Shown here: piece after piece, positions 1-64,000 of the stretch
How positions within the stretch are numbered: the first letter of the stretch is position 1
Layout: each line of letters starts with the position of its first letter
IMG/VR virus record: IMGVR_UViG_3300025304_000053
Source: a virus
Length of the DNA: 64,000 bases
Direction: 5' to 3' (one strand)
Program-made: the position numbers and the translations under genes
The notes under the pieces: model-generated
What the model saw: only the letters and a program-made list of their open reading frames with translations
Databases searched by the model: none
What the model was told of the DNA's origin: nothing

Positions 1-36
1 TATCGCCGACCGCGCCAATACATTGCCCGTCGGCAA

Positions 37-138
37 TTAGATCGTAAGGTAGCTTCCCCACATGGTGATGGCTGCGATGCAGAGGCCACAGGCCGTCATG
101 CCGGCGAGATCGCGCAGAAAGTCGCGGAGATCAAACAT
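37..138 (-). CDS. Small membrane protein (early left)
   Basis: C-terminal part of ORF 37..228 (MFDLRDFLRDLAG...) is hydrophobic; start overlaps the stop of 138..563. Confidence 0.5.
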   Translation of the reverse strand: MFDLRDFLRDLAGMTACGLCIAAITMWGSYLTI

Positions 139-563
139 CACGCCACCGCCTGACGTAGCACTTCTGCGTGCATATCCAGCGTCATGTCGACAAGCGTCGT
201 ACCGCCGAACGAAGGCGCCCGATCCCATTCGTCCGCCACGTCGACACCATCAACGATCGCCGAGCGCGAGTAGACTTCAAACGTGCCGCCATGCTTGACC
301 TGACGGCGGGCCGCTTCTTCATGGGCTAGTTCGTAGGTGCCGTGCTCATACGGCTGGCCGTTCGGAGTGATGCGGCCATGATCACCACGCCGAAACACGA
401 AATGGCCTCCGCCGAGCTTCTCGCTCTGGCGTGGCTTCTTGATTTTCATTTTGCCACGAGGGCGACCCTGCTTCTTTGCCTTATGGTCGGCCTTGAGCAT
501 CGGCACGTCGGACTGCGCGGCGACAGGGATGTCGTCGAAATCTTCCGGGTGAGGTCTGTACAT
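138..563 (-). CDS. Hypothetical phage protein (early left)
   Basis: ORF with a strong AGAGGAGAC RBS and CCACCAC leader on the minus strand. Confidence 0.75.
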   Translation of the reverse strand: MYRPHPEDFDDIPVAAQSDVPMLKADHKAKKQGRPRGKMKIKKPRQSEKLGGGHFVFRRGDHGRITPNGQPYEHGTYELAHEEAARRQVKHGGTFEVYSRSAIVDGVDVADEWDRAPSFGGTTLVDMTLDMHAEVLRQAVA

Positions 564-633
564 TGCGCGTCTCCTCTTGCGGCCTTGCCGCGTGGTGGCT
601 CGCCTGGTGCGGCGAGTGAGGAGAATATGCGCC

Positions 634-673
634 TACCAATTATTGAAGTCAATAACCAAATTGGTAATTGGTA
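634..673. promoter_or_regulatory. Operator/promoter cluster B (ATTGGTA/TACCAAT boxes), left of CI
   Basis: TACCAAT 634-640, TAACCAAATTGGTA 653-666, ATTGGTA 667-673; minus-strand TTGACT at 647-652. Confidence 0.6.
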
Positions 674-687
674 TTGACCATCGAAAA

Positions 688-1395
688 TTAGTACTTTCCA
701 GAAAAAACTATCGGATGAACGCTCACTACCATTTGTCGTTCAAACTCAACGGAGCCAGCTGGGTTGTGCTGCTTCAAAATCAATTTCGACGCCGTCCAGC
801 CAACGAACTCCTTGATGTAGCCAAGCGGCGGCATTCCATCCTCGCTCGGACGTATCTGGACGATCACGTCATCACCCCGGCGCGGTGGCTTGCTTGGGTG
901 GACATAGACTACTTCACCAGGCCGATAGCGGGGCGACATGGATTCGCCATCAATGAACACGCTGTAGGCATTGGCTACGTTGGAGAGAGACGGCGGGCAG
1001 ACGACATAATCGAGGATGTGCCCGTTGAAGACATACTCTCCGTCCACTCCGCCGACAGCCTCGCCCAAGACCGGAAGCAGCCGTTCGATGCGCGGTGTGG
1101 GCAAGCGATCGGGGATGATGGTTACCTCAGGAGGCGGGTTGTTCGCGAAGGCGGCGGCCGATAGCAGCCTGCTTTTGTCGCCAGTGCCGCCGGATTCCAG
1201 AATTAGCCGCTGCATCTCCTCTTCGGGGATCTGCAGCTCGCGGGCCAGGTCTTTCCATTTGCGTGGGTTGTTCACCTGGCCGGTAAAGAGAGCGGAAATT
1301 GATTGTTGCGCCATTCCGAGTCGTTCGGCGAGCTCGGTTTGCGTAATTTTGAGCTCATCCGCCTTTGCGGAGAGAGCGTCAGAAAGTTTTGACAT
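688..1395 (-). CDS. CI-like repressor, XRE HTH + S24 autopeptidase
   Basis: HTH (ITQTELAERLGMAQQSIS), Ala-Gly-like cleavage region (EAVGG), catalytic Ser (GESMSP) and Lys (YIKE); start adjusted to MSKLSD. Confidence 0.92.
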   Translation of the reverse strand: MSKLSDALSAKADELKITQTELAERLGMAQQSISALFTGQVNNPRKWKDLARELQIPEEEMQRLILESGGTGDKSRLLSAAAFANNPPPEVTIIPDRLPTPRIERLLPVLGEAVGGVDGEYVFNGHILDYVVCPPSLSNVANAYSVFIDGESMSPRYRPGEVVYVHPSKPPRRGDDVIVQIRPSEDGMPPLGYIKEFVGWTASKLILKQHNPAGSVEFERQMVVSVHPIVFSGKY

Positions 1396-1447
1396 AAACT
1401 GGTCCCTATGAATTTTCAACGGTTTACAATTTTTCCCACAAAAAGAC

Positions 1448-1487
1448 AAACCAATTGCTTGACTTGGTAATTGGTAATGGTATTGGT
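1448..1487 (+). promoter_or_regulatory. Rightward promoter with operator B boxes
   Basis: TTGACT 1459-1464, TATTGG at 1481; repeated TTGGTA in the spacer, same motif as 634-673. Confidence 0.6.
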
Positions 1488-1530
1488 GGTCTCGTCAACG
1501 GTCGTAGGGCAAAACCGAGCGGAGACAAAC

Positions 1531-1662
1531 ATGGCAGACCAACACGAAGTTCCAAGAAGAAGATTTTCTGAAATGGAGCGCTCCAGAAGAGTAGATCGTA
1601 AGGGGCGCGGTCCACCGGTTGGTGGGCATATACGACGCCATGAAGGCGGCAAGCAATTTTAA
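1531..1662 (+). CDS. Small basic protein divergent from CI
   Basis: GGAGAC RBS before ATG 1531; no recognisable HTH. Confidence 0.4.
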   Translation: MADQHEVPRRRFSEMERSRRVDRKGRGPPVGGHIRRHEGGKQF

Positions 1663-1761
1663 ATGCGGCAGCAGGAGAACAGAGATGCGGCAGGGGATGG
1701 AACAGGAACGCGACAGAAGAAGATCGCCGATAAAAGGGCGTGACCCGCCGAGAAGAAGATT

Positions 1762-1790
1762 AGAGCCGCCTCTTGGCGGCTTTACCTTTT
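1762..1790 (+). terminator. Intrinsic terminator
   Basis: AGAGCCGCC/GGCGGCTTT stem followed by a T-rich tail. Confidence 0.6.
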
Positions 1791-2067
1791 AGTAGAAGGA
1801 CCTAGTAGAGGGGATACGATGAGAAGGGCACTGAACATCAGAAATGAAACGACGACGTCCGCTGGCGGTAGCCAACGGCGTTATTTTCGTTTCTGACCCG
1901 ATGTGCTGATAAATTGCTTAAAACGAACTGCAAGTCGACCCGAAGGCCGGCACCACCCGCTTAGCGACTTGCGTTCGAATTTCCTACTGAACAGGGGAGG
2001 AGACCTTGCGAGTCTACCCTGTCGGTCGATATCGCCACCACAGCGACAGGCGGAGTAAAACCATATT

Positions 2068-2083
2068 TTGCCAAATTTGTCAA
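2068..2083. promoter_or_regulatory. Operator A copy
   Basis: TTGCCAAATTTGTCAA, one mismatch from the palindrome TTGACAAATTTGTCAA. Confidence 0.7.
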
Positions 2084-2109
2084 ATGTTAAATTGCGGCGA
2101 CGCAACAAT

Positions 2110-2691
2110 TCAAACTCGCTCCGCAAGGACGATAACGTGAACCGCAGCGACATTGCCGACCACGGCTTCAGGGCCGGCATAGCGGCGGAGCCGGACAACT
2201 TCGCCGAGCTCGGCAAGCTGGCCGATCCACGCAACTCCACCTTTGGTGTGGACGATCACGTCGTCACCGACACGCGGCCAGACGCCGGGATCAAGCCACA
2301 CTTTGCAGCCGACGCGGAAAGCTGGCTCCATGACCTTGGTATCAACGACAACGGCATACCGGCCTTCGGGCACGGCCTTTCGGCTGGTATCGAACTTGAA
2401 CTTGCCGTCTTTGCGGTCGGCAACGCGTCCGTAAACGCGGGCCGAGGAGTAGGCGGAGAGGGGAGTTTCGTTCGAACTTGCCCCTGCTTCATCAATCAGC
2501 CCGTCGATGTCTCCAATTGGAATGCCGAGGAACTTCGCGATGCCTGCGTGGGCGTTCTCGCGCGGAATCGTCCCGGCCTTCCAATTGCTGTAGGTCTGTT
2601 GCAGGACGCCGATTTCCGTGGATGCGGCGCGATCGGTCATACCGCGCGCCTTCTGCTGGTCTATCAACATTTGCGCCAATGTCTTGGCCAT
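2110..2691 (-). CDS. Second repressor: HTH + degenerate S24-like domain
   Basis: HTH (MTDRAASTEIGVLQQTYSNWKAG); C-terminal S24-like fold reads TKVMEP instead of G-x-SM-x-P; start adjusted to MAKTLA. Confidence 0.8.
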   Translation of the reverse strand: MAKTLAQMLIDQQKARGMTDRAASTEIGVLQQTYSNWKAGTIPRENAHAGIAKFLGIPIGDIDGLIDEAGASSNETPLSAYSSARVYGRVADRKDGKFKFDTSRKAVPEGRYAVVVDTKVMEPAFRVGCKVWLDPGVWPRVGDDVIVHTKGGVAWIGQLAELGEVVRLRRYAGPEAVVGNVAAVHVIVLAERV

Positions 2692-2708
2692 CTCGTCGGC
2701 TCCGTATC

Positions 2709-2737
2709 TTGACAAATTTGTAAAAAAGATATAGTGT
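2709..2737 (+). promoter_or_regulatory. Operator A overlapping sigma70-type promoter of the early right operon
   Basis: TTGACA-17 nt-TAGTGT with ACAAATTTGT palindrome. Confidence 0.8.
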
Positions 2738-2813
2738 TCCCGAGTAATTTGCAAGCCGTAACCGGCGGCTCGCATAGCATGGTTACCATTCCACCACCAC
2801 AAGAGGAGACTAC

Positions 2814-3122
2814 ATGACGAAAATCACCAGCGAAACGCTGGCGATGATGCATGGCCGCCGCCTGAAGGGCGAAAGCGTCGCGGATATCGCCAGATCTTAC
2901 GGCCTGAAGGAAATGGCCGTCTACCAGCGCCTGCGCCGTAGGTATGGGCTGGAAATCTACAAGCAGCGACCGGAAGCCGCCAATGACAACGTGCCTGGCC
3001 GCGTTCGCAAAATGTCTCCGCACAACGGCGGCTGCTCAACCCTGAGCGGTATGATGCCGGTGACGCTGGCACGGGTGCCGACGATCGATGGCGATGAAAT
3101 CGGCGCGCAGGTGGCGGCATGA
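2814..3122 (+). CDS. Small HTH regulator (Cro-like position)
   Basis: ESVADIARSYGLKEMAVYQRL HTH; divergent from second repressor; strong RBS; contains AANDN and ends in VAA. Confidence 0.7.
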   Translation: MTKITSETLAMMHGRRLKGESVADIARSYGLKEMAVYQRLRRRYGLEIYKQRPEAANDNVPGRVRKMSPHNGGCSTLSGMMPVTLARVPTIDGDEIGAQVAA

Positions 3123-3424
3123 GCGAGGCTTGCGACGGCTGCGGCAGATACTTCTTCGATTACGGCGATCGCGTCCGCCTTGTACAGAACAAGGAAATCA
3201 AAGGTCAGGTGATCGGCGAGCGCGACTGGGAAACGCAGTACCTCGTTCGATTCGCGGCCAACTTGGCCTCTGACTATCTCGATCACGTCGAGATCGAGCC
3301 GGATCCGGACTTTGAGGTTCCCGGCGGATCCAAGGCGACATTGCCGGCGGAGGCTCCTGATGAGCCAATCGGCACAGCAAAAATCATCAATCTTGCGGAC
3401 GTCCGCGCAGCAGGGAGGGCTTGA
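3119..3424 (+). CDS. Hypothetical protein, SH3/KOW-like
   Basis: ATGA coupling; YGDRVRLV motif. Confidence 0.65.
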   Translation: MSEACDGCGRYFFDYGDRVRLVQNKEIKGQVIGERDWETQYLVRFAANLASDYLDHVEIEPDPDFEVPGGSKATLPAEAPDEPIGTAKIINLADVRAAGRA

Positions 3425-3427
3425 GAG

Positions 3428-4882
3428 ATGGGTAAGTTTGAAAAAGGTCAGTACGTGAGAGTTCTGCACACCGACTACCAGGAAGAATTCCCGGTTGGCT
3501 CGGTCTTCGAGGTTGGCGCCTCCTACGTTCACGGCATCGAACCGGAGGGCGAGCATTCGGATCTGTTCTTTTGCAATGAAGAAGTTGAACCCTGGCAGCC
3601 GAAGGTTGGCGACCGGGTGCGGATGGTGAAGTCAGTTGACGGGCACATCGCCGACTGCGGCGCGACTGTCGTGTTCGACGACGGTAGCCAATATCAGCCA
3701 TTCGCCATCAAATTCGACAAAGCGCAGTCGTGGGGGCATACCGCCCAAGCTAATGCTCCAGAAGGCTATGGGTACTGGGTGTCGGCAGCAGACCTAGAAC
3801 CCATCGTCGAGCCAGCCGCCCCCGTTGTCGCGCAAGCACAACCTGCGGCACTGAAGATCGAAGCCGGCAAGTTCTACAAGACGCGCGACGGTCGGAAGGT
3901 CGGGCCGATGTTTTACGAAGGTGACTACTGGAATGCAGGTTCCGGCGCCAATGGCACTCCCGGTCATTTCACTCGCTATGGCGTTAGTGCTTTCGAAGGC
4001 AGACTTCCACGCGATGAAAGTCGCGCCGAGCACGACCTCATCGCCGAATGGATCGAAGAGCCGGTTTCGACAGCCAAGCCGAAGATCGGCGATAAGGTCC
4101 GTGCTCTCGCTGACCTTATCGACGTCACCAAAGGCAACCTCTACACGGTCGGCTATGTCGACGATGAATACAACTGCATTCGCATCACGGACGACGTCGG
4201 CGACCGCCATGATCTCGATGAGGACGAATACGAGGTGGTGACGACTCCCGCAGCGGCGGCCAACAACGACAACTCGGCGCCAGCCAAGCTGCAATTTTCG
4301 TTCAAAGTTGGCGACAAGGCGAAAACTCGTGATGGCCGAGTTGTGACGATTACCCATGTGGATCAGGATGAAATGTACCCATTCGTCCACGATATGGGTG
4401 ACGGTCGATACCACGGTTTCGATGCGGGCGGAAAGTCATGCATCAATTGCGATGAAGACGACATCGTCGAGAAGATCTCGGAGCCCGCGGCCACCAATCC
4501 GAAGTTCAAGGTTGGTGATAGGGTGAGGGCGCTCGTGGGCTGGCTTGATGTTAAGATGGGTGAAGTTTACACCATCACGGAAGTAGACGAGGAAGGCGCG
4601 CGACTCTTATTTGATGAAGATGGCCAGCCGTGGAACTATATGGACAATGACGAGATTGAACTCGTTCCTCCCACCATCCCCGCCGTCGTCGCCCTGATCG
4701 AGAACGGCACGGCCAAACCGGCCACCCGCCCGAAGGTGCATCCCGACCAAGCAAGCGCCACAACGGAAGCCGAGCGCCTCGCGCTGCAGTTCCCCGGCCA
4801 GCAGTTCGGCGTCTTCGTTCTTGCGGATAGCAAGATAGCTGACGTGGTCAACGTCCCGACGGCGGTTCTGCGCGCCGCCTAA
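3428..4882 (+). CDS. Multi-repeat protein with tandem KVGD(R/K)V modules
   Basis: Five or six repeats such as KFEKGQYVRV, KVGDRVR, KIGDKVRAL, FKVGDKAK, FKVGDRVRAL. Confidence 0.8.
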   Translation: MGKFEKGQYVRVLHTDYQEEFPVGSVFEVGASYVHGIEPEGEHSDLFFCNEEVEPWQPKVGDRVRMVKSVDGHIADCGATVVFDDGSQYQPFAIKFDKAQSWGHTAQANAPEGYGYWVSAADLEPIVEPAAPVVAQAQPAALKIEAGKFYKTRDGRKVGPMFYEGDYWNAGSGANGTPGHFTRYGVSAFEGRLPRDESRAEHDLIAEWIEEPVSTAKPKIGDKVRALADLIDVTKGNLYTVGYVDDEYNCIRITDDVGDRHDLDEDEYEVVTTPAAAANNDNSAPAKLQFSFKVGDKAKTRDGRVVTITHVDQDEMYPFVHDMGDGRYHGFDAGGKSCINCDEDDIVEKISEPAATNPKFKVGDRVRALVGWLDVKMGEVYTITEVDEEGARLLFDEDGQPWNYMDNDEIELVPPTIPAVVALIENGTAKPATRPKVHPDQASATTEAERLALQFPGQQFGVFVLADSKIADVVNVPTAVLRAA

Positions 4883-4945
4883 CCCCCCAACCATCGCCAC
4901 CACAGAGAGCCGTGCGCCGACCAAGCGCACGGCGAGAGGAGACAC

Positions 4946-5266
4946 ATGACCAAGAGTAACGGAACGAAGCTGATCAACGCCATTGCGGCGAGAGAGCACG
5001 CCAACGACACCAAGCTCGGTACGCCATCAACTGACCCTATGCACGCCGCGCGCCGGCGGACCATCATGGAGCAGATGGCTGGCGGCAAGGGTTGGCGCAC
5101 CGCGCCGAAAGAACCAAAGCAGCGCGCCAACGGCCTCACGCGCGGAGAAATGAAGCGCATCAGGCGCCAGGTGGCCAATGAGCATGTCTCGGAGGTGCGC
5201 GCGCCGCAATTCATGCATAGCGCAGCTCGCCGTCGGTTTGAGGCGGAAATGGCGGTGGCGGCATGA
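4946..5266 (+). CDS. Hypothetical basic protein
   Basis: AGAGGAGAC RBS; ends in VAA. Confidence 0.7.
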   Translation: MTKSNGTKLINAIAAREHANDTKLGTPSTDPMHAARRRTIMEQMAGGKGWRTAPKEPKQRANGLTRGEMKRIRRQVANEHVSEVRAPQFMHSAARRRFEAEMAVAA

Positions 5267-5466
5267 CATCAGCAGACAAAGGCACCATCGCCGGTCTTTC
5301 GGCCATAGCATTCATCATCGTAACGCTCCTTGCCGCGGTAGCGGCTTGGATCACCCATGTTCTCGTCTGCATCAAGGCCGGCGCGTGGATATTGCTGGCC
5401 TTCGGCTGTTTCGTTGCGCCCGTCGGCGTCATCCACGGCATCGGTGTTTGGTTGGGGGCGTTCTGA
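5263..5466 (+). CDS. Small membrane protein
   Basis: Two hydrophobic segments; ATGA coupling. Confidence 0.65.
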   Translation: MTSADKGTIAGLSAIAFIIVTLLAAVAAWITHVLVCIKAGAWILLAFGCFVAPVGVIHGIGVWLGAF

Positions 5467-5660
5467 TGACCACCCGTCACCACATCCAGCCCAACCCGCT
5501 CGACTACGTGCCTGTCGATCACCTGCAGGCGCCGCCGTTGGCTCACCAAAAAACCGCATACACGCCGCCGGCCCTTCGTCGCGGGCTGACGGCTGCCGGC
5601 TGGTATCTCGCCATCGTGGCGGCCGGATTCATTCTCGCCGTCACTACCGGCATTATCTGA
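5466..5660 (+). CDS. Small membrane protein
   Basis: 3' part of ORF 5178..5660, coupled start; C-terminal TM segment. Confidence 0.6.
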   Translation: MTTRHHIQPNPLDYVPVDHLQAPPLAHQKTAYTPPALRRGLTAAGWYLAIVAAGFILAVTTGII

Positions 5661-5669
5661 GGAGACACT

Positions 5670-6470
5670 ATGTCAGTCTTTGACAAACTGAGATCCAGCA
5701 AGCGGAAAACGCCGCCCGTCCTTGCCCTCTACGGCATTGGTGGCATCGGCAAGACCACGCTTGCTGGCGAATTTCCAGATCCGCTGTACCTTCATACGGT
5801 CGGTGAAGAAACGCCAGTCGATCTCGACGTGCCTTCGATCGAGATCGAAAGCTACGACGAGATGATGAACGCTTTCGAGCACCTCTTGACGGAGGAGCAC
5901 GAGTTCAAGACCGTCATCATCGACAGCCTAGACGCCTTCGAAAAAATGGTGTGGGCCTACACCTGTGCCAGGATGAACTGGGACACGATCGACAGCAATG
6001 ACAAGGGTTCTCCCACCGCCTTCGGAAAGGGCTATCTAGAGGCCGACAGCGATTGGCTCGAATACATGGCAGCTATCCGAGCCGTGTCGCGCGCCGGTGT
6101 CCATGTCGTGCAGATCCTGCACAGCAAGGTGAAGGCGTTCAATGACCCGCTCGTCGATTCTTACGATCGCTACCGTCCTAAGCTCCAAGACCGTGCGACC
6201 GACATCATCATGGAAAAAAGTGATGCCCTGCTTTTCATGAGCAAGCGGACGTCGGTCAAGCAGATCGATAAAGGCTTCGGCAAGAAGGAGAACAAGGCGG
6301 AAGGAATGTCTGGGGCCGAGCGTATCATCTACACCGATGAGCGGGCCGGTTTTTTGGCGAAGAACCGGCTTAACATGCCACCGTCCATTCCCTTCAAGAA
6401 AGGTAGCGGCTTCACGACGCTATCTAAATACTTCTACACGCCGCACGCACCTGTCGAGGACGGCGAATAA
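5670..6470 (+). CDS. Sak4-like / AAA_24 P-loop ATPase (single-strand annealing)
   Basis: Walker A GIGGIGKTT, TVIIDSLD, G(F)GKGY motif, AKNR C-terminus. Confidence 0.85.
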   Translation: MSVFDKLRSSKRKTPPVLALYGIGGIGKTTLAGEFPDPLYLHTVGEETPVDLDVPSIEIESYDEMMNAFEHLLTEEHEFKTVIIDSLDAFEKMVWAYTCARMNWDTIDSNDKGSPTAFGKGYLEADSDWLEYMAAIRAVSRAGVHVVQILHSKVKAFNDPLVDSYDRYRPKLQDRATDIIMEKSDALLFMSKRTSVKQIDKGFGKKENKAEGMSGAERIIYTDERAGFLAKNRLNMPPSIPFKKGSGFTTLSKYFYTPHAPVEDGE

Positions 6471-6613
6471 TGTTCCACTCCGAACGCTGGTTCGCGTGGT
6501 TCCCCGTCACAACCCGCAACGGCGGCACGGTCTGGCTGCAGACCGTCATCCGCGAACGATCCGTAACGCCAAAGGCCACTACGCCCTGGCGCTACTACGC
6601 TACCACCAACTAA
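6470..6613 (+). CDS. Small hypothetical protein
   Basis: Translated by hand: MFHSERWFAWFPV...; TAATG overlap. Confidence 0.5.
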   Translation: MFHSERWFAWFPVTTRNGGTVWLQTVIRERSVTPKATTPWRYYATTN

Positions 6614-6634
6614 ACACCACAGAAGGAGACTAGC

Positions 6635-7258
6635 ATGGCCAGAATTGGCAACAGTTACCAGGCAGACTACGAGAACACCGAAAAGCAGGGCGGCGGCGGT
6701 GGCATCCTGCCGCACATGTATGCGCAGCTTCAGGCTGAGGCAATCAACCTCACTGAAACGCAGGACAAGAAGGGCTGGCAGGCTGAAATCACTTTCGAAG
6801 TTATCGAACCGGCAGAGTTCGCAAAGCGCAAGTTCTGGGCATATTGGACGATCGTCCATGCAGACGGTTTCCAGCACGGCGCCTACAAGTACGGCAAGCC
6901 CATGTTCGACCGATTCGGCTATGCGGTCGGCGAGGAAATCACCGCCGACACCGACACGGATGACCTGCTGTTCAAGTCCTTCACTGCCGAGATCGGCATC
7001 CAGATCGGCAACAAAAAGCCAGACGGCACCTTCTACAAGGACAAGAACCAGATCGAGCGGTTCTTCTTCACTCACGAAGGCGCCAAGGAGCCGGTTCCGG
7101 AGCTCGGCGTCATCGGTGACGGCACGCAGGGCAAGAAGCGCAACGAGCCAGCCGCAGCCAACGACAACCGGGCGCCGGCCGCCAATGACAACAGACAGCA
7201 GCAGGCGGCGGCAGCAAAGCCGGCTGGGTCGAAGCCGTGGGTGGCTCGTAAAGCCTAA
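6635..7258 (+). CDS. Phage ssDNA-binding protein (DUF669-like)
   Basis: Follows Sak4-like ATPase; OB-fold-like pattern; flexible tail ending KPW. Confidence 0.7.
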   Translation: MARIGNSYQADYENTEKQGGGGGILPHMYAQLQAEAINLTETQDKKGWQAEITFEVIEPAEFAKRKFWAYWTIVHADGFQHGAYKYGKPMFDRFGYAVGEEITADTDTDDLLFKSFTAEIGIQIGNKKPDGTFYKDKNQIERFFFTHEGAKEPVPELGVIGDGTQGKKRNEPAAANDNRAPAANDNRQQQAAAAKPAGSKPWVARKA

Positions 7259-7319
7259 CCAACACCACCGGCGGGCCGTCACCAGCGACCCGCCATTCGC
7301 CACCAAGAGGAGATCAGTA

Positions 7320-8171
7320 ATGGCTTATGAAGCCGAACGCAGACAGATCATGGATGCCTCGCCGCTCCGTTTTGACAATGCGTTTGTGGCCGGCGGCGCG
7401 GTAACTAGCGTCTTCACCGGCTCTAAGATCAACGACATCGATGTGTATTTTAAGTCGCGCATCGCTTTCGAGACAGGGGTCTATCAGGCCTATGAGGACG
7501 GCTTGTGGTGTGTAGCGGCCAGCAAGCGAGCCGTAACGTTCGCCGACCAGTCGAACCACATTGCGCAGCTGATGCACTTTGACTTCTTCCCGACCGCCGA
7601 GGCCATCTTTTCGGCGTTCGACTACACTATCGTCATGGGTGCGCTGGATTTAGATTCAGGCCCGAAGACCAAATGGAATCCGATAACCATTGGCTTCGAC
7701 GAGATCGGCGAAGAGCATCCCGAATCCGGCTTCATATTCCATCCAGACTTCCTGAAGCACAACAGCCAGCGCTTCCTGAAGTTCAACGCCGGCACTCGCT
7801 ACCCGCTCGCCTCCGCGACGCTAATCCTGAAATATCAGCAGCGCGGCTACACCATCGGCAAAGGCGACGTCATGAAGATCGCACTGGCAGTTCGTGGCGT
7901 GCGGATTGAGACGTGGGAAGACCTGAAAGACCAGATCGGCGGAGCCTACGGCGACAAGGTCGTGCTTGGCAACGAGGACAAGCCGTTTACGCTTGAGGCG
8001 GCGATTGATGCCTTGACGGTCGACGATACCAAGGACGAGCCGTGGGTACAACCGGCCAACGACAATATGCCGGGATCGCCTGAAGGCCTGCTTGCGCACA
8101 TAGCTGCTCTGAATGGCGTAGATTACGTGCCGCCATTGCTCGGCGATGACGGATGGCCAATGGCCGCCTAA
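7320..8171 (+). CDS. Nucleotidyltransferase-superfamily protein
   Basis: FVAGGAV...DIDVYF signature (GG..DxD); RBS AGAGGAG before ATG 7320. Confidence 0.65.
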   Translation: MAYEAERRQIMDASPLRFDNAFVAGGAVTSVFTGSKINDIDVYFKSRIAFETGVYQAYEDGLWCVAASKRAVTFADQSNHIAQLMHFDFFPTAEAIFSAFDYTIVMGALDLDSGPKTKWNPITIGFDEIGEEHPESGFIFHPDFLKHNSQRFLKFNAGTRYPLASATLILKYQQRGYTIGKGDVMKIALAVRGVRIETWEDLKDQIGGAYGDKVVLGNEDKPFTLEAAIDALTVDDTKDEPWVQPANDNMPGSPEGLLAHIAALNGVDYVPPLLGDDGWPMAA

Positions 8172-8224
8172 CCAACCTGCCTGCCGCTAACCACGGCAGG
8201 CACCACCACCAAGAGGAGACCCCC

Positions 8225-9280
8225 ATGCACTTGCTTATCGGCAAGAACGAACTGGCGCGCGTCATTTCCAGCGTCGCCAGAGTCGTCGAAAACCGCAATA
8301 CTATCGCCATCCTATCGTCTCTCCGCCTATCTGCGGAGGGTACCACCCTGACCGTCACCGGCACGGATCTCGACATCGTCGCCACCGCAACGGCACAGGC
8401 AGACGTCACCAAGTCCGGCGCCATCTGCGTCGATGCCAAGCTTCTCGGCGACATCGCCAAGAAGGCCGGCGGCGATATCTCCATGTCACTGGAAGGTGAC
8501 AATCTTATCGTGAAGTCGGGACGCAGTCGGTTCACGTTGCAGACGCTACCCGCCAATGAATTCCCGTCGCTGGATGGCGGCAAGTACGATGCGACGTTCG
8601 ACATCGACCTGGCGGGGCTGTTTGCGCCGGTGGCGTTTGCGATCTCGACGGAGGAAACGCGATACTACTTGAACGGCGTGTTCTTCAAGGGTACGGCTGA
8701 GGAATACACGGCGGTTGCGACCGACGGCCACCGGCTTTCGCGCCACGTCCAGCCAGGCGGTTACCCCTTCAACGGCATCATCGTTCCGCGTAAGACGGTC
8801 GGCCTTCTGCCAAAGGGCGTCGTGCAGGTGGCGGTCTCAGAAACCAAAATCCGTATCGTTGCCGGCGACCTAACGCTCACCAGCAAGTTGATCGACGGAA
8901 CTTTCCCTGACTACGAGCGCGTTATTCCGAAGAGCAATGACAAGGTTGTTGTCGTCGATCGCGATGCGATCATGAAGGCGGCGGACCGCGTCTCTGCGGT
9001 CAGCAGCGAGCGCGGCAGGGCGGTAAAGCTCACCGTCGCGCCTGGATCAATTTCGCTTCACGTCAGCAACCCTGATTCCGGCAGCGCTAACGATGAAGTC
9101 GAAGCGACATACAGTGGCGAGCCGATCGATATCGGATTCAACAGCCAATACGTGCGCGAAGTATTCGGCGTCTTGCCCGCAGGGGAGGTGACTATCGCCT
9201 TGGCGGATGCAGGTTCGCCGGCGCTGGTGACCGGCGGCAAGGAGGGGCTGACACTCGTAATTATGCCGATGCGCGTATGA
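8225..9280 (+). CDS. dnaN: DNA polymerase III beta sliding clamp
   Basis: GTDLD, STEETRYYLNGV, ATDGHRL, LIDGTFPDYERVIP, IGFNSQY, VIMPMR motifs. Confidence 0.95.
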   Translation: MHLLIGKNELARVISSVARVVENRNTIAILSSLRLSAEGTTLTVTGTDLDIVATATAQADVTKSGAICVDAKLLGDIAKKAGGDISMSLEGDNLIVKSGRSRFTLQTLPANEFPSLDGGKYDATFDIDLAGLFAPVAFAISTEETRYYLNGVFFKGTAEEYTAVATDGHRLSRHVQPGGYPFNGIIVPRKTVGLLPKGVVQVAVSETKIRIVAGDLTLTSKLIDGTFPDYERVIPKSNDKVVVVDRDAIMKAADRVSAVSSERGRAVKLTVAPGSISLHVSNPDSGSANDEVEATYSGEPIDIGFNSQYVREVFGVLPAGEVTIALADAGSPALVTGGKEGLTLVIMPMRV

Positions 9281-9573
9281 CGTCGGCTAGGGAGCAGGAA
9301 GGCGGGCCGTGGCGGCCCGCTAACGGCACTGACGGGATGGATTTTGATTTCCATTGGTGCAGCCATTGCCTGAACCGGAACGGTGACGGCGACTGGGAAG
9401 ACGAGTTTGGCAACGACATCGATGGCGCCTGCATCATTCAGGACTCGATGTTTTGGTCACCAGAGTTTCAGCCGGACGAACTCGTCATTCGTCATGGCAT
9501 GCCGTGGTGCACAGCGTTCCGCCAAGATCCAGCGCGTCCAGCACCGTGCTTATTCACCAAGGAGATGTTTTGA
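9277..9573 (+). CDS. Hypothetical Cys-containing protein
   Basis: PANGTDG..F...WC..C pattern; coupled. Confidence 0.65.
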   Translation: MTSAREQEGGPWRPANGTDGMDFDFHWCSHCLNRNGDGDWEDEFGNDIDGACIIQDSMFWSPEFQPDELVIRHGMPWCTAFRQDPARPAPCLFTKEMF

Positions 9574-9851
9574 TGCCGAAGTTCATGGTCGATTACACAT
9601 TCCAAGGACGATCAAGCCGCACTATCGTGGCCGAATCGAAAGAGGCCGCAGAGGCGATCGTCGAGGTCGAAGTCAATAAGGATGACTTCGACATTGATGC
9701 CGACAGCATCGACGATGTGAATTTCTATGTGCAGGAGATGCACCCTGTCACGCGAAATGGTAGGGAATTGTGGACTACTTACGTCCTCAAGGGTGACATC
9801 CGCTGCCCTCAGTCGGCGTTGGCTTCTTCGCCATTGTTTGCGGCCGCCTAA
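9573..9851 (+). CDS. Hypothetical protein
   Basis: TGATG coupling; ends in AAA. Confidence 0.65.
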   Translation: MPKFMVDYTFQGRSSRTIVAESKEAAEAIVEVEVNKDDFDIDADSIDDVNFYVQEMHPVTRNGRELWTTYVLKGDIRCPQSALASSPLFAAA

Positions 9852-10783
9852 TGGTCCCCATCCCCCGCCCGACATCATCAACCCAGCGCACCGTTCAAGA
9901 CGCGCTGGAAGCCCAAGGCGACGATTGGGAATCCGTTGGCGTGCCGGCGGGCGACATCGGCGTCGAGTGCGATCGAGCCGTCTGGCTTGCCTTCCGTCGC
10001 GCGTCTGTTCCCGAGGAAATCACATGGAAGAAGCGCCGCATCTTCGAACGTGGGAACATTGAGGAGGAACGGCTTCTCGACCTGCTCCGCCTGATCGGAG
10101 TTGAGGTGTGGGGCCAGCAAGAGCGCGTTCGTGCCGTTGGCGGACATCTGCGCGGGAAGATCGATGGACGCGCCCTTGGACTCATTGAGGCGCCGAAGAC
10201 TGAGCATGTCGTCGAATGCAAGTCATCAAACGAAGCAGCATTCAAGAAGGTAAAAAAGGACGGCGTAAAGATTGGCAAGCCTGAGCATTACGCAACATTC
10301 CAGTTCTACATGTACGGCCTTGGTATCGATCGCGTCTTCTACATGATGTCCAACAAGAACGACGAGGACTTGCATTTTGAGCGCGTCGAACTTGACCTTG
10401 AATATGCCATGCGGGCCGTTGCCAGGATCGAGCGTATCATCAATATGCCTGAACCACCCGGTCGCCTGTGCAGCAAACGCGATGACTTCCGAGGCATGTT
10501 CTGCCGCCAAGCCGAAGTGTGCTGGGGCGAGATTCGCGCGCGCTCGCACTGCAGGACTTGTTTGCATAGCACTCCGCTGATGGATGGCAATGCTGGATGG
10601 GACTGCAGCCGCTGGTCCAAACCGCTCTCGCTGGTCGAGCAAGACGCCGGCTGTCCGGCGATGCTGTACATCCCATCACTGATGGTCGGATGGGAGCAGG
10701 TGGATTGCGACGAGGAAAACGAGACGATTACCTACAGGTCACCGAACGGTGACATTTACGTTGACGGCGCCACCACCGCCTAG
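9851..10783 (+). CDS. Cas4-like / PD-(D/E)XK exonuclease
   Basis: FERGN..E, GKIDG, ECKS, Q..YM and C-terminal Cys cluster. Confidence 0.8.
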   Translation: MVPIPRPTSSTQRTVQDALEAQGDDWESVGVPAGDIGVECDRAVWLAFRRASVPEEITWKKRRIFERGNIEEERLLDLLRLIGVEVWGQQERVRAVGGHLRGKIDGRALGLIEAPKTEHVVECKSSNEAAFKKVKKDGVKIGKPEHYATFQFYMYGLGIDRVFYMMSNKNDEDLHFERVELDLEYAMRAVARIERIINMPEPPGRLCSKRDDFRGMFCRQAEVCWGEIRARSHCRTCLHSTPLMDGNAGWDCSRWSKPLSLVEQDAGCPAMLYIPSLMVGWEQVDCDEENETITYRSPNGDIYVDGATTA

Positions 10784-10805
10784 ACCACCACAAGAGGAGA
10801 TCACG

Positions 10806-11003
10806 ATGACCAGCAAAGACGGATGGACACGGAAGTTCAAGGGCAATGAGAACGGCGGAGCTCGCATATACATACATCCGGACGCTCTAGATAGCAGGGC
10901 GATCGTAGAAAACCAGAATGGGATTTGGTTCAACGGCAAGCAATTCTTCTTCATTGAAGATGCCAAACGTGCCGCGCTCGCGCACTTGCAGGTGTCGCGA
11001 TGA
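10806..11003 (+). CDS. Small hypothetical protein
   Basis: AGAGGAG RBS before ATG 10806. Confidence 0.6.
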   Translation: MTSKDGWTRKFKGNENGGARIYIHPDALDSRAIVENQNGIWFNGKQFFFIEDAKRAALAHLQVSR

Positions 11004-11488
11004 CCAGACCACCCGAATTCGACCGCGCCCTAGTCGCCTACCTGCCGGGCCTGCGTAAGCGGGCCGCGTTTGTTACGCATACCGAGGCCGAGGCGGAAGA
11101 ACTGCTGCAGGAGACAGTAGCAGACATGCTGGCATCCTGGCACCTGTGCCGCATGGAGACGTTCAAGATGTGGGCGCAACTCAAGATGTGGCAGGTTCAA
11201 TTCGACTTGCGGCAGAAGGCTGGCCGCATGAAGCGGCGGGCAGAATTCGTCGATGTGTCGCGCATCGAAGTTTCGACACCGCCGGTGCAAGAGCACGCCG
11301 TCGAGCTCGCGCAGGTCATCGCCAAACTCGCCAACATCCACAATGGCGACATCGTGCTGCGGCGCGCCTCTGGCGAACTACTGAAGGATATCGGCGCCGA
11401 GAACGGCACATCGCGGGAAAACATCCGGCAGAAAGAGGAGCGGGCCATGCGTCTGCTGCGACAGCGCACGGGGAGGGTTGCGGCATGA
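11000..11488 (+). CDS. ECF sigma70-like protein 1
   Basis: Region-2-like YLPGLRKRA...AEELLQET and region-4-like HTH GTSRENIRQKEERAMRLLR. Confidence 0.7.
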   Translation: MTRPPEFDRALVAYLPGLRKRAAFVTHTEAEAEELLQETVADMLASWHLCRMETFKMWAQLKMWQVQFDLRQKAGRMKRRAEFVDVSRIEVSTPPVQEHAVELAQVIAKLANIHNGDIVLRRASGELLKDIGAENGTSRENIRQKEERAMRLLRQRTGRVAA

Positions 11489-12012
11489 CCAACGCACCCG
11501 CCACCACCCCAGCCAACGACAACAAACCCACCGCCGCAAGGCCTGCATCCTTCGACGACCGCATCATCGCCTATCTTCCAGGCCTCTACCGCCTGGCCCG
11601 CAAACACGGCCGCCGCGGTGACGCCCGCCACGATCTCGTCAACGACACGATCGTTTACGCCTTGGAACACTGGACCAACTTCCGCGAGGACGGCGGGCTT
11701 TGGAACTGGCTGTCCTGGCAGATGCGCGGCCTGGTGAGCAATGGTGGCAAGCGCGGCACGCTGCACATCGTTGATGACCGTGACGGGATGAAAGCCGCTC
11801 GCCATGTCATGGATCCGACCCAGCAGACGCAGGCCGAGCTTTCCGAGACGCTGCGTCGGTTGCGTGGCCGCGATGGCGCTGTCCTGCTGCGCCGCGCCAT
11901 GGGCGAAGAACTGCATGTCATTGCCGGCGAACTGGGAATTTCCACGGAGCGCGTGCGGCAGCTCGAGGCGCGTGAGCGTGCGCGGCTGCGCGAGATGGGG
12001 GAGGCGGCGTGA
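11485..12012 (+). CDS. ECF sigma70-like protein 2 (paralogue)
   Basis: YLPGLYRLA...DLVNDT...ALEHWTNF; IAGELGISTERVRQLEARERARLR. Confidence 0.75.
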   Translation: MTNAPATTPANDNKPTAARPASFDDRIIAYLPGLYRLARKHGRRGDARHDLVNDTIVYALEHWTNFREDGGLWNWLSWQMRGLVSNGGKRGTLHIVDDRDGMKAARHVMDPTQQTQAELSETLRRLRGRDGAVLLRRAMGEELHVIAGELGISTERVRQLEARERARLREMGEAA

Positions 12013-12690
12013 TGGAGGATCTGTTCGCCGCCAATCAGAACACGCGTGCTGAGGACTTTTGGGCTGGACTCGACCTCAACAAGCTCCCGAAAACATCAAA
12101 GGATGCCTCAAGCTTAGGTGTAAAGTTCTTCTACACTAGCGAAGAGTGCATCCATGGCCACGATTCCCCCCAAGTACACTGCTGGCGGCAGGTGTGTTGC
12201 ATGTACTAGGATGAGCTCTGCACGGCAACAGAACAAAGAATACAAAGGCAATAACAGAGCCGCAAGGGCAAATATACAAAGAGCCATTGCATCAATGGAT
12301 ATGAAGAAAACTTATGAACCGACTAGGCCCTGCAAGCATGGCCACCTGTTGAGGTATGTAAGCTCGAATAACTGCGTCGAATGCAGTATTAATACAGCAA
12401 AAAACCGCCGCGAAAAAGCTAAGGATGAAAGACTTGTAAGATTGTACGGAATAACATCGGCTGAACGAGAGGTAATGGCGGAAAACCAGAGTTTTAAGTG
12501 CGCTATATGCAAGGAACAATTTGCCGACAATCGGTCAATGCACGTTGATCATTGTCACTCGTCTGGCGCCGTTCGCTCGCTTCTTTGCTCTCCATGCAAT
12601 CAAGGTATCGGCCTCCTCAAGGAAGACCCGGCCATCATACGGGCTGCCGCCGACTACGTAGAATTCCACGCAGCGAGGCTCGCCGCATGA
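12009..12690 (+). pseudogene. Endonuclease VII-like (HNH) nuclease interrupted by a +1 frameshift at C6 (12166-12171)
   Basis: ORF 12009 ends ...CIHGHDSP and ORF 12154 continues KYTAGGRCVAC; C-terminus has CAIC...HVDHCH...RSLLCSPCN. Confidence 0.7.
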
Positions 12691-14468
12691 CCTTCGTTCC
12701 AAGATACTACCAAGTCGAGGCCGTCGACGCGATCTTCGACTACTGGCAGGACGAGCCAGGCCATCCGCTTGTCGACATGGCCGGCGGCTCTGGCAAGTCA
12801 GGCACCATGGCCATGGTCATAAAGCGCCTTATCGAAGGTTGGCCGGATATGCGCGTTCTGTCGTGCGTCCACGTCGAAGAGTTGGTCGGCGACAATTTTA
12901 AAGAATTCATCGGCCTATGCCCATTCGCCCCTGCGGGTATTTATGCCGCCAGCCTTGGGCGCAGAGATCGGCAAGCGCAAGTCATGTTCGCGCAATTGCA
13001 AACGGTCTGGGACAAGGCGCTGGAAATCGGCCACGTCGACGTCATGATCATTGACGAGGTACATCTTGTGCCGAACGACGGCAACACGATGTATCGCAAG
13101 CTGATTGCGGCTCTTATGGCCATCAACCCTGACATGAAACTGGTCGGTTTCACCGCAACCCCATATCGTCTCGATTCTGGCCGACTTGACGAAGGTGAAG
13201 ACCGTCTTTTCGATTGCGTGGTCTATACCTACAGTCTGGCGCAGGGCATTGAGGACGGATACCTTTCCCGCCTCACCAGCAAGCCGGTTGAGACACGGTA
13301 CGACATGACAGGCGTGCATCGTCTTGGTGGCGACTTCAAGAAGTCCGACCTAGCCAAAGCGACCGACAAGGAAGAACTCACGAAGGCAGCCGTCGCGGAA
13401 ATCATGGCCGCTGCTCACGCGGAGGACAGAGGAACTGCAGTTATTTTCTGCAACGGCATAGAGCACGCCACTCACGTTCGTGATGAAATCCGTCTATACG
13501 GCAAGTCGTGTGAGGTATTAAGCGGCAAGACGCCGAAGACTGAGCGCAGGAAGATCATTGCCGATCTGAAGGCTGGTCGCCTGTGGGGGTGCACCAACGA
13601 CAATGTACTTTCGACAGGCACAAACATACCGTGCATTGATCTTGTTGCCGATATGGCACCCACAGAAAGCACAAACCGTTATGTTCAGCGCGCAGTTCGG
13701 GGCACGCGTGTAGTCTGGCCTGCTGGCTTTAAGCCAGACGAACATGACGCTGACGAGCGCAAGGCTGCAATTGCGCGCGGCCCTAAACCTAACTGCCGCT
13801 ATATGAACTTTGCGGGCAACATCGAGCGACACGGGCCTGTGGATGCAGTCAACCCGAAGAAGCCAGGCGACGGAAAGGGTGAGGCTCCAATCAAGCTTTG
13901 CCCGACCGACACAGCCGACCGCACTGGGAAGTTTGGGTGCGAGGAAATCTGCGCCGCGAGCGCTAGGGTTTGCCCGAACTGCGACTATGAATTCGAGTTT
14001 GTCGAGAAGCCGGGCTTCACGGCGCGGCCGACCGATGTTGCGATTCTGGCGACCGTGGCCGAAGAGGATTGGCGAAAGGTAACGGATAGGAAGTTCTTCC
14101 ACCATCCAGGTAAAGACGGCAAGCCGGATAGCGTCAAAATCGTCTACATGGCGGGCTATACCGCGATCAACGAGTGGACCTGTCCGGCCCATAGTGGCTT
14201 TCCCAAGACCAAGGCAGACAAGTATTGGCGAGCACACGGGGGAAAGACACCGTTCCCTAAAACGCCACTGGAATGGCTTCAGCGGCAGGGAGAGTTGAAG
14301 GAAACCGCAGAAATATCAGTCGTTCCGAACAAGAAGTATTGGAACGTCGTTGACTTCAGGGTGGGTGAACACGCCGCCAACGACAATGACGAGCCGGCGG
14401 CGAATGATAACCGGCCAGCGGGTGACGAGGATTGGCGGGCGCTGCTGGACACGGATATTCCCTTCTGA
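12687..14468 (+). CDS. Superfamily 2 DNA helicase (RadD/UvsW-like)
   Basis: GSGKS, DEVH, TATPYR, Q..VRGTR, CP..C zinc motif. Confidence 0.9.
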   Translation: MTFVPRYYQVEAVDAIFDYWQDEPGHPLVDMAGGSGKSGTMAMVIKRLIEGWPDMRVLSCVHVEELVGDNFKEFIGLCPFAPAGIYAASLGRRDRQAQVMFAQLQTVWDKALEIGHVDVMIIDEVHLVPNDGNTMYRKLIAALMAINPDMKLVGFTATPYRLDSGRLDEGEDRLFDCVVYTYSLAQGIEDGYLSRLTSKPVETRYDMTGVHRLGGDFKKSDLAKATDKEELTKAAVAEIMAAAHAEDRGTAVIFCNGIEHATHVRDEIRLYGKSCEVLSGKTPKTERRKIIADLKAGRLWGCTNDNVLSTGTNIPCIDLVADMAPTESTNRYVQRAVRGTRVVWPAGFKPDEHDADERKAAIARGPKPNCRYMNFAGNIERHGPVDAVNPKKPGDGKGEAPIKLCPTDTADRTGKFGCEEICAASARVCPNCDYEFEFVEKPGFTARPTDVAILATVAEEDWRKVTDRKFFHHPGKDGKPDSVKIVYMAGYTAINEWTCPAHSGFPKTKADKYWRAHGGKTPFPKTPLEWLQRQGELKETAEISVVPNKKYWNVVDFRVGEHAANDNDEPAANDNRPAGDEDWRALLDTDIPF

Positions 14469-14470
14469 TC

Positions 14471-14499
14471 TTGACAAATTTGTAAAAACATACTATGGG
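14471..14499 (+). promoter_or_regulatory. Operator A/promoter upstream of rtcB
   Basis: TTGACAAATTTGTAAAAA; TA at exactly 17 nt spacing. Confidence 0.75.
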
Positions 14500-14535
14500 T
14501 AAGCTACCAAAGCCACCACGACCAGAGGAGATTGC

Positions 14536-15708
14536 ATGACCTTCAAGATTTACGGTCAGCACGATGACCGCACCATCGGCCAGATGGAAACATGCATGAA
14601 CACGGGAAGCGCTGCAGCTGGAGTGCTTTGCGCCGACGGCCATCTCGGCTACGCGCACCCAATCGGCGGCGTGGTTGGTTACACCGACCACATCAGCATC
14701 AGCGGCGTCGGATTCGACATCGCGTGCGGCAACATGGCGGTGCGGTTAGACACCCCATATGCCGATATTTCCGCACACATCGGCACCATACTTCAAGACA
14801 TTCAGTCCGTCATTTCGTTCGGCGTTGGCCGAAAAAACGAAGAGCGCGTCGAGCATGAGTTGTTCGACCGAGACGACCTTTGGCGCGCTGCAGACGTGCC
14901 GGAACTTAAGTCCATGGCTCAAGGCCAGCTTGGCACGGTCGGGTCAGGCAATCATTATGTCGATATCTTCGAAGATGACGACGGCGCAACGTGGATCGGC
15001 GTGCACTTCGGATCTCGCGGTCTTGGCCACAAGATCACGACGAAATATCTGGGGATGGCCGGGGCGAAGGACGGCATGGAAGTGCCACCGGCGCTTATGC
15101 CAGCCGATAGCGACATGGGGCGCGGCTATCTCGCAGGCATTGAGCTTGGCGGGCTGTACGCCTACGCTGGCCGTGAATGGGTGGTCGAGCGGGTGCGCAA
15201 GATCATCGGTGGCGCCGTGACCTTTCAGGTTCACAACCATCACAACTTCGCTTGGCGCGAAACGCACGGCGGCGTCGATATGTGGGTCGTTCGAAAGGGT
15301 GCGACACCCGCCTTTCCGGGGCAGTTCGGATTCGTCGGCGGGTCTATGGGAGACGACGCCGTCATTCTGAGCGGCGTGGACAGCGCCGAAAGCGCTGCGG
15401 CGCTATACTCGACCGTTCATGGCGCCGGTCGCGTTATGTCTCGCACGGAGGCGCGCGGCCGGTTCGTGAAGGTGGATGGTAAGAAGATCCGCCAGCCTGG
15501 AAAGGTGCGCCACGACGAATGGCAGCAGTGGATCCGCGATAAGGGCGTGACCGTTTTGGGCAGCGATCTCGACGAGGCGCCGCAGGCATACCGCCGTCTG
15601 CCGGAGGTTCTGGCCGCACATTCGGGCACGATCTCTATTGAACACGTTCTGCATCCGCGCGGCGTCATCATGGCCGGGGCCTCTGAATTCGATCCGTATA
15701 AGGACTAA
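14536..15708 (+). CDS. rtcB: RtcB-family RNA ligase (3'-phosphate/2',3'-cyclic phosphate to 5'-OH)
   Basis: DGHLGY, GFDIACG, LGTVGSGNHY, HFGSRG, HNHHN, HGAGR, DEAPQAYR motifs. Confidence 0.93.
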   Translation: MTFKIYGQHDDRTIGQMETCMNTGSAAAGVLCADGHLGYAHPIGGVVGYTDHISISGVGFDIACGNMAVRLDTPYADISAHIGTILQDIQSVISFGVGRKNEERVEHELFDRDDLWRAADVPELKSMAQGQLGTVGSGNHYVDIFEDDDGATWIGVHFGSRGLGHKITTKYLGMAGAKDGMEVPPALMPADSDMGRGYLAGIELGGLYAYAGREWVVERVRKIIGGAVTFQVHNHHNFAWRETHGGVDMWVVRKGATPAFPGQFGFVGGSMGDDAVILSGVDSAESAAALYSTVHGAGRVMSRTEARGRFVKVDGKKIRQPGKVRHDEWQQWIRDKGVTVLGSDLDEAPQAYRRLPEVLAAHSGTISIEHVLHPRGVIMAGASEFDPYKD

Positions 15709-15713
15709 CCACC

Positions 15714-16106
15714 ATGACCGACCTCGAACACGCCATTGATATGGCTGTCAACTTGCACGCCGGTCAGGTGGACAAAAGCGGACAGCCATACATCCTGCAT
15801 CCACTTCGCGTCATGCTGTCGCTCGAAGGCGAGGTGGATATGATTGTCGGCATTCTCCACGACGTGGTCGAAGATTGCGGTGTTGGCCACGGCGACATCC
15901 TCGCTTTGTTCGGCGAAGATGTTTGGTCAGCCGTGATAGCGCTGACTCGCGACGAAGATGAATCTTACGAAGACTTCATTCGTCGGGCAAAAGCCAACGA
16001 AATAGCGCGGCGCGTCAAGATCGCCGACATCCTAGACAACATGCGACCCGGCGCCGAACACCTCTTGCCGCGCTACGAGAAAGCGCTAGCCATTCTACTA
16101 GCCTAA
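15714..16106 (+). CDS. HD-domain hydrolase of the SpoT/Mesh1 (small alarmone hydrolase) type
   Basis: HAGQVDKSGQPYILHP, LHDVVED, VKIADILDN. Confidence 0.8.
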   Translation: MTDLEHAIDMAVNLHAGQVDKSGQPYILHPLRVMLSLEGEVDMIVGILHDVVEDCGVGHGDILALFGEDVWSAVIALTRDEDESYEDFIRRAKANEIARRVKIADILDNMRPGAEHLLPRYEKALAILLA

Positions 16107-16157
16107 CCACCAGCGCCCCACCAAGCGCGACCACCACATCTCAGAGGAGACTAGACT

Positions 16158-16535
16158 ATGGGTTATTTTGACTGCGTGTCTTTCAGCACGCTGCTCGGCA
16201 AGACGCTGACCGAAGTCAGACAAGTGGGCAATGACGAAATCTTCTTCACCACTTCCGATGGCGACGCCTACAGGATGTATCATTCGCAGGACTGCTGCGA
16301 GTCTGTCACGATCGATGACATTGAGGGAGACCTGCAGTCGCTGGTCGGCAATCCTATCCTCGTTGCCGAAGAAGTCAGCAACAGCGATAGCCGCGATCCA
16401 GAGCAGGAATACGACTCATTTACGTGGACCTTCTACAAACTCGCGACCATCAAGGGCCACGTCGACATTCGCTGGTTCGGTTCGTCGAATGGCTACTATT
16501 CCGAGTCCGTTGACTTTGAGAAGGTGGCCGCATGA
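16158..16535 (+). CDS. Conserved phage protein
   Basis: QDCCESV and WFGSSNGYYSE motifs; strong RBS. Confidence 0.75.
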   Translation: MGYFDCVSFSTLLGKTLTEVRQVGNDEIFFTTSDGDAYRMYHSQDCCESVTIDDIEGDLQSLVGNPILVAEEVSNSDSRDPEQEYDSFTWTFYKLATIKGHVDIRWFGSSNGYYSESVDFEKVAA

Positions 16536-17281
16536 CCGACACCTTCAACCCCACCGACATCGCCGGCCTTCCTCCCAAGGACCACAACCAACCGACTCCC
16601 AGCCCCTTTGACGAGATCCGCCAGGAAATCGAAGATCTCTTCGACGAGGCCAAAAACTTCTGTGACGGCGAGCCTATCGACTCTCCGGCACTGGCCGACG
16701 CCATCACGGCGCTGCACGACCGCATCCACGCGGCAGGCCAGCGTGCCGACACGCTGCGGACAGAGGAAAAGAAGCCGCTCGACGACCAGATCGCTGCGAT
16801 CCAGTCGCGCTACCATCCGCTCATCGGTAACACGAAGGCAGGCAAGGGCAAGGTTGTTCTCGGCAAGGAGGCGTGCCAGTCGCTCCTGACGCCGTGGCGC
16901 GCTCGTGTCGCCGCAGAAAAAGCCGCAGAAGCCGCGGTCGTAGCTGCAAAGGCAGAAGCCGCGCGACAGGCAGCGCAGGAGGCCATCCGCGCCTCGTCGG
17001 GTAATCTTGCCGCCCGCGAAGAAGCCGAAGAACTGCTCGCCGGCGCCAAGAAGCTGGAGAAGGCCGCCAACCGTGCCGAGAAGGCGGCGACGACCGGGAC
17101 GGGGTTGCGGACGGTGTACGACGTGACACTGGTAGACGAGGAGGCGGCCATGGACTGGCTGTGGGCTCGTGCCAAGGCGGAGGTGCTCGCTGTCGCCCAG
17201 CGCAACGCCGAGGAGGTTGTGCGTGGTGGGGCGCGCGCGGTGCCTGGGTTCAAGGTTGAAGAGCGGAAGGTGGCGCGGTGA
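16532..17281 (+). CDS. Coiled-coil phage protein
   Basis: Ala/Glu/Lys-rich helical ORF, ATGA coupled. Confidence 0.7.
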   Translation: MTDTFNPTDIAGLPPKDHNQPTPSPFDEIRQEIEDLFDEAKNFCDGEPIDSPALADAITALHDRIHAAGQRADTLRTEEKKPLDDQIAAIQSRYHPLIGNTKAGKGKVVLGKEACQSLLTPWRARVAAEKAAEAAVVAAKAEAARQAAQEAIRASSGNLAAREEAEELLAGAKKLEKAANRAEKAATTGTGLRTVYDVTLVDEEAAMDWLWARAKAEVLAVAQRNAEEVVRGGARAVPGFKVEERKVAR

Positions 17282-17610
17282 TGGCATATTACCTCTACGA
17301 CCCGGGTGACTGCGACTCGACGGAGCACGCTTCACTTGCCGACGCCATGAAGGCCGGCAATGACCTTATCGCCATTTACCGCGACCAATGCGACCCGGAA
17401 TGGCCTGAATATGTCGAAGACATCGCTATCTATGAAGGCGAGAAACATTCCGATGATTGCGGCGGAAGGCTTGTTGCTCGGTCCGTCACATGCGACCGAA
17501 TCGAGCGGCCTGACGACGTAGACGAGGAGGGATATTCTCCGTCCGAAGACAAGTGGTTCGACCAAGTGGACTTCTACTGCGACTACAAGATGGAGCTTGC
17601 CAATGTTTGA
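17278..17610 (+). CDS. Acidic hypothetical protein
   Basis: Coupled ORF in operon. Confidence 0.6.
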   Translation: MMAYYLYDPGDCDSTEHASLADAMKAGNDLIAIYRDQCDPEWPEYVEDIAIYEGEKHSDDCGGRLVARSVTCDRIERPDDVDEEGYSPSEDKWFDQVDFYCDYKMELANV

Positions 17611-18031
17611 CTCCGAGATGCAAGCTTCCCTCATTGCCGACGGCGAGAAGCTGGCCGTACTTACGGGCGAGGACCATGGGCCTTGGCCTCTGACAACAGA
17701 CGAGACGCCATGCCCACGATGTGAAGAGGTAGGACTATGGCGAGAAAGCGCCGATGTAGGCGTCGGCATCATCTACGGGCCGTATGGCTGCCCGTGCTGC
17801 GGCTGGTGCGAGAACGAGGAATACGATCTGCAGAAGGGCGGCGGAGTGCAAGAGGACGGCTCGTATCTGGATCCGTATGGCGTATTGCTGCCGTCTAGCA
17901 ACCCGATTGCGAAGATGCTTGCGCGGGAGGCGCGGCGCGGCGGCACAGTCTGTCCTTCTGATTTTAAGCCAATCTTCGGAGAACTTCCGAACTCAAGTCC
18001 ATTCGTCCCAAGGACGGAGCCAGCCCCATGA
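17597..18031 (+). CDS. Zn-finger-like hypothetical protein
   Basis: CPRC...CPCCGW motifs. Confidence 0.6.
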   Translation: MPMFDSEMQASLIADGEKLAVLTGEDHGPWPLTTDETPCPRCEEVGLWRESADVGVGIIYGPYGCPCCGWCENEEYDLQKGGGVQEDGSYLDPYGVLLPSSNPIAKMLAREARRGGTVCPSDFKPIFGELPNSSPFVPRTEPAP

Positions 18032-18315
18032 CCGCCATCTACGACAAGACCGGCCGCGCCATCGCGGTCGGCGATGTGCTCAAGGTCTACCACTTCACTG
18101 CTGCCCTGCGCCGCAAGAAGCACTACATGTACAAGCAGGTGGCTATTGCCGATCGATTCCGCGATGGAACGCCCATCTTCCGTGTCCATCACCTTGATCT
18201 GACCGACGACTTCTACACGCTGATTTGCGACGGCAGCCATCTTGCCGACTATGAGATCGTCCAAAGCATCAAGTGTGACCATCAGGACAGGCCAAGGCAC
18301 ACTGCCGCGCCCTAG
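18028..18315 (+). CDS. Hypothetical protein
   Basis: ATGA coupled ORF. Confidence 0.6.
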   Translation: MTAIYDKTGRAIAVGDVLKVYHFTAALRRKKHYMYKQVAIADRFRDGTPIFRVHHLDLTDDFYTLICDGSHLADYEIVQSIKCDHQDRPRHTAAP

Positions 18316-18383
18316 CGCGCAGTTGGCCTTCGACACCACCACACCATAGCGCCACCACAGCGAAGACATAAGAGGAGACCACC

Positions 18384-19664
18384 ATGAGCGTGACAACGAT
18401 GCACGACGGCAGAGTCGTGCTGCATCAGGCTGACTGCCGCGACGTGCTGCGCAGCCTTGCCGACAATTCCATTCATGCGGTGGTGACGGATCCACCTTAT
18501 GCGCTCGTTTCCATCCAGAAGCGTTTCGGCAAGCCGGGCTCCGCCCCGGCCAAAGACGTTTACGGGCGCGGCGCAGCTGGCTTCATGGGAAAGCAGTGGG
18601 ACACCGGCGAGGTCGCGTTCAGCGAGGAGTTCTGGGCTGAGGTGCTGCGGGTACTCAAGCCCGGCGGCCATGTCGTGGCGTTCTCCGGCACGCGGACCTA
18701 TCACCGTATGGCTGTCGCGATCGAGGACGCTGGCTTCGAAATCCGCGACCAGTTGGGCTGGGTCTACGGGTCGGGGTTTCCGAAGTCGCACAACCAGCAC
18801 GGCGAGTGGGAGGGCTGGGGCACTGCCCTAAAGCCAGCGTGGGAACCGATTGCCCTGGCGCGGAAGCCGCTCGCCGGTACCGTTGCCGTGAACCTCGCCG
18901 AGTGGGGTGTTGGTGCTATCAACGTTGATGGTTGCCGGGTTGGGGATGAGGAGCGGTTCAATCCATCCGCCAGCCGCAACGAGATCTACGGGCAGTTCAA
19001 GGGTGCAGAGGATGGCGGTCGGACCGCCATCGGCCGCTGGCCAGCCAACATAGTCCACGACGGAAGCGACGAGGTGTTGGCGGCGTTTCCTGATGCGCCG
19101 GGGCAGCAGCGTGCCGTTGGTCCGGAACACGGAGAGAAGGAAAGCCGCGGCATTTATGGCGACTTCGGCGCGCGTGAGCATTTTGCACCACGCATCGAGC
19201 TCGACAAGTCAGCCGCCCGCTTCTTCTACTGCGCCAAGGCCAGCCGTGCTGACCGGGATGCTGGTCTCGACCATCTGCCGAAAGGCAACAACATGCGTGT
19301 CAATGGTCCCCGCGAAAGTGAGGAAGCCAAACACGCTACATTGCGCGCCAACACCCACCCGACTGTCAAGCCGACCACTCTCATGCAGTGGCTCTGCCGC
19401 CTCGTCACGCCACCGGGCGGCGTCATCTTGGATCCTTTCATGGGTAGCGGCTCGACAGGCAAAGCAGCCGTGCTTGAGGGCTTCCAGTTCATCGGGTGCG
19501 AGCGCGAAGACGAATACATGCCGATCGCCACGGCGCGGATTGCGTGGGCCATCGGGCATATGGACAAGGAGCCAGTTGTCGCGCCAGCGCAACCTGTCGC
19601 AGCCAATGATAATTCACCAGCCGGTGACCTATTCACCACCCGCGCCGCCACGGTGGCAGCATGA
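18384..19664 (+). CDS. DNA N6-adenine/N4-cytosine methyltransferase (beta class)
   Basis: DPPY motif IV before DPFMGSGSTG motif I; HPTVKP. Confidence 0.9.
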   Translation: MSVTTMHDGRVVLHQADCRDVLRSLADNSIHAVVTDPPYALVSIQKRFGKPGSAPAKDVYGRGAAGFMGKQWDTGEVAFSEEFWAEVLRVLKPGGHVVAFSGTRTYHRMAVAIEDAGFEIRDQLGWVYGSGFPKSHNQHGEWEGWGTALKPAWEPIALARKPLAGTVAVNLAEWGVGAINVDGCRVGDEERFNPSASRNEIYGQFKGAEDGGRTAIGRWPANIVHDGSDEVLAAFPDAPGQQRAVGPEHGEKESRGIYGDFGAREHFAPRIELDKSAARFFYCAKASRADRDAGLDHLPKGNNMRVNGPRESEEAKHATLRANTHPTVKPTTLMQWLCRLVTPPGGVILDPFMGSGSTGKAAVLEGFQFIGCEREDEYMPIATARIAWAIGHMDKEPVVAPAQPVAANDNSPAGDLFTTRAATVAA

Positions 19665-20047
19665 CCGCCATCCCATCCCGCCCCATCCTACCGATCACAC
19701 CCACCTGCGACGACGCAGGCACACCCACCACCTGCATGGCCTGCGGCCGGATTGCATTGGGCATCGGTCGCGCCATCACCAGGGGCGGCAAGATGATCGA
19801 TCCGGGGTTCCTTTGCCGCCAGTGCGTCGTGGCGGTTTCGGATCTGTCAAAGATGGATAGGCTTTCCGTGTTTGAACTCAAGGCATTGGATGCCGGTGTT
19901 GATGCAGTAGGTGAATGGATCGCCGACAACGGCGGCGTGACAGATCTGGCGCATTACGACGAGCTCATGCAGCGCATGCTGGTGAAGGCGGCGTGGGAGG
20001 GGTGCATTCATGGGGTGAGGGAGGCTTTGAAAAGTGCGCCATTCTGA
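19661..20047 (+). CDS. Hypothetical Cys-containing protein
   Basis: CMAC...C..C; coupled. Confidence 0.6.
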   Translation: MTAIPSRPILPITPTCDDAGTPTTCMACGRIALGIGRAITRGGKMIDPGFLCRQCVVAVSDLSKMDRLSVFELKALDAGVDAVGEWIADNGGVTDLAHYDELMQRMLVKAAWEGCIHGVREALKSAPF

Positions 20048-21281
20048 AGCAGCAAACGACAATCACGCCATCCGCGTCCTCGACCTTTTCAGCGCCGCGG
20101 CTGGTGGCTGGTCCCTCGGTATGCACCGCGCCGGCTATCGCACCATTGCGGCATGCGAGGTGATCGACTGGCGCCGCGCGCTCTATTCCGAAAACAACCC
20201 GGGAGTTCTTGTTTATGACGATGTCACCACCCTCACAGCAGACCGACTTATTCGGGACGGTGTTGGACTTCCAGACATCATCGTCGGCAGCCCGCCGTGC
20301 CAGGACATCAGCAGCGCCAACACAAAAGGCAAAGGTGTCGACGGAGAGCGATCCGGTCTCTACTTCGAAGCCATCCGTCTCATCGACGAATGCAGACCTC
20401 GTTGGTTCGCTCTTGAAAATAGCGCTAATCTCCGAACTCGAGGCGCAGACCGGGTCATCAATGCGCTGGCGGCAATCGGCTACACCTGCTGGCCATTCGT
20501 GGTTAGTGCTGGAGACGTCGGCGCCAACCACGAGCGAAAGCGAAGCTGGCTTATCGGGTTCAATCTTTCACACGCCGACGACGCAGGCAAATTTCGCAGC
20601 GCCAAGTATGCAGAAGTGGGAGTCGTGCCAGCCATGGAACGTGATGCTGGCCACGCCACGCAAGACAGATGCGGACAGGGGTGGGCGCGGGGATATCCTG
20701 TCGCAACTGAGGGGCTATCCGTCGAAGCATGCGGGGATGCCGACTCCGAGGAAATCGGATGCGCACCATGGTCCGGAGATCAGCAAGGCGCTGGCCAACA
20801 ACACGACAGGCGTGTCTCTGGTAACGACAAAGGCGATGGGCGAGCGGCAATTGCTGCCGACGCCAGTGAAGCGGGACGCGGGCCGTGGGCGGGCGGGGTC
20901 GGATGCATGGAAGCATCCACGGGGTCGACCACTGGGGGAACACATGCACCAAGCGATGCACGAATTGGAGACGGGTACCATGGACGCCAATATGCACAAA
21001 TGGGCGGGAGCGAGAGCCCTAGCCAGCCTGTTGCAGAGCCATGGGCTGACTGGAACAGCGGCCTTGCCTATCACTTACGGGTGGATGATGGGTTATCCGG
21101 CTGGGTGGCTCAGTCGCGCATTGCAGTCGGCGGTCCAAAAGGGACTGTTGCGGCAAGCCTCATCGTCGAGGCGTTTGGTGACGCCGTCTGCCCGCAAATC
21201 CCAGAAGCCATCGGGCGAGCCATCTTGAGGGTGGAACGGGCGCTTGCGGCGGTCACAGAGCCTGCCCGCCGCGCCGCTTAG
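20034..21281 (+). CDS. C5-cytosine DNA methyltransferase, alpha-like polypeptide
   Basis: Motif I LDLFS..GG, IV PPCQD, VI LENS, VIII HERKR, X FGDAV. Confidence 0.85.
   Translation: MRHSEAANDNHAIRVLDLFSAAAGGWSLGMHRAGYRTIAACEVIDWRRALYSENNPGVLVYDDVTTLTADRLIRDGVGLPDIIVGSPPCQDISSANTKGKGVDGERSGLYFEAIRLIDECRPRWFALENSANLRTRGADRVINALAAIGYTCWPFVVSAGDVGANHERKRSWLIGFNLSHADDAGKFRSAKYAEVGVVPAMERDAGHATQDRCGQGWARGYPVATEGLSVEACGDADSEEIGCAPWSGDQQGAGQQHDRRVSGNDKGDGRAAIAADASEAGRGPWAGGVGCMEASTGSTTGGTHAPSDARIGDGYHGRQYAQMGGSESPSQPVAEPWADWNSGLAYHLRVDDGLSGWVAQSRIAVGGPKGTVAASLIVEAFGDAVCPQIPEAIGRAILRVERALAAVTEPARRAA
20215..21228 (+). CDS. Overlapping out-of-frame ORF, putative beta polypeptide of the C5 methyltransferase
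   Basis: >330-codon open frame inside the MTase gene, own GGGAG SD at 20201, (L/M)(A/P)TP..xD repeats, motif-IX-like GWMMGYPAGW. Confidence 0.6.
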   Translation: MTMSPPSQQTDLFGTVLDFQTSSSAARRARTSAAPTQKAKVSTESDPVSTSKPSVSSTNADLVGSLLKIALISELEAQTGSSMRWRQSATPAGHSWLVLETSAPTTSESEAGLSGSIFHTPTTQANFAAPSMQKWESCQPWNVMLATPRKTDADRGGRGDILSQLRGYPSKHAGMPTPRKSDAHHGPEISKALANNTTGVSLVTTKAMGERQLLPTPVKRDAGRGRAGSDAWKHPRGRPLGEHMHQAMHELETGTMDANMHKWAGARALASLLQSHGLTGTAALPITYGWMMGYPAGWLSRALQSAVQKGLLRQASSSRRLVTPSARKSQKPSGEPS

Positions 21282-21502
21282 GCCGAAAACGCGCTTTCAG
21301 TACCCTTCTTCGCCAATGCTTCCGCGAATGCTTCAGCGCGTTCGCGACAGTTGAACGACCACTCGTCCTTCTGGCCAAGCTCGTTGACGAACTGAACATT
21401 AAAGCCCTTCGCGCGCCGGGAATAGAATGCGCGATCCATCATGGCTGCGATCTCCGACGAGAGGTTGTCGCGGTTCGGCTTATAGGCGCTGTCGAAAGTC
21501 AT
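21278..21502 (-). CDS. Small hypothetical protein, opposite strand
   Basis: Minus-strand leader CACCAACCAAGGAGCACCACGATG; TTGACA at 21553-21558 (minus). Confidence 0.65.
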   Translation of the reverse strand: MTFDSAYKPNRDNLSSEIAAMMDRAFYSRRAKGFNVQFVNELGQKDEWSFNCRERAEAFAEALAKKGTESAFSA

Positions 21503-21558
21503 CGTGGTGCTCCTTGGTTGGTGACATCATTTGTAAAACATCCGCGCATGTCTGTCAA

Positions 21559-21574
21559 TTGACAAATTTGTCAA
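21559..21574. promoter_or_regulatory. Operator A, perfect palindrome
   Basis: TTGACAAATTTGTCAA between divergent genes. Confidence 0.8.
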
Positions 21575-21594
21575 AATTGTAATGAGGAAATGGA

Positions 21595-22140
21595 ATGCAA
21601 TATACGATTAAGGCTATCCCGACGACCTACGCAGGCGTCAATTTCAGATCCCGGCTGGAGGCTAGATGGGGAGCATTCTTTGATTTGGCCGGCATCAAGT
21701 GGGACTATGAGCCTTTTGATCTGGACGGGTGGGCGCCGGATTTTCTGCTCCGCTCCAACGGTGATGACATTTTGGTCGAGGTGAAGCCGGTTAACTTCGA
21801 TGATCCAACAAATGCATTCAGTAAAGCATATGCTCATAATGGTAGCCACATCATTCTTTTGCTTGGCGTTAGGCCCTATTGCGACGATTTGATTGGCCCT
21901 ATTATTGTGAAGCACGAAGCAATGAGACTAGATAGATCGGCAGTATACGTTAACGGCAACGAACTGTTATGGCGCCAGGCCGGCAACGTCATTCAATGGC
22001 AGGCAGTTGCACAAGAGCAAAGTTCTTCGTTCGATGATCGTCCCAGATTTCATCTTCAGTGGAGCGAAAACCAGCTAGCAATTTGCAGTCGCATCCGTGA
22101 AGCAGCCTCAAAGCGCGAAATAGCAAGGAAGGCAGCATGA
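21595..22140 (+). CDS. PD-(D/E)XK-like nuclease
   Basis: FRSRLEARW, YEP, PDF, VEVKP. Confidence 0.7.
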   Translation: MQYTIKAIPTTYAGVNFRSRLEARWGAFFDLAGIKWDYEPFDLDGWAPDFLLRSNGDDILVEVKPVNFDDPTNAFSKAYAHNGSHIILLLGVRPYCDDLIGPIIVKHEAMRLDRSAVYVNGNELLWRQAGNVIQWQAVAQEQSSSFDDRPRFHLQWSENQLAICSRIREAASKREIARKAA

Positions 22141-24467
22141 CAAAATCCCCCAAAGCACTGGCGCTTTCCTACATCGCCAACGCCGTGCCCGTATTACCCT
22201 GCCGCGCCGCAGATGAGGCAACTGGCACATATGACGAACAGGGCGCCGAGATCGTCCTGAAGGCGAAAACCCCACTCGTGAGCAACGGGTTTAAAGGAGC
22301 ATCCAAAAACCTGCGTGTGACCGGCATCCTGTGGGACCGCAACCCGACGGCTATGGTTGGCATCCCCACCGGCGAACAGCTTGGCGCTTGGGTGCTCGAT
22401 GTGGACATGCATAAGGATGATGACGGCAAGGTCATCAATGGGTACGAGGCCCTTGCTGCCCTTGAGGCGAAGCACGGCGACCTCCCACCAACCGCTACGG
22501 CCAAGACTGCCGGCGGAGGCGAACACCGATATTTCAAGTATGTGCCAGGTGTTAGAAACCGTGGCAAACTTGGACTCGGTCTCGATGTCCGCGGAAGCGG
22601 CGGATACGTAATTGCACCCGGCAGCGTGACCGCAGAGGGCAAGGAGTATGTCTGGCTCGACTACGACGGGGAGGGCATCCCGCCGGTAGCCGATGCGCCC
22701 GAATGGCTTCTGGAACTAGTGTTGCCGGCCAAGCCAGCCGCGACCACCCATACCGATTACGTCCACAGGAGTGGCGAGAACCTCGCTTATGTGGAGCGCG
22801 CTGTGGAAGCGGAGCTTAATCTCCTCGCTACCACTACGCAGGGCGGCCGAGGCGAACAAGTCAACAAGTCAGCCTTTTGCCTTGGCACTTTTGTTGGGGC
22901 TGGCGCGCTATCCCGATCGGAAGCGGAAATCGGTCTGTTCGATGCGGCCTATGCCAATGGCGTGGTTGCCAAGGATGGGGAGCGTGAGATCCGCGCCAAG
23001 ATCAAGCGCGGCCTTGATGCAGGAACGAAGCAGCCAAGGGCGATTCCGGAGGCGTCATTCATGGACGATACGCCGTCGATCGACACCAGCCGCATGGTCG
23101 CTAACACAATCGCCAAGCGCGCAGCAACCGTCGAGCCAGCCCCAGCCGTCGCACAGGACGATGACGAAATCCCGGAATACAAGCTCGAGGCTGTGGCCGA
23201 TCTAGAAAGCCTGACCTATCCTGGCGGACTAGTAGAGGAGCTTATAGACTGGATCGTCTCCAGCGCGGAACAACCGTCTCGGGCTCTCGCGCTTGCCGCT
23301 GTGCTCCCTCTCGTCGGGGCGCTGTGCGGCCCACGATATTCCACGGGAAGCAAGGATACGCGCCCTAACATCTATACCGTGGCCTTGGCGGAATCCGGTT
23401 TCGGCAAGGAGCACGCCCGCACGCAGATCAAGCGGCTGCTTATGTCGGACCATGGCATATTCGACAAATACAGCGGCCCGGCCCGCATCATGTCTGCTTC
23501 GGCCTTGCGCGAGGTGCTCGAGACAAACCAGTCGGTCAATTGCCAGATCGACGAGTTTGGCGGCTTCGTCCGCGAAATCACGGATCGGAAGGCCGGCACG
23601 CATCAGCGGGCGATTTCCACCGACCTTCGCGACTACTATTCGGCGAGCTCGACGTTCTTCGAAGGGGCCGCCTACCGCGGTAGCCCGCCCAAGCGGATTT
23701 ACAATCCAAACCTGTGCATCCATGGGACGTCCACTCCAGAGCAGTTCTGGTCGGCCCTGTCATCGGCCAGTGCGGAGGACGGCCTACTGCCTCGCCTCAT
23801 CCTGTTCCACGTCACCGGCAAGAAACCGGCCACTGTGACGCCACAGGTGGACATACGGCGCGTTCCTCACATTCTGCTGTCCCGCATGGCAGATGTTGCA
23901 GGAATCGACGTGGCGGCCAAGCGTGGAAATCTGGGCAAGATTGGATATGCGGTTGATACATCATCGAAGGAGGTGAAGCCTTACGAGGTGCCATGGACAC
24001 CCGACGCGGTCGGCATCCTGCGCGCGGTCAAGGATACAATCGAGGAGCAAGAGAGGGCAGTTGCGGCAGACGCGCAGCCATTCGTCCGGCGCATTGTCGA
24101 GAACTCGATCAAGCTCGCCCTTATCGTTGCCGTCGGTACCGATCCAAAGGAGCCGGTAATAACAGAGGCCATCTTCGAATGGGCGGCCGGCGTCGCTTGG
24201 ACCTGTGCAGCTTCAATGCTAGCCGAGGTCGGGGAACGACTTGCGGACAACCAGCGCGAGGCGAACTATAAAAAAATCCAGGGCCTCATAAAGAAGGCTG
24301 GCTCGAAAGGCATCACTGAAGGGCGCTTGGCTGACCGATGCAAGGCGATTGACGGGTGGCAGCGAAAGGAGATTCTGGACGACCTTTCGAAGACAGGGCA
24401 GGTTGATCTGGTGGCTAACGATAACTCAAAAGGTCGCCCGTCAAGGCGCCTCGTTTGGGTCGCATGA
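22137..24467 (+). CDS. Bifunctional primase/polymerase (Prim-Pol) fused to helicase-like (DUF3987-type) domain
   Basis: VLDVD, TAGGGEHRYF, DVRGSGGYVIAPGS; C-terminal GFGKE and DEFG. Confidence 0.88.
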   Translation: MTKSPKALALSYIANAVPVLPCRAADEATGTYDEQGAEIVLKAKTPLVSNGFKGASKNLRVTGILWDRNPTAMVGIPTGEQLGAWVLDVDMHKDDDGKVINGYEALAALEAKHGDLPPTATAKTAGGGEHRYFKYVPGVRNRGKLGLGLDVRGSGGYVIAPGSVTAEGKEYVWLDYDGEGIPPVADAPEWLLELVLPAKPAATTHTDYVHRSGENLAYVERAVEAELNLLATTTQGGRGEQVNKSAFCLGTFVGAGALSRSEAEIGLFDAAYANGVVAKDGEREIRAKIKRGLDAGTKQPRAIPEASFMDDTPSIDTSRMVANTIAKRAATVEPAPAVAQDDDEIPEYKLEAVADLESLTYPGGLVEELIDWIVSSAEQPSRALALAAVLPLVGALCGPRYSTGSKDTRPNIYTVALAESGFGKEHARTQIKRLLMSDHGIFDKYSGPARIMSASALREVLETNQSVNCQIDEFGGFVREITDRKAGTHQRAISTDLRDYYSASSTFFEGAAYRGSPPKRIYNPNLCIHGTSTPEQFWSALSSASAEDGLLPRLILFHVTGKKPATVTPQVDIRRVPHILLSRMADVAGIDVAAKRGNLGKIGYAVDTSSKEVKPYEVPWTPDAVGILRAVKDTIEEQERAVAADAQPFVRRIVENSIKLALIVAVGTDPKEPVITEAIFEWAAGVAWTCAASMLAEVGERLADNQREANYKKIQGLIKKAGSKGITEGRLADRCKAIDGWQRKEILDDLSKTGQVDLVANDNSKGRPSRRLVWVA

Positions 24468-24490
24468 AAAGGTGCCGAAAGGCACCTTTT
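24467..24490. terminator. Perfect 10-bp hairpin with GAAA loop
   Basis: AAAAGGTGCC-GAAA-GGCACCTTTT immediately after the primase stop. Confidence 0.7.
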
Positions 24491-24720
24491 CATTCATCCA
24501 AGAATGCCATCCAACGAAGACTTTCATCCATGGACGAAACTATTTGTCCATTCTTTCGTCCGACTTTTATCCAACAGCGAAATTGACGAAAGTCATTCCT
24601 AAAAGCTCAATGAAATCAATGGACTATATACTATATATATAATAAAATCCATTTAATCCATAACGTTATATAAGTAGTCTATTTTCTCTCTTTTTCTTAT
24701 TCTGTGTAGAATATAGGGGG
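24491..24720. other. Putative replication origin
   Basis: Six ATCCA-containing repeats followed by a very AT-rich tract, directly downstream of the primase gene. Confidence 0.5.
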
Positions 24721-24778
24721 AGAATGGATAAAGCCTCCTCCGCCCACCACCAAACCACCCACCACCAAGGAGACCAGC

Positions 24779-25321
24779 ATGGCCCGCAAGACCACCCAGA
24801 CCACCCGCATCGCCGGAAAGAAAGTCCGCCTCGTCACCGCCGCGAATGGAAATATCACAATCAAGGATGCGCCGGTCGAAGAATGGATCCTCCAGGCGGC
24901 TGCGGTCCGCGCTATGCGCGCCATGCCGGAATATGCCGACACTGTGGAGACGGTCATAAAGAACACCGCGGCAGGTCGGCGGAGCTTCACCATAGCCGGA
25001 GACATGAACGGCGACTATCGCAGCCAACGCGCCGCGGTGAAGGCCAAGGCCACTGGCATCGCTGCCGGCGATCCTGACCTGCGCATCTACCTCCCTAACG
25101 GCCGGCTGCGGACGATCGAATACAAGAACGCGGAAGGCACGTTTACGGCCAGCCAGAAAATCCGCCACCCGCTGCTCGGCGCTCTGGGGCATCCGGTGGT
25201 GACTGTGAAGATCGCCACGGAGGAAGAGGCGGCGACAAGGACGCTGGAGCTGGTGCGTGGTTGGCTGGCGGAAGTGGCGGCAAATGACAATTCGCAAAAA
25301 TACAGTTTGACAAATTTGTAG
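24779..25321 (+). CDS. VRR-NUC-like nuclease
   Basis: G...GDPDL, IEYK, SQKIRH motifs. Confidence 0.75.
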   Translation: MARKTTQTTRIAGKKVRLVTAANGNITIKDAPVEEWILQAAAVRAMRAMPEYADTVETVIKNTAAGRRSFTIAGDMNGDYRSQRAAVKAKATGIAAGDPDLRIYLPNGRLRTIEYKNAEGTFTASQKIRHPLLGALGHPVVTVKIATEEEAATRTLELVRGWLAEVAANDNSQKYSLTNL

Positions 25322-25322
25322 A
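25307..25322 (+). promoter_or_regulatory. Operator A copy
   Basis: TTGACAAATTTGTAGA. Confidence 0.7.
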
Positions 25323-25370
25323 GTTTGTTAAAACGGATGCACCAACAACGAAGCACCACAGGAGATCTAC

Positions 25371-25517
25371 ATGACCTACTTCATCACCGCACTGACCAAC
25401 AACACTGCCCGCCTGATCGTCAGCGAAACACGCACGACGGACAAGACGGTCGCCGACATGGTCGCGGCTCACCTTGAAGCGCAGGGTCATATCGTCGTTC
25501 GCCGCGAGGAAGCATAA
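25371..25517 (+). CDS. Small hypothetical protein (48 aa)
   Basis: Hand-translated MTYFITALTNN...; CACCACAGGAG RBS. Confidence 0.55.
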   Translation: MTYFITALTNNTARLIVSETRTTDKTVADMVAAHLEAQGHIVVRREEA

Positions 25518-25617
25518 TCGGAGAGCAGATGAGGACACCAACCCCAAGAAGACCCTAAGCCCTACGACCCCACAACAAGACCACCAAGAAGGCCGCACTC
25601 CCAGCGGCCTTTATTTT

Positions 25618-25633
25618 TTGACAAATTTGTTAA
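25618..25633 (+). promoter_or_regulatory. Operator A copy after terminator-like hairpin 25591-25609
   Basis: TTGACAAATTTGTTAA. Confidence 0.7.
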
Positions 25634-25704
25634 ATCATGGCGCCGGTATTATATATCCTGCATCACCACCACGCGCACCATCCACCACGATGCAGGAGGC
25701 CAAT

Positions 25705-26286
25705 GTGGCAATAGCGCCAGCTATGACACACGATAAGACAGCGCCAAAAAATGGGATGCTGTCATTCCAATCACTCAATGCAGAGCAAACCTACTCTGAT
25801 GGGAAATACACCAGCGGATATGATAGTGCCGTCAATCAACGATGGATAATCGGCGACGGAAATGTGGAAGCTGCCTCAGAAAGAATGCTTCGAGGTGTAT
25901 GGCTAAAAACAATGCAGCTAAGGCAAGGATCAGACGAAATACACGATGCTGTATATGTCGTTGGAACCTTGAGACCACTTTCGATAAAAGTTGGCATGGC
26001 GACCGATCCATTGGCAAGGCTTGCACAACTGCAGACTGGCAACCCAGAAAAACTATACCTTCACAGGGTGTATTGGACCTTGAGGCCAGATGCGGCAAGG
26101 AGGCTTGAGGCTACTGCCCACTCTTTCCTTGACAAGAAAGCTAAGAGACTCGTTGGAGAATGGTTTGATTGCTCAACGACCTCAGCACATGAGACAATCA
26201 TAAAGGCATGCAGATCTCTTGTGTTGGGCTTCATTGCCGTAACTCCACATCATATATCGGAGGTAAAAGTTGAGAAGATCATCTAG
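25705..26286 (+). CDS. GIY-YIG family nuclease (T5orf172/MUG113-like)
   Basis: VYVVG...IKVGMATDPLARLAQLQTGNP...LE...H...GEWF; lower GC. Confidence 0.8.
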   Translation: MAIAPAMTHDKTAPKNGMLSFQSLNAEQTYSDGKYTSGYDSAVNQRWIIGDGNVEAASERMLRGVWLKTMQLRQGSDEIHDAVYVVGTLRPLSIKVGMATDPLARLAQLQTGNPEKLYLHRVYWTLRPDAARRLEATAHSFLDKKAKRLVGEWFDCSTTSAHETIIKACRSLVLGFIAVTPHHISEVKVEKII

Positions 26287-27010
26287 CCACCAGCGCGCAC
26301 TTTCCGGCGACGGCTCGAACCTCCCCACCAAAACATTCTACGAGGACCACGAGCGGGAAGCTGTGCACATCCAGAAGTCCCGCCTTGCCATCAGGGCGAG
26401 TAAGGGCAGGGACTGGGATCGCGTCGCGGCAAACGACAATATCGCATGGCCGCTGGCGACTGCGCTTGTCAAAGAGAAGAACACCGAGCTTCTCAAGTAT
26501 GCCATGATGTACCGCAAGGTGCACGACACCGCCAAGAACGGAGCGATGCTAGGTGGATCGTCTGTACGGCTTGGCGAGGGTGTTGCTATCGACCGCCATA
26601 GCGTCATTCGTGACAACGGCTCTATCGCCTATCGCCGTGTTCGCCAGTCAACGGCGGCCAACGTAGATATCCCGGCGCGTCGACGGTTCGATGCCAGCAC
26701 AGCAGACGACAGCGATGTGGCGGAGAAGAACTGGTCGAATATCCCAAAGCCGTGGAACGGTGACAGACCGGTCAACGACAGGCTGGATGCGGAGCGCCAG
26801 CTTTCCAGGCTTCGTTCATGCCTCGGCCACCTCTGCGAACCGTTCGAGCTCGCATGTATCGACGGAGCAACACTTGAGGCGGTAGGTAACGCGGTAGGCA
26901 TCGCCAATCGAGCTGGAGCAATGGGCGCAGGTCGGGCGCTGGTGCACACGGCCCTGGTGACGCTGAGAGACATGATGGGCGAAATACGCAGGGAAGACCT
27001 TGCCACCTAA
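26270..27010 (+). CDS. Putative late-gene transcriptional regulator/antiterminator
   Basis: Position before the late leader; C-terminal HTH-like region (IDGATLEAVG...). Confidence 0.5.
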   Translation: MRRSSSHQRALSGDGSNLPTKTFYEDHEREAVHIQKSRLAIRASKGRDWDRVAANDNIAWPLATALVKEKNTELLKYAMMYRKVHDTAKNGAMLGGSSVRLGEGVAIDRHSVIRDNGSIAYRRVRQSTAANVDIPARRRFDASTADDSDVAEKNWSNIPKPWNGDRPVNDRLDAERQLSRLRSCLGHLCEPFELACIDGATLEAVGNAVGIANRAGAMGAGRALVHTALVTLRDMMGEIRREDLAT

Positions 27011-27280
27011 GTTATAACCTGACTGGCGCGAAAGTGACTAGGGATGGGAAGCAACAACATCGCTTCCATCTCTTTCACAGTTCGATGCGCCGATACCATT
27101 CAAGGCGATCGACCCGGCCTCGTGCCGGGTAACTATCTGCGGAGCCGGCATTGTAAACCGGCTTTCGTCATGCGGGACCGGCTTTGAATTCGTAAGCCCG
27201 GATAACCAAAGGCGCACCGTATGGGCGCCGCCTGCATCCATATTGCCTGGCGCCGCCTCCTCTCGGCGACGGGCAGTCCT

Positions 27281-27325
27281 GCCGCTGGTTGTAGCATCTA
27301 CGGTGCTCCCAGCGGCTTTCGTTTT
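27281..27325 (+). terminator. Intrinsic terminator in late leader
   Basis: GCCGCTGG/CCAGCGGC stem with inner AGCAT/GTGCT, followed by TTTCGTTTT. Confidence 0.6.
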
Positions 27326-27337
27326 CACGGTGACACC

Positions 27338-27631
27338 ATGAACAAGGCGCCATGGCATCGCCTATACCAGACGGCCGCATGGAAGAGGCTTCGCAACCAT
27401 CAGCTAAGTGTGCAGCCACTGTGCGAGTTCTGCTTGATCACGGAAGAGGTGACGGCAGCAACGGTAGTCGACCATCGCAAAGCACATAAGGGCGATGTCG
27501 GGTTATTCCATGATCCAAGCAACCTTCAATCACTGTGTAAGCATCATCATGATAGCGCAAAGCAGATGATGGATAATGGGCGCAAGGTTGCAGTCATTGG
27601 CGTCGATGGATATCCGATTGAACTTGGATAG
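27338..27631 (+). CDS. Packaging-associated HNH endonuclease (HK97 gp74-like)
   Basis: PLCEFC, VVDH, NLQSLCKHHHD. Confidence 0.88.
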   Translation: MNKAPWHRLYQTAAWKRLRNHQLSVQPLCEFCLITEEVTAATVVDHRKAHKGDVGLFHDPSNLQSLCKHHHDSAKQMMDNGRKVAVIGVDGYPIELG

Positions 27632-27676
27632 ACCGAAACAAATCGAAAATATATTGAAAAATATTTCATTTTGCTG

Positions 27677-27705
27677 TTGACATGTCGACCCGAACGTGGT
27701 ATACT
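27677..27705 (+). promoter_or_regulatory. Near-consensus sigma70 promoter
   Basis: TTGACA-17 nt-TATACT. Confidence 0.75.
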
Positions 27706-27818
27706 TGAAGGTTGGCCTGCCGGAGGGGGTGGGTCGATCTTCGGGACCGTCGGGCTGGGTATCGGCGTCGGGGGTTATCGTTAGTGCTAACTCAGAAAAT
27801 CCCAAGAGGTGTGGTTGC

Positions 27819-28478
27819 ATGCGGTATGCAAACGACAATCGTTGCGATGGCCTGAATGAGGTGATTGCCAGTTTCAAGGGCGGGGCCGACCGCATCATTG
27901 TTTACGTCTTGTCGTCAGGAGATGGAGATCCATTGGATCCGTCGAACTGCAGATATATCGGGCTCACTTGCCAAGGTCTACGCGCAAGGCTTTCCGGTCA
28001 TATAGCGGAATCATCGACTAAGCATCCTGACGGGTCATTCAAATCTGAAACGCACCGAGCTCGGTGGATACGGTCTGTAATTTCCAATGAGGGACGAGAC
28101 GCGCTTCGCATCACGCCTGTGATAACTGGCCTATCGTGTGATCGTGGTGCGACCGGCGCCGGGGCGGCAGAAAAGGCTCTGATTATTGCCTACCGGGCGG
28201 CAGGAGCTAGGTTGACGAATTCCACGGTCGGTGGCGAGGGTGTTCCGGCTTCAGGTGGCGAGAAGCGCGTAACCAAGAACGAATACATGCGCACATACCT
28301 AGCCAACAGACGTGCCAATGACCCTGAATATGCTGCAAAGCAGCGGGAAGCAAACCGCAAGAGCATGGCCACTAGGTACGCGAACGATAATGAGTTCCGC
28401 GAGCAGGCGCTCCAGAAGTCGCGCGAGTACGGCGCAGACTATAGGTTGCGAAAACGCATGGAGCGAGAGGCGGCATAG
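27819..28478 (+). CDS. GIY-YIG-like endonuclease inserted before terS
   Basis: IVYVL...RYIGLT...RLSGH...E...I; basic C-terminal helix. Confidence 0.65.
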   Translation: MRYANDNRCDGLNEVIASFKGGADRIIVYVLSSGDGDPLDPSNCRYIGLTCQGLRARLSGHIAESSTKHPDGSFKSETHRARWIRSVISNEGRDALRITPVITGLSCDRGATGAGAAEKALIIAYRAAGARLTNSTVGGEGVPASGGEKRVTKNEYMRTYLANRRANDPEYAAKQREANRKSMATRYANDNEFREQALQKSREYGADYRLRKRMEREAA

Positions 28479-28946
28479 ATGGCTTCGAGAAGGAAGGCAC
28501 GCATTGACAGCGCAGCCGAGGCCGTGCGCGTGATGGCGAAGGCTACCACCGAAATACTCCCGCCGACAAACGTACCGCTTGATGACGGTGACTTGCCGTT
28601 CTTCCGCAATGTCGTCGCCGAGTTCGCACGGTCGGAATGGTCTGATCACCAGCTTGAGCTTGCCGCGATGCTTGCCAGAACGATGGCTGACTTAGTTAGA
28701 GAGCAGGCTCTGCTGCGAGACGAGGGTGGCGTGTCTGTGACCGAAAAAGGCACGATGATGGCTAATCCGCGCAAGACGATCGTTCAAATGCATGCCGCGT
28801 CTATCCTGTCATTTAGACGTTCTCTGGCACTTCATGCGAGGGCCCAACAGGGCGAAGCAAGAGACGCGGCCAAGAGACGCGAGGCGGCAAAGCAAATTGA
28901 GGGTGACAACCCACTAGAGGACGATCTTCTGGCGAGGCCTGGATGA
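28479..28946 (+). CDS. Terminase small subunit (P27-like)
   Basis: Position; G...ANP motif; LAL..RA. Confidence 0.8.
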   Translation: MASRRKARIDSAAEAVRVMAKATTEILPPTNVPLDDGDLPFFRNVVAEFARSEWSDHQLELAAMLARTMADLVREQALLRDEGGVSVTEKGTMMANPRKTIVQMHAASILSFRRSLALHARAQQGEARDAAKRREAAKQIEGDNPLEDDLLARPG

Positions 28947-28996
28947 GGTCTCGCGCGCGATCGCGCATTGCGCGCACGCGAGGGTAATTTTCCAGC

Positions 28997-30586
28997 ATGG
29001 CAAAGAAGCCAAGGCCACTCACCCGCGGCGAGCGTGTGATAGCGTTCATCGAACGCTATTGCTTGGTCCCAGAAGGAACCTTGCTTGGCAAGCCAGTAAA
29101 ACTGCTGCCGTTCCAGCGTAAATTCATCCTGGCCGTGTATGACAATCCGGCAGGTACATCGCGAGCATATCTCTCGATCGCACGTAAGAACGGCAAGACC
29201 GGCCTTATCGCCTGCCTTTTGTTGGCCCACATTGTCGGTCCAGAGGCATACCAAAACGGCCGCATCGTCTCAGGTGCACGGTCGCGCAAGCAGGCAGCCG
29301 AGGTTTTCAACTACGCAGCCAAGATGGTGATGATGTCGCCGGAGCTTTCGAGGCTCGCGCGAATCGTGCCGTCAGCAAAGATGATCGTCGGCCTCGCCAA
29401 GAACGTTGAATACCAGGCCAGTTCGGCCGAGGCAAAGAGCGCGCATGGCGGTTCGCCCATCCTGGCCATCCTTGACGAGGTTGGCCAGATTAAGGGTCCG
29501 ACGGATGACTTCGTAGAGGCAATCGAGACTTCACAGGGCGCCTATGAAGGCCGGGCGATGCTGTTCGCTATATCGACGCAGGCCGCTACTGACAACGACC
29601 TTTTCTCACGCTGGATCGATGACGCAGAAACGTCGAAGGATCCGCGTATTGTAAGCCATATTTATTCAGCGCCGGCCGATTGCGATCTCGATGACCGTGA
29701 AGCGTGGGCGGCTGCCAATCCGGCGCTCGGCGTATTCAGGTCGATCAAGGACGTCGAAGACTTCTCGCTCCTGGCGAGCCGAATGCCTACCAAGGAATCT
29801 AGCTTTCGCTGGCTTTTCCTCAATCAACGTATTGACGCCTCGGCGCCATTCGTTTCGCCTGCGGTCTGGCGCGCTTGTGACGGATCGGTTGATGATTTTG
29901 CGGAGCTGCCAGTTTTCGGCGGACTTGACCTGTCAGAAGTATCGGACTTGACGGCCTTGGCGCTGATGGCGCCGAAGGAGACGGAAGCAGGCACCATATG
30001 GCATGTGAGGCCGACATTTTGGCTTCCTGGCGATAATTTGCGCGAGAAAGCTAAAGCCGACCGCGTTCCATACGACGTCTGGCATTCTAATGGCTTGCTG
30101 GAGGCGCCCGACGGCCCAACGGTAGATTACGAGTATGTCGCTCACCACCTGCGCGAACTGTTCGACAAGTTGGACGTCAGGAAGATCGCATTTGACCGAT
30201 GGAACTGGCGGCACCTCAAACCTTGGCTTCAAAAAGCTGGCTTCACGGAAGATCAATTGGATGGCGACAATGCCGTTTTTGAGCAATTCGGCCAGGGTTT
30301 TGCGTCAATGTCACCGGCGCTCCGTGACCTTGAGAGCTTGATTCTTAACAAGAAGATAGCCCACGGCGGGCATCCGGTTCTCACGATGTGCATGATGAAT
30401 GCCACCGTGAAGCAGGATCCGAGCGGAAACCGTAAGCTAGACAAGCAAAAGTCACGCGGTCGCATCGACGGCGCGGTCGCCCTTGCAATGGCTGCTGCGA
30501 TGGCCGGGACTTACGAGTCACCAGCATCGGGCACTTCCTTCTGGTCGGTCCTCGACCCTGAGACGGATTATTCGGCCGCTGCCTAG
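28997..30586 (+). CDS. Terminase large subunit
   Basis: ARKNGKT Walker A, ILDE Walker B, GLDLS, IDGAVA. Confidence 0.95.
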   Translation: MAKKPRPLTRGERVIAFIERYCLVPEGTLLGKPVKLLPFQRKFILAVYDNPAGTSRAYLSIARKNGKTGLIACLLLAHIVGPEAYQNGRIVSGARSRKQAAEVFNYAAKMVMMSPELSRLARIVPSAKMIVGLAKNVEYQASSAEAKSAHGGSPILAILDEVGQIKGPTDDFVEAIETSQGAYEGRAMLFAISTQAATDNDLFSRWIDDAETSKDPRIVSHIYSAPADCDLDDREAWAAANPALGVFRSIKDVEDFSLLASRMPTKESSFRWLFLNQRIDASAPFVSPAVWRACDGSVDDFAELPVFGGLDLSEVSDLTALALMAPKETEAGTIWHVRPTFWLPGDNLREKAKADRVPYDVWHSNGLLEAPDGPTVDYEYVAHHLRELFDKLDVRKIAFDRWNWRHLKPWLQKAGFTEDQLDGDNAVFEQFGQGFASMSPALRDLESLILNKKIAHGGHPVLTMCMMNATVKQDPSGNRKLDKQKSRGRIDGAVALAMAAAMAGTYESPASGTSFWSVLDPETDYSAAA

Positions 30587-30616
30587 CCCATCGGGCATAA
30601 AAACAAGGAATTCCCG

Positions 30617-31861
30617 ATGGGTTTTTGGAGCAAGGTGTTCGGTCGCGAGTCCGAGCAGAAAGCCGTGTCGTTTGACCCGGTGTGGCTTGATTTCTTCGGC
30701 TCGCGCACCTCAAAGGCAGGCGTTCCCGTTTCTTGGGAGCGCGCCATGGATGTCAGCACTGTCTTTGCCTGCATCCGCGTAATCGCCAACGGCGTCGCGC
30801 AGGTACCGCTGCGCGTCATGAAGGAGTTGCCAGACGGCAAGGGCGGGGTTCCGGCCACGGAGCACCCACTTTATGCTGTTCTGAACCGTCGCCCGAACAA
30901 GTGGATGACGTCTTTCGAGCTTCGCGAGACGCTGATTTTCCATGCCGCGCTGACCGGCAATGCCTTTTTCTACAAGAATATCGTCCGCGGCAAGGTCGTC
31001 GAACTTATCCCGATAGACCCCGGCAGCGTAACCATCACGCGGCATAACGACTATTCGTTGACCTATCGCGTTACGGGGCTGGATGGCAGTTCAGTCGAGC
31101 TTCCTCAGTCGCTGATCTGGCACGTCAAAGGACCTTCATGGGACACGTGGCGCGGCCTTGACGCTGTTCAGCAGGCGCGCGAGGCAATTGGCCTCACGAT
31201 TGCTACGGAAAACACTCAGGCCGAGCTTCACGCCAATGGCCTGCAGATGTCAGGCACATACTCGACCGAGCAGAAGATCGCGCCGGAAGAATATATCAAA
31301 ATCCAGAAATGGATTGCGGCTCAAACAGGCGGCGCGAACAAGCATAAGCCGTTTGTCATCGATGCAGGGTTTAAGTGGACCCAGCAGTCCATGACTGGCG
31401 TCGATGCGCAGCATCTCGATACGAGAAAATTCCAAACCGAGCAGGTTTGCCAGTCGCTTGGTGTGTTTCCGCAGATGATCGGCCATGCTGGTCAGGCAAT
31501 GACCTTCGCGAGCGCCGAACAGGTGTTTCTGGCGCACGTCGTGCACACGCTTGGCCCATGGTGGGAGAGAATCCAGCAGTCAATCGACGTAAATTTGCTC
31601 GATGGCCCAGAGGATGTTGGTTATTACGCGAAATTCAACGCGAACGGCCTGCTTAAGGGCGCCCACCAAGACCGCGCCGAGTTCTATTCCAAGGCTTTGG
31701 GGACCGGAGGGTCGCCGGCTTACATGACGCCGAACGAAATTCGAGCGCTGGAAGACCTCAATCCGATTGCTGGCGGCGATGAATTGCCGAAACCGACAAA
31801 CGTTGGTGGCGCTCCCGCGCCTAAAAAGCCGTCGTCCGGCGGACAGGATCCAAAAACATGA
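30617..31861 (+). CDS. Portal protein, HK97 family
   Basis: VFACIRVIA, PNKWMT, GNAF, TPNEIRALE. Confidence 0.95.
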   Translation: MGFWSKVFGRESEQKAVSFDPVWLDFFGSRTSKAGVPVSWERAMDVSTVFACIRVIANGVAQVPLRVMKELPDGKGGVPATEHPLYAVLNRRPNKWMTSFELRETLIFHAALTGNAFFYKNIVRGKVVELIPIDPGSVTITRHNDYSLTYRVTGLDGSSVELPQSLIWHVKGPSWDTWRGLDAVQQAREAIGLTIATENTQAELHANGLQMSGTYSTEQKIAPEEYIKIQKWIAAQTGGANKHKPFVIDAGFKWTQQSMTGVDAQHLDTRKFQTEQVCQSLGVFPQMIGHAGQAMTFASAEQVFLAHVVHTLGPWWERIQQSIDVNLLDGPEDVGYYAKFNANGLLKGAHQDRAEFYSKALGTGGSPAYMTPNEIRALEDLNPIAGGDELPKPTNVGGAPAPKKPSSGGQDPKT

Positions 31862-32595
31862 CAATTAAGGGTGTCGGTGCTATCGAGCACCGCAGTTTTG
31901 GTCTCGGCGAGCTCAAAGTAGCCGATATCAGCGCTTCCGACGGCGAAATGACGTTTTCAGGTTACGGCGCGGTGTTCAACAATGTTGACGCAGGCGATGA
32001 CCTGATCTTGAAGGGCGCATTTGCCGAGACGATCAAATCAGCAAAATCCACCGGAATCTGGCCCGCAATGCTGTCTCAGCATGGTGTTTACGGCAGCCAG
32101 ATGACCCCGATTGGGGTCTGGACCGAGATGAAAGAGGACAATGTTGGCCTCTACGTCGAGGGAAAGCTCGCCAACACGGAACGCGGTCGGGAAGTCTATG
32201 AGCTTCTGAAAATGAAGCCACGACCTGCGATTTCTGGCCTTTCCATTGGTTACCGAGCCAAGGAATGGACGCTTCGCAGCACACCAACCGAGCCGCGGCG
32301 CACGTTGAAGGCCGTTGATCTGCTGGAATGCAGCCTTGTCACGTTCCCGATGAACGGAAAGGCGCGCATTTTGAGCGTCAAATCTGAATTTAATCCGCGC
32401 GAAATCGAAGATGCCCTGCGTGAAGCAGGTTTGTCGCGGGCGGACAGCGTGAAAGCTGTTGCGGTCTTCAAGAATGCGCTTCGAGACGAAGCGGAACAGG
32501 ACACGACTCCTCGTGATGAGGATGTGACGGCCAAAAAGAGCGAAGTCGAGCTTACCGAGCTGGCTACGCGCATCAAAGCGCTGATCGCCGGCTAA
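31858..32595 (+). CDS. Prohead protease (HK97 type)
   Basis: FSGYGAVF, GLSIGY, LLECSLVTFP. Confidence 0.92.
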   Translation: MTIKGVGAIEHRSFGLGELKVADISASDGEMTFSGYGAVFNNVDAGDDLILKGAFAETIKSAKSTGIWPAMLSQHGVYGSQMTPIGVWTEMKEDNVGLYVEGKLANTERGREVYELLKMKPRPAISGLSIGYRAKEWTLRSTPTEPRRTLKAVDLLECSLVTFPMNGKARILSVKSEFNPREIEDALREAGLSRADSVKAVAVFKNALRDEAEQDTTPRDEDVTAKKSEVELTELATRIKALIAG

Positions 32596-32647
32596 CCAGG
32601 CTGCGGCACGCTCACCAACCCACCACCACATCACCAAGGAGACCACC

Positions 32648-33940
32648 ATGACGGACAAAACCGCCATCGAACAGGTCATGACTGCCTTCGAAGAATTTAA
32701 GGCAACCAATGACGCCGCCATCCTCGAGCTGAAGAAGAAGGGCGTCAACGACCCGCTCGTCACCGAGAAGCTGAACAAGATTGAAACCACTCTCGCTTCT
32801 TTCGAAGACGCTAACCAGAAGGCAACTGCTGCTCTGCTGGAGGCCAAGAAGGCCGCCGACGAAGAGAAGAAGCACGTCGACGAACTGGAAGCCAAGCTCA
32901 ATCTTCTTTCGCTTAAGGGTTCGTCCGATCCGGCCGAACGCAAGGCTGAACTGAAGTCCAAGGTTGAGGCGTGGTCGCGCGCGGTCGTGGGCGCCAACCT
33001 CGTCGGTATCCACAATCTTTCTGCCGAACAGCAGAAGGCGCTGGCGGATGTCGCAGCCGAATACAAGGCCATGGGCATCGCAAATGACACCACTGGCGGC
33101 TATCTTGCGCCGGCGGAGTACATTCGCGAGATCATCAAGGGCGTCACCGACGTCTCCCCGGTCCGCTCGCTGGCACGCGTTCGCCAGACCGCAGCCAAGG
33201 CCATCATGATCCCGAAGCGCACCGGCCAGTTTGCGGCGCAGTGGGTTGCTGACCAGGGCACGAAGTCCGAGACCGACGGTCTGCGCTACGGCATGTGGGA
33301 AATCCCGACCCACGAGATGTACGCTCTCATCGACATCTCGAACCAGAACCTTGAAGACTCCGCGTTCAACATGGAGTCGGAAATCAGCTTCGAAGCAACC
33401 GAGCAGTTTGCCGTTGCCGAAGGCGCTGCATTCGTTTCCGGCACCGGCGTAGGTCGCCCCGAAGGCATCCTCGTCGCCTCTGGCGTCGGCGGCAACAACT
33501 CCGGTTCCGCCGCCACGATTGCAGACGCCGACGGCCAGGCCAATGGCCTGCTGACGCTGAAGTACAGCCTGAAGTCTTCCTACGCTCGCAACGCGAACTG
33601 GATCATGAACCGCACAACGCTCGGTTCTGTCCGCAAGCTCAAGGATGCGCAGAAGGGCTACATCTGGACTCCCGGCATTGCGCTCGGCGCACCGAACACC
33701 ATCGATGGCGACCCCTACGTCGAAGTTCCTGACATGCCTTCGGAAGGTGCCGGCCTCGTGCCGATCGCATACGGCGATTTCGCCCGTGCGTACACCCTCG
33801 TCGATCGCATCCAGATGGAAATGCTTCGCGACCCGTATACACAGGCAACTAGCGGCAACATCCGTTTCATCTTCCGCCGCCGCCTCGGTGGCCAGGTGAC
33901 GCTTGCTGAAGCGTTCAAGAAGCTGACCTGCGCAGCCTAA
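32648..33940 (+). CDS. Major capsid protein, HK97 fold
   Basis: N-terminal coiled delta domain, GGYLAP, G.G.G.PEG, GDF. Confidence 0.95.
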   Translation: MTDKTAIEQVMTAFEEFKATNDAAILELKKKGVNDPLVTEKLNKIETTLASFEDANQKATAALLEAKKAADEEKKHVDELEAKLNLLSLKGSSDPAERKAELKSKVEAWSRAVVGANLVGIHNLSAEQQKALADVAAEYKAMGIANDTTGGYLAPAEYIREIIKGVTDVSPVRSLARVRQTAAKAIMIPKRTGQFAAQWVADQGTKSETDGLRYGMWEIPTHEMYALIDISNQNLEDSAFNMESEISFEATEQFAVAEGAAFVSGTGVGRPEGILVASGVGGNNSGSAATIADADGQANGLLTLKYSLKSSYARNANWIMNRTTLGSVRKLKDAQKGYIWTPGIALGAPNTIDGDPYVEVPDMPSEGAGLVPIAYGDFARAYTLVDRIQMEMLRDPYTQATSGNIRFIFRRRLGGQVTLAEAFKKLTCAA

Positions 33941-33949
33941 TCCACAGGC

Positions 33950-33978
33950 GGGCGTCCTTCGGGGGCGCCCATTCTTTC
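33950..33978 (+). terminator. Terminator after MCP
   Basis: GGGCGTCC-TTCG-GGGGCGCCC then ATTCTTT. Confidence 0.6.
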
Positions 33979-33998
33979 ACAGAAAAGGAGATAGCCTG

Positions 33999-34430
33999 AT
34001 GGCTTCCAAGGATCTGCATAACAATCTGCACTTTGTGCCGTTGATCGTTCCGGTCGCGGCCCGCACTGACAATACCGCCATCGTTTCGTCGATCATCGAC
34101 ACCGCTGGGTACGAGTCCGTTGAGTTCGTGTTGACCACCGGCACCAACACCGACACCAACGCCACCTTCGCCGTGACGGTTGATGAGGGCGACAACTCTG
34201 GACTTTCTGACGCTGTCGCCGTCACGAACGCAAAGCTGATCGGCACGCTTGCCGAGTCCGGCTTCATCTTCTCCGATGACAACGAGTGCCGCAAGCTCGG
34301 TTACATCGGAAACAAGCGATACGTCCGCCTCACGGTAACGCCGTCTGGCAACGATTCGGGCAACATCTTCATCGCTGGCGTTGCCGTTCTTGGCAATTCG
34401 CGCAGCAAGCCGACTCCGACGCTGTCGTAA
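33999..34430 (+). CDS. Head-associated structural protein
   Basis: Position after MCP; KRYVRL motif. Confidence 0.7.
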   Translation: MASKDLHNNLHFVPLIVPVAARTDNTAIVSSIIDTAGYESVEFVLTTGTNTDTNATFAVTVDEGDNSGLSDAVAVTNAKLIGTLAESGFIFSDDNECRKLGYIGNKRYVRLTVTPSGNDSGNIFIAGVAVLGNSRSKPTPTLS

Positions 34431-34690
34431 TGTTCAAGGTTGTGAAGCCGTTCGCGTTCTCGCTGGACGGCTTCACGCGCGTTGACCTGGACATCGGGGA
34501 CGTGCGTGAAGATTTTGGCTCGCACACCGATGGATTGGTGGCCGAGGGCTATGTCAGCGTCGACGTTGCAAAGCCAGACGTCACACCAACCGCAGTCGTA
34601 TCGGCCCCAGATCCCGCTCCGGCACTGTTCGCTCCGGTTCAGCCGGTTGATGGGCCTGTATCGCCGCGGCGCAAGAGGAATTCACGATGA
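34430..34690 (+). CDS. Small virion-module protein
   Basis: TAATG coupling. Confidence 0.55.
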   Translation: MFKVVKPFAFSLDGFTRVDLDIGDVREDFGSHTDGLVAEGYVSVDVAKPDVTPTAVVSAPDPAPALFAPVQPVDGPVSPRRKRNSR

Positions 34691-35256
34691 GCCTGCGCCT
34701 TGTCTCGGCAATCGGCCCGATAATGACGACCGCCGAGGCCAAGGCGCATCTGCGCGTCTTTCATGACGATGATGACGCCTACATCGATGGCTTGATTGAG
34801 GCGACTGGAGACCACCTATTCGGTGAAAATAGCTGGATTGGTCGGACTTTCGCCGGCGCAACCTGGGAATTGACTTTCTCGTCGTTCCCAGCCGGCTGCG
34901 TGACAATACCGAAGCCACCGCTGGTTTCTGTCGATAACGTCTTCTACGTCCCTGCTGCGGGGGGCTCTGAAGTCGAACTAGTCGGCTTTCGAACTTTAGA
35001 CGTGGGCGTCAGGGACGGTGGCTACATTCTTCCAGCCAAGGGCGAGGCTTGGCCAGCGACCGACGGCGAGCCGGGTTCAGTCAGAATCGAATTCACGGCT
35101 GGATATACCGAATTGCCTGCGTCTATCAGACAGGCAGCGCTGCTCATGATCGGCCATTGGTACGAGAACAGAGAAGCCGCGACAGAAGCTAAGTTGAGCG
35201 ACATGCCAATGGCAGTTGACGCGCTCCTTATGCCTTGCAGAAACTGGCCCTCATAG
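34687..35256 (+). CDS. Head-tail connector (gp6-like)
   Basis: EAKAHLRV..DDD; RQAALLMIGHWYENRE. Confidence 0.9.
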   Translation: MSLRLVSAIGPIMTTAEAKAHLRVFHDDDDAYIDGLIEATGDHLFGENSWIGRTFAGATWELTFSSFPAGCVTIPKPPLVSVDNVFYVPAAGGSEVELVGFRTLDVGVRDGGYILPAKGEAWPATDGEPGSVRIEFTAGYTELPASIRQAALLMIGHWYENREAATEAKLSDMPMAVDALLMPCRNWPS

Positions 35257-35273
35257 GGCGGAAAGAAACACCC

Positions 35274-35684
35274 ATGGCAGACATCACAATCACCGCAACG
35301 AGCGTCGTTGCGGGCAGCAATGCTACGCGCGATGCAGGCATCGCCGGCGAAACCATTACCGCGGGGCAGGTGCTTTACCTTGCCGCGGCCACCAACAAGT
35401 GGATGAAGGCGGATTCGAACGCAGGCACCGCGGAAGCACGCACGCCGAAGGCGATCGCGCTGAACGGTGCGTCTCTTAACCAGCCCGTAGCCATCCTGAA
35501 GGCTGGCGACATCACGATCGGCGCCACGCTGACTGCTGGCGTTGCATACTACCTCAGCGATACCCCCGGCGGCATCTGCCCCGTGGCTGACGTCGGCTCT
35601 GGCGAGTACCCGTGTATCATTGGCATTGCCAAGTCCACTACCGTACTCGCCGTGAACTTCCAGCCTGCCGGCGTTGCGCTCTGA
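35274..35684 (+). CDS. Putative capsid decoration/structural protein
   Basis: AGETITAGQVLY pattern; position. Confidence 0.6.
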   Translation: MADITITATSVVAGSNATRDAGIAGETITAGQVLYLAAATNKWMKADSNAGTAEARTPKAIALNGASLNQPVAILKAGDITIGATLTAGVAYYLSDTPGGICPVADVGSGEYPCIIGIAKSTTVLAVNFQPAGVAL

Positions 35685-35863
35685 TGTGGCTGAAGTTCAC
35701 CGCGGCCTACTGCTGGAAAGCAACGACCGCTGTGAACATCGTTTTCAAGCCGGATGGCGGGCCGTTCAAGGATGGCCGCTATCCGGTGACACGAGAATGC
35801 GCGCGCGAGGCTGTGGCTCATGGAGCGGCTGTGGCGGTCAAAACACCAAAGAGGCCGAGATGA
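35684..35863 (+). CDS. Small hypothetical protein
   Basis: TGATG coupling. Confidence 0.55.
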   Translation: MWLKFTAAYCWKATTAVNIVFKPDGGPFKDGRYPVTRECAREAVAHGAAVAVKTPKRPR

Positions 35864-35988
35864 CAAAATGGTGTGTGGGCCAAAAGGTTGTCTAGTTGGC
35901 GCGCCATCCTTATATGTATCAGCAGCTCGACTCCGTGCTTGCAACACGAAGCCGAGCCTAACCGCCCGATGCTATTGAGGAGCAACGA

Positions 35989-37011
35989 ATGGCTGACGCC
36001 GCACTTAGTGCGCTCTTTGATGGAGCGCAAGTCAAACCTGTCAAGTTGATGATTTGCGTCGAGTGCGGGGAAACGTGCGAGCGCACAAACAACGCACAGA
36101 AGTATTGTCCTCAGTGCAAAAAGGCCGTTGCGCGAGAGCGCAGCAGGTTGGCCAACAACAAGGGCGTTATAGGCTCTATTCGAAAATGCGAGAAATGTTC
36201 AACATCGTTTATCGCATCAGGGTCTCGCCAAAAATTCTGCGTCCACTGTGGCGACGAAGTAAGGTTACAAAACAAACGAGATAGCGAGCGAAGATCCAGG
36301 TCTGAATCCTCCGAGCCAGTCGGCATCAATAAAATATGCGCAATGTGCAATGAGTCATTTGTAAAGACTGGTACATTCCATAGATTTTGCTCTGTAAACT
36401 GCAAAACGATGGCGAAGCGTAAGGGCCGTGCGATGATCGCATGTGTCCGGTGCGGCTGTGATTTCGTGCGATCTGCTGGCGGCAAACATTGCGCGCCCTG
36501 TGGGATCATAAATCTCGCGGAGAAACGAAAAATCTATCTAGCCGAGAATGCTCCCAGATACCGTGAGCATAGGCTTAAATGGGTTGAGAACAACCCAGAA
36601 AAATTAAAGCAATCTCGCAAAGATAGAAAAGAAAATCCCGAGTATAAACTAAAGGAATCGCAGAGGATTAAGGCGCTTCGCAAGTCTGACCCATCTTTTG
36701 TTATCGCCTCTCGAATAAGGGCTTCACTTGGATCGGCTATCCGTGAAAAGAAGGCCGGACGTCATTGGGAAACACTAGTTGGCTACACGCTAGCAGAACT
36801 GATGTCTCATCTCGAAAAACAATTTCTGCCAGGGATGTCTTGGGAAAATCGATGCGACTGGCATATTGACCATATACTTCCCGTTTCATCATTCGTTTTT
36901 GAAGCAAACGATGACAGGGAGGTGCGCGCTTGTTGGGCTTTGTATAACCTTCGTCCCCTTTGGATTGAAGATAATCTTAGCAAAAACGCTAAGCGAACAC
37001 ATTTGATATAG
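35989..37011 (+). CDS. Free-standing HNH endonuclease with multiple CxxC fingers
   Basis: WHIDHILP...NLRPLW..DNLSK; lower GC than flanks. Confidence 0.85.
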   Translation: MADAALSALFDGAQVKPVKLMICVECGETCERTNNAQKYCPQCKKAVARERSRLANNKGVIGSIRKCEKCSTSFIASGSRQKFCVHCGDEVRLQNKRDSERRSRSESSEPVGINKICAMCNESFVKTGTFHRFCSVNCKTMAKRKGRAMIACVRCGCDFVRSAGGKHCAPCGIINLAEKRKIYLAENAPRYREHRLKWVENNPEKLKQSRKDRKENPEYKLKESQRIKALRKSDPSFVIASRIRASLGSAIREKKAGRHWETLVGYTLAELMSHLEKQFLPGMSWENRCDWHIDHILPVSSFVFEANDDREVRACWALYNLRPLWIEDNLSKNAKRTHLI

Positions 37012-37018
37012 GTAAAAA

Positions 37019-37360
37019 ATGGCGTCTGGAGCACTGAGACAAAAAATTGATTTTCAGGCAAGGGTCACCTCTCCCGATGAATATGGTAACGAGCAGACGG
37101 AATGGGTGACGCAATTCGCCGAACCGGCTGAACTTATTCCCTTGAAAGCGGGAGAAAGCGTCATTGCGGCCCGCCTCACAGGGACGCAGCCGTTCGTCAT
37201 CCGTATTCGCAGCAGCCAGCGGGCAAGGGGCGTCACCACAGCGTGGCGAGCCATTGATGCGCGCAATCCATCGCGGATTTTCAACATCACGTCAGTGGCC
37301 AATTTTGACCAGAAGAACGCCTGGCTGGATATGATGGCGACAGAAGGGGTTGCGACCTGA
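37019..37360 (+). CDS. Head closure/head-tail adaptor (SPP1 gp16-like)
   Basis: LRQKI.FQ...DEYG; position. Confidence 0.85.
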   Translation: MASGALRQKIDFQARVTSPDEYGNEQTEWVTQFAEPAELIPLKAGESVIAARLTGTQPFVIRIRSSQRARGVTTAWRAIDARNPSRIFNITSVANFDQKNAWLDMMATEGVAT

Positions 37361-37851
37361 TGGCTATGCGGGCCGAATTGAAGGGCCGCGAGGCGCTGAT
37401 GCGCCGGCTTGAGCAGCTTGCGCCGAACATTGAGAAATACACGGCGCCAGTGAAGCTCAAGGCAGCGGAAGAGCTGGCGGAAGCCATTCGCTCGAAAGCT
37501 CCTACCGGCGCGACCCTAGAATATATGGAAAGCATCGAAGGCGCTACGCTGTCGAGCAGACCAGTCGGGGAGCGGGTCGGCATTACGGCAACGAAAGACC
37601 CGACGGCGGCCGGTCTCTTCGCTGGCTGGATTTGGCACTTTCTGGAATTCGGGACTGCGCCGCACAGCACTGCTAAAGGCGGCGGCACAGTTCTCGGCAA
37701 AAAGCAGGCCGCTGCGGGGCAGGGGCAAATGCATCCTGGTACCAAGGCGCAGCCGCATATCTTTCCGACTTACCGCGCCATGAAGCCTGCAATCCGCAAG
37801 AAAATACTAGCCGCCGTCAACAAGGCGGTTCGCGAAGCGCGAGGCAAATAG
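37360..37851 (+). CDS. HK97 gp10-like neck protein
   Basis: HFLEFGT, AQPHIFP. Confidence 0.85.
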   Translation: MAMRAELKGREALMRRLEQLAPNIEKYTAPVKLKAAEELAEAIRSKAPTGATLEYMESIEGATLSSRPVGERVGITATKDPTAAGLFAGWIWHFLEFGTAPHSTAKGGGTVLGKKQAAAGQGQMHPGTKAQPHIFPTYRAMKPAIRKKILAAVNKAVREARGK

Positions 37852-38256
37852 ATGGCATCGCCAGAACTTGAGCTTCAGGGCGCCATAGTCGCGCGCCTGA
37901 AGGCTGATGCGCCATTGACTGTTCTGGTCGGCCCGCGCGTCTACGATCAGCCGCCAACGCCCGTGACATATCCATATGTGACAATCGGCGAAGCGCAATT
38001 CATTCGCGACGACGCACTCTGCGTGAACGGCGGACAGACCTACCTGACCATGCACGCATGGTCTCAGGCGGTGGGCTTTCCAGAAGTCAAGCGAGTGGCT
38101 GACGCCGTCGTCGAAAGCCTGCATTTGGCGCCTCTGACGCTGGCGACCAACAGGCTCGTATCACTAATGCACCGCACCACGCGCGTGTTTCGCGACGCTG
38201 ACGGCCTGACTTCGCATGCGGTCATTGAGCTCGTTGCCAATACCGAAAAGCCGTAG
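37852..38256 (+). CDS. Tail terminator (DUF3168-like)
   Basis: LQGAIVARL, VYDQPP, YPYVTIG. Confidence 0.85.
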   Translation: MASPELELQGAIVARLKADAPLTVLVGPRVYDQPPTPVTYPYVTIGEAQFIRDDALCVNGGQTYLTMHAWSQAVGFPEVKRVADAVVESLHLAPLTLATNRLVSLMHRTTRVFRDADGLTSHAVIELVANTEKP

Positions 38257-38300
38257 CCCAAGGCCGGCCACAAATCAATCACCACATCTAGGAGACTATC

Positions 38301-38735
38301 ATGGCTCAGACCGGTCAGGTTCTCGGCAGAACCCTGCTTATCAAAATTGGCGATGGCGCCGACCCGGAGACGTTCAGCAACCTGTGCGGTCTGAAGACCC
38401 GCAGCTTCAATCTTTCGGCCAGTGAAATCGACACCACTATCCCGAGCTGCACTAATCCCGGCGATGTGGTCCAGAAGACCAGCCGCCCCGGTATTGCGAA
38501 CCGTACCTTTCAGGGTTCTGGCGCGTATGTTGCTGGCGCGAACATGTCCGCATTCATGGCTCATGTCATCAACACGACCGCCTTCAATGCGCAGGTCGTT
38601 GTGCCCGGTCTCGGCACGTTTGCCGGCAGTTGGATGGTTACCGACTTCAGCGCCAGCGGTGATGTCGAGCCGAACATGGAATTCAGCGCGACGTTCGTCG
38701 CCGCGGACGTCCTGACGTTCACTGCGGAAGCTTAA
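38301..38735 (+). CDS. Major tail tube protein (TP901-1/GTA-like)
   Basis: GRTLLIKIGDG; position. Confidence 0.88.
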   Translation: MAQTGQVLGRTLLIKIGDGADPETFSNLCGLKTRSFNLSASEIDTTIPSCTNPGDVVQKTSRPGIANRTFQGSGAYVAGANMSAFMAHVINTTAFNAQVVVPGLGTFAGSWMVTDFSASGDVEPNMEFSATFVAADVLTFTAEA

Positions 38736-38738
38736 TTC

Positions 38739-39122
38739 ATGGAAAAAGAGGAGAAAACCATGACTGTCCAGCCTGTCTCGCCGGTCTACAAGTTCCCGGT
38801 CAATGAGGCGCGTGGAGAAGCGCGCCTCGTCATCGATGATGTTGAACTCGTGCTTGCTGCGGAAATGGGGCGCCTTTCGGCCGTTTCCAGCCGCCTGCAG
38901 TGCAAGTCTCTGAACGACCTGTTCCTTCGCCTTTCGGACGTCGAGCCCGCTGCTACCGTAGCTGGTATCGAGCTCCTCACGGTGAGGGGCAATGCGATCG
39001 AGGCCATCACCAAGCTCAAGCTGAAGCATTTCGGTGCGTGTAAGATTGCCTTCCTGTCCGTGCTTGCGCATCACTTCGACGGTGATGAGGGAAACGCGGA
39101 AGCCGCCAGCGAGGCGGCGTAG
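38739..39122 (+). CDS. Tail assembly chaperone
   Basis: Between tail tube and TMP; slippery G GGA AAC at 39089-39095. Confidence 0.8.
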   Translation: MEKEEKTMTVQPVSPVYKFPVNEARGEARLVIDDVELVLAAEMGRLSAVSSRLQCKSLNDLFLRLSDVEPAATVAGIELLTVRGNAIEAITKLKLKHFGACKIAFLSVLAHHFDGDEGNAEAASEAA

Positions 39123-39325
39123 AGAGCGGCGAGGACTTCCCTTGGCGAAAATGGATGCGAACCGGAATCGGCTCGCTTGGCTGGCGGCCGGCAGACTTCT
39201 GGTCCGCCACACTCACCGAGTTCTTTGAGGCCATCAACGGCCACAACGAGGCTCAAGGTGGCGAGACGGAAACGGGCGCTCCGAAGGCTAGCGAGTTGGA
39301 TGCGCTGGTGGCTAGATATGGTTAG
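39089..39325 (+). CDS. -1 frameshift extension of the tail assembly chaperone (gpGT-like)
   Basis: -1 frame is open from the heptamer to TAG 39323-39325; encodes LGWRPADFWSATLTEF. Confidence 0.75.
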   Translation, partial: GKRGSRQRGGVESGEDFPWRKWMRTGIGSLGWRPADFWSATLTEFFEAINGHNEAQGGETETGAPKASELDALVARYG

Positions 39326-39612
39326 ATGAAGCCAAGCGCTCGGCAATTTCGAACGACTTGCTGCGCCATCTCCTTGTCACTGAAGGCGTCTGGACGGTCT
39401 CGTAAGGCCTGGCAGAATGTCACGACCCTTCCGCTATCTCCATCCTTGGCGCCAGCCAAGTCATAGAGCTCGGCGCGCACCATGTCACGTTGAGCCAACG
39501 TGTCGGCTTGCTTTTGATGCGCTGAATATGCGGTCCACAAGTAGACGCCGCAGGCGACGATCCCCACTAAACATGCCACGGCGCTCAGCGCCTTTAGCCA
39601 ACCATCCATCAT
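39322..39612 (-). CDS. Antisense single-TM protein (moron-like)
   Basis: N-terminal hydrophobic helix; opposite orientation within the tail operon. Confidence 0.6.
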   Translation of the reverse strand: MMDGWLKALSAVACLVGIVACGVYLWTAYSAHQKQADTLAQRDMVRAELYDLAGAKDGDSGRVVTFCQALRDRPDAFSDKEMAQQVVRNCRALGFI

Positions 39613-39668
39613 CACCACCACCCAAAGGCCCGCCACCCCGCGGGCTTTTTCAATTCTAGGATGCGCAT

Positions 39669-42600
39669 ATGGCGAATGACAATACCGATGACCTGATTAT
39701 CAGTATTTCGACTGACCAGGCCACGCTTCGCCGCAGCATCAAGCGCATTGAGACCGACCTTGGCGTTCTCGCCGGGACTGTCAAAAAGCAGTTCGACACA
39801 GTCGGCAAGAGCATCGACAACTCGATTACGTCGACGATGCAAAACCGCATCAACGGCATGGTGGGGATCGGCACAAAGGCCGCCAAGGAATGGACCGGCG
39901 CACTTGCCGATCAGGGCGAGGAGTTGGAACGGCTACGCGCCAAATACAGCCCGCTCTTTAATACCATCAATAATTACAAGATGGCGGTCTCGGACATCCG
40001 CCGCGCGCATGCAATTGGCGCGATTTCCGCCAACGAAATGGCGGCGGCTATCAGCAAGGAACGGCAGGCAGCGCTTGCGTCAACAGCGGCCATTAAGGGC
40101 CGAAATGCGGCCCTGGCCGACACGCCAACGCAGCGATCTGGTGGCAGTGGTGGGTCGTATAATACAGCCAACCTTGCCGCACAGTTTCAGGATATCGCCG
40201 TAACCTCTGCGATGGGCATGAGCCCGCTGCAGATCGCTCTTCAGCAGGGCACGCAGATTTCCGCAGTGCTAGGACCAATGGGCGCCGCTGGCGCGGTGAA
40301 GGGCCTTGGTGCGGCATTCCTGTCGGTCATCAGTCCCGTTTCATTGGCGACAATTGCATTTGTAGCCGCCGGCGCGGCTGCCATCCAATACTTCAGTTCG
40401 ATGGACTGGGGCAGTGGCAAGTCAGAAGAAGCGCTGAAAAAGGAAGCCGAGCTTATTCAACGTATCGTTGATAAGTGGGGCGAGGCGCTTCCAGAGCTGA
40501 AGAAGTATGCCGACGAGCGCCAGAAGCTCGCCGATGGCAAGGATATCAAGGAAGCGGCGGCGATCGAAGCTGCCAAGCAGTGGGACGATCTTCGAACGAA
40601 GGTCAAGAACGTCAATGTCGAGTTTGCAGACGTCATTACGATGCTGCAAAACGCAGGCGCCGAGACTGGTCAGGTAATCGGTCTCCAGCGGGCGTTTAAC
40701 GACCTGTCGAAGGGCATAAAAGACGGCACTGCCACTTCAGAGCAGGCGAAGACCGTTCAAAACGCCCTCGCCGACTTCGCCAAGGAAACCGGTATCCCGG
40801 CTATTTCCGAGTTTGCGAAACAGTTTGACGAACTAGCTAAGTCGATCGACGCGTCGTCTATCAAGGCAGGCAAATTAAAGCAGGAAGCGGCGGTTCTCGT
40901 CGATCTGATGAAGGGCTTGCCGCCACTAGGCACGCTCAATCCGATGACTGCGCAGGATGGCCGGTTCATGACCGACGCCATGGAGCAACAGAACCAGCGC
41001 GCCATCGATGCTGCGAACGCCGACCCGACCATTCTTAGCAACGGCCAGTACATTCCGGTTCCTACGCCAACTGCTCGACCAAATATCGAGTTGGAGGGCC
41101 TGCCTGGCGACGCGGCGAAGAAGGAACAAACGGCCGCAGAAAAAGCGGCCAACGCCTACCGAGACCTGATGAAGTCGGCTGATGACCGTATCGGCCAGAT
41201 GAAGCAGGAAATCGACCTGCTTGGCAAGTTCGGCGTTGAGGCTGATGCCGCCCGTTTCGCTCTCGACCTGCTTCAAAATTCGGAAGACAAGGGCCGGTCG
41301 CTAAGCGAGGAGCAGCGGAAGGAACTCGAGAAGAAGGTCGCGCTCTACAAGCAGTATTCCGAGACGCTCGCCAAGGCGAAGCTGTCGCAGGATCTGCTGG
41401 AGGAACGTCGGCTCAAGGGAATGTCAAAGACCGACCAGAACGTCTATCAGACGCTCAAGGAATACGGTCTGCCGACAAATCTCGATAGCGACGAGGCGAA
41501 AAAGATTCGCCAGGCGATCAATATCAACGATCTTTCCGATGGCATCCACTCGTTCTTTACGGACTTCTCGTCCGCATTGCAGGAAAACGGTGGCGATATC
41601 GGTGAGGCATTCGCCAAATCACTGAAAACGGCCGCACTCAACGCCCTGAACAAGTCGCTTGAAGATATCTTCGCGCGGCTGTCGGAAACGTTGGCAACAG
41701 CCCTTCTTGGCGGAGGCGCTGGCGCTGGAAGCGGCGCCGGTGCACTTGGCGGGGTTGTTGCCAAGGCGCTTGGGACCGAGATAAGCGGAAAGGCGCCGGT
41801 CGGTGCGGTGACGCGTATGGCGCTTCCAGATGTTGGCGCCACGACAGACATCGCCGCCTACATCTCCAAGGCGGCAGCCGCACGAGGCATTGACCCGTCC
41901 ATCGCGCTTAAGGTTGCGAAGTCTGAGGGCGGCTTGAATAGCTGGAACCTTCAGTCGAGTTACTTCAAAAACGGGGTTCAGGAACCCTCGTTCGGGCCAT
42001 TCCAGTTGTACAAGGGGGGCGGCCTCGGCAATGACTTTATGCGTAAGACCGGTATGGACCCAGCACTTGCGTCCAGCGGTCCTGCTGGCGTGGACTTCGC
42101 GCTTGATCACGCATCAAAGAACGGCTGGGGTGCATGGTACGGCGCGGCGAAGGTCGGCGTAGGCAAGTGGGATGGCATTGGCGCGAATAACGCTTCCGAC
42201 GCCGTCAACAAGATGGCCGAGTCGGCGGGCGCTGCGACCAAGGGCCTAGACAGCATGGCAGGCGGGCTGGGTAAGGTCGGCCAGCAGCTTTCGACAAGCT
42301 TCTTCCCAGCAGCGCCTTCCGCGCCAGGTGGCGGAGGGCTTGGCGGTCTGTTTTCCGGTCTTTTCGGAGGCGGCGGCGGAGCAAACCTGTCGAAATATCA
42401 GGGCATGGTTGGCCTCTTCGCCGAAGGGGGCGTCATCCGCGGCCCCGGCAGCGGCACGTCCGACAGCATCCCGACGATGCTCTCTGATGAAGAGTTCATC
42501 GTCAACTCACGCCAAAGCAAGAAGCATCGCGCTCTCCTGCATGCCATCAACAACGGCACGATTGGCCATATGGCCGCCGGCGGCGTTGCGCGCAGCATAG

Positions 42601-42821
42601 GCGCACCTGTTGCTCCAGCGCTAGCGGCACGCCGTACGGCTGCAAACGACAACGCCAACCCAGGCATCCTGCTGGTCCAGATCGTTGGCGCCAGCGGCGA
42701 TGATCACGTCCGTATGCTCGTGAAGCAGGGCGTTGGCGAGGGGCTGCAGCAATACAATAAGTCTCAAGAGCGCGGCGGCTTCGGCACGTTGCAGGGCCGC
42801 TATAACGCGCAAAAGGGCTGA
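39669..42821 (+). CDS. Tape measure protein with lysozyme-like domain
   Basis: 1050 aa Ala-rich; lambda-TMP-like LQQGTQIS; ARGIDPSIALKVAKSEGG...GPFQL. Confidence 0.92.
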   Translation: MANDNTDDLIISISTDQATLRRSIKRIETDLGVLAGTVKKQFDTVGKSIDNSITSTMQNRINGMVGIGTKAAKEWTGALADQGEELERLRAKYSPLFNTINNYKMAVSDIRRAHAIGAISANEMAAAISKERQAALASTAAIKGRNAALADTPTQRSGGSGGSYNTANLAAQFQDIAVTSAMGMSPLQIALQQGTQISAVLGPMGAAGAVKGLGAAFLSVISPVSLATIAFVAAGAAAIQYFSSMDWGSGKSEEALKKEAELIQRIVDKWGEALPELKKYADERQKLADGKDIKEAAAIEAAKQWDDLRTKVKNVNVEFADVITMLQNAGAETGQVIGLQRAFNDLSKGIKDGTATSEQAKTVQNALADFAKETGIPAISEFAKQFDELAKSIDASSIKAGKLKQEAAVLVDLMKGLPPLGTLNPMTAQDGRFMTDAMEQQNQRAIDAANADPTILSNGQYIPVPTPTARPNIELEGLPGDAAKKEQTAAEKAANAYRDLMKSADDRIGQMKQEIDLLGKFGVEADAARFALDLLQNSEDKGRSLSEEQRKELEKKVALYKQYSETLAKAKLSQDLLEERRLKGMSKTDQNVYQTLKEYGLPTNLDSDEAKKIRQAININDLSDGIHSFFTDFSSALQENGGDIGEAFAKSLKTAALNALNKSLEDIFARLSETLATALLGGGAGAGSGAGALGGVVAKALGTEISGKAPVGAVTRMALPDVGATTDIAAYISKAAAARGIDPSIALKVAKSEGGLNSWNLQSSYFKNGVQEPSFGPFQLYKGGGLGNDFMRKTGMDPALASSGPAGVDFALDHASKNGWGAWYGAAKVGVGKWDGIGANNASDAVNKMAESAGAATKGLDSMAGGLGKVGQQLSTSFFPAAPSAPGGGGLGGLFSGLFGGGGGANLSKYQGMVGLFAEGGVIRGPGSGTSDSIPTMLSDEEFIVNSRQSKKHRALLHAINNGTIGHMAAGGVARSIGAPVAPALAARRTAANDNANPGILLVQIVGASGDDHVRMLVKQGVGEGLQQYNKSQERGGFGTLQGRYNAQKG

Positions 42822-42917
42822 CCGGCGCCGCGTCTGAACCATGGGTTACGGTAGTTGGCTGGCGGCACCGGTTGCGACCAACGTCGCTCCCAAACAATCA
42901 AAAGTCAAGGGGCCGCT

Positions 42918-43679
42918 GTGGCGACATATCTGAACCAGCCAACGCTGGAAGCCAACTTTCTGGCTCCGGTGCGAACCACCTATGACGTTGTCGGCTCGTC
43001 GGTTGACGGCGGCCGCAACGGCGCGGGCGAGGGGCAGTCCATCGAAATGAGTGGCGGCGGCACGGTCGTCGCCACTTACGAGGATTGCAAGATCAAGGAT
43101 CCGGAGCAGTACGAATACATCAATATGCTCGGATCGCGGATGAACGGCGGCTTTCGGTTCATCAATGTCCCGATCATCACTGACTGGTTCGGGCCGTTTC
43201 CTCGCATCAATAAACTGCCGACACCAATCGTGTCAGGAATTCCGCACTCCGACGGATCGTACTTCGATGACGGATCTGGCTACAGCCAGGCGACTGTCTG
43301 GGGGCAAATCACGGCGGATGCTGCGCTTAATGCCGGCATCATTTCAATGCGGGTCTACGGCATGTCCCGCCCATTGCGCTGGTCCGATTGGTTTTCGATC
43401 TACCATGAGGGCGGCAAGGGGTGGCGGGCATACCGCTACTGGGACGTTCTCGATCGCTACGACGATGGAGTCGAGACGATCGAAGGCACCGACGTCAATT
43501 ATCAGGAATACAGGCTGGCGCTCGCGCCGCCGCTCCGTGAAGCGGTGACCGCCGGCACACGTGTCGAGTTCGCCAGGCCGCGCTTTGTGGCCAAGTTCCG
43601 CGGCGACTTCACATTGCCCTCCGTCGTCGAAGCGTTCTTCGTGACGCAGCAATCCATTCAGTTTTCGGAGGCTTTCTAG
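42918..43679 (+). CDS. Distal tail/baseplate protein
   Basis: Position after TMP; GTG start. Confidence 0.65.
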   Translation: MATYLNQPTLEANFLAPVRTTYDVVGSSVDGGRNGAGEGQSIEMSGGGTVVATYEDCKIKDPEQYEYINMLGSRMNGGFRFINVPIITDWFGPFPRINKLPTPIVSGIPHSDGSYFDDGSGYSQATVWGQITADAALNAGIISMRVYGMSRPLRWSDWFSIYHEGGKGWRAYRYWDVLDRYDDGVETIEGTDVNYQEYRLALAPPLREAVTAGTRVEFARPRFVAKFRGDFTLPSVVEAFFVTQQSIQFSEAF

Positions 43680-43752
43680 CCTCCAAGCCACCCACTCCCA
43701 CCACACATCAAGGCTCGCTCAGGCGGGCCTTCTTCGTATTAAGGAGCCGCCT

Positions 43753-44355
43753 ATGGGTTGGGTGCCTGACAACGTCATTGACGAACTAGCCGGCAGCCAC
43801 CAACTCGGCATCTTTCTCCGCATCGACACAGACCCGGCTCTGCATATGTGGTTCGGCGTCAACGACATCCCGGCCAACTTCGACAGCGTCGACCCCGACG
43901 GTACGGTCTATCTCGGCGGCGGGCGCCTGCTTGGCGTTCCCACGCTCGAGGTACTGGTCAACGGCACGGCCGATAGCGTCGAATTCACGCTTTCCGGCAT
44001 CGATCCTGCCACCGCTGCAAAGACCATCGACAGCCTGCCCCCCGTCCGCGGCGCGACCGTACAGATGGGCATCACGACGCTGGACCAATATTTCCAGCCG
44101 ATGAGCAACATCATCCCGATCTGGATGGGGACAGCGTCTCACGTCGGCGAGTCTTCGCCGGCGACTCCAAGCGGTCAATCGGTTTCGATCACGCTGTCGC
44201 TTGCTGTTGTTTCCGGTGAGGCCACGCGATCCCGCCCGGCCCGCACGCTGTGGTCATCGCCCCACCAGAAGGCGATCTCGCCGACCGACAAATTCTGCGA
44301 CGGAACATCACGACTCGCGCGCGGTGTCCAGCCGACGTGGACGCTGGGCTACTAG
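43753..44355 (+). CDS. Tail/baseplate protein
   Basis: Position; RBS. Confidence 0.65.
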   Translation: MGWVPDNVIDELAGSHQLGIFLRIDTDPALHMWFGVNDIPANFDSVDPDGTVYLGGGRLLGVPTLEVLVNGTADSVEFTLSGIDPATAAKTIDSLPPVRGATVQMGITTLDQYFQPMSNIIPIWMGTASHVGESSPATPSGQSVSITLSLAVVSGEATRSRPARTLWSSPHQKAISPTDKFCDGTSRLARGVQPTWTLGY

Positions 44356-44390
44356 CCCACGCGCCCGGCAGGCCAACCCCATAGGTTACC

Positions 44391-44810
44391 ATGACATTGC
44401 AAGAGTTTATGGCGCTGCCTCACCGATTCCGGTGGGGCGGTCAGGGCGGTGACGACTGCACGACATTCCTGGCGACGTGGATTTCTTATCGCCTTGGTGT
44501 CGATCCGGCCGAGGACCTTCGCGGAACCTATCGCGACGGCGCTGGCGCACATCGAATTCTCCAAAAGGCAGGCGGCATTGAAGCCTTCATAGCAGGCCGC
44601 CTAGCGCCGTTAGGCTTTACCCGCACTGACACGCCAGAGGATGGCGATATCGGCGTGGTGAAGGCTCCTGACGCCTATTCCGGCGACGAAGTCCACGTCG
44701 GTGCCATCCGCTTCGGCAAGCACTGGCTTGTTCTCGCGCCAGCCGGCGTTGCCTGCAAAAAACTCGATCATATCGCCGCATGGCGCATGCCTGCTGGAGG
44801 CGACAACTAA
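44391..44810 (+). CDS. NlpC/P60-like tail-tip protein
   Basis: F.WG..DC....HVG catalytic pattern. Confidence 0.75.
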   Translation: MTLQEFMALPHRFRWGGQGGDDCTTFLATWISYRLGVDPAEDLRGTYRDGAGAHRILQKAGGIEAFIAGRLAPLGFTRTDTPEDGDIGVVKAPDAYSGDEVHVGAIRFGKHWLVLAPAGVACKKLDHIAAWRMPAGGDN

Positions 44811-46993
44811 TGAGCTTCCATCATCGTATGATGCTGCAGCGCTATGGGCTGTCGCATACGACGTCGCTTTATAGCCAGGTCGTTTTTGACCCGATCTTCA
44901 CGCCGCTTTTTACGGCAATTCTCGGCGCCGGCGGGCTTGGGTTGACCGGAACCGCGCTATCGATTGGCGTGGGCGTCGCATCGGCCATTGCTACCACCGC
45001 GCTTTCCATCGGCATTCAGATGCTGATGGCGCCAAAGCCTCCGAAGCCGGAGGCGGCGAAGGTGCCGCTGACGCAACCAATCCCTTACCGCATTTGGGGG
45101 GTCGGCCGCACACGGCTGGGCGGCGCCTACATGCTCTGGGAATCGAACGGGCCAAATCTTTTTTCGGTTCAGGCTGTAGCGGCCCATCGCATCAAATCGT
45201 TCAACCGCTTCTGGCTCCATGACGACGAGGTCTTCATCCCGCCGGGGGGTGGCATCGCATCGTATCCAGGCGAAAGGTATGGCGGGAACGTCGGCATATT
45301 CTATCGCCTTGGTCTTCCAACGGAAACGGCATACCCCGGCCCTGTTTCCGCTTTCGGGGCTTCTGGCCTGTGGACGAATGACCACCGTGGGGACGGGCAA
45401 GCATCTCTTTCAATGTTCGCCTCTGCCGAAAGGCAGAAGGACCAAAACAAGCGATTTCCATACGGCCCTCCATCCCTGTCGGCAGAAGCTGATCTTGCTC
45501 TTTGCTGGGACTATCGCGACCCCGCGCAGGATCCGGAAGACCCCGAGACTTGGGAGTGGACGCGGAATTCAGCGCTGATTTGCGCTTGGCATCTCTGCTT
45601 CAACGAGTTCGGCTTCAGGCTCGACTACCAGAAAGCGATCATGCCGGTTCTCGATCTCTGGATCGAAGAAGCAGACATCTGCGACGAAGACGTGCCGTTG
45701 GCAGCCGGGGGGACGGAGAAGCGTTACGAGTGCAACGGCAGTGATACTACCGAGAACGGACCAAAGGCCGGCCTGAACGCCATTCTGGCATCTTGCGACG
45801 GCCATCTTGTGGCGCGTGGTGACGGTGCCCGCATCCTGACGGTCGGCAAGTTCCGCGAGTCTCGCTGCGTAACCCTATACGATCGGGATATCGTCGGCCA
45901 CAGCATTCAGTACGACGTGCTGTTTGAGGACGAGATCAACCGGCTTGTGCCGAAGTTCACATACCCGGCCACGGCGTATTCGACTTGCGACACGGACTAT
46001 TTCGAGGATGTGGATGCGCAGGTCTCCGCTGGACGCATCCTCTCGGAAGAGGCGAATTACCAGTGGGTCCACCAGTGGCGACAGGCTCGCCGGCTTGGTC
46101 TGCGCGACTGGAAGCGACTTCGCCAGAAGGTTAAGGGCTCGATCGATGTTCGATTCAGCGGCATTAACTCGGTCTATGCCCGTTGGGTAAGGCTCGATGC
46201 GCCGCTTCGCCTTCCGAGGCTAAACGGCAAGCTCGTAGAAAACAGACGCTCTGTCCTCGCGCTCACGCGCGGCGGTTTCTCTATGGATATTGTTCAGCAT
46301 CCTGAAGATATCGATGATTGGAACCCATTCACCGATGAAGGTACGCAGCCTCCCGTGCCGACCGCACCGGCGTCGGAAGACATCGTCGTTCCGGTCATCA
46401 ATCTGGTGCAGGCCAAGCCTAGTGCTGGTTCGGTGTACATCCGCGTGGTTATCATTGACCCTGTCGACACCAGCCTTACACCAGTCGTTCGGTATCGTGT
46501 CGCCGACATTGGCGGCGGGGTGCCTGGTGCGTGGGTGGAACAATCCTTCCCGGATGCCGCTCCAGACCTTGGCTTCATCAACCTGAACACCAACGTCGTT
46601 CCGGCAGACACGCTGCTGAATGTCCAGGTCAGCTTCCTGACATCAGGTGGGGCTTCGTCTGATTGGTCCGTGACTGCGGACATCACTTCGACGGTCGATC
46701 CTACTGCACCGGGCACTCCGGTAAGCATGACGGCACCCAACAGCGTCACCACCGTTCCTGTCAGCGCAAGAGCTGCGAACGACAACACCCGAGTGTTGAT
46801 CTTTAAGCGCGGCACAACTGTTCAGTCATACGCCGCAGCAACTGAAATCGCGCGGTACTCCGTAACGGCCAACCAGACGATTTCGTTCAGCAATACGCCC
46901 GGCGCCGGCACTTGGAAGTACTGGTGCGGCGCTGAGAACATTTCTGGCGTTCCGTCTGCCGCGCAGGCTTCGGCTACCGCGATAGTCACCTAA
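44810..46993 (+). CDS. Tail tip/central fibre (host-specificity) protein
   Basis: GRTRLGG, N.ALI..WHL, C-terminal Ig/FN3-like region. Confidence 0.8.
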   Translation: MSFHHRMMLQRYGLSHTTSLYSQVVFDPIFTPLFTAILGAGGLGLTGTALSIGVGVASAIATTALSIGIQMLMAPKPPKPEAAKVPLTQPIPYRIWGVGRTRLGGAYMLWESNGPNLFSVQAVAAHRIKSFNRFWLHDDEVFIPPGGGIASYPGERYGGNVGIFYRLGLPTETAYPGPVSAFGASGLWTNDHRGDGQASLSMFASAERQKDQNKRFPYGPPSLSAEADLALCWDYRDPAQDPEDPETWEWTRNSALICAWHLCFNEFGFRLDYQKAIMPVLDLWIEEADICDEDVPLAAGGTEKRYECNGSDTTENGPKAGLNAILASCDGHLVARGDGARILTVGKFRESRCVTLYDRDIVGHSIQYDVLFEDEINRLVPKFTYPATAYSTCDTDYFEDVDAQVSAGRILSEEANYQWVHQWRQARRLGLRDWKRLRQKVKGSIDVRFSGINSVYARWVRLDAPLRLPRLNGKLVENRRSVLALTRGGFSMDIVQHPEDIDDWNPFTDEGTQPPVPTAPASEDIVVPVINLVQAKPSAGSVYIRVVIIDPVDTSLTPVVRYRVADIGGGVPGAWVEQSFPDAAPDLGFINLNTNVVPADTLLNVQVSFLTSGGASSDWSVTADITSTVDPTAPGTPVSMTAPNSVTTVPVSARAANDNTRVLIFKRGTTVQSYAAATEIARYSVTANQTISFSNTPGAGTWKYWCGAENISGVPSAAQASATAIVT

Positions 46994-47054
46994 TCCGAAC
47001 CGAATACCACCAAGCCCCTGGCCGCTAGCCGGGGCGCTTTTGCATGGAGATATC

Positions 47055-49763
47055 ATGCCAGAATTAGCCTCGATCATCTGGGCAGACGGCCCGTCTACGC
47101 AGCCGCAGCAGCCGCCTAAGTCCAAGATCAGGGCATGGGGCGCATGGCTTGAAGGCCTGATTACCGCCTTCACCTCAAACGGCGGTCTGATCTATTCTTC
47201 GTTGGCACTCCTCAATGCCGACCTTGCCCATGCCGCCAATTCCATGGCGTGGGTTTACGGCGACGCGACCGTTGCTAACAACGGCGTGTACGGCAAGGTC
47301 GGTGCCTCTGGCGTCGGCTCATGGACACGCCGCAGCGACCTGCCGTTCTCGTTCATCATCGCCAACGACGCCGGCGCGGGCACGCCGAATGCTATAATCG
47401 CCACCACCGCTATTCCCGTCGTTTCATCGGCGCTAGTGTGGATGAACGTTGCTGATACCAATACGTCGAGCCCCGTAACTGTCCAGTTCAATGGCGGGGC
47501 AGTCCTGACAATCAAGGCAAATAGCGGAAACGACATCATCCCTGACGGCTTGATCGCAGGCATGATCATTTTGGGCATTGTGTCTGGCACAACTTTCCGA
47601 CTGATTAGCGACCAGGCAAGCGCTGCTTTTCTGGCAGCTGCAGAAGCGGCACGAGACGCGGCCCTTGCTGCGCAGGCCGCAGCTGAAGTTGCACGCACTG
47701 GAGCCGAAGCCGCGCAGGCCGGTGCCGAGGAAGCTCGTGATGAAGCGGTCTCTATCGTCACCGGTGGTTTCTTCATCCAGAACGATGTCACCTACACCAT
47801 CGGCTCAGGTCAGACCTACGCGACGATTGCCGCGGCGCTCACCGCCCTCAAGACCAGGTATATCCTTCCAGGGGTAATTGTGACTTTGGCAGTGGTCGGA
47901 CATGTCGACTGTGGGGCGTCTATAGGCATTTGGCAGCATGTCTGCGCAAACCAGATCAGGATAAGGCCGGCAACAGGGAGTGAGCCGCTGACGCCGACAT
48001 TGACTGGTGTGCAGTCGGTTACCGGGTCGCGGGGAAACTATAGCGTCACTTATAACTTTTCCAGCGTTGCCGGCATCAGCGTCGGCGACGTGCTTTTGCT
48101 CAAGGACTTCCCGCAGTCCTTTCAGACGCAGGGAGGCCAAGCGGCGCCCCAGCGGGGCGGATGGGCTTACGGGCTCACCAATGCCGGTATTATGCATGCC
48201 GTGGCGACCGTCGCCTCTGGGACACCAACGACGATTACCCTGTCGGGAGGCACTACCCCAGTTTTCACGACGGACATGATTGTCGTCTTCCTCGGTCAGA
48301 TCAGGAAGGTGACGGCGGTTGCCGGGTCCACGATCACCGTGAACGCGGCATTCAAGCAGTTCGGCACAAGCATTGTCTATTACATGCTCCTCGCCACTGA
48401 GGCAGGCACTATGACGGTCTCCTCCGGCAACGCGACCGGGACCGGAACTGCTTTCCTATCCAGAGCAAACCCAGGCGACACAATCCTTATCGCCGATGGC
48501 AACGATAGCCTAGCGAGGGTGAATTCCGTCTCGTCGGACACAGCGCTCGCGTTCGATCGGACATTCACGGTCGGGTCCGGTTCCTACTTCGCCATCATCA
48601 ATCATCCCGGACAGCATGAAGGCGCTTTCAAGGTGACGGCTGTCGACGCAGTGAACAACCGCGTAACGGTAGCTAACCTGTCGAAAGCAGAGTGGCTCCC
48701 AGGGGTAAGAGGTTTCACGAGCGCGACTGCCAAGGTTATTCGCGCAACACTGTTCGCGAGCGCGGATGGCATTCAGATCAACGCGCCGAAACTCGATATC
48801 GATGACGTCGGTATCGTGGGGACGGCTGGCGTTGGAAACGGCATCTCCGCTGATGGACAGAGCGGTTACGCGATCTCGTCGATCACTCTCGGAGCTGGGA
48901 CGCCAGTCATCGGATGGAACGTCGGTGTAAACCTTCTTAATGGGTCAAACCTATATGCGCAGGAAGGTTATTTGTGTGGCAACACCTACGCGGGGCTAAA
49001 TATCGCCCGAGCGACAGCCGATCTCGATAGCGCATTTGCTTGTGGCAACGGGCAATACGGTGTGGTTGGTGACTGCGGCGGGTTTCGCGCAAGTCGCTTG
49101 CATGCGAACTGCAACACCATCGGCTTCAGGCAGCAGGTTGGCGGCAACGCCTATTCCGACTGGTCCTCGTTTGCCGGCAATTCGGAGGCTCACATCCTCA
49201 GCGAAAACAAGTCGTTTGTTCAGTTTGTGGGCGCCACCTGTCTGCATGGCGGGCGCAGCGGATCCGGTTCAGTGGTCTGCTTCGATGCGCAAAACGGTGG
49301 CGGTGGTCGCATCACGGGCCTTTCGTGCATTGGCAACTACGGTGGAACCAACATTGCCGGCTCGGGGACGGCGGCTTTCGAGATGCACTACGCAACGCTC
49401 ATCGCCAACAATGGCATTGGCATCAACCCGCGAGGCGTAAGCGTGATCGAGGGCGATGCGGTGGGTGTGGTCGGCAATACCGGTCAGGGGATCTACGTCG
49501 AAAAAGCCGGGCAGTATGCAGGCAACGGAATGCATATCCGCGATAACAAGTCCGGTGGCGTGATCTCCACTCAAGGCGGGAAATTCATTTCGACTTCCGC
49601 CTACTCGGACGACAATGCGACGTATGACTATACGGTCAGCACAGGTGGCTATCTGCTAGCCAACGCCTACTTGGGGACGCCCGTCTTCGGCGCCACGCTC
49701 AATAAAATCTTGGGCGGCGGCGCGTTGGTAACTGACGGATCTCAGGTCTCGATGGGCCCCTAA
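47055..49763 (+). CDS. Tail fibre/spike with probable beta-helix (depolymerase-like) C-terminus
   Basis: N-terminal anchor, Ala-rich coiled linker, Gly/Asn-rich repeats (GN..YG) typical of right-handed beta helices. Confidence 0.75.
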   Translation: MPELASIIWADGPSTQPQQPPKSKIRAWGAWLEGLITAFTSNGGLIYSSLALLNADLAHAANSMAWVYGDATVANNGVYGKVGASGVGSWTRRSDLPFSFIIANDAGAGTPNAIIATTAIPVVSSALVWMNVADTNTSSPVTVQFNGGAVLTIKANSGNDIIPDGLIAGMIILGIVSGTTFRLISDQASAAFLAAAEAARDAALAAQAAAEVARTGAEAAQAGAEEARDEAVSIVTGGFFIQNDVTYTIGSGQTYATIAAALTALKTRYILPGVIVTLAVVGHVDCGASIGIWQHVCANQIRIRPATGSEPLTPTLTGVQSVTGSRGNYSVTYNFSSVAGISVGDVLLLKDFPQSFQTQGGQAAPQRGGWAYGLTNAGIMHAVATVASGTPTTITLSGGTTPVFTTDMIVVFLGQIRKVTAVAGSTITVNAAFKQFGTSIVYYMLLATEAGTMTVSSGNATGTGTAFLSRANPGDTILIADGNDSLARVNSVSSDTALAFDRTFTVGSGSYFAIINHPGQHEGAFKVTAVDAVNNRVTVANLSKAEWLPGVRGFTSATAKVIRATLFASADGIQINAPKLDIDDVGIVGTAGVGNGISADGQSGYAISSITLGAGTPVIGWNVGVNLLNGSNLYAQEGYLCGNTYAGLNIARATADLDSAFACGNGQYGVVGDCGGFRASRLHANCNTIGFRQQVGGNAYSDWSSFAGNSEAHILSENKSFVQFVGATCLHGGRSGSGSVVCFDAQNGGGGRITGLSCIGNYGGTNIAGSGTAAFEMHYATLIANNGIGINPRGVSVIEGDAVGVVGNTGQGIYVEKAGQYAGNGMHIRDNKSGGVISTQGGKFISTSAYSDDNATYDYTVSTGGYLLANAYLGTPVFGATLNKILGGGALVTDGSQVSMGP

Positions 49764-49775
49764 AGGGCCCGTCAG

Positions 49776-49976
49776 TTAAACGGGGATTCCCTTTATTTTC
49801 ACGCTCAGACCATTGACTACAGATTCGAAATATTCGCAATCGATGATGTAGTTTCCTGCCCACGGGTCACCGGTTGTCCTGCACCGTTCTATCTCCCATC
49901 GCTCGTGCTCAGTGATGGGACCTTCATAAATCGTTATTAGCGACGCCTCGGATAATTTTTCGGAATGTTTCGGCAT
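49776..49976 (-). CDS. Small antisense hypothetical protein
   Basis: AT-richer ORF converging on the tail fibre gene; GGGGATG SD. Confidence 0.5.
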   Translation of the reverse strand: MPKHSEKLSEASLITIYEGPITEHERWEIERCRTTGDPWAGNYIIDCEYFESVVNGLSVKIKGIPV

Positions 49977-50122
49977 ACCTCATCCCCCAGATGAAAACCG
50001 ATCCAATCATAACGCAACCTATCCTAGCACGCCAGCTATGGCGTGCGTTTCTGGCGTTTAAAAATGGGTGAGGTCATCACTCACGACCGATCCACCAGCC
50101 CCATCGCCACCCAGAGACCGAA

Positions 50123-50401
50123 ATGAAACTCATCACCATATGGCGACGTGTGCTTTTGCACGTCAGGTCGCTTCTGCTACCTGACGCAAAGGCCATCGCA
50201 AAGCGCGCCTGGTCGCTCCGCTTCATCGAGCTCGCAGCTGCGGCCGACATCATCCTCAACATCGTGCCCGTGATCGGCGACTGGCTGCCGTGGTGGCTCA
50301 CGCTGCTGCTGCTTGGCGGCGCTTGGTTAGCGCGACTGGTGTTGCAGCCTGCGGCGCCCGCGACGGAACCCGAAAAGGAGGCAGTGAATGCCAATAAATA
50401 G
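50123..50401 (+). CDS. Putative holin
   Basis: Hydrophobic segments; immediately before the endolysin. Confidence 0.55.
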   Translation: MKLITIWRRVLLHVRSLLLPDAKAIAKRAWSLRFIELAAAADIILNIVPVIGDWLPWWLTLLLLGGAWLARLVLQPAAPATEPEKEAVNANK

Positions 50402-50975
50402 AATTTTCGCCACCAAGCGAGCGAAGGCGCTTGTCGCGTCTATCGCGGCGGCTGCGGTCAGCGGCATGGTCGCGATTTTCCCAGGCCGGTCGCCTGTCCA
50501 CGACGATACGGCTCTCGCAATCAAGATCCTGCAGCCATGGGAAGGCCGGTCCCTCGTGGCATATCTGGACACACTACCTACCAAGCCAGTTTGGACCATC
50601 TGCGATGGCGACACGGACAACGTTCGCAAAGGTATGGTCGAGACCAACGCTGGTTGTGACGCGCGCGTAGCCAAGAAGATGGAGCGCGATTACCGGCCGT
50701 ATCTAGTCAAGTGCGTTGCTAACTGGGAGAAGGCTCCGCTTAGTTGGCGCGGCTCGATGTTGACGCTCTCGTGGAACGTCGGCGTCGGCGCAACCTGCAA
50801 TTCGATGGCTGTCCGCCTTGCCCGGGAAGGCAATTACAAGGAAAGCTGCGAAGCGGCTACTGCCTTCAATAAAGCGGGCGGCAAGGTGTTGCGCGGCCTA
50901 GTTAACCGCCGCGAGATGGGTGACGCACAGCGCGCCGGCGAGGCAGAGGTTTGTGTATCGGGGCTCCCAGCATGA
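50388..50975 (+). CDS. Endolysin, GH24 lysozyme with SAR-like N-terminus
   Basis: Ala-rich N-terminal helix; WEG...YLD......WTIC.G catalytic triad region; GLVNRR. Confidence 0.88.
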   Translation: MPINRIFATKRAKALVASIAAAAVSGMVAIFPGRSPVHDDTALAIKILQPWEGRSLVAYLDTLPTKPVWTICDGDTDNVRKGMVETNAGCDARVAKKMERDYRPYLVKCVANWEKAPLSWRGSMLTLSWNVGVGATCNSMAVRLAREGNYKESCEAATAFNKAGGKVLRGLVNRREMGDAQRAGEAEVCVSGLPA

Positions 50976-51343
50976 TCGCCTTCCTCCTAAGCCCCATCGG
51001 GCGCTGGCTGATGGGTATTCTCGCCGCTGGCGCCTTGCTCACCGGCGCCTACCTCTACGTCGACCACCAAGGCTACCAGCGGGCCGCCGCGCACTATGAG
51101 CAGCGCATCGCCGTAATGCAGCGGGACGCGGCCGAAGCAGACGCCAACGAACAGCGCAGGCAGACGATCGCCAACAATGCTGCCAAGGCGCGTGAGGCCG
51201 CAGCTATTGCCGCGCTCGAGGCCGAACAATCCACCACCGAAGAACTCCGAAGGAGGCTGGCCAGTGAAGCTCAGCAAGATCCTGACGCTGGCCGTGTTGC
51301 CCTTGGCGCTGGCGGCGTGCAGCGTATCAACAAGGTCCGTTAG
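50972..51343 (+). CDS. Rz-like inner-membrane spanin
   Basis: N-terminal TM plus coiled coil after the endolysin. Confidence 0.75.
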   Translation: MIAFLLSPIGRWLMGILAAGALLTGAYLYVDHQGYQRAAAHYEQRIAVMQRDAAEADANEQRRQTIANNAAKAREAAAIAALEAEQSTTEELRRRLASEAQQDPDAGRVALGAGGVQRINKVR

Positions 51344-51566
51344 TCCGGTCAAGCCGCCGGCGATCGTCGCCCCGGATAGCAAGCTTCTCAAGGCGTGCGG
51401 GCTGCCAGTCGATCTCGGCACGAAGCCGCTGACGCAGGCGCGGCTTGAAGACCTGTGGATCGCCGACAGATCGGCGCTGCTGGACTGCTACCGCCGCCAC
51501 CTGGCTTTGCGGAATTATATCGTCAGCCGTGATGACGACCTCCGTGGCGGGAAGGGCGGTAATTGA
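51264..51566 (+). CDS. Rz1-like outer-membrane lipoprotein spanin
   Basis: AGGAGG SD, GTG start, lipobox LAAC, Pro-rich, overlaps Rz. Confidence 0.78.
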   Translation: MKLSKILTLAVLPLALAACSVSTRSVSPVKPPAIVAPDSKLLKACGLPVDLGTKPLTQARLEDLWIADRSALLDCYRRHLALRNYIVSRDDDLRGGKGGN

Positions 51567-51868
51567 TGGATGCTCTACTAGCTGCCGTCGGCCCACTGAT
51601 TCCCGTTGTCGGATTTATCCTCACCGTATGGTGGAAGGTGGAAACCAAGATTGACAAAGCCGCCGCAAAAGCCGAGGCGGCGCAGAAGGATCTGGCCGCC
51701 CACAAGCTCCATGCGGCAGAGACCTTCGCCACGAAGGCCGGGATGCAGGAACAGACGACCCAGATTATGCGGGCAATCGAGGGAGTTGGCAACCGTATCG
51801 ACGGAGTCCATGAGCGGCTCGATCGGATGTACGAAAGCCAGCCGGTGCGGCGTTCAACTCGTACTTGA
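51563..51868 (+). CDS. Membrane protein of lysis module (holin-like)
   Basis: N-terminal TM plus coiled coil. Confidence 0.55.
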   Translation: MMDALLAAVGPLIPVVGFILTVWWKVETKIDKAAAKAEAAQKDLAAHKLHAAETFATKAGMQEQTTQIMRAIEGVGNRIDGVHERLDRMYESQPVRRSTRT

Positions 51869-51912
51869 TTCAAAAAACCAATACCTTTCTGCAATAACAG
51901 ATTTCTTATTTC

Positions 51913-51949
51913 AGCCCCTCTTCCTTGACCGGGAGAGGGGCTTTTTTTT
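51913..51949 (+). terminator. End of late operon terminator
   Basis: AGCCCCTCT/AGAGGGGCT stem + T8. Confidence 0.85.
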
Positions 51950-51957
51950 GTTTAATC

Positions 51958-51986
51958 TTGACAAATTTGTAAAAACCATCTATTGA
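51958..51986 (+). promoter_or_regulatory. Operator A/promoter of the right accessory operon
   Basis: TTGACAAATTTGTAAAAA-17 nt-TATTGA. Confidence 0.8.
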
Positions 51987-52067
51987 TTAAGCATCGGCCA
52001 CCAACCGATGCGGCCACCAACCGCCATGCGCTCACCGGCGCCACACCACACCAGCAGAGGAGGCCGT

Positions 52068-52733
52068 ATGACCTATCTTAGACGCACTCTCCATGCATGC
52101 GCATTCGTCGCCGTCGGCGCGGCAGGATTTTTCGCTCCAGATGCGGCGGCATTCGTCAATGCTGCGACAGATCCGGTACCGCCGTCTGTGACAAACACCG
52201 AATCAGCATCAGTGATGGTTCTTTTGCCGCAAAGTACCGGATCCGGAGTTGCGATCGGTGGAGGCGCAATTCTCACCGCTGCCCACGTCGTCGGTGACGA
52301 AAAGCAGGTTACCATCAAGAGCAGGGATGGAGCCGAGACGCCTGCGGAGGTGCTTTGGGCTAGTAAAGCCTATGACATCGCGCTGGTAAAAACAGACCAT
52401 GCCATTCCGTCAGCCACCATCGACTGCAAGTCCGCGTCCGTCGGCGACGCCATAATGACTGTCGGAAACCCGCTTGGTATGCAGTTCATTTCCACATACG
52501 GAAAGATCGCGGGTGAACCCAGAGAGATGGGGCCTTGGAAGACTGTGTTCGTCACGGATCTGACCGTCATCATGGGGAATAGCGGTGGCCCGGTCTTCTC
52601 GGGTGGGAAGCTGGTGGGGATTGCTGTAGGCGTTCTCGGAGTGCCGGAAGAAAACGGCGCCAAGTCATATCTGGGGCTAAGCACGGTGGTGCCGTCGTCG
52701 GTTGTCTGCTCGCTGATGGGGAGGGTGGAGTGA
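52068..52733 (+). CDS. Trypsin-like (S1) serine protease with N-terminal signal/TM
   Basis: TAAHV (His), DIAL (Asp), GNSGG (Ser); no PDZ domain. Confidence 0.9.
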   Translation: MTYLRRTLHACAFVAVGAAGFFAPDAAAFVNAATDPVPPSVTNTESASVMVLLPQSTGSGVAIGGGAILTAAHVVGDEKQVTIKSRDGAETPAEVLWASKAYDIALVKTDHAIPSATIDCKSASVGDAIMTVGNPLGMQFISTYGKIAGEPREMGPWKTVFVTDLTVIMGNSGGPVFSGGKLVGIAVGVLGVPEENGAKSYLGLSTVVPSSVVCSLMGRVE

Positions 52734-52873
52734 TGGCCGCTCGCACCGCAGTCACCCAACTCGAAATCGCGGCGCATTGGCTCAATGAAGCCGGACGCCA
52801 CTTCGCCGATCTGAAGCAGTTCGATCAGGCCGAGAATTGCAAGCGCGTCGCCAAGAAGGATGCCCGCACATGA
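52733..52873 (+). CDS. Small hypothetical protein (46 aa)
   Basis: Hand-translated MAARTAVTQLE...; coupled at both ends. Confidence 0.55.
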   Translation: MAARTAVTQLEIAAHWLNEAGRHFADLKQFDQAENCKRVAKKDART

Positions 52874-53283
52874 CCTCCCGCCTCATCGTCATCAACACAT
52901 GCTGGGTCGCGCTCGTCGTCTGGGCCACGGTCATGGGCTATACGCAGTTCGTGTTTACGCATGACATTTCAGGCCTGTCCTATGTGATCAGCGCGCTGTT
53001 GGCCGTTGCAGTGGTTGCAGCCTTTGCCGGTCGCTCCAATTTCCTGCCGCACGTCAAGCTGTGGTTCGTCATGCTTGGCCTGATAGGCAATATTTGCGGA
53101 TTCGTGCTTGCTCTGCATGGGATGGCCGGTGGCTCGCTCGGTGATGCGGATGGCCTCATGAAGATGGCGACCGCGCTCCTCGATGGCATGTCCGTGGCGT
53201 TCTGCTCGACGCTGGTTGGTGCGATCGCAGCGCTGTGGACGAGCACTAACGCTTGGATTCTCGGGCTGGCGGCAAGCGAATGA
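52870..53283 (+). CDS. MotA/TolQ/ExbB-like membrane protein
   Basis: LGLIGNICG (cf. GLLGTV.G) and GMSVAFCSTLVG (cf. G...AL.TT..G). Confidence 0.7.
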   Translation: MTSRLIVINTCWVALVVWATVMGYTQFVFTHDISGLSYVISALLAVAVVAAFAGRSNFLPHVKLWFVMLGLIGNICGFVLALHGMAGGSLGDADGLMKMATALLDGMSVAFCSTLVGAIAALWTSTNAWILGLAASE

Positions 53284-53819
53284 TCCGCACCCTCATCCAA
53301 GACGTTCTTCTTGCCATGCTGCTTGGCGTGGTGGCGGTTGTTATGTTCATCCTGCCGTCTGTCAATCCCGCCGCCCAAGAAGACCCCATGTCGCAGCCCG
53401 GCAACCTTGTTGTCAGTGCGGCATGGCCAGCCGGAAACATCGACGTGGACCTGTGGGTCCAGTTCGGCAACGAGCAGGCGGTTGGCTACAGCAACAAGTC
53501 AGGTCGCGTATTCAGCCTGCTGCGCGACGACCTCGGCACGTCAAACGACCTGTCGGACCTGAACTATGAGTCCGCGTTCACGCGCGGGCTTCCAGATGGC
53601 GAGTATGCAGTCAACGTCCGGTGTTACGGTTGCCTTGCGCCGCCCGTGCCTGTGTCGGTCGAAATACGATTGGCCGATGGAGGGCTGGTTTGGAAGGGCG
53701 TGGTCACGCTGGTGACTGACAAGCAGGAGCGGACTGCACTGCGGTGGAAGATGAAGGACGGGGCCGTGGTGACTGGCTCGGCGTCGAATGTGTTCAAAGA
53801 GATGAAGAGGAGTGGGTGA
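53280..53819 (+). CDS. MotB/ExbD-like single-TM protein with periplasmic beta domain
   Basis: Asp in N-terminal TM (QDVLLAMLLG); DVDLWV...DDLG...NYE pattern. Confidence 0.55.
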   Translation: MIRTLIQDVLLAMLLGVVAVVMFILPSVNPAAQEDPMSQPGNLVVSAAWPAGNIDVDLWVQFGNEQAVGYSNKSGRVFSLLRDDLGTSNDLSDLNYESAFTRGLPDGEYAVNVRCYGCLAPPVPVSVEIRLADGGLVWKGVVTLVTDKQERTALRWKMKDGAVVTGSASNVFKEMKRSG

Positions 53820-53986
53820 TGGATACCAATAGGTTCATAGTGGGCGGCGCGGTCGGCGCCGCTATCACGGGACTCGCCGTAGCGGCTGTTGTTGCCTTCG
53901 GTGTCACAACAATCCCAGGATGGATCGTCATCTTTTACGTCGCGGCGCTCACTGGGGCGGCAACTGTGGCGGGGGGCCGGACATGA
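53819..53986 (+). CDS. Small two-TM protein
   Basis: Hydrophobic, coupled. Confidence 0.55.
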   Translation: MDTNRFIVGGAVGAAITGLAVAAVVAFGVTTIPGWIVIFYVAALTGAATVAGGRT

Positions 53987-54159
53987 CCAGCAACACACAC
54001 ACGGCAATCGTAACTGTCACCTTTCAGGTTGAATTTGAGGATGATGGCGAACTAGCCATCATGGATCAAGCCCATGAAGCCGCGATTGCGCGTTTCAACG
54101 AAAACGAAATATGGGACTCCAAGGTCGACGAAATCCACGAATTGGCGGTGATCGCATGA
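53983..54159 (+). CDS. Small acidic protein
   Basis: ATGA coupled. Confidence 0.55.
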   Translation: MTSNTHTAIVTVTFQVEFEDDGELAIMDQAHEAAIARFNENEIWDSKVDEIHELAVIA

Positions 54160-54578
54160 CCCCAGCCATCACCCTCTGGCTCGCCTTCGTCTTAGCCGTC
54201 GGCGCCGTCACGTGGTTCGGCACCCGCCGCCAAGCCATCGCCTTTACGGTCATATCCATAGCCACCGCGCCAGCCGTACTGCTGACGCTAGGCCACCCAT
54301 CGACACTCAGCCCTCCGGCGCAAGCAACCGTCCTCGGCGCGCGCATCGACGTCGACAAGGCCATCTACGTTCTGCTCGATGGCCCTATCCCGAAATACTA
54401 CGTCCTGCCGTATTCGACCGGCGCGGCGAACCAGTTGAAGGCAGCTATGGATGGCGCGGCCGACGGGCAGGGTTCCGTGTCCATGCGTATCGGTGAGGAT
54501 GGCTCGCCTGGATTTGCAGAAGAAGTGCCGCCGGCCACGCCTGAGAAGCGGGCCGAGCGGGCGATGTTGGGAGGTTGA
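54156..54578 (+). CDS. Membrane protein (two TM + periplasmic domain)
   Basis: Two N-terminal hydrophobic helices; IYVLLD...PKYYVLPY. Confidence 0.65.
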   Translation: MTPAITLWLAFVLAVGAVTWFGTRRQAIAFTVISIATAPAVLLTLGHPSTLSPPAQATVLGARIDVDKAIYVLLDGPIPKYYVLPYSTGAANQLKAAMDGAADGQGSVSMRIGEDGSPGFAEEVPPATPEKRAERAMLGG

Positions 54579-54582
54579 TGCT

Positions 54583-54774
54583 GTGGATGATTGGATAGAA
54601 TGGAATGGCGGCGATTGTCCGGTAGACCCCGACACGTTGGTATGCATCAGGATGCGCGATGGCGAAGAGAGCCTCCCAGAGTGGCGCATTAAAGCCAGCG
54701 GATGGTTCTGGCACCACCGCGACAGCATTGGCGACATCGTTGCGTACCTCATCATAAAGGAACCCACCAATTGA
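54583..54774 (+). CDS. Small WNGG-motif phage protein
   Basis: GGAGG SD, GTG start; WIEWNGGDCPV...DIVAY. Confidence 0.6.
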   Translation: MDDWIEWNGGDCPVDPDTLVCIRMRDGEESLPEWRIKASGWFWHHRDSIGDIVAYLIIKEPTN

Positions 54775-56015
54775 CCACACCACCACTCACCGACGAACAA
54801 CTCGACGAAGCCGTCGCCGCCCTCAAGGAACACGGCAGCCAGGTCGCAGCCGCATCCGCCCTTGGCCTCGCGCGGTCTTCTTTCCAGAACCGCCTCAGAC
54901 GGGCGGCCGAACGCGGGATGCTTGGCGTTAAGCCGGTGTTGCCGGGGTTCCGCATCAGCCAGGTGACCTCCACGCCGAATGGTGACTTCGTCCAGCAGAA
55001 GCCGGAGCGCGGCGAAGAGTGGGCGCTGCCCGACGGCCATAGCGTCAAGGGCGTCTCGGCGCTCGTCGATGCGGAAGGGCGGACGATTCAGCAATGGATC
55101 AAGACGAAGGAAGAGCCGTCGGCCGTCGATATCGCCGCGATGCTTAAGTCGGCATTCGACGACGTTGCGCCAGCTGAGCCCATTCCAGCACCTCTCGTCT
55201 CGGAAGATGACCTTCTGACGCTCACGCCCCTCGCTGACTTCCATGTCGGTCTCTTCGCGTGGCATCGCGAAACCGGCGCGAACTGGGATCTGTCGATCGC
55301 CGAGCGAGTTATCGGTTCCGCTCTCGACGACTTGATTGCCAGAACTCCGCCGAGCGGTCATGCCATCGTTTTGGGCGGAGGCGATCTGCTCCACAGTGAT
55401 TCTAACGAGAACAAGACGGCAAAGTCTGGCAACGTCCTTCAGGTCGATGGGCGTTACCAGAAGGTGCTGATGACCGCCTGCAGGCTGGTCGTGCGCGCCA
55501 TTGACGCCAACCTCGCCCGCCACGGTCACGTGACCGTCCGTGTCTTGCCAGGCAATCACGACGAACACGCATCAGTCGCCGTCGCCTATTTCCTTCTGGC
55601 TTGGTACCGCAACGAGCCGCGGGTGACTGTCGACGTAGACCCGTCGCTGTTCTTCTGGTTCCGCTTCGGAAAGGTGCTGCTCGGGGCGACGCACGGCCAC
55701 ACCGTCAAGCTCAAAGATATGGCCAGTATCATGGCCCACCGCCGCGCTGAAGACTGGGGCGCGACGGTCCACCGGTTCATTCACGGGTTCCACATCCACC
55801 ACTCGAGCAAGTACGCGACAGAAGGCAATGGCGTGATTTCGGAATCGCACCAGACGCCTACGCCGCAGGACGCTTGGCACTGGGGCGCCGGCTTCTTGTC
55901 CGGTCGGTCGATGCAGGCGATCTCGTATCATCGCGAGTTCGGGGAAGTTTCGCGCGTGCGGGTCGCCATGATGGATGCGGCCAATGACAACGTGCCGTCG
56001 CGAGCGGCCGCGTGA
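54771..56015 (+). CDS. Calcineurin-like metallophosphoesterase with N-terminal HTH
   Basis: DFH, GGDLLH, GNHD, HGH, GFHIHH motifs. Confidence 0.85.
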   Translation: MTTPPLTDEQLDEAVAALKEHGSQVAAASALGLARSSFQNRLRRAAERGMLGVKPVLPGFRISQVTSTPNGDFVQQKPERGEEWALPDGHSVKGVSALVDAEGRTIQQWIKTKEEPSAVDIAAMLKSAFDDVAPAEPIPAPLVSEDDLLTLTPLADFHVGLFAWHRETGANWDLSIAERVIGSALDDLIARTPPSGHAIVLGGGDLLHSDSNENKTAKSGNVLQVDGRYQKVLMTACRLVVRAIDANLARHGHVTVRVLPGNHDEHASVAVAYFLLAWYRNEPRVTVDVDPSLFFWFRFGKVLLGATHGHTVKLKDMASIMAHRRAEDWGATVHRFIHGFHIHHSSKYATEGNGVISESHQTPTPQDAWHWGAGFLSGRSMQAISYHREFGEVSRVRVAMMDAANDNVPSRAAA

Positions 56016-56725
56016 CCATTCACTACCACGGAACGCCGCTCACGCCGCGAGCCGAGCTTGAAAAGATGAGGGGCAAGCACCTTTGCGTGTCCTTCGCCAA
56101 TCCCGGCGATGCTGACTGGTGCCTAGCGAACGCTCAGTCGGTACTTTGGGATAATGGCGCTTACGTCTTCTACAGCAGCGGCAGGCCGATACTCAACTGG
56201 TCCAAGTTCTACATCTGGGTTGAGCCAAGGTTGGGTCACCCGCATTGGGCTGTGGTTCCTGACGTTATTGGCGGTGGGGTGGAAGACAACCTGGCGCTGA
56301 TCAAGCAATGGCCATTCCGTAAGGAACTTGCTGCTGTCGTTTGGCACCTAGACGAGCCAATCGAACATCTCATCGCGTTGGTGGAGATGGGCTTCGGTAA
56401 AATATGTTTCGGGTCGGCCGGGGCATATTGGCAGGTCGGCTCCGAAAGGTGGGCAAGAAGAGTAGATGAGGCATTTAACGCTCTTATCCGTCACTTCGGC
56501 CACTTGCCTTGGATTCACATGCTTCGAGGCCTAGCGGTATGCGGTGACATCTGGCCGTTCGCCAGCGCGGACAGCACGAACGTTGCCAGGAACTTCAAAA
56601 ACAAGGGCAACGAGGTTTGCCCTGAAAGAATGGCGCGGCGTATCGACGCCGTGCAGAGCCCAATCAAGTGGGTAGATAGAACCGCCAACCACCACAGAGG
56701 AGACCTATTCGATGTCGCAGCTTGA
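56012..56725 (+). CDS. Putative TGT/DpdA-like transglycosylase
   Basis: DNGAY (cf. DSG(G/A)F), VVPDVIG, HMLRG, SADST; upstream of a VUT transporter. Confidence 0.5.
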   Translation: MTIHYHGTPLTPRAELEKMRGKHLCVSFANPGDADWCLANAQSVLWDNGAYVFYSSGRPILNWSKFYIWVEPRLGHPHWAVVPDVIGGGVEDNLALIKQWPFRKELAAVVWHLDEPIEHLIALVEMGFGKICFGSAGAYWQVGSERWARRVDEAFNALIRHFGHLPWIHMLRGLAVCGDIWPFASADSTNVARNFKNKGNEVCPERMARRIDAVQSPIKWVDRTANHHRGDLFDVAA

Positions 56726-57110
56726 GAAAACAATCTATTTGTGCGGGCCGATTAACGGCTGCACCGACGAGGAATGCAAGGACTGGCGCGAGTTCGTCAA
56801 GTCCAAGTGGGAAGGCAAGACGCTCGACCCGATGCGGCGCGACTACCGCGGCAAGGAAGATGAATCAGTCAAGGAGATTGTCGAGCTCGACAAGATCGAC
56901 GTCACCGATTCCGATGTCATCCTCGTCAACTACGACAAGCCGAGTGTCGGCACATCCATGGAAATCCTCTATGCCTTCGATCGCGGCAAACTCGTCGTCG
57001 TTGTAGCCAAGGAAGGCACGCGCATTTCCCCGTGGATGCGCTATCACAGCCACAAGATCGTCGGCTCATTCGAAGCAGCTATCGAGTTCGTGCGGGATTT
57101 CTACGCATGA
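56712..57110 (+). CDS. Nucleoside 2-deoxyribosyltransferase-like protein
   Basis: IYLCGP, D..DVTDSDVILV, SVGTSMEILYA. Confidence 0.8.
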   Translation: MSQLEKTIYLCGPINGCTDEECKDWREFVKSKWEGKTLDPMRRDYRGKEDESVKEIVELDKIDVTDSDVILVNYDKPSVGTSMEILYAFDRGKLVVVVAKEGTRISPWMRYHSHKIVGSFEAAIEFVRDFYA

Positions 57111-57631
57111 AGAAGCTGGCTCTCTTGATGGCGGCTTTTGCCGCCACGGTCCCCGCCGCCAACTGGCTTATCAGCAACGTCGGCACGGTCTGCATTCCAT
57201 CTGGCCCGTGCCTCATCCCAGTCGGATTCGGTTTAACCGCTCCGTCTGGCGTGTTGCTTGTAGGTCTGGGCTTAGTCTTGCGGGACATGGTGCATGAGGC
57301 TGGCGGCGTTCGCGCATCTATGCTGGCTATCGCTATCGGCGGAGTTCTGTCGGCGCTGTTCGCGCCTCCGGCTTTGATATTGGCTTCAATCGCGGCATTC
57401 ATCCTGGCCGAGTTGGCAGACCTTTTTGTTTATGCGCCACTGCGCGAGAAGCGCTTTGGGTTGGCCGTTCTGGCGAGTGGCGCAGTCGGTGCGGTGGTCG
57501 ACAGTGCGGTATTCTTGCTGCTGGCCTTCGGGTCTCTCGCTTTCATCGAAGGACAAATTCTAGGCAAGCTCTGGATGAGCCTACTGGCCTTCGCTTTTAT
57601 CGCATACCGGCGACGCGCTTTGCTCGCCTAA
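57107..57631 (+). CDS. VUT-family (YhhQ-like) queuosine-precursor transporter
   Basis: AANWL, LRDMVHE, ASIAAF..AELAD..VY, VDS.VF..LAF, GQILGK. Confidence 0.82.
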   Translation: MKKLALLMAAFAATVPAANWLISNVGTVCIPSGPCLIPVGFGLTAPSGVLLVGLGLVLRDMVHEAGGVRASMLAIAIGGVLSALFAPPALILASIAAFILAELADLFVYAPLREKRFGLAVLASGAVGAVVDSAVFLLLAFGSLAFIEGQILGKLWMSLLAFAFIAYRRRALLA

Positions 57632-57686
57632 ACCACCACCACCCGCCGGCCACCAACCGGCGGTCACCACCACAGAGGAGACTGAA

Positions 57687-58253
57687 ATGGAAATCGTAGG
57701 CACACTTAGAAACGCGCGCCGTGTCAGCGCGAGGGAAGACATGCGTGGTCCCTGCCTTTACGGGCAGGTCTACGGCGATACGAAGGGCCGCTTCCTGGAC
57801 GGCGAGTACATCACCACCAGCACAATTATGAGCGAGGACGGGGACCTCTTCAAAACGCGCTACAGCGCCTACAAGGTCGAGCATTGGGCTGGCCAGCCGA
57901 GCAAGCCGGTTGTTGCTGCGAATGACAACTACTCCGACCTGCGCGCTGCAAACGTCGCGCGCCAGAAAGAGTGGGACGGCGACGACCAGATTGACCTGGC
58001 CTATCGCGGCAATGAACTCGCCGGCGAAGTTGGCGAGGCTTGCAACGTCATCAAGAAACTCGAGCGCGAGCGCCGTGGTATCGCAGGCTCTCGCGACACC
58101 GTCGCGCATCTGGCCGAGGAACTTGCTGACATCATCATCTGCACCGATCTGGTGGCAATGCAGGCCGGTATCGACCTGAACAAGGCGGTCGCCGCCAAGT
58201 TCAACGCCACGAGCGAGAAGGTCGGGCTTCGCACCCGCTTGGTGGCGGCATGA
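57687..58253 (+). CDS. MazG-like nucleotide pyrophosphohydrolase
   Basis: ELAGEVGE...EELAD...AKFN in C-terminal half. Confidence 0.82.
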   Translation: MEIVGTLRNARRVSAREDMRGPCLYGQVYGDTKGRFLDGEYITTSTIMSEDGDLFKTRYSAYKVEHWAGQPSKPVVAANDNYSDLRAANVARQKEWDGDDQIDLAYRGNELAGEVGEACNVIKKLERERRGIAGSRDTVAHLAEELADIIICTDLVAMQAGIDLNKAVAAKFNATSEKVGLRTRLVAA

Positions 58254-58465
58254 ACTACGGACAGGCTATTGAGGCCATGAAGGCTGGAAAGCCAGCGAGA
58301 CGCACCGCCGCCGGATACGTGCATCTCGCTCACCGCGGCACACCGCTGCAGTATCTCGAAGCCGTTGTCGCTGGCGAGGGGCGCAAGCCATACATCCCGT
58401 CGATAGACGACCAACTGGCGGAAGACTGGCAGGTGCCGCAGGCGCCCGTGAAGGAGGCTGCGTGA
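58250..58465 (+). CDS. DUF2829 / Tad2-like protein
   Basis: NYGQAIEAMKAGK..RR...PYIPS..DQLAEDW. Confidence 0.65.
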   Translation: MNYGQAIEAMKAGKPARRTAAGYVHLAHRGTPLQYLEAVVAGEGRKPYIPSIDDQLAEDWQVPQAPVKEAA

Positions 58466-59067
58466 TGTACGTGTTCAGAAACGAATCTCCTGTGCCGGTC
58501 GAACTCTCTACCACCACCTTCGGCCCGCTCGACAAGTACGTCGCCGCCAACGACAACGTGCCGCAGGATGAAAGCGGCCAGTCGGCTGGATTTGGGTTCG
58601 CCTCCATCCGCGGCGAACTGGGCAGCGGCAAGCCATACCTCTATAGCGAGGAGGAGCTTGCCGCCAAGGAAGACCCTCTGGCAGCTATCGCCAACCTGCC
58701 TGGCTTCATCTATCTCGGCTCACCTTACGCCAAGTACCATGCTGGCATGGACGAGGCCGCGCGCGTCGTCACGCAATGCGCCGGCAAGCTTATGGCTCGC
58801 GGCCTGCGGATCTACTGCCCGATTGCACACGGTCACGCCGTGACGCGCCATCAGGAACTACCGCGCACCTGGGATTACTGGAAAGACCAGGATCAGCCTT
58901 TGATCGATGCAGCCTCGGCGCTCATCGTTCTCGAAATGCGCGGTTGGTGGGATTCGGTCGGTCTCAAGTACGAGTTCGAGTCGTTCTTGGCCGCAGGCAA
59001 GCCGATTGTCTATCTCGAGCCGTATGATCTTGGCGTGTTCGAACGGGGTGTGCGGAGGTCGGCGTGA
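58462..59067 (+). CDS. DUF1937-like (nucleoside deoxyribosyltransferase-fold) protein
   Basis: YLGSPY, PIAHGH, GWWDSVG...E. Confidence 0.65.
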   Translation: MMYVFRNESPVPVELSTTTFGPLDKYVAANDNVPQDESGQSAGFGFASIRGELGSGKPYLYSEEELAAKEDPLAAIANLPGFIYLGSPYAKYHAGMDEAARVVTQCAGKLMARGLRIYCPIAHGHAVTRHQELPRTWDYWKDQDQPLIDAASALIVLEMRGWWDSVGLKYEFESFLAAGKPIVYLEPYDLGVFERGVRRSA

Positions 59068-59255
59068 GCAAGGATAATATCGACGGTACCTGCATCATTG
59101 GCTACGTGGCAATGGTGGCCGTGGCCTACGGTTTCTTTGTAAAATCCATGTTCGCGGCATTCGGCCCCAGTATAGCGCACATCATTTTCGGTATTCCTGT
59201 TGCGGCCTTCTGGCCTGTCTCCGGGCTCATTTGGCTGGGGGTATGGCTCGCATGA
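59064..59255 (+). CDS. Small membrane protein
   Basis: Two hydrophobic helices; coupled. Confidence 0.55.
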   Translation: MSKDNIDGTCIIGYVAMVAVAYGFFVKSMFAAFGPSIAHIIFGIPVAAFWPVSGLIWLGVWLA

Positions 59256-59686
59256 CCCAGTACGTCCTGCTGAAACGCGACCTCTACGAGAACCCTGGCC
59301 ACATGGGCTACACCGGCATCCGAGACAAGGCGGGCACATGGCCCGCCGAGGACTTCGCCGGCCACGGCATCCCTATCAAGGACGCATACACGCCGAAGGA
59401 GCGTGACAGCTACGCCATTCCGCTCGACGTCGCGCCGGAGTTCACCAACGAGTGCTTTCACGACCTGTCACTGGCCCACCTTCGTGGGAAGGTTGACCGG
59501 CTCCAGGAGGCGCTGACGCCGAGCGGATCGACGAAAGCAGCTTACATTGGAGAGTTCAGCTTTGATGTCGAAGACAGGGACGAGGACGGCGAGGAGTGCT
59601 CGCGCAACGTCGTTGTGCCTTGGACGACGGTGAAGGAGATAATGGCGGCCATTCGGTCGCGGGCGGAAATGAAGGAGGCGGCGTGA
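59252..59686 (+). CDS. Hypothetical protein
   Basis: ATGA coupled; ends in EAA. Confidence 0.65.
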   Translation: MTQYVLLKRDLYENPGHMGYTGIRDKAGTWPAEDFAGHGIPIKDAYTPKERDSYAIPLDVAPEFTNECFHDLSLAHLRGKVDRLQEALTPSGSTKAAYIGEFSFDVEDRDEDGEECSRNVVVPWTTVKEIMAAIRSRAEMKEAA

Positions 59687-59835
59687 TGTTGGCTTGGTGG
59701 ATGAAATTTCTTCCATACATCGTCGTCATCTGGATGGCCAAGCGAAACGCCGAACGCTTTGACTTCCTGAAACCGGGATATAGCAGCGTGGTCCCATTTA
59801 GGGACGAGGTCATCTCGTGGAGTAACGCCAAATGA
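59686..59835 (+). CDS. Small hypothetical protein
   Basis: AAGGAGG SD; coupled. Confidence 0.5.
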   Translation: MLAWWMKFLPYIVVIWMAKRNAERFDFLKPGYSSVVPFRDEVISWSNAK

Positions 59836-60110
59836 CCACCATCAAGCCCGGCGACGAGGTTGTCTGTGTCGACGACAGCACCCTTCCACTGCAATACCTC
59901 GGCATCCGTGCCGGGGAGATCTACAAAGCCCGATGGGTCGGACCGGTCACCAGCTATCTGAACGGCGACTACATCGGCGTGCGGCTGGCCGGCATTAACC
60001 GCGGCGTCTGCCCTGAATTCGGAGATGAGGATCCGCCATTTCGGGCAAGTAGGTTCCGGCCAGTCGTGAAGCCGTCGGCACCAGTGCGAGAATTGGAGGA
60101 GGCGCTATGA
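59832..60110 (+). CDS. Hypothetical protein
   Basis: IKPGDEVVCV; coupled. Confidence 0.6.
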   Translation: MTTIKPGDEVVCVDDSTLPLQYLGIRAGEIYKARWVGPVTSYLNGDYIGVRLAGINRGVCPEFGDEDPPFRASRFRPVVKPSAPVRELEEAL

Positions 60111-60439
60111 AGCTTGCGGTTATTGGCAGTCGCGGGTTCCGTGACCATCGCCTTATGCATGAACGTCTCTCAGAGATGCGGCCAACACTTGTCATAAGCG
60201 GCGGCGCTAAGGGCGCAGACCAAATGTCGGAGACGTGGGCGCGGCGAATCGGCGTGCCCACCCAGATTTTTCTGCCAGACCATAAGACGTACAAGCACGC
60301 CTTCCACCATCGCAACCGCCTAATAGCCGAAGCTTGCGATCATCTGATGGCGTTCTGGGACGGATCATCGACTGGGACCAAATACACGATTGGTTACGCT
60401 CGCCGGATCGGCAAGCCGGTAACCGTGGTGAGATATTGA
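60107..60439 (+). CDS. SLOG-superfamily (DUF2493/YspA-like) protein
   Basis: VIGSR, SGGAKGAD, RNRLI, FWDGSSTGT. Confidence 0.8.
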   Translation: MKLAVIGSRGFRDHRLMHERLSEMRPTLVISGGAKGADQMSETWARRIGVPTQIFLPDHKTYKHAFHHRNRLIAEACDHLMAFWDGSSTGTKYTIGYARRIGKPVTVVRY

Positions 60440-60450
60440 GAGGAGGCATT

Positions 60451-60669
60451 ATGACAGAGAAAAAGTGGACGAACTGGAACGGCGGCAAGTTCCTGCCGGT
60501 GCCAGAGCAATCGATCGGCGACGTGCGCCTGCGCTGCGGCAAGGTGCTGACCGGCATCAAGGCCGGCGACGTGCTGTGGGGCCGCGCCAAGCGGGAAGTC
60601 GCGGCAAACGACAATGACAGCAACGGCGGTGAGATCGTCGCGTATTGTTTCGAGGGGGAGGCGGCGTGA
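60451..60669 (+). CDS. Small WNGG-motif phage protein
   Basis: WTNWNGG...EIVAY; GGAGG SD. Confidence 0.6.
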   Translation: MTEKKWTNWNGGKFLPVPEQSIGDVRLRCGKVLTGIKAGDVLWGRAKREVAANDNDSNGGEIVAYCFEGEAA

Positions 60670-60878
60670 TGGGAGGCGGGGATCGAAAGCGCCTGCGACT
60701 GGACTACATCGGAGCCAGCATGGCCGGAGACAACCGGCACGCCTTGGCGATCATGCAGGAGCTTGGCGTGCGATGGTCATCCGCGACGCCGCAGCCTATC
60801 GCGGACTGTTGGATATTTGATGACTGCACCGACGTCCCATCAAAACTTCCTTCATATGTAGAGGAGACCACACCATGA
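60669..60878 (+). CDS. Small hypothetical protein
   Basis: Coupled ORF. Confidence 0.55.
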   Translation: MGGGDRKRLRLDYIGASMAGDNRHALAIMQELGVRWSSATPQPIADCWIFDDCTDVPSKLPSYVEETTP

Positions 60879-61558
60879 CCCTAGCATCTGAAGACTCCGG
60901 CTGCATCACCGAAGTGCCGGCCGCCAACGACAATATCCCGGCGGAGATACGTGCACTCGGCGCGGCGATCGGGAAATATCCAGAAGGCACGCCATCCTCG
61001 TCGTTCGACCTGCCGGCCAATGACAACAACCTACCGCCAATCGTCGCTTTCACAGGCCAGGCTGGCAGCGGCAAGTCGACTGCGACGCGCTATCTCGTCG
61101 AGCAGCACGGCTACACGCTGGTGAAGTTCGCAGGGCCGCTCAAGGACATGATGCGGGCGATCGGCCTTGACGAACGTCAGATTGAAGGCGACCTGAAAGA
61201 GACGCCGTGCGAATGGCTGCAAGGTCGGACTCCCCGCCACGCCATGCAGACCTTGGGCACTCAGTGGGGGAGGGACTGCATAGGGAAGGACTTCTGGATC
61301 GAGTTGTGGGTGAGGAGCGCCAACATCATCATGCACGACGGCGGCCGCGTCGTGGTCGACGACTGCCGGTTCCCGAACGAGGCAAAGGCTATCCGCGAGC
61401 TAGGCGGCGATATCTTCCGCCTTGTCGGGCGGGGGGGCATTGCCGGCAACCACGAATCGGAGCGCGGGTGTGGCGATGAGGATCTGGTCATCGCCAATAA
61501 CAACACGACGGCCGAGTTGTTCAACAAGGTTGACGATGCGTTGAGGCGGTATGGGTGA
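60875..61558 (+). CDS. Deoxynucleoside monophosphate kinase
   Basis: GQAGSGKST, FAGPLK, R.AMQTLGTQWGR, DDCRFPNE. Confidence 0.88.
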   Translation: MTLASEDSGCITEVPAANDNIPAEIRALGAAIGKYPEGTPSSSFDLPANDNNLPPIVAFTGQAGSGKSTATRYLVEQHGYTLVKFAGPLKDMMRAIGLDERQIEGDLKETPCEWLQGRTPRHAMQTLGTQWGRDCIGKDFWIELWVRSANIIMHDGGRVVVDDCRFPNEAKAIRELGGDIFRLVGRGGIAGNHESERGCGDEDLVIANNNTTAELFNKVDDALRRYG

Positions 61559-61790
61559 GATTCCGAATGATGTTATGAAGGCCGCAGAGGCTGAGTACGA
61601 TAGCAGCGATATGCACCTTGGCCCAAACCAAACGAGGGCAGCTATTAAGGCTCTTGCCAACGCCATCCTCGCAGAGCGACAGCGTTGCGCGGATGTGGCG
61701 CAGAAGGAAGGTGACGGCTACAAGGAGGCCGGGCTGCCACAATCAGCGATGGGGGCGTACACCACCCGCCGGGCAATCTTAGGCATATAA
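61551..61790 (+). CDS. Small hypothetical protein
   Basis: Coupled; AILAERQRCA. Confidence 0.6.
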   Translation: MGEIPNDVMKAAEAEYDSSDMHLGPNQTRAAIKALANAILAERQRCADVAQKEGDGYKEAGLPQSAMGAYTTRRAILGI

Positions 61791-61806
61791 CGTTCTCACC
61801 CACCAC

Positions 61807-61838
61807 AACCCGCCAGTCACACGGCGGGTTTTTCTTTC
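61807..61838 (+). terminator. Terminator of right accessory operon
   Basis: AACCCGCC/GGCGGGTT stem + TTTCTTT. Confidence 0.8.
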
Positions 61839-62113
61839 ATCGACCCGCCCAATACCGACCGATACGGGCGGCCGCCGCATGCGCCGGAGATCCAGACATT
61901 ATAGATCTCTCGCCCCATCGCGGTCCTGCTTCTAGACAAAATGACAGCCGATGTGCCGCCGAAATAGACTGCCTGGCCTATTCTGAATTTCCAAGTCGCA
62001 ATATATATTCGTCTTCGACACTGCGGATCATCCGCAACGATAGGCGTATTCATTACGCCACCTCCCCGAAAATCATGATTATTTTCGCCCGTCCTGGTCA
62101 AGATGGGCGTCAT
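61817..62113 (-). CDS. Small hypothetical protein
   Basis: ORF downstream of an AT-rich region; start uncertain (possibly the internal MNTPIV). Confidence 0.45.
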   Translation of the reverse strand: MTPILTRTGENNHDFRGGGVMNTPIVADDPQCRRRIYIATWKFRIGQAVYFGGTSAVILSRSRTAMGREIYNVWISGACGGRPYRSVLGGSMKEKPAV

Positions 62114-62228
62114 ATTTGAATTTCACAATATACTAATATTGAGTCGGGATAAATTGGCATATATCGTTTGATATAATCAGATAGGATCGGGGAGTTTCTC
62201 GACATGGCTGCTGTTTTCATCCTCGCAC

Positions 62229-62460
62229 TTGGCTGACGGCGCCAAAGCCGGGAGTTGATAACACGCCGTTTAGACATGCCGCAGCGCCTTTAGCGCACCC
62301 TTGCGGGTCAGCCTGGACATAACGCAACGCTCCCGGCCGTAATGGCCAAGGCGAGCGCTAGCCGCTAAGCAGCGCACAGTTTCAGCACGCACTCTTGTGC
62401 GCACCTATAAACGGTCAGGGTTATCAAGCCCGTAACGGTTATACGGGTGTGGCGTGCGGA
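62229..62460. ncRNA. Candidate structured RNA element (strand unknown)
   Basis: Long-range stems 62255-62262/62420-62427 and 62266-62272/62408-62414 enclosing five short hairpins. Confidence 0.35.
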
Positions 62461-62479
62461 TGGGAATATATGATTTTTC

Positions 62480-63877
62480 TTATGTGTTTTCTTGCCGAAT
62501 CCAGTCGATATCGAACTTGATAGTCTCCAGAAACTCCTGCCGCCGCTTCATTTCTGCGCCGTCACCGTAGGTGGGCCGGCCGAACTCGTGCCCCATAAGG
62601 TCGGCCTGCATGCGGTCGGAGGCGTCGGCGTTCTCAATTCGATCTTGGAAGGTGTGGCGTAACGAATAGACCGTGTGCCTCTCGGTAGGGCGCAGGCCGT
62701 TCTTCTCCATGATTTTGTTGATGATGGCCGAAGCCGAGTCGGCCTTGTCTGCATATCGCGGAAAGCCGTTCGGGTGCTGTTTGGCGGCCCACAGCGCCAC
62801 GCCTACGAGCGGGATGCGGCGAATGGAGTAATCTGTCTTCTGGCGCCTGTCGGTGCGCTCAGCGACCTCGACATGCGGCACGGCGTCATCTAGCCGAATA
62901 TCCTGCCGGCGGAGGTTGCACACTTCGCCAAGCCGCATGCCTGTCTCGGACATGATATAGACGATGTGCCTGGCATCCTCGTTGAGGTTGTCCATCGCGC
63001 CAGCCTTGAGTATGTTGTCGCGCACCCACGCTGCGGGGAACGGCATGCGCTTGTCGAGCTTGGTGGCGTTGGTCTCCTTCAGACGAACCTTGTCCCACGC
63101 CGTGCGGTATTCGGTGTGCAGCGCGTCGTCTATGACGGTAAGCATGCCCTTTATGTCGCTGAAGCTTCGATTCGCGCTGTATGCCTTGAGGCTTTCCTTC
63201 TTCTTGCCGCCGGTCGTCTCTGCGCCTTTGGCGATTTTTTCGATCCACCAGTCGCGGAACCGGAGCACGTCGTTGCGCGTAACATCTGCCCATCGTGCAT
63301 CGCCAAGCAGGTCTTTCAGGTAGCTTATGGCTCGCTGGCGGGAAACCTTGTGCTTTGATATCTGCCGCGGTGACATGCCGGTGAGGCCGGCCTTGTTGTA
63401 TTTTTCGTAAAGCTCCCAGGTGTTGCTGATGCGCGGATCCGGTTCAGGCGCGAGCCCTAGGACGCCTGCCGGAATGGCGACGCTTGTCTCGAGATGTTGT
63501 GAGGCAACGGCGGCGCGCTCCCTGAACTCGTCTAGCGGCGTCATCGCCACCTCCTCCACCGGTCGATAGGTGAACCCCAAGGACTGCGCGGCCTTCACGG
63601 CTCGCTCATATTGCTCGATCGTCGATGCGTTGTCGTTGCTGCTGGCGATCGCCACCCAAAGCGCGGTGGTAGCCTTGTGGATTGCCTCGGCGCGCTCCAA
63701 GGCCTCTTTGTGGCTTTTCGTCTTTAAGCTCTTTTTGACATGGGGCGCACCGCCAGTCTTGGCATGAACCTCCAACGGGATGCGCCGGTAATATCGATAG
63801 ACGCCGCTTGGCTGCTTCTGAACGTATTTCGACAGATCGTCCACCGTATCCTCCTGTGTATCCAAATATGTAGCCAA
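62480..63877 (-). CDS. int: Tyrosine integrase
   Basis: GMRLGE (R), YSLRH (HxxR variant), MGH...TYG (H/W-Y); N-terminal arm-binding-like region. Confidence 0.93.
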   Translation of the reverse strand: MATYLDTQEDTVDDLSKYVQKQPSGVYRYYRRIPLEVHAKTGGAPHVKKSLKTKSHKEALERAEAIHKATTALWVAIASSNDNASTIEQYERAVKAAQSLGFTYRPVEEVAMTPLDEFRERAAVASQHLETSVAIPAGVLGLAPEPDPRISNTWELYEKYNKAGLTGMSPRQISKHKVSRQRAISYLKDLLGDARWADVTRNDVLRFRDWWIEKIAKGAETTGGKKKESLKAYSANRSFSDIKGMLTVIDDALHTEYRTAWDKVRLKETNATKLDKRMPFPAAWVRDNILKAGAMDNLNEDARHIVYIMSETGMRLGEVCNLRRQDIRLDDAVPHVEVAERTDRRQKTDYSIRRIPLVGVALWAAKQHPNGFPRYADKADSASAIINKIMEKNGLRPTERHTVYSLRHTFQDRIENADASDRMQADLMGHEFGRPTYGDGAEMKRRQEFLETIKFDIDWIRQENT

Positions 63878-63949
63878 TAAAGTAGACTACAAATGGGAGC
63901 CAAGCAATAGGCGTAAGAACAAAATCGTTGAAAGCATTGATTAAAAAGA

Positions 63950-63981
63950 AAAACCCACGTTGCGCTAACAACGTGGGTTTT
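63950..63981 (-). terminator. Terminator downstream of tRNA (13-bp perfect stem)
   Basis: AAAACCCACGTTG-CGCTAA-CAACGTGGGTTTT; T-rich tail on the minus strand. Confidence 0.75.
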
Positions 63982-63987
63982 AATAAC

Positions 63988-64000
63988 TGGCTCCCCGGGC
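63988..64000 (-). tRNA. 3' end of a tRNA, probably tRNA-Asn (att core); truncated by the window edge
   Basis: Reverse complement GCCCGGGGAGCCA ends in CCA and matches my recollection of the alphaproteobacterial tRNA-Asn(GTT) 3' end; only 13 nt are visible. Confidence 0.55.

What the first reader, a model, noticed from the sequence alone, without database searches (positions are those of the whole stretch)
2976..61030. Prophage-wide mimicry of the alphaproteobacterial SsrA (tmRNA) degradation tag: ANDN motifs and -AA termini
Seen: ANDN (usually AANDN) occurs 23 times in 18 unrelated proteins (Cro-like 2976, SSB x2, NTase, sigma-like 2, helicase x2, both MTases, primase, VRR-NUC, late regulator, GIY-YIG x2, TMP x2, tail tip, phosphoesterase, MazG, DUF1937, 60451, dNMP kinase x2), plus ANNDN in 3428. 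It sits mostly in linkers or termini. Codons vary freely (aac/aat, gac/gat, gcc/gca/gcg/gct), which points to selection on the peptide rather than a DNA repeat. 22 proteins end in -AA. Several combine both: the phosphoesterase ends AANDNVPSRAAA, the N6-MTase ends AANDNSPAGDLFTTRAATVAA, 60451 ends AANDNDS...GEAA, and the EndoVII ORF ends HAARLAA. Established: the Caulobacter tag is AANDNFAEEFAVAA and rhizobial tags begin ANDN and end LAA; the SspB-alpha adaptor binds the N-terminal tag part and ClpX reads the C-terminal AA. Inference: the phage wires much of its proteome into host SspB/ClpXP, either for programmed turnover or as decoys that saturate SspB/ClpXP (which also control CtrA and the cell cycle).
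Basis: partly seen in the sequence, partly recalled or inferred. Interest (0 to 1): 0.9.

Follow-up and report, generated by a model that had tools for sequence, protein, structure and literature searches.

The report
Phage proteins with built-in ssrA-tag mimics
A temperate rhizobial phage related to phage 16-3 encodes the two conserved parts of its host's tmRNA "destroy-me" tag (Ala-Ala-Asn-Asp-Asn and a final Ala-Ala) in the loose ends of about a third of its proteins, which probably ties their lifetime to the host SspB-ClpXP protease, though no binding or degradation has been measured.

Summary
ANDN occurs 23 times in 18 of 87 proteins, against 0.16 expected, and it is the top tetrapeptide (p=2e-41). 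Every site is in the coding phase with freely varying synonymous codons, and none is on the other strand. A Sinorhizobium genome sample has 1 ANDN in 115,000 residues. Twenty-two of 87 proteins end in Ala-Ala, against 3.6% in that sample. The excess survives correction for stop-start overlaps.

New here:
- ANDN proteins end in AA far more often than others (30/58 against 40/331).
- In nine related elements, 24 of 83 ANDN sites lie 10-15 residues from the C-terminus (1.8 expected). Native alphaproteobacterial tags are 10-13 residues long.
- In the exonuclease family the AANDN head, the A/AA end and the length are kept while the middle varies. Homologues from lytic phages stop where the tail begins.
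- Lytic relatives on Pseudomonas, Vibrio, Xanthomonas and Variovorax have neither mark.

Peptide-level tag mimicry is solid. The decoy idea is speculative. The DNA comes from a rhizosphere metagenome, so "prophage" and the host are inferred.

This scan has already noted the same phenomenon on other DNA (21 notes from at least 19 genomes matched my look-up). I found no published description.

The parts
2814..3122 (+). HTH (Cro-like) protein, 102 aa. AANDN at nt 2979-2990 (residue 56), after the HTH at residues 15-44. Ends QVAA.
   Evidence: ANDN is kept in 5 of 6 sequences in the alignment (the window plus 4 of 5 orthologues) while the flanks vary.
6635..7258 (+). Two AANDN at nt 7157 and 7181 in a Pro/Ala/Gln-rich C-terminal linker.
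   Evidence: ANDN is present in all six sequences in the alignment.
7314..8171 (+). Unknown protein (phrog_18122; start uncertain). PANDN at nt 8055, 38 residues from the end. Ends PMAA.
11485..12012 (+). Sigma-70-like protein. PANDN at nt 11512 (residue 10), before region 2 at residues 29-84. Ends GEAA.
12154..12690 (+). Endonuclease VII. No ANDN. Ends HAARLAA, whose last five residues equal those of the host-type tag ANDNYAEARLAA.
12552..14468 (+). Superfamily-2 helicase (the true start is probably near 12690). Two AANDN at nt 14376 and 14400, 30 and 22 residues from the end and beyond the helicase domains (residues 48-386). Ends DTDIPF.
   Evidence: The paired motif is kept or degenerate (ENDN, ANNN, SNNN) in 5 of 6 aligned sequences.
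18384..19664 (+). N6/N4 DNA methyltransferase. Its tail reads AANDN (nt 19602), then SPAGDLF, then TTRAATVAA: tag head, a clamp-binding-like DLF, and an AA end.
   Evidence: Of 120 homologues, 101 have ANDN in the last 40 residues, 114 have [DSQ][LM]F and 106 end in AA.
20034..21281 (+). C5 cytosine methyltransferase. AANDN at nt 20052 (residue 7), before the domain that starts at residue 13. Ends RRAA.
22137..24467 (+). Prim-Pol/DUF3987 primase. VANDN at nt 24414, 17 residues from the end. Ends WVA.
24779..25321 (+). VRR-NUC-type protein (orthologues are annotated so in 16-3 and X2_25). Ends AANDNSQKYSLTNL, with ANDN at nt 25280 and a 13-residue tail that lacks an Ala end. The orthologues end in AA instead (GALAA, KKNAA).
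26270..27010 (+). Orthologue of 16-3 p107 (late regulator-like). AANDNIAWPLATAL at nt 26429, inside a conserved block, so possibly structural.
27696..28478 (+). Two RYANDN at nt 27828 and 28380, possibly an internal repeat. Ends REAA.
39669..42821 (+). Tape measure protein. Starts MANDN (nt 39672) and has AANDN at nt 42642.
44780..46993 (+). Tail fibre protein. AANDN at nt 46775 lies inside the conserved fibre domain and is shared with the motif-poor phage RHph_TM3_3_3, so it is probably incidental.
54702..56015 (+). DNA repair exonuclease (metallophosphoesterase; phrog_704 covers residues 29-423). Ends AANDNVPSRAAA (ANDN at nt 55980). This is a full-length tag mimic, 11 residues from ANDN to the end.
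   Evidence: Tail 425-437 has pLDDT below 50 after the last strand. 97 of 120 homologues have ANDN 10-15 residues from the end (94 at 11-13), and 91 end in AA. Homologues from lytic phages stop where the tail starts.
57687..58253 (+). MazG-like pyrophosphohydrolase. AANDN at nt 57918 (residue 78), before the domain at residues 110-181. Ends LVAA.
58462..59067 (+). DUF1937 protein. AANDNVP at nt 58546 (residue 29), before the domain at residues 83-184.
60334..60669 (+). Unknown 111-aa protein. AANDN at nt 60604, 21 residues from the end. Ends GEAA.
60875..61558 (+). dNMP kinase. AANDNIP at nt 60923 and PANDN at nt 61016 in the N-terminal extension, before the P-loop domain that starts at residue 56.
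   Evidence: The second site is kept in the window, 16-3 and X2_25.

Best explanation
The phage genome encodes, in frame, imitations of the tmRNA (ssrA) tag of its rhizobial host. The head [A/P]-A-N-D-N sits in unstructured tails and linkers. It copies the junction that arises when Ala-charged tmRNA adds ANDN... to a stalled chain. The end is a C-terminal Ala-Ala (often VAA, EAA or AAA).

Shown: these are peptide-level signals under selection. They are linked within proteins, and where they form a complete C-terminal tail they have the length of a native tag.

Inferred: the head docks on the host adaptor SspB-alpha and the Ala-Ala end enters ClpX. Many non-structural phage proteins (replication, nucleases, methylases, sigma factors, nucleotide enzymes) would then be ClpXP substrates, with half-lives set by host SspB/ClpXP capacity. 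For a temperate phage this would erase leaky lytic proteins in lysogens and clear early proteins after use.
For: 1. Enrichment and specificity: 23 sites against 0.16 expected, the top tetrapeptide, and all four positions specific. The host-type genome sample has 1 in 114,759 aa.
2. Peptide level: 23 of 23 sites in phase 0, none on the minus strand, synonymous codons as in the genome. In phage 16-3 the motif follows the coding strand into the leftward operon.
3. Match to the tag: likely hosts encode ANDNYAEARLAA or ANDNNAKGYAVAA. 18 of 24 sampled alphaproteobacterial tags read ANDN + 4-7 variable residues + AA, 10-13 residues in all. Position -1 is Ala in 67 of 107 pooled sites (p=7e-36), matching the Ala donated by tmRNA.
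4. Coupling: 30 of 58 ANDN proteins end in AA against 40 of 331 others (odds ratio 7.8, p=1e-10).
5. Geometry: 24 of 83 ANDN sites lie 10-15 residues from the C-terminus (1.8 expected), and 22 of those 24 proteins end in Ala.
6. Selection: in 120 exonuclease homologues the head, the end and the length (11-13) are kept while the middle varies. Lytic-phage homologues end exactly where the tail begins. Orthologue alignments show the motif retained in diverging flanks.
7. Location: every site that could be mapped against a Pfam domain lies outside it, and the exonuclease tail has pLDDT below 50.
8. The receptor exists: sspB (PF04386) is present and adjacent to ssrA in three host-type genomes. The protein is a close homologue of the solved SspB-alpha structures 2nys, 2qas and 2qaz.
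9. VAA is the C-terminal degron of E. coli RseA(1-108), which is listed as an SspB/ClpXP substrate (PMC8138137).
Against:
- Only one window protein has a tail of native tag length. Most motifs are 17-60 residues from the end, N-terminal or internal, and 9 of 18 ANDN proteins lack an AA end.
- Pro is strongly preferred two residues after the motif (40%), unlike the Sinorhizobium tag, although some native alpha tags have Pro near that position.
- The determinants of SspB-alpha binding are cited from memory; Lessner 2007 and Chien 2007 were not held.
- The host of this metagenomic phage is unknown.
By my recollection the Pseudomonas tag reads ANDDN rather than ANDN. I did not check either point.
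Confidence: 0.6

Rival explanations
1. Decoy or saturation. The motif-bearing proteins are not meant to be degraded. After induction they titrate SspB-alpha and ClpXP by mass action. This would stabilise other phage proteins or block host ClpXP functions such as tmRNA-tag clearance and cell-cycle proteolysis.
For: Many motifs are internal or N-terminal, and half of the ANDN proteins lack an AA degron. Some proteins carry two heads (SSB-like protein, helicase, dNMP kinase). Phages are known to target this node: Pseudomonas phage pf16 encodes an SspB homologue (PMC5587285).
Against: The strong coupling of head and AA end in the same proteins, and the tails of native tag length, are what a substrate needs and a decoy does not. 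A single abundant decoy would be simpler than marking about 30 proteins. This reading is compatible with the best explanation as a secondary effect.
Confidence: 0.15
2. The motif is a docking motif for another hub. [A/P]ANDNxP would be a short linear motif read by a different host or phage protein, for instance to gather replication and nucleotide enzymes into one assembly. The likeness to the tag head would be coincidental.
For: The tails carry other docking motifs: a clamp-binding-like DLF/QLSLF in the MTase and an SSB-tip-like D-x-IPF on the helicase. The Pro preference at +2 is not a feature of the Sinorhizobium tag.
Against: A coincidence would have to cover five residues including the tmRNA-donated Ala, the link to AA ends, and the 10-13-residue geometry. 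The window encodes no SspB-like protein. The phage trypsin-like protease had no match in the 60 kb fetched from the motif-rich G022 element.
Confidence: 0.12
3. The Ala-Ala ends are a by-product of gene packing. They would arise from GC-rich spacers between a Shine-Dalgarno sequence and an overlapping ATGA or GTGA start (for example AAGGAGGCGGCGTGA, which reads KEAA*), and would not be a signal.
For: 13 of the 22 AA ends have an [AG]TGA stop-start overlap, and several read as SD plus spacer.
Against: With the same overlap, host-type genes end in AA in 4 of 95 cases against 13 of 35 here (p=6e-6). Non-overlapping ends are also enriched, 9/52 against 9/269. Five lytic phages, three of them with similar GC content (0.58-0.62), have 1 AA end in 350 ORFs. 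AA ends are linked to ANDN.
Confidence: 0.04
4. GCNAAYGAYAAY is a DNA- or RNA-level signal (a protein binding site, a priming site or a packaging-orientation site) that merely happens to be translated.
For: The motif is strictly on one strand of the window.
Against: All 23 sites are in codon phase 0. The only variable bases are the wobble positions, with genome-like codon use. In 16-3 the motif switches strand with the genes. The flanking preference is at the amino-acid level: Ala or Pro at -1 with mixed codons.
Confidence: 0.02

Closest known systems
Native tmRNA (ssrA) tag read by SspB-alpha and ClpXP in alphaproteobacteria (Caulobacter tag AANDNFAEEFAVAA, PMC9393093; Sinorhizobium ANDNYAEARLAA)
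   Same: Same head (A)ANDN, same Ala-Ala end, and the same overall length (10-13 residues) in the complete tails. The middle is variable in both.
   Different: The mimics are encoded in the gene rather than added by trans-translation. The head is often used alone, far from the C-terminus or at the N-terminus. They mark dozens of intact, functional proteins rather than failed translation products.
E. coli RseA(1-108): a genome-encoded SspB-dependent ClpXP substrate with an internal SspB-binding site and a VAA C-terminus (listed in PMC8138137)
   Same: A natural protein that combines an adaptor-binding segment with an -AA degron some distance away. Seven window proteins end in VAA.
   Different: RseA binds SspB through a sequence unrelated to the tag head (my recollection of Flynn 2004). 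It is a single regulatory substrate exposed by cleavage, not a proteome-wide mark.
Engineered adaptor-dependent degrons (for example DAS+4, used with SspB for controlled proteolysis; PMC3064785)
   Same: Modular use of the SspB-binding head with a tunable C-terminal end to set protein stability.
   Different: Those are synthetic. Here the design appears to have evolved naturally and spread over many genes of a phage lineage.
Phage interference with the SspB/ClpXP node (SspB homologue gp18 of Pseudomonas phage pf16, PMC5587285)
   Same: A phage engaging the same host proteolysis pathway.
   Different: pf16 carries an adaptor gene. This phage has no SspB homologue and carries the adaptor's ligand instead.

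Membership tests
ssrA-type degradation tag (SspB-binding head plus ClpX C-terminal degron) | Head identical to the host tag head, including the tmRNA-donated Ala (A-A-N-D-N) | tested here: met
   23 ANDN sites, 16 of them AANDN. Tags of likely hosts and of 20 of 24 sampled alphaproteobacteria begin with ANDN.
ssrA-type degradation tag (SspB-binding head plus ClpX C-terminal degron) | C-terminal Ala-Ala-COOH | tested here: met
   22 of 87 proteins, and 9 of the 18 ANDN proteins. Enriched against the host-type sample and other phages.
ssrA-type degradation tag (SspB-binding head plus ClpX C-terminal degron) | Head and end separated as in a native tag (10-13 residues in total) | tested here: inconclusive
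   In the window this holds only for the exonuclease (11 residues); the VRR-NUC tail has 13 residues but no Ala end. In nine related elements, 24 of 83 sites are at 10-15 residues against 1.8 expected, and 97 of 120 exonuclease homologues are at 10-15, 94 of them at 11-13. Most window sites are further from the end.
ssrA-type degradation tag (SspB-binding head plus ClpX C-terminal degron) | Added co-translationally by tmRNA | tested here: not met
   The motif is encoded in frame in the genes. These are therefore mimics, not true ssrA tags.
ssrA-type degradation tag (SspB-binding head plus ClpX C-terminal degron) | Binds SspB-alpha | not testable with these tools
SspB is present in host-type genomes next to ssrA.
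ssrA-type degradation tag (SspB-binding head plus ClpX C-terminal degron) | Confers ClpXP-dependent degradation | not testable with these tools
   Needs half-life measurements in wild-type, sspB and clpX backgrounds.
Short linear motif in disordered protein regions | Lies outside folded domains, with the motif conserved in diverging flanks and evolutionary gain and loss | tested here: met
   All sites that could be mapped lie outside Pfam envelopes. The exonuclease tail has pLDDT below 50. Exceptions are the tail fibre site and perhaps the 26270 and 27696 ORFs.
DNA repeat or regulatory DNA motif | Occurrence independent of reading frame, with sequence conserved at the nucleotide level | tested here: not met
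   23 of 23 sites in phase 0, with wobble positions varying.

The most novel reading that the evidence does not exclude
Proteome-wide pre-tagging could work as a proteolytic threshold switch for a temperate phage. At the low, leaky expression of a lysogen, SspB-ClpXP would erase every tagged lytic protein. On induction, mass synthesis of some thirty tagged proteins would saturate SspB/ClpXP, so all of them would be stabilised together (coupled degradation). At the same time the host would lose ClpXP-dependent tag clearance and cell-cycle proteolysis. The tag mimic would then be both a safety catch for lysogeny and a host-takeover device.
Probability: 0.2. Interest if true: 0.9.

Novelty: new variant of a known kind. 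Interest (0 to 1): 0.78.

Why it matters
Encoded ClpXP degrons and adaptor-binding sites are known for single proteins. I found no report of a virus that writes both conserved parts of its host's tmRNA tag into a large share of its proteome.

If the inferred wiring holds, three things follow:
- It would be a clear bacterial-virus case of the short-motif mimicry that eukaryotic viruses are known for.
- It would show how temperate phages use host proteolysis to keep lytic genes silent at the protein level.
- It would supply a natural library of SspB-alpha/ClpXP tags of graded strength.

The idea is directly testable, because phage 16-3 and Sinorhizobium meliloti are a long-studied phage-host pair.

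Tried and rejected
There is no in-silico binding test.
- The search of protein representatives was not accepting jobs. I looked at distant exonuclease homologues through named phage records instead.
- Lessner 2007 and Chien 2007 (PNAS) were not held. I did not find or request Chien 2007 (Structure). SspB-alpha tag determinants therefore rest on my memory.
- No whole genome is held for the window, so a related Sinorhizobium genome served as the host-type background.
- DNA-motif reading: rejected by phase locking.
- Stop-start overlap as the cause of AA ends: tested, and it explains only part of them.
- Phage-encoded SspB: none at E<=10. No SspB-like ClpX-docking tail on any phage protein.
- Phage trypsin-like protease (52008-52733) as the reader of the motif: it had no match in the 60 kb fetched from the motif-rich G022 element.
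- Analogous AANDE clusters in 151 sampled Pseudomonadota genomes: none seen among the listed matches or in the five genomes re-checked. This is a weak negative, because taxon labels are hidden and 154 matches were not listed.
- Flank hydrophobicity is only slightly below background, 0.26 against 0.32.
- Literature searches for ANDN, AANDN, ssrA-like motifs in phages, and the AP-16-3 paper found no prior description.
- The unpublished genome G246 appears only in the 40-of-41 tmRNA tally.

Full report
**What the window is.** Nearly all genes from 2.8 to 61.8 kb run on the + strand. A cI-type repressor (HTH_3 + Peptidase_S24) lies at 691-1449 (-) and a tyrosine integrase at 62483-63877 (-). TerL is 90-92% identical to those of Rhizobium phage 16-3, Sinorhizobium phage AP-16-3 and RHph_X2_25. 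The helicase is 73% identical to those of AP-16-3 and NV1.1.1. There is no tRNA or tmRNA gene and no host flank. No genome is held for the window, and its DNA is found in rhizosphere metagenome runs. It is therefore a temperate 16-3-like phage genome. 'Prophage' and the exact host are inferred.

ANDN occurs 23 times on the + strand and never on the - strand, in 18 of 87 genes.
- Composition predicts 0.16 sites. 2000 shuffles gave a mean of 0.17 and a maximum of 3.
- ANDN is the most over-represented tetrapeptide (p=2e-41), followed by AAND.
- No single-position variant occurs more than twice.
- All 23 copies of GCNAAYGAYAAY are in codon phase 0. Of the 26 + strand AAYGAYAAY nonamers, 25 are in phase 0 and one is outside the genes. 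Codon choice at the motif resembles genome-wide choice.

Selection therefore acts on the peptide. In phage 16-3 the motif moves to the minus strand where the genes do.

**Backgrounds.**
- 400 kb of Sinorhizobium sp. CB7 has one ANDN in 114,759 residues.
- 16-3 has 18 sites and X2_25 has 20.
- Related prophages in Sinorhizobium sp. CB7, Shinella and Pseudohoeflea have 7, 10 and 3 sites per 22 kb.
- Three more elements found by scanning 61 genomes of the same family have 16, 6 and 4 sites.
- Lytic phages that share the helicase module but infect Pseudomonas, Vibrio, Xanthomonas or Variovorax have none, and they show no ANDD or ANDE excess either. A Sulfitobacter phage has one site, and the unrelated Rhizobium phage TM3_3_3 has two.

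**Ala-Ala ends.** 22 of 87 proteins end in AA (7 VAA, 6 EAA, 3 AAA), against 3.6% in the host-type sample and 1 of 350 ORFs in the five other phages. Thirteen of the 22 have an [AG]TGA stop-start overlap, and some read as a Shine-Dalgarno sequence plus spacer. Even so, overlap genes end in AA in 13/35 cases here against 4/95 in the host sample (p=6e-6). Non-overlap genes do so in 9/52 against 9/269 (p=6e-4).

**Match to the tag.** tmRNA genes of three host-type genomes encode ANDNYAEARLAA (twice) and ANDNNAKGYAVAA, and sspB lies next to ssrA in all three. That SspB is a close homologue of the solved alpha-type SspB structures. In a sample of alphaproteobacteria, 20 of 24 readable tags begin with ANDN and all end in AA. 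Eighteen of them are ANDN + 4-7 variable residues + AA, 10-13 residues in total.

The phage copies exactly the invariant parts:
- Position -1 is Ala in 67 and Pro in 25 of 107 pooled sites. This reproduces the Ala that charged tmRNA donates, a feature visible only at the protein level.
- ANDN proteins end in AA in 30 of 58 cases against 40 of 331 (odds ratio 7.8, p=1e-10). Orthologues are not independent, so the p-value is generous.
- Of 83 ANDN sites in nine elements, 24 start 10-15 residues from the C-terminus (1.8 expected, mode 11-13, none closer). 22 of those 24 proteins end in Ala.

**One family in depth.** The window's exonuclease ends ...VAMMD-AANDNVPSRAAA.
- Among its 120 closest cluster representatives (64-100% identity; Rhizobium, Agrobacterium, Ensifer, Bosea, Ochrobactrum, Mesorhizobium), 97 have ANDN 10-15 residues from the end, 94 of them at 11-13.
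- 91 end in AA and 115 end in A, while the residues in between vary freely.
- Homologues in lytic phages of E. coli, Klebsiella, Rhodobacter and Dinoroseobacter end a few residues after the conserved GE[VT]xR core, roughly where the tag-like tail begins here. The Vibrio and Roseobacter homologues have different C-termini. None carries a tag-like tail.
- An AlphaFold model built on 48 homologues puts the tail (residues 425-437) at pLDDT below 50, after the last strand.

The N6-methylase family behaves alike. Of 120 homologues, 101 have ANDN in the tail and 106 end in AA.

**Location and exceptions.** Wherever Pfam envelopes exist, the motif lies outside them. Orthologue alignments show it retained in diverging flanks, with gains and losses. 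A few sites look incidental or structural: the tail fibre site, the two RYANDN sites in the 27696 ORF, and perhaps the site in the 26270 ORF.

**Mechanism.** The sequence-level mimicry is shown. The next step is inference from the established SspB/ClpXP pathway: the head docks on SspB-alpha, the AA end enters ClpX, and protein lifetime becomes dependent on the host protease. The head-end coupling and the tag-like geometry favour substrates over pure decoys. The marks are concentrated in the early genes and the right-arm accessory genes: 1.7 and 1.6 motifs per 1000 aa, against 0.4 in the packaging and structural block. They are absent from the lytic relatives examined. This fits a role in keeping lytic functions short-lived in a temperate life cycle. 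Saturation effects on the host remain possible.

**Limits.**
- Most window motifs are not at tag distance from the C-terminus.
- Pro is preferred two residues after the motif in 40% of sites. This is only partly matched by native tags of other alphaproteobacteria.
- The primary SspB-alpha papers could not be read.

**Prior notice.** Earlier notes of this scan describe the same phenomenon on other DNA; 21 notes from at least 19 genomes matched my look-up. I found no published description.

Noticed in passing
window 14451-14468; L001, L002, L006-L008 orthologues: The helicase ends in an acidic D-x-[IV]-P-F tip (DTDIPF here; DDEVPF, DDSVPF, DDGIPF, DDDIPF in relatives). By my recollection this resembles the C-terminal tip of bacterial SSB (DDDIPF). 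It is an odd feature for a helicase to carry itself.
   Followed up: partly
window 19602-19664 (N6-MTase tail); 8153-9280 (beta clamp): The methylase tail holds a clamp-binding-like motif between ANDN and the AA end (DLF here; QLSLF or ADLF in homologues; 114 of 120 homologues). The phage encodes its own DNA polymerase III beta clamp, which suggests that methylation is coupled to the replication fork.
   Followed up: partly
window 14536-15708: The phage encodes an RtcB RNA ligase. A 90% identical copy sits in the G022 prophage on the opposite strand from its neighbours.
   Followed up: no
L011/L016, L012/L015, L013/L014: sspB lies about 150-250 bp from the tmRNA gene in all three host-type genomes examined (Sinorhizobium sp. 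CB7, Shinella, Pseudohoeflea).
   Followed up: partly
window 52008-52733: A phage-encoded trypsin-like serine protease (Trypsin_2). It is shared with 16-3 and X2_25, where it is annotated, and has a homologue in G034. It had no match in the 60 kb fetched from G022. Its substrates are unknown.
   Followed up: partly
window 1-1449 and 62483-64000: The repressor is at the left end and the integrase at the right end, with no host DNA. The window reads like a circularly permuted phage genome from a rhizosphere metagenome rather than an integrated prophage.
   Followed up: partly
NP1, VpKK5, DoCa3, VPv64 and M39 genomes (L042-L056): Only 1 of 350 called ORFs in these five phages ends in Ala-Ala, below the roughly 1.3% expected from composition and the 3.6% of the host-type sample. 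This hints that ordinary phages avoid AA ends.
   Followed up: no
window 27828 and 28380 (ORF 27696-28478): The same hexapeptide RYANDN occurs twice, 184 residues apart, in a protein with no Pfam or PHROG match. It may be an internal repeat rather than a linker motif.
   Followed up: no
G195, several contigs: One genome of the phylum sample carries the identical 15-mer GCCGCTAATGATGAA (AANDE) on six different contigs. This looks like a dispersed repeat or a multi-copy gene.
   Followed up: no

Follow-up and report, generated by a model that had tools for sequence, protein, structure and literature searches.

A recurrent ACCA-loop hairpin and CA-rich leader, a putative phage-owned mRNA cassette upstream of early genes in 16-3-like rhizobial temperate phages

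Comparison of the 16-3-like temperate phages of rhizobia indicates that they carry one RNA cassette before a set of early genes, which appears to have gone undescribed so far; in our literature search, which covered stem-loops of rhizobiophages, antitermination in 16-3 and the sequence of the loop, nothing relevant came up. Behind a stop codon or transcript start, the cassette begins with a short tract of A and C only. Next come a G+C-rich hairpin, whose stem of 7–9 bp closes a loop of 7 nt (NNACCAA), another tract of A and C only, and an extended SD (AGAGGAGAC) that precedes the start codon. The copies are intercistronic and number 5–8 per genome, and phage 16-3 itself has at least four that are unannotated. 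We analysed the cassette in a 64,000-nt stretch of viral DNA (IMG/VR record IMGVR_UViG_3300025304_000053; hereafter, the window) and in its relatives. The strand bias, the conservation of the loop between diverged stems, the excess of G·U over A·C and the fixed geometry relative to the stop codon and the SD support a real motif that operates at the RNA level, as the initial annotation of the window had proposed.

The window contains five strong hairpins (4909, 7270, 8178, 51991 and 57643) and three weaker ones (52010, 16113 and, on the minus strand, 599), which have a stop codon or promoter on the 5′ side and a CA-rich tract, then a AGAGGAGAC-type RBS, on the 3′ side (Table 1). All hairpins that the initial annotation had listed lie where it placed them, although the stem around the loop CTAACCA, given there as 8 bp (8179–8201), measures 9 bp (8178–8202). 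Its description of different stems enclosing similar loops holds overall, except that three copies have the 13-mer CGGCCACCAACCG in common and, with it, an identical inner stem. The five strong hairpins are the only strong covariance-model matches in the window (26–33.5 bits, E<2e-4, all on the plus strand); since all five belong to the training alignment (A1), they match by construction, and the informative part of the scan is the drop to the next match, a terminator-like hairpin at 16 bits. In RNA folding, all five belong to the MFE or centroid structure with the SD open, and the SD is predicted to be open everywhere we folded except in the minus-strand leader (545–640), where the hairpin is nested in a larger structure in which an anti-SD pairs with the SD (z=-3.1). 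The stems at 52010–52024 and 16113–16128 are marginal, being only 3–4 bp long, and the region of the latter (16107–16134) reaches only 10 bits (E=4). A hairpin scan with relaxed criteria, in which G·U and one mismatch were accepted, was too noisy for use, and an Rfam 15 scan of both strands of the whole window returned no family at or above the gathering threshold.

Table 1. ACCA-loop hairpins and CA-tract leaders in the window
Position	Strand	Feature	Details and associated gene
570–595	-	CA tract + AGAGGAGA SD	gene 138–563
599–616	-	marginal hairpin copy	6 bp, sense loop GCACCA; leader of gene 138–563
2791–2809	+	CA tract + SD leader, without hairpin	gene 2814
4909–4933	+	ACCA-loop hairpin	9 bp, loop CGACCAA, 29 bits; 26 nt past the stop of 3428–4882, extended SD of gene 4946–5266 2 nt further on; orthologues in related contigs and in the phage 16-3 comparison
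6617–6629	+	CA tract + SD leader	gene 6635
7270–7294	+	ACCA-loop hairpin	9 positions, one C/A mismatch, loop TCACCAG, 26.3 bits; gene 7320–8171 downstream
7300–7313	+	CA tract + SD, 3′ of 7270 hairpin	CCAC/AGGAGA pattern match
8178–8202	+	ACCA-loop hairpin	9 bp, loop CTAACCA, 33.5 bits; sliding-clamp gene 8225–9280 downstream; orthologous site kept in about 50 contigs
8203–8219	+	CA tract + SD, 3′ of 8178 hairpin	CCAC/AGGAGA pattern match
10785–10800	+	CA tract + SD leader	gene 10806
14513–14531	+	CA tract + SD leader	rtcB (14536)
16113–16128	+	marginal hairpin copy	4-bp stem, 8-nt loop; upstream of 16158–16535
16131–16150	+	CA tract + SD leader	gene 16158
18355–18378	+	CA tract + SD leader	DNA methyltransferase gene (18384)
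24755–24773	+	CA tract + SD leader	gene 24779
25356–25365	+	CA tract + SD leader	gene 25371
32620–32642	+	CA tract + SD leader, without ACCA hairpin	major head protein gene
38282–38295	+	CA tract + SD leader, without ACCA hairpin	major tail protein gene
51991–52011	+	ACCA-loop hairpin	7 bp, loop CCACCAA, 26.4 bits; predicted 5′ end of transcript from TTGACA promoter at 51958; counterpart in phage 16-3
52010–52041	+	two additional short hairpins, 5′ UTR shared with 51991 copy	weak individually; one 3–4-bp stem with CCACCAA loop (52010–52024), one 5-bp stem with CACC loop; tandem arrangement also in phage 16-3, with other stems
56689–56703	+	CA tract + SD leader	gene 56712
57643–57663	+	ACCA-loop hairpin	7 bp, loop CCACCAA, 33 bits; between 57107–57631 and MazG-like gene 57687–58253
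57667–57681	+	CA tract + SD, 3′ of 57643 hairpin	CCAC/AGGAGA pattern match

The CCACCAC tracts that had been noted before RBSs, in sense orientation, were confirmed: the pattern CCAC-N0-16-AGGAGA has 27 matches at 15 leaders in the window, compared with 1.4 ± 1.1 in shuffled sequences, and every match is sense to the gene that follows it; this also holds at 563, where a minus-strand gene starts. The leader of the gene starting at 21502 carries caccaaccaaggag.

In a set of about 50 related contigs of viral origin, we counted 94 perfect hairpins with an ACCA loop of 7 nt in the sense orientation and 1 in the antisense orientation, whereas hairpins with other loops are strand-symmetric (302 versus 395). 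The covariance model, suggested in the initial annotation as a check and built here, finds 108 copies in 81 loci, all of them sense (108:0), though many of the loci are related and the counts are not independent events. At the clamp-gene site the hairpin is kept with at least six different stems among orthologues. Double changes are found at 9/9 stem pairs in an alignment that was chosen for pairing, and thus illustrates diversity rather than proving covariation, while in orthologues defined by position the non-Watson–Crick stem positions are G·U in 18 cases and A·C in 6. The geometry is similarly regular: an SD and start codon lie downstream of 103 of the 104 distinct copies, among which the distance from the stop codon to the hairpin has its mode at 5–11 nt and that from the hairpin to the SD has modes at 2–4 and 9–17 nt. 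The same stem type has as many as 10 different gene clusters upstream of it and 8 downstream and, because the genes on both sides are many and unrelated, part of the apparent conservation is attributable to spread by recombination. At one locus (L106), a crossover seems to have taken place inside the CA tract.

The loop is 7 nt long (NNACCAA) in 98/104 copies. Although A+C amounts to 77–79% of the hairpin flanks and ACCA occurs in 37% of their 7-mers, such flanks would yield all offsets equally, whereas in the loops ACCA occupies offsets 3–6 or 4–7 and never 1–2, with U and G accepted only at positions 1, 2 and 7. More distant relatives have hairpins at orthologous sites with UUCG-type tetraloops instead (TTCG, TACG, GCGA or ATAC in L122, L124, L127, L131, L133, L135 and L137). 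Since these relatives keep a hairpin at the same sites, the function of the stem is presumably the older one, and the ACCA heptaloop is peculiar to the 16-3-like subclade, where it would be under purifying selection and most likely serves as the docking point for a factor.

The distribution of the matches indicates that the cassette belongs to the phage rather than to the host. In the 5.5-Mb genome of an Agrobacterium (A. rosae), which bears a related prophage and on which the host-absence tests were run, 4/4 hairpin matches and 12/13 CA-leader matches fall within that one prophage. Matches occur in 13 of 151 family genomes, and these 13 cluster. A search of genome contigs with the clamp protein returned mostly host dnaN, L001 being the sole useful match.

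We tentatively favour the reading that this is a phage-owned, cis-acting leader cassette on the sense transcript of repressor-controlled early operons, which probably serves translation and mRNA stability and whose loop is probably recognised by a factor. The hairpin would fold in the ribosome-free gap between cistrons, its start just clear of the terminating ribosome (5–11 nt past the stop) and its end, 9–17 nt or 2–4 nt before the SD, just clear of the initiating 30S subunit. As a fixed structural element, it may block exonucleases, cap the downstream segment and prevent upstream coding RNA from pairing with the RBS. The flanks, consisting only of A and C with almost no U, would be unable to pair and thus open to 30S/S1 loading in a standby-like manner, and would make poor RNase E substrates. 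A counterpoint to such a purely cis mechanism is that the SDs are not occluded, so that a classical standby site is not needed. Moreover, stability alone does not account for the heptaloop, as the tetraloops of the relatives are more stable than a loop of 7 nt, and the lack of the cassette in host genes, which an optimal start signal should suit as well, argues for a phage-specific reader. A translational-enhancer or protein-binding role of the hairpin, as suggested initially, is plausible.

The same observations could also mean that a dedicated RNA-binding protein, encoded by the phage or hijacked from the host, uses the hairpin as its operator, reading the ACCA heptaloop and co-regulating 5–8 early genes; its effect could be late translational repression (following a T4 RegA-like logic), translational activation or shielding from Rho. 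We regard this as possible but rather unlikely. The conservation of the loop, with its near-constant size, between stems saturated with changes, the lack of the cassette in host genes, the confinement of the hairpins to early operons and the other loops at the same sites outside the subclade, as expected if the reader arose in one lineage, are all consistent with it, and directly 5′ of one copy (4909) lies the gene of a multi-KOW/SH3-barrel protein (3428–4882, plus strand). However, no RNA-binding protein was identified among the candidates examined, recognition would have to be loose, given that loops vary within one genome (CGACCAA, TCACCAG, CTAACCA and CCACCAA), and phylogeny confounds any association of candidate proteins with the motif: in a tblastn comparison of the window's proteins with the 81 loci, every early-protein candidate follows phylogeny, which makes the test uninformative. 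The neighbouring small proteins received no function in Pfam, NCBIfam and PHROG scans; among them is the 4946–5266 product, a very basic protein of 106 aa with only 10 homologues. The 3428–4882 product consists of repeated KOW/SH3-like barrels, which make nucleic-acid binding conceivable and the protein no more than a candidate partner; in 6–7 relatives it has a bL12-CTD-like factor-binding motif at its C-terminal end.

A bolder reading, which we consider unlikely, is that the ACCA heptaloop and the CA/SD leader together form the address label of a phage-private translation or transcription–translation coupling system, with the multi-KOW-like protein as one candidate reader. If so, a phage factor would favour the early mRNAs in ribosome loading or protect them from Rho, and the non-use of the label by host genes would be explained. 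We also considered a partner RNA; TTGGTGG-type complements listed across the window include none in a loop or plausible small RNA and are mostly cassette antisense. Pairing of the loop with the 16S 3′ tail, the 790 region or tRNA D-loops was weighed on paper only and dropped, as any 5–7-mer matches in this way. Likewise dropped as numerology were an RNase P-type helix+NCCA substrate, a mimic of an anticodon loop or T-loop, and a substrate of TGT/DpdA, for which the loop lacks a G. An anticodon-type loop (U33, purine 37) is further contradicted by loop position 2 (C 42, T 37, G 12, A 7). The resemblance to a tRNA 3′ end, which had been linked to the phage's RtcB, finds no support either: the closed loop encloses ACCA, and NCCA is not a consistent feature of the 3′ flanks.

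Processing is a more doubtful function, in which an endoribonuclease would cut in or beside the cassette to yield monocistronic pieces, the hairpin ending the upstream part and the CA leader beginning the downstream one. T7 RNase III sites are a precedent for intercistronic processing, and the intercistronic location, stable structure and sense orientation fit, as does the one copy at a predicted transcript 5′ end (51991), which would be protective. The stems of 7–9 bp are, however, too short for RNase III, the U-free flanks are poor substrates for RNase E, which prefers RN/WUU, and no nuclease candidate was found.

Antitermination, in which a nut/boxB-like site loads a processive antiterminator onto RNA polymerase, was raised in the initial annotation and now looks very improbable. 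It would agree with a conserved loop on a variable stem in temperate-phage early operons, with one promoter-proximal copy and with flanks that are C-rich like the rut segments adjoining lambda boxB. Yet lambda has one promoter-proximal nut site per operon, whereas the 2.8–24 kb operon of the window has three copies 2–5.5 kb from its promoter, and only 51991 of the two sites in the 52–62 kb operon is promoter-proximal; the intercistronic copies are several per operon and tightly tied to the SD. With its 7 nt, the loop differs from a GNRA-like pentaloop, no N-like protein rich in arginine was recognised and, by eye only, no boxA-like element is seen in the flanks. Nor is there an excess of terminators to overcome, the early operon (2600–22000) having 14 terminator-like sites against 18.4 in shuffles, a count in which Rho-dependent terminators are not predictable. 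The cassette is itself no intrinsic terminator, which needs a U run after a GC hairpin: C makes up 42%, A 37% and T 11% of its 3′ flanks, and the true terminators of the window (24464, 39628 and 61807) have T runs and other loops.

A DNA-level signal, with CA/SD tracts and inverted repeats acting as recombination linkers between modules or as ssDNA replication signals, is just as improbable. The variety of gene clusters around one stem type and the crossover-like L106 fit it, but a linker needs no asymmetric loop, G·U-tolerant stem or fixed SD spacing, and stems of differing sequence are unreadable by any single DNA-binding protein. That the loops resemble each other only as a functionless by-product of A/C-rich intergenic composition is hardly credible, despite the frequency of ACCA in the flanks, considering the fixed loop length and register, the restricted positions of U and G, stems far more diverged than the loop and the tetraloops of relatives with equally CA-rich flanks.

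Among known systems, lambda nut resembles the cassette in its conserved loop, free stem sequence, sense orientation and setting in temperate-phage early operons, and differs in copy number, position, loop type, the tie to the SD and the terminators downstream. In phage T4 mRNAs, intercistronic C(UUCG)G hairpins were reportedly described by Tuerk et al. in 1988; like the cassette, these are very stable, short and placed between cistrons of polycistronic phage mRNAs, and exactly such UUCG/UACG loops stand at the orthologous sites of this phage's distant relatives, whereas the 16-3-like subclade has the 7-nt ACCA loop, A/C-only tracts and a fixed SD distance. S1-dependent standby sites, as in tisB +42 mRNA (PMC6690012) and CA-rich 5′ tails (PMC5934652), likewise have, ahead of the RBS, a 5′ stem-loop together with a tract that is single-stranded and sequence-poor. 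Standby, however, rescues a structured RBS, while the SD of the cassette is predicted to be open (outside the minus-strand leader), and a standby stem-loop has neither a conserved loop nor the character of a repeated phage-wide cassette.

The closest likeness in behaviour is to the phage-specific start-associated sequences (SAS/ESAS) of cluster K mycobacteriophages, reported in 2011 (PMC3203893; also PMC12699233). SAS is a 13-bp sequence (GGGATAGGAGCCC) at starts, and ESAS are inverted repeats of 17 bp whose sequence is conserved and which show no compensatory changes; deviations in ESAS do not preserve pairing, and the authors favour a DNA-binding protein (PMC3203893). Both systems are phage-specific conserved sequences that include the SD, occur in a single orientation and are all but missing from the host genome; both precede a subset of mostly non-structural genes across unusually long intergenic gaps, with an inverted repeat just upstream at about half of the sites. 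We nevertheless rejected membership in SAS/ESAS. The sequences and the host phylum are unrelated, the leader of the cassette also stands before the major head and tail genes, and its stems differ and covary with G·U tolerated and the loop conserved, which points to RNA. The SAS/ESAS start signals are still unexplained, and the cassette offers a second, unrelated case. Its anatomy is clearer, with a stem that covaries in the RNA, a loop under selection and constant spacing, and the tetraloops at the same sites of sister phages provide a natural control. On the practical side, the covariance model can serve to annotate 16-3-like prophages, gene starts such as that of the 16-3 clamp gene can be corrected, and the cassette may provide a compact, host-orthogonal expression leader for rhizobia. 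Its occurrence in the classical, tractable pair of 16-3 and Sinorhizobium meliloti makes the general question of how a temperate phage marks its own mRNAs for expression directly testable.

The cassette, in which an A/C-only tract, a GC hairpin with a 7-nt ACCA-containing loop, a further A/C-only tract and a Shine–Dalgarno sequence (SD) follow one another before early genes, is a real, conserved, strand-specific and phage-private RNA element. The hairpins listed in the initial annotation were all found in place; five are strong and two marginal, and our analysis adds a weak copy on the minus strand (see table). In RNA folding of contexts of about 95 nt, 5/5 strong hairpins are present in the MFE or centroid fold, with the SD unpaired. 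The accompanying claim of CACCAC tracts ahead of ribosome-binding sites proved very strong, as CCAC-N0-16-AGGAGA has 27 matches, spread over 15 leaders, compared with 1.4 ± 1.1 in shuffled sequences, and in the window its matches lie in the sense orientation without exception. The genes for the major head and tail proteins carry a CA and SD leader without the hairpin, which fits a strong-start signal.

Positions of hairpins, terminators and bL12-like C termini (window coordinates unless a related locus is named)
Feature	Position	Strand	Remark
Strong ACCA hairpin	4909-4933		
Strong ACCA hairpin	7270-7294		
Strong ACCA hairpin	8178-8202		
Strong ACCA hairpin	51991-52011		
Strong ACCA hairpin	57643-57663		
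Marginal ACCA hairpin	52010-52024		
Marginal ACCA hairpin	16113-16128		
Weak ACCA hairpin	599-616	minus	leader of gene 138-563
Canonical intrinsic terminator	24464-24493		GC stem and T run; operon end
Canonical intrinsic terminator	25589-25611		GC stem and T run; operon end
Canonical intrinsic terminator	39628-39645		GC stem and T run; operon end
Canonical intrinsic terminator	61807-61830		GC stem and T run; operon end
bL12-CTD-like C terminus	L001:~2354		3428-4882 homologue
bL12-CTD-like C terminus	L085:~3442		3428-4882 homologue
bL12-CTD-like C terminus	L103:~2629		3428-4882 homologue
bL12-CTD-like C terminus	L107:~304		3428-4882 homologue
bL12-CTD-like C terminus	L113:~2723		3428-4882 homologue
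bL12-CTD-like C terminus	L132:~2855		3428-4882 homologue

Using the sliding-clamp protein (gene 8225-9280), we collected about 80 viral contigs, of which 53 non-identical loci, with 57-69% clamp identity, come from close relatives. In the related contigs, perfect hairpins with a stem of 6 bp or more have ACCA in a 7-nt loop 94 times in sense and once in antisense, whereas 7-nt loops without ACCA are symmetric between the strands (302 versus 395). With stems of at least 7 bp, ACCA loops measure exactly 7 nt in 75 of 82 cases (TGGT in 0). Over the 104 non-identical copies, the loop logo reads C/U, N, A, C, C, A, A, and CTCACCA occurs as a shifted form; ACCA is never found at loop offset 1 or 2, although CA-rich flanks would give each of four offsets about 10%. 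The site upstream of the clamp gene is defined by gene position, independently of the motif, and carries the hairpin in nearly all close relatives, on at least six different stem sequences with a constant loop type. Its non-Watson–Crick positions comprise 18 G.U and 6 A.C, as expected of pairing in the sense RNA. Thus, strand bias, constant loop on differing stems and G.U excess favour the RNA-level signal initially proposed. The proposal that different stems enclose similar loops holds overall, except that three copies share the 13-mer CGGCCACCAACCG and hence an identical inner stem as well.

A covariance model built from an alignment of 37 copies recovers the five strong window copies, all of them in the training alignment, with no other match above 16 bits; a search of the 81 loci yields 108 copies at E ≤ 0.05, every one on the plus strand. 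In the training alignment pairing is 90% and double changes occur at 9/9 pairs; because this set was selected for pairing, these values demonstrate stem diversity and are not independent proof. No Rfam family matches the cassette, and it was not found in the literature, as far as this could be searched.

The window itself represents a temperate siphovirus or prophage of Rhizobiaceae that is distantly related to phage 16-3 (NC_011103), with 80% nucleotide identity in terL. An approximate gene prediction yields 88 genes, almost all on the plus strand, including two repressor modules, an early replication and recombination operon, RtcB, DNA methyltransferases, two sigma factors, a block of late structural genes and an operon for nucleotide modification. 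The sigma factors are neighbouring small sigma-70-family (ECF-like) genes at 11000-12012, as in 16-3 (p086/p087), and presumably drive late transcription. A promoter or operator box, TTGACAAATTTGT(A/C)AAA, recurs at 1420, 2708, 14470, 21540-21575 and 51958, followed after 17 nt by a -10-like hexamer at 14470 and 51958; in 16-3 it stands before the protease operon. The intrinsic terminators have the loops GAAA, ACTCCCA, CACCCC and AGTCACAC, unlike the cassette loop NNACCAA. In the minus-strand leader 545-640, the AGAGGAGA SD is base-paired with a UUCUCCUC anti-SD, and two small hairpins lie between them (MFE -36.5 kcal/mol, z = -3.1; equally good shuffles 2/200). As folded, this leader looks like a translational off-state for gene 138-563, downstream of a CI-like repressor.

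In the 5.5-Mb genome of Agrobacterium rosae, which carries a related prophage (L001), 4/4 covariance-model matches are confined to some 50 kb of a single contig, and 12 of 13 matches to CACCAC-N0-12-GAGGAGA fall inside the prophage's approximately 55 kb. With part of the candidates scored, 13 of 151 genomes in a Rhizobiaceae sample had matches, multiple ones being clustered in 3-50 kb. Phage 16-3 has four strong sense-strand copies, before p046, p075 (an SD-adjacent copy), the clamp gene p081 and the methyltransferase gene p096, and a tandem hairpin pair in a 5′ UTR behind the TTGACAAATTTGT promoter matches the arrangement in the window; the 16-3 record annotates none of them. At 42573-42660 of 16-3 (L161), the annotated p081 start (42583) lies inside the ACCA hairpin, followed by a CA tract, a second hairpin, a AGAGGAGAC SD and an ATG about 50 nt downstream; the annotated start is thus probably wrong, and the ATG after the SD the true one.

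The geometry of the leader is highly regular. An SD and then a start codon follow the hairpin in 103 of 104 non-identical contexts, at 9-17 nt from the hairpin 3′ end to the SD (72 cases) or 2-4 nt (15 cases), and at 26-33 nt where a second small hairpin intervenes. The upstream stop codon most commonly precedes the hairpin by 5-11 nt, and A and C make up 77-79% of the 12 nt upstream and 10 nt downstream. In the SD-adjacent class, to which 4909 belongs, the hairpin abuts an extended SD, GAGAGGAG, and is itself preceded by a long CA tract. Several unrelated upstream genes end in GCCTAA(C/A)C (4877-4885, 7253-7261, 8166-8174, 16100-16108, 57624-57632 and related loci), that is, Ala-stop followed by the CA tract, and CCTAACC occurs five times on the plus strand and 0 times on the minus strand, so that the cassette may extend at its 5′ edge into the upstream stop codon. 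The likeliest reading of its function, which we hold tentatively, is a cis-acting leader for translation or stability. From the spacings on either side we infer that the hairpin would sit in the gap between a terminating and an initiating ribosome, and that probably neither would ever unwind it.

The age of the parts differs. In seven distant relatives (L122, L124, L127, L131, L133, L135 and L137; clamp 44-60% identical), a hairpin is kept at two orthologous sites between homologous flanking genes, one upstream of the clamp gene and the other directly against the SD that follows the 3428-like gene, with loops such as TTCG, TACG, GCGA, ATAC and ATGT. The stable hairpin is therefore older and loop-independent, and the ACCA heptaloop is an innovation of the 16-3-like subclade. 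Stem divergence is saturated, loop divergence is not, and the tetraloops that gave way to the heptaloop are the more stable form, which argues that the ACCA loop is under selection of its own.

A regulon controlled by a loop-specific protein is the main rival, which we consider rather unlikely. Among the candidates examined, no RNA-binding protein could be named as the reader. The product of 3428-4882, the gene directly upstream of hairpin 4909, has a homologue in 16-3, p074, and no Pfam or NCBIfam match; its AlphaFold model (mean pLDDT 80.6) is a string of small beta-barrels, with the multi-KOW region of Spt5 as best PDB matches (E 5e-9 to 1e-6, probability 1.0) and a low TM because the domains are flexibly linked. 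It is thus predicted to consist of repeated KOW/SH3-like barrels, and its homologues match SH3-like Pfam families. In 6-7 related loci, a C-terminal motif of about 30 residues, AIKELRSITGxGLK..., absent from the window copy, scores close to the Pfam threshold against the factor-binding helices in the C-terminal domain of bL12; phage proteins with bL12 domains are known (PMC6375957). Nearly all proteins of this type end in Ala-Ala. As a candidate reader, this modelled protein is a lead rather than evidence.

A role as a DNA linker was also considered. One stem type can adjoin as many as 10 different gene clusters on its upstream side and 8 on its downstream side, with somewhat fewer partners downstream (24 extra versus 40 extra). 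Across all cassette sites in L081-L132, identical stem types have numerous non-homologous genes as neighbours on either side, and the CA tract of one locus (L106) seems to contain a crossover; the cassettes are therefore placed at mosaic junctions. We regard this position as resulting from short conserved sequences at gene borders and not as the primary function, because a linker could do without an asymmetric loop and without G.U-tolerant stems. The nut/boxB-like site initially suggested is not supported: the repressor-controlled early operons, to which the hairpins are confined, show no excess of intrinsic terminators. The cassette also tested negative as a terminator and as a tRNA mimic, the latter against the suggested likeness to a tRNA 3′ end.

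In mechanism, the intercistronic CUUCGG hairpins of T4 are among the nearest studied systems. The others are S1-dependent standby sites, which combine a single-stranded tract with a 5′ stem-loop (PMC6690012), together with CA-rich standby tails (PMC5934652). In behaviour, the cassette strikingly parallels the SAS/ESAS of cluster K mycobacteriophages, which are phage-specific, stand before non-structural genes with long gaps, are absent from the host and include an inverted repeat at about half of the sites (PMC3203893); their function was still untested in 2025 (PMC12699233). The ESAS repeats keep their sequence and show no compensatory changes, and the authors of that study favour DNA binding (PMC3203893), whereas the evidence for the cassette favours RNA.

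Follow-up and report, generated by a model that had tools for sequence, protein, structure and literature searches.

Escherichia phages 9g and CAjan (Queuovirinae, DpdA1) encode FolE, QueD, QueE and QueC or Gat-QueC, and by a post-replicative swap of G for preQ0 or G+ they modify 25-32% of G. The 9g DpdA alone inserts host preQ0 into DNA, and CAjan folE and queC mutants retain a modification reduced ~12-fold, also from host preQ0 (PMC6884629, PMC7544227). E. coli YhhQ transports preQ0 (PMC6884629, PMC7544227), and CAjan carries yhhQ within its cluster, where the gene is dispensable; its deletion caused no change, CAjan making its own preQ0. Bacterial Dpd systems (dpdA/dpdB plus preQ0 genes; Thiaville 2016; Gedara 2023, PDB 7UI4) use a TGT-fold DNA transglycosylase of more than 400 aa that carries a zinc site, depends on the ATPase DpdB and forms part of a restriction-modification system; Dpd clusters with an embedded yhhQ have been read as routes by which salvaged preQ0 enters DNA (Hutinet 2017, PMC5699537). 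For 'DpdA-only' phages host supply or uptake has been proposed and phage YhhQ homologues were noted (Hutinet et al. 2019, PMC6884629), so the "import and insert" idea has already appeared in print as a hypothesis (Hutinet 2017, PMC5699537; 2019, PMC6884629). Two such phages have been tested: Orion had no modification, and 7-11 carried 0.02% of G as dADG (PMC6884629). Neither has a YhhQ entry in the available rows of the supplementary list of that paper. The same source lists Sinorhizobium phage phiLM21, a temperate Rhizobiaceae phage of group 3 ('DpdA only'), with DpdA (gp25) and a YhhQ homologue (gp26) and with no preQ0 synthesis protein (PMC6884629, Supplementary Data 1).

The DNA analysed here, a 64-kb stretch that we call the window, carries replication, terminase, portal, head and tail genes and a tyrosine integrase, and because of the integrase we took the phage, one of soil bacteria, to be temperate. 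The first-pass annotation had named eight genes as a single 7-deazaguanine salvage and DNA-modification operon: a metallophosphoesterase, a TGT/DpdA-like protein, a nucleoside 2-deoxyribosyltransferase (NDT), a VUT/YhhQ transporter, a MazG-like protein, DUF1937 and SLOG proteins and a dNMP kinase. All eight were found in place on the + strand, and their names agreed with Pfam and PHROG matches (Table 1). Stop codons in this row of genes overlap the start codons that follow, and the only strong + strand terminators of the region lie at its two flanks, so the reading as one operon was right; the unit is larger than proposed, extending ~10 kb from near 52 kb. A Tad2-like/DUF2829 gene and several small ORFs had been left out. 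Between the translationally coupled three-gene cassette and the MazG block lies a 55-nt spacer that holds a hairpin.

Table 1. Features of the + strand transcription unit and the integrase gene (positions in the window)
Feature	Position	Strand	Evidence
Terminator-like site, upstream counterpart of 61807..61830	51913-51942	+	
HTH + Mre11/SbcD-type metallophosphoesterase	54702 (or TTG 54771)..56015	+	phrog_704 'DNA repair exonuclease' E 2e-105
Short DpdA-family DNA-guanine transglycosylase (predicted function)	56012..56725	+	phrog_887 E 1.8e-37
NDT/DNPH1-superfamily enzyme, 132 aa	56712..57110	+	PF05014 34.6 bits (cut-off 28.8)
Vut_1/YhhQ-type (COG1738) small membrane transporter, 174 aa	57107..57631	+	PF02592 39.2 bits (cut-off 27.2)
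GC-rich hairpin, CCGCCGG-7 nt-CCGGCGG, without T run	57643..57663	+	read from sequence
Downstream accessory block, including small ORFs	57687..61790	+	Pfam and PHROG matches
MazG-like	57687-58253	+	weak, 21.9 bits (cut-off 22)
Tad2-like/DUF2829	58250-58465	+	E 7e-11
DUF1937	58462-59067	+	E 1.6e-17
SLOG/YAcAr	60107-60439	+	E 3e-11
dNMP kinase	60875-61558	+	PF21448 E 1.8e-14; phrog_139 E 8e-50
ORF, last of the downstream block	61551-61790	+	
Intrinsic-terminator-like site, 3' end of the ~10-kb unit	61807..61830	+	
Tyrosine integrase	62480..63877	-	PF00589 E 1e-9; phrog_1 E 6e-21

The DpdA-like protein has 237 aa, and its GTG start overlaps the stop codon of the metallophosphoesterase gene. The motifs DNGAY, HMLRG and SADST, cited in its first identification, are present, and the AF2 model (pLDDT 94.5) is a TIM barrel. 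VIA-align gave Z scores of 15.8 for arcTGT (1IQ8), 15.4 for Cap10, 14.1 for bTGT and 13.7 for DpdA (7UI4), values only slightly higher than the 13-14 obtained with other TIM barrels. Alignment of profiles by hhalign matched it to phage 9g DpdA (98%, E 2.4e-13), a longer protein (317 aa), with D47, D84, H112, G134, H169 and D187 aligned at the same catalytic positions; all six are invariant or nearly so among 59 relatives of the window's protein. The bacterial DpdA has the same Asp/Asp/His/Gly set. Pfam TGT matched neither the protein nor any of the 59 relatives, and the CxCxxC zinc site that is conserved in TGT and bacterial DpdA is missing, leaving the TIM-barrel core only; none of the distinguishing features of bacterial Dpd named above applies to the window. 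The family numbers 1764 proteins at E<=1e-5 and includes proteins of lambdoid enterobacterial phages of the SfI, HK106 and BTP1 type (phrog_887; 35-41% identity over 81-99% of the length). Identity was 41% to the SfI protein (E 2e-31) and 35% to that of HK106 (E 2e-18), both classed as DpdA, without synthesis genes, by Hutinet 2019 (PMC6884629). This gammaproteobacterial clade differs from the window in having no adjacent transporter and no NDT-like gene; the DpdA loci of Pantoea, Erwinia, Yersinia, Rahnella and Cupriavidus had no Vut_1 gene. We concluded that the protein has the TGT-type barrel expected of it and is, judging from sequence and model, a short, zinc-site-less member of the phage DpdA family.

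The transporter probably starts at ATG 57107 (174 aa) rather than at GTG 57032, and its hydropathy profile shows 5-6 hydrophobic segments. Its assignment as VUT/YhhQ was borne out by PF02592; against TIGR00697 ('queuosine precursor transporter') it scored 41.7 bits, under the NCBIfam equivalog cut-off of 50.95. To gauge linkage we used 163 loci with a relative of the window's DpdA, 83 viral (IMG/VR) and 80 from species genomes, and a Vut_1 gene was found no more than 1 kb from the DpdA relative in 78 and 28 of these, respectively. In phiLM21 the DpdA gene is followed directly by a 175-aa Vut_1 (gp26) that is 68% identical to the window's, and the pair sits in the early region adjoining DNA-metabolism genes; the differences are that gp25 (274 aa) belongs to another clade, not alignable to the window's DpdA (BLASTP E 0.85; hhalign 3.6%), and that no NDT-like gene stands between the two. 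The transporter is also 55-57% identical to Vut_1 proteins encoded beside QueC in dpd-like islands of Microvirga, Devosia and Ensifer. By this comparison, the same transporter subtype occurs in three independent associations: with the window's DpdA clade, with the gp25 DpdA of phiLM21, and in the QueC plus TGT-like/DndB islands of those three genera.

The NDT-like gene shares 14 nt with the end of the DpdA gene, and its own stop codon is joined to the start codon of the transporter gene in ATGA. Its family name was upheld by PF05014 and by the fold, the function being a prediction: in Foldseek the AF2 model (pLDDT 93.1) matched best NDT 7O62 (TM 0.77-0.79, E 8e-7), followed by DNPH1, MilB, Rcl and LlNDT. 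An invariant glutamate of the family, Glu84, falls in the alignment on the catalytic Glu motif of LlNDT and Rcl. Fold and catalytic glutamate are thus common to nucleoside 2'-deoxyribosyltransferases, DNPH1/Rcl and the MilB and BlsM N-glycosidases, from which the window's protein differs in being only 16-21% identical and in having invariant motifs of its own (GCTDEEC, RRDYRG, SPW). Relatives of this protein directly adjoin a DpdA-family gene in 12 of 23 loci; those DpdA genes range from 70% identity down to barely detectable, and the flanks differ. It is the only gene of the wider set, beyond the transporter, that recurs beside DpdA genes. Its role may nevertheless be general rather than DpdA-specific, because it is present in only 5-6 of the 83 viral DpdA loci, being absent from most DpdA-transporter loci, and the other 11 of the 23 loci have no DpdA.

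The remaining genes behaved differently from the transporter. None of the 83 viral or 80 genomic loci with a DpdA relative contained a MazG, Tad2-like, DUF1937 or SLOG gene, and a dNMP-kinase-like match was found near one in a single lineage, 2.7 kb away. Rhizobium phage RHph_TM3_3_14B has the MazG + DUF2829 pair by itself, with no DpdA-annotated gene in the 16-kb region around it. The metallophosphoesterase has an N-terminal HTH and the motifs DFH, GDLLH, GNHDEH, GATHGH and HIHH; it is 81% identical in nucleotides to Sinorhizobium phage AP-16-3, and in only a few loci does such a gene occur close to a DpdA relative, at 2-3 kb. As we read gene order and linkage, both it and the downstream block are neighbours outside the cassette, and the genes that work as a unit are the three of the cassette (56012-57631) rather than all eight.

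The first-pass annotation had reported no folE, queD, queE or queC, and tblastn with the phage 9g proteins likewise found none in the window (all E > 0.1, a search of limited sensitivity); five related phage genomes, each 99-100% complete, yielded neither QueC nor QueD. The likely hosts, Rhizobiaceae, have QueC and Vut_1 genes of their own, so that a phage importer is not obviously needed. In Solirubrobacterales prophages the DpdA-transporter pair sits between DNA methyltransferases, and because the hosts have a TGT and lack true QueC, there the base must, on gene content, come by import.

On the evidence of fold and family, of the conserved catalytic residues, of gene linkage and of the lack of synthesis genes, we propose, at a probability of roughly 0.6, that the cassette most likely inserts a scavenged 7-deazaguanine base into phage DNA and that its neighbours are independent. 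The transporter would bring the free base into the infected or induced cell, on top of any that the host makes; preQ0 or preQ1, taken from the medium or shed by neighbouring cells, is the most likely candidate. The short DpdA would then swap guanine in double-stranded phage DNA for it after replication, as in 9g and CAjan, by the double displacement of TGT, with D187 as nucleophile, D47 as general acid/base, and base recognition by D84 and H112; DNA so modified would be less open to restriction. The metallophosphoesterase, MazG-like, Tad2-like, DUF1937, SLOG and dNMP kinase genes would be accessory genes for recombination, nucleotide pool or anti-defence that merely share the operon. What stands of the earlier proposal is thus salvage-only modification in a temperate phage, given the DpdA family, YhhQ-type importer, integrase and lack of synthesis genes; its eight-gene scope is not supported.

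We consider it unlikely that the cassette is decaying or rides along silently, expressed with nothing measurable inserted under normal conditions. The results with Mycobacterium phage Orion and with 7-11 agree with it, but the family is large and the DpdA-transporter pair has been kept across deep divergence and with three DpdA lineages, which together with the invariant catalytic residues and intact, translationally coupled frames indicates purifying selection on function. It seems improbable that the short DpdA acts on tRNA, forming with the importer a phage YhhQ plus TGT pair that salvages queuine or preQ1 and so adjusts translation during infection or lysogeny. Yuan et al. are said to have described (PNAS, 2019) such a YhhQ plus TGT route for tRNA in Chlamydia, the enzyme is of the TGT superfamily with the archaeosine tRNA-guanine transglycosylase as best structural match, and 'DpdA-only' phages show little or no DNA modification; however, its profile is closer to the DNA-modifying 9g DpdA than to any TGT, it is without the zinc subdomain and C-terminal domains of TGTs, many loci have DNA methyltransferases and replication genes as neighbours, and the hosts already own a TGT. 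Action on a protein or small molecule, as the CBASS enzyme Cap10 does in linking a deazaguanine to its CD-NTase, or a counter-defence or decoy role with the NDT-like, DUF1937, SLOG and Tad2-like proteins binding or cleaving signal nucleotides, is highly improbable. Cap10 is the second-best structural match, the operon has three NDT/SLOG-clan proteins and the Tad2-like gene, and singleton DpdAs are said to need study for functional divergence (PMC6884629), but the catalytic set is that of DpdA base exchange, the window showed neither a QueC-like Cap9 partner nor a CD-NTase, a DNA-modification setting is found repeatedly around these genes, and the remaining NDT/SLOG genes do not travel with DpdA. 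We give the least credence to a pathway of all eight genes, in which, along the lines first suggested, NDT would make a 7-deazaguanine deoxynucleoside from the imported base, kinases its triphosphate for a polymerase to incorporate, and MazG would clear competing dGTP, since, despite the single transcription unit, the presence of NDT, dNMP kinase and MazG-like enzymes and a dGTP-diphosphohydrolase-like gene 3 kb from DpdA in one related lineage, the first phosphorylation has no deoxynucleoside kinase to carry it out, MazG, DUF1937 and SLOG stand beside DpdA relatives in 0 of 163 loci, only one lineage has the kinase-like match, other Rhizobium phages carry the MazG + DUF2829 pair by itself, and every 7-deazaguanine-DNA phage studied so far has DpdA, with insertion held to be post-replicative (PMC10516641), which makes a nucleotide-level route unnecessary.

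A link between DpdA and nucleoside 2-deoxyribosyltransferase was not found in the literature searched. The modest new point is the NDT-like family directly beside DpdA-family genes; in scavenging by the cassette this enzyme would most likely be an accessory, releasing the base from deoxynucleosides or deoxynucleotides and so opening nucleoside-level sources to DpdA as well.

The window is, by gene content, essentially a whole temperate siphophage genome, and the weak DNA similarity it shows is with phages of Rhizobium and Sinorhizobium. The eight genes named in the first-pass annotation (metallophosphoesterase, DpdA-like, nucleoside 2-deoxyribosyltransferase (NDT)-like, Vut_1/YhhQ, MazG-like, DUF1937, SLOG, and dNMP kinase) were all present and, as judged by profile matches and motifs, had been correctly identified; a Tad2-like/DUF2829 gene had been overlooked. 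The cassette sits inside a plus-strand unit of about 10 kb, and the two sites at its ends are the sole strong terminator-like sites of the window. Coupling joins DpdA, NDT, and transporter (through GTGA, an overlap of 14 nt, and ATGA), and a 55-nt spacer containing a GC hairpin separates them from the MazG block. Because of this coupling, the spacer, and the linkage found in 163 loci as described below, we concluded that the functional unit consists of three genes, DpdA, NDT, and transporter, and not eight.

Features of the window and of related loci (L-numbers denote fetched loci with relatives of window genes)
Feature	Location	Strand	Remarks
Replication genes	3-24 kb
Terminase	~29 kb		portal and major head protein beyond it
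Tape measure	39.7-42.8 kb
Tail fibres	up to ~50 kb
Strong terminator-like sites	51913-51942; 61807-61830
Metallophosphoesterase	54702-56015
DpdA-like protein	56012-56725	+	237 aa
NDT-like protein	56712-57110	+	132 aa
Transporter	57107-57631	+
GC hairpin	57643-57663		7 bp, no T run; lies in the gene string's one sizeable intergenic gap, transporter/MazG
MazG-like and DUF2829/Tad2-like genes	57687-58465
DUF2829/Tad2-like gene	58250-58465
DUF1937 protein	58462-59067
SLOG/YAcAr protein	60107-60439
Integrase	62480-63877	-
MazG/DUF2829 pair, RHph_TM3_3_14B	L004:7737-8350
PF18909 protein, related phage	L007:12014-12457
DpdA-Vut_1 pair, Solirubrobacterales	L147:4297-5660
81-86-aa protein	L007:8731-8976
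81-86-aa protein	L009:8689-8934
81-86-aa protein	L199:2196-2456		Pam5
81-86-aa protein	L001:6518-6763		RHph_X2_30
81-86-aa protein	L084, L116, L117

The DpdA-like protein had been proposed to have a TGT fold, and structural modelling agreed with this proposal. An AlphaFold (AF2) model from 59 diverse relatives was a confident TIM barrel (pLDDT 94.5), and in an exhaustive structural search with VIA-align TGT-superfamily chains took ranks 1, 2, 4, 6, and 9, with Z values of 15.8 for arcTGT, 15.4 for Cap10, 14.1 for bTGT, 13.7 for the bacterial DpdA 7UI4, and 12.5 for QTRT2, over alignments of 201-222 residues with rmsd 3.0-3.9; the margin is small, as unrelated TIM barrels reach Z 13-14. Foldseek against the PDB gave weak, mixed TIM-barrel matches (E ~5e-3) which are not decisive alone. 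The modelled barrel by itself is thus suggestive of TGT/DpdA kinship. Sequence searches with the protein against Pfam, NCBIfam, and the PDB gave no match, and PDB chains searched with both the protein and its family profile yielded chance matches only; PF01702, the Pfam TGT family, matched neither the protein nor any of its 59 relatives, even at E<=1. The protein did match phrog_887, annotated 'queuine tRNA-ribosyltransferase' (E 1.8e-37), and belongs to a family of 1764 proteins at E<=1e-5 (564 cluster representatives), each about 230 aa long.

At the level of sequence profiles, the decisive link to DpdA came from hhalign, which paired the protein with the DpdA of phage 9g, an enzyme characterised by experiment, at 98% probability (E 2.4e-13). 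In this alignment D47 (in DNGAY), D84, H112, G134, H169, and D187 (in SADST) fall on the 9g motifs DSGAF, LDG, FH, GG, HG, and CDS, respectively, and the residues of the catalytic set are invariant or more than 90% conserved among the 59 relatives. The acid/base Asp, base-reading Asp/His, Gly loop, and nucleophile Asp have been defined in Salmonella DpdA (PMC10164549); by motif order and spacing, D47, D84, H112, G134, and D187 would correspond to D95, D130, H181, G207, and D256 of 7UI4. The protein is also 35-41% identical to the HK106 and SfI proteins, which are among those given as 'DpdA only' by Hutinet et al. 2019 (PMC6884629). Canonical TGT and bacterial DpdA carry a zinc site after the barrel; in contrast, the chain of the window protein stops 50 residues past the nucleophile, its five cysteines are scattered, and it has no CxCxxC...H motif. 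Because of the 9g profile match, the conserved catalytic set, and the identity to the SfI and HK106 proteins, we filed it as a short phage DpdA, a predicted DNA-guanine exchange enzyme, and because the zinc site is missing we kept it apart from canonical TGTs and bacterial DpdAs.

Linkage was assessed in 83 viral and 80 species-genome loci with DpdA relatives, gathered using a closer rather than a diverse alignment, and searched with the window proteins by tblastn and iterated HMMs. A Vut_1 gene lay within 1 kb (<=1 kb) of the DpdA relative in 78/83 viral loci, the transporter relatives being 53-81% identical, and in 28/80 genomic loci. Vut_1 was found beside DpdA in alphaproteobacterial and Solirubrobacterales prophages, and was not found beside it in the Pantoea, Erwinia, Yersinia, Cupriavidus clade. 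MazG, Tad2-like, DUF1937, and SLOG genes were found in none of the 83 viral and 80 genomic loci, and the exonuclease and the kinase-like match occurred in a few loci, kilobases away. The interpretation of the string as one eight-gene system, and with it a route through a modified dGTP, was therefore not supported; its salvage-type core of DpdA and YhhQ stood.

Several features of the neighbouring genes were observed in passing. The MazG-like and DUF2829/Tad2-like genes are conserved as a pair in Rhizobium phage RHph_TM3_3_14B, with 81% nucleotide identity across the junction; in that phage a metal-dependent phosphohydrolase comes next after the pair, and the displayed region has no gene annotated DpdA. 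The metallophosphoesterase carries an N-terminal helix-turn-helix at residues ~36-72 (weak Pfam HTH matches), a fusion that is unusual among nucleases of the Mre11/SbcD type, and a gene of Sinorhizobium phage AP-16-3 has 81% DNA identity to its gene. The operon encodes three proteins of the NDT/SLOG clan, namely the NDT-like, DUF1937, and SLOG/YAcAr proteins; DUF1937 is annotated NDT in phrog_355, and SLOG/YAcAr has a weak PF05014 match. With a Tad2-like gene among them, these clan proteins may form an anti-defence or nucleotide-signal island.

The transporter matched PF02592 with 39.2 bits (cut-off 27.2) and phrog_4899 with E 7e-39, and its 5-6 hydrophobic stretches in 174 aa (Kyte-Doolittle, window 19) mark it as a polytopic membrane protein. 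Its start is most likely the ATG at 57107, which gives 174 aa as in relatives. It reached neither the TIGR00697 'queuosine precursor transporter' equivalog (41.7 bits vs cut-off 50.95) nor the NF008406 equivalog of E. coli YhhQ (22.5 vs cut-off 252). It is a shortened, divergent member of the YhhQ/COG1738 (Vut_1) family, for which we infer a 7-deazaguanine substrate; being below the equivalog cut-offs, the protein does not inherit this substrate from them. Its relative gp26 in Sinorhizobium phage phiLM21 is 68% identical and lies next to gp25, a DpdA which could not be aligned to the window DpdA and in which DpdA motifs are visible against 9g. The Vut_1 gene of Roseobacter phage CRP-701 had no DpdA-like neighbour that we could find.

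Relatives of the transporter also occur in a bacterial island of DUF6884, DndB-like, TGT-like (428 aa), DndB-like, QueC paralogue, and short Vut_1 genes, conserved in Microvirga alba, Devosia sp., and Ensifer sp. (L200, L201, and L202), where Vut_1 is 55-57% identical to that of the window. The island is consistent with a bacterial dpd-type DNA-modification system having its own importer. A second QueC, of the canonical kind, is encoded elsewhere in each of these three genomes. In the Solirubrobacterales, about 17 species-level genomes (MAGs; L134-L153) carry a DpdA-like gene, with Vut_1 detected alongside in 12. At L147, the one Solirubrobacterales locus inspected, the DpdA-Vut_1 pair lies in a prophage-like setting, with a C5 DNA methyltransferase and an N6/N4 DNA methyltransferase on its flanks; genes for a CHAP lysin and a PAPS-reductase-like protein are also nearby. 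Among five Solirubrobacterales genomes checked, TGT was present in 4/5 and no true QueC was found.

The cluster had been described as free of biosynthesis genes, and tblastn of the window agreed, giving no significant match for FolE, QueD, QueC, or QueE; neither QueC nor PTPS/QueD was found in five genomes of related phages with a completeness of 99-100%. Self-sufficient phage systems (FolE-QueD-QueE-QueC plus DpdA) differ in that they encode preQ0 synthesis genes, of which none was detected here. Taken together, phiLM21, the QueC islands, the Solirubrobacterales prophages, and the absent synthesis genes lead us to favour a system in which a 7-deazaguanine base, either imported or made by the host, is inserted into DNA. 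A phage importer compensating for an absent host transporter was rejected for the four alphaproteobacterial genomes checked, one each from Agrobacterium, Ensifer, Microvirga, and Devosia, where every genome has several Vut_1 genes as well as QueC.

The NDT-like protein matched PF05014 with 34.6 bits (cut-off 28.8). The top Foldseek matches of its AF2 model (pLDDT 93.1) were all NDT, DNPH1, MilB, or Rcl, with NDTs and DNPH1 scoring alike, and its Glu84, which aligns to the catalytic Glu motif, is invariant in the family. The phosphate-binding Arg of the Rcl GSIRGG motif is Asn in the window protein, whereas the family has invariant arginines of its own in RRDYRG. A DpdA-family gene directly adjoins the NDT-like relative (41-86% identical) in 12/23 viral loci with varying flanks, and 4 of these 12 DpdAs have diverged so far that detecting them took the family HMM or hhalign. 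Persistence of the pair through such deep divergence argues for a functional tie between the two predicted enzymes. In the other 11/23 loci the NDT-like gene stands without DpdA (hhalign showed no DpdA likeness in the candidate ORFs upstream of it in L097, L100, L103, L104, L106, L108, and L110), and the NDT-like gene is missing from most DpdA-transporter loci. Prediction of a complex between DpdA and the NDT-like protein, run without controls, scored 0.00 and is evidence neither way.

The NDT-like enzyme is most likely an optional accessory that would release the base from its nucleosides or nucleotides. That it is a dedicated third component of the DpdA system, opening a nucleoside- or nucleotide-level salvage branch, we consider unlikely, at roughly one chance in five. 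Such a branch might free preQ0/preQ1 from (deoxy)nucleosides or dNMPs arising from DNA or tRNA turnover, or the enzyme might reversibly park the base on deoxyribose. If true, it would be a step described in no 7-deazaguanine DNA-modification pathway, and short DpdA, mini-YhhQ, and NDT would make up a full modification kit with no precursor synthesis, even in hosts without a queuosine pathway. In the literature searched, no paper combined 'DpdA' with 'nucleoside 2-deoxyribosyltransferase'.

In other phages, including cyanophage Pam5, the slot between DpdA and Vut_1 that holds NDT in the window is taken by a conserved protein of 81-86 aa. It adjoins DpdA, lying between DpdA and Vut_1 in most of the loci tabulated; in RHph_X2_30 it closely follows the transporter and precedes DpdA. 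It is 55-78% identical from Rhizobiaceae prophages to the cyanophage, ends in APAQHRYA, has no Pfam match, and has no counterpart in the window. One phage that carries it (L007) also has, a few kilobases downstream of its DpdA-transporter pair, a Lar-like gene for restriction alleviation and one whose product has a dGTP-diphosphohydrolase N-domain (PF18909).

DNA containing 7-deazaguanine is an established means by which phages are shielded from restriction enzymes and, in vitro, from Cas9. The concept of importing the base and inserting it is already published and about ten years old; yhhQ within dpd clusters was read as a sign of salvaged preQ0 entering DNA (Hutinet et al. 2017 review, PMC5699537). 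In phage CAjan yhhQ is dispensable while the phage makes preQ0, and folE and queC mutants keep a modification about 12-fold lower, from host preQ0. Hutinet et al. 2019 (PMC6884629) defined 76 'DpdA only' phages; two of them were analysed, and Orion proved unmodified, while in 7-11 dADG made up 0.02% of G (PMC6884629). New here are a near-obligate, clade-specific linkage of DpdA with the transporter, which qualifies the 'no correlation' statement, a single transporter subtype reused by three DpdA lineages, and, as a small lead, a recurrent NDT partner of DpdA.

These comparative data narrow a question standing since 2019, namely whether the many DpdA-only phages carry modified DNA at all. Within one large clade, a miniature importer of the YhhQ type is almost never missing where DpdA occurs; this importer subtype also accompanies two other DpdA lineages, and the pair is also found in prophages of hosts without a true QueC. 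The finding that 5/8 genes of the string are passengers cautions against taking long phage operons as single pathways. The recurrent NDT-like partner points to a so far unstudied family of enzymes through which nucleoside salvage may be connected with hypermodification of DNA. With its function predicted from sequence, the cassette offers a clean, testable case for DpdA-YhhQ salvage: because of the linkage data, import and insertion of the base, which we regard as the best explanation, can be tested directly in cultured phiLM21, RHph_N3_2, and RHph_X2_30, where the level of modification would be predicted to depend on precursor in the medium.
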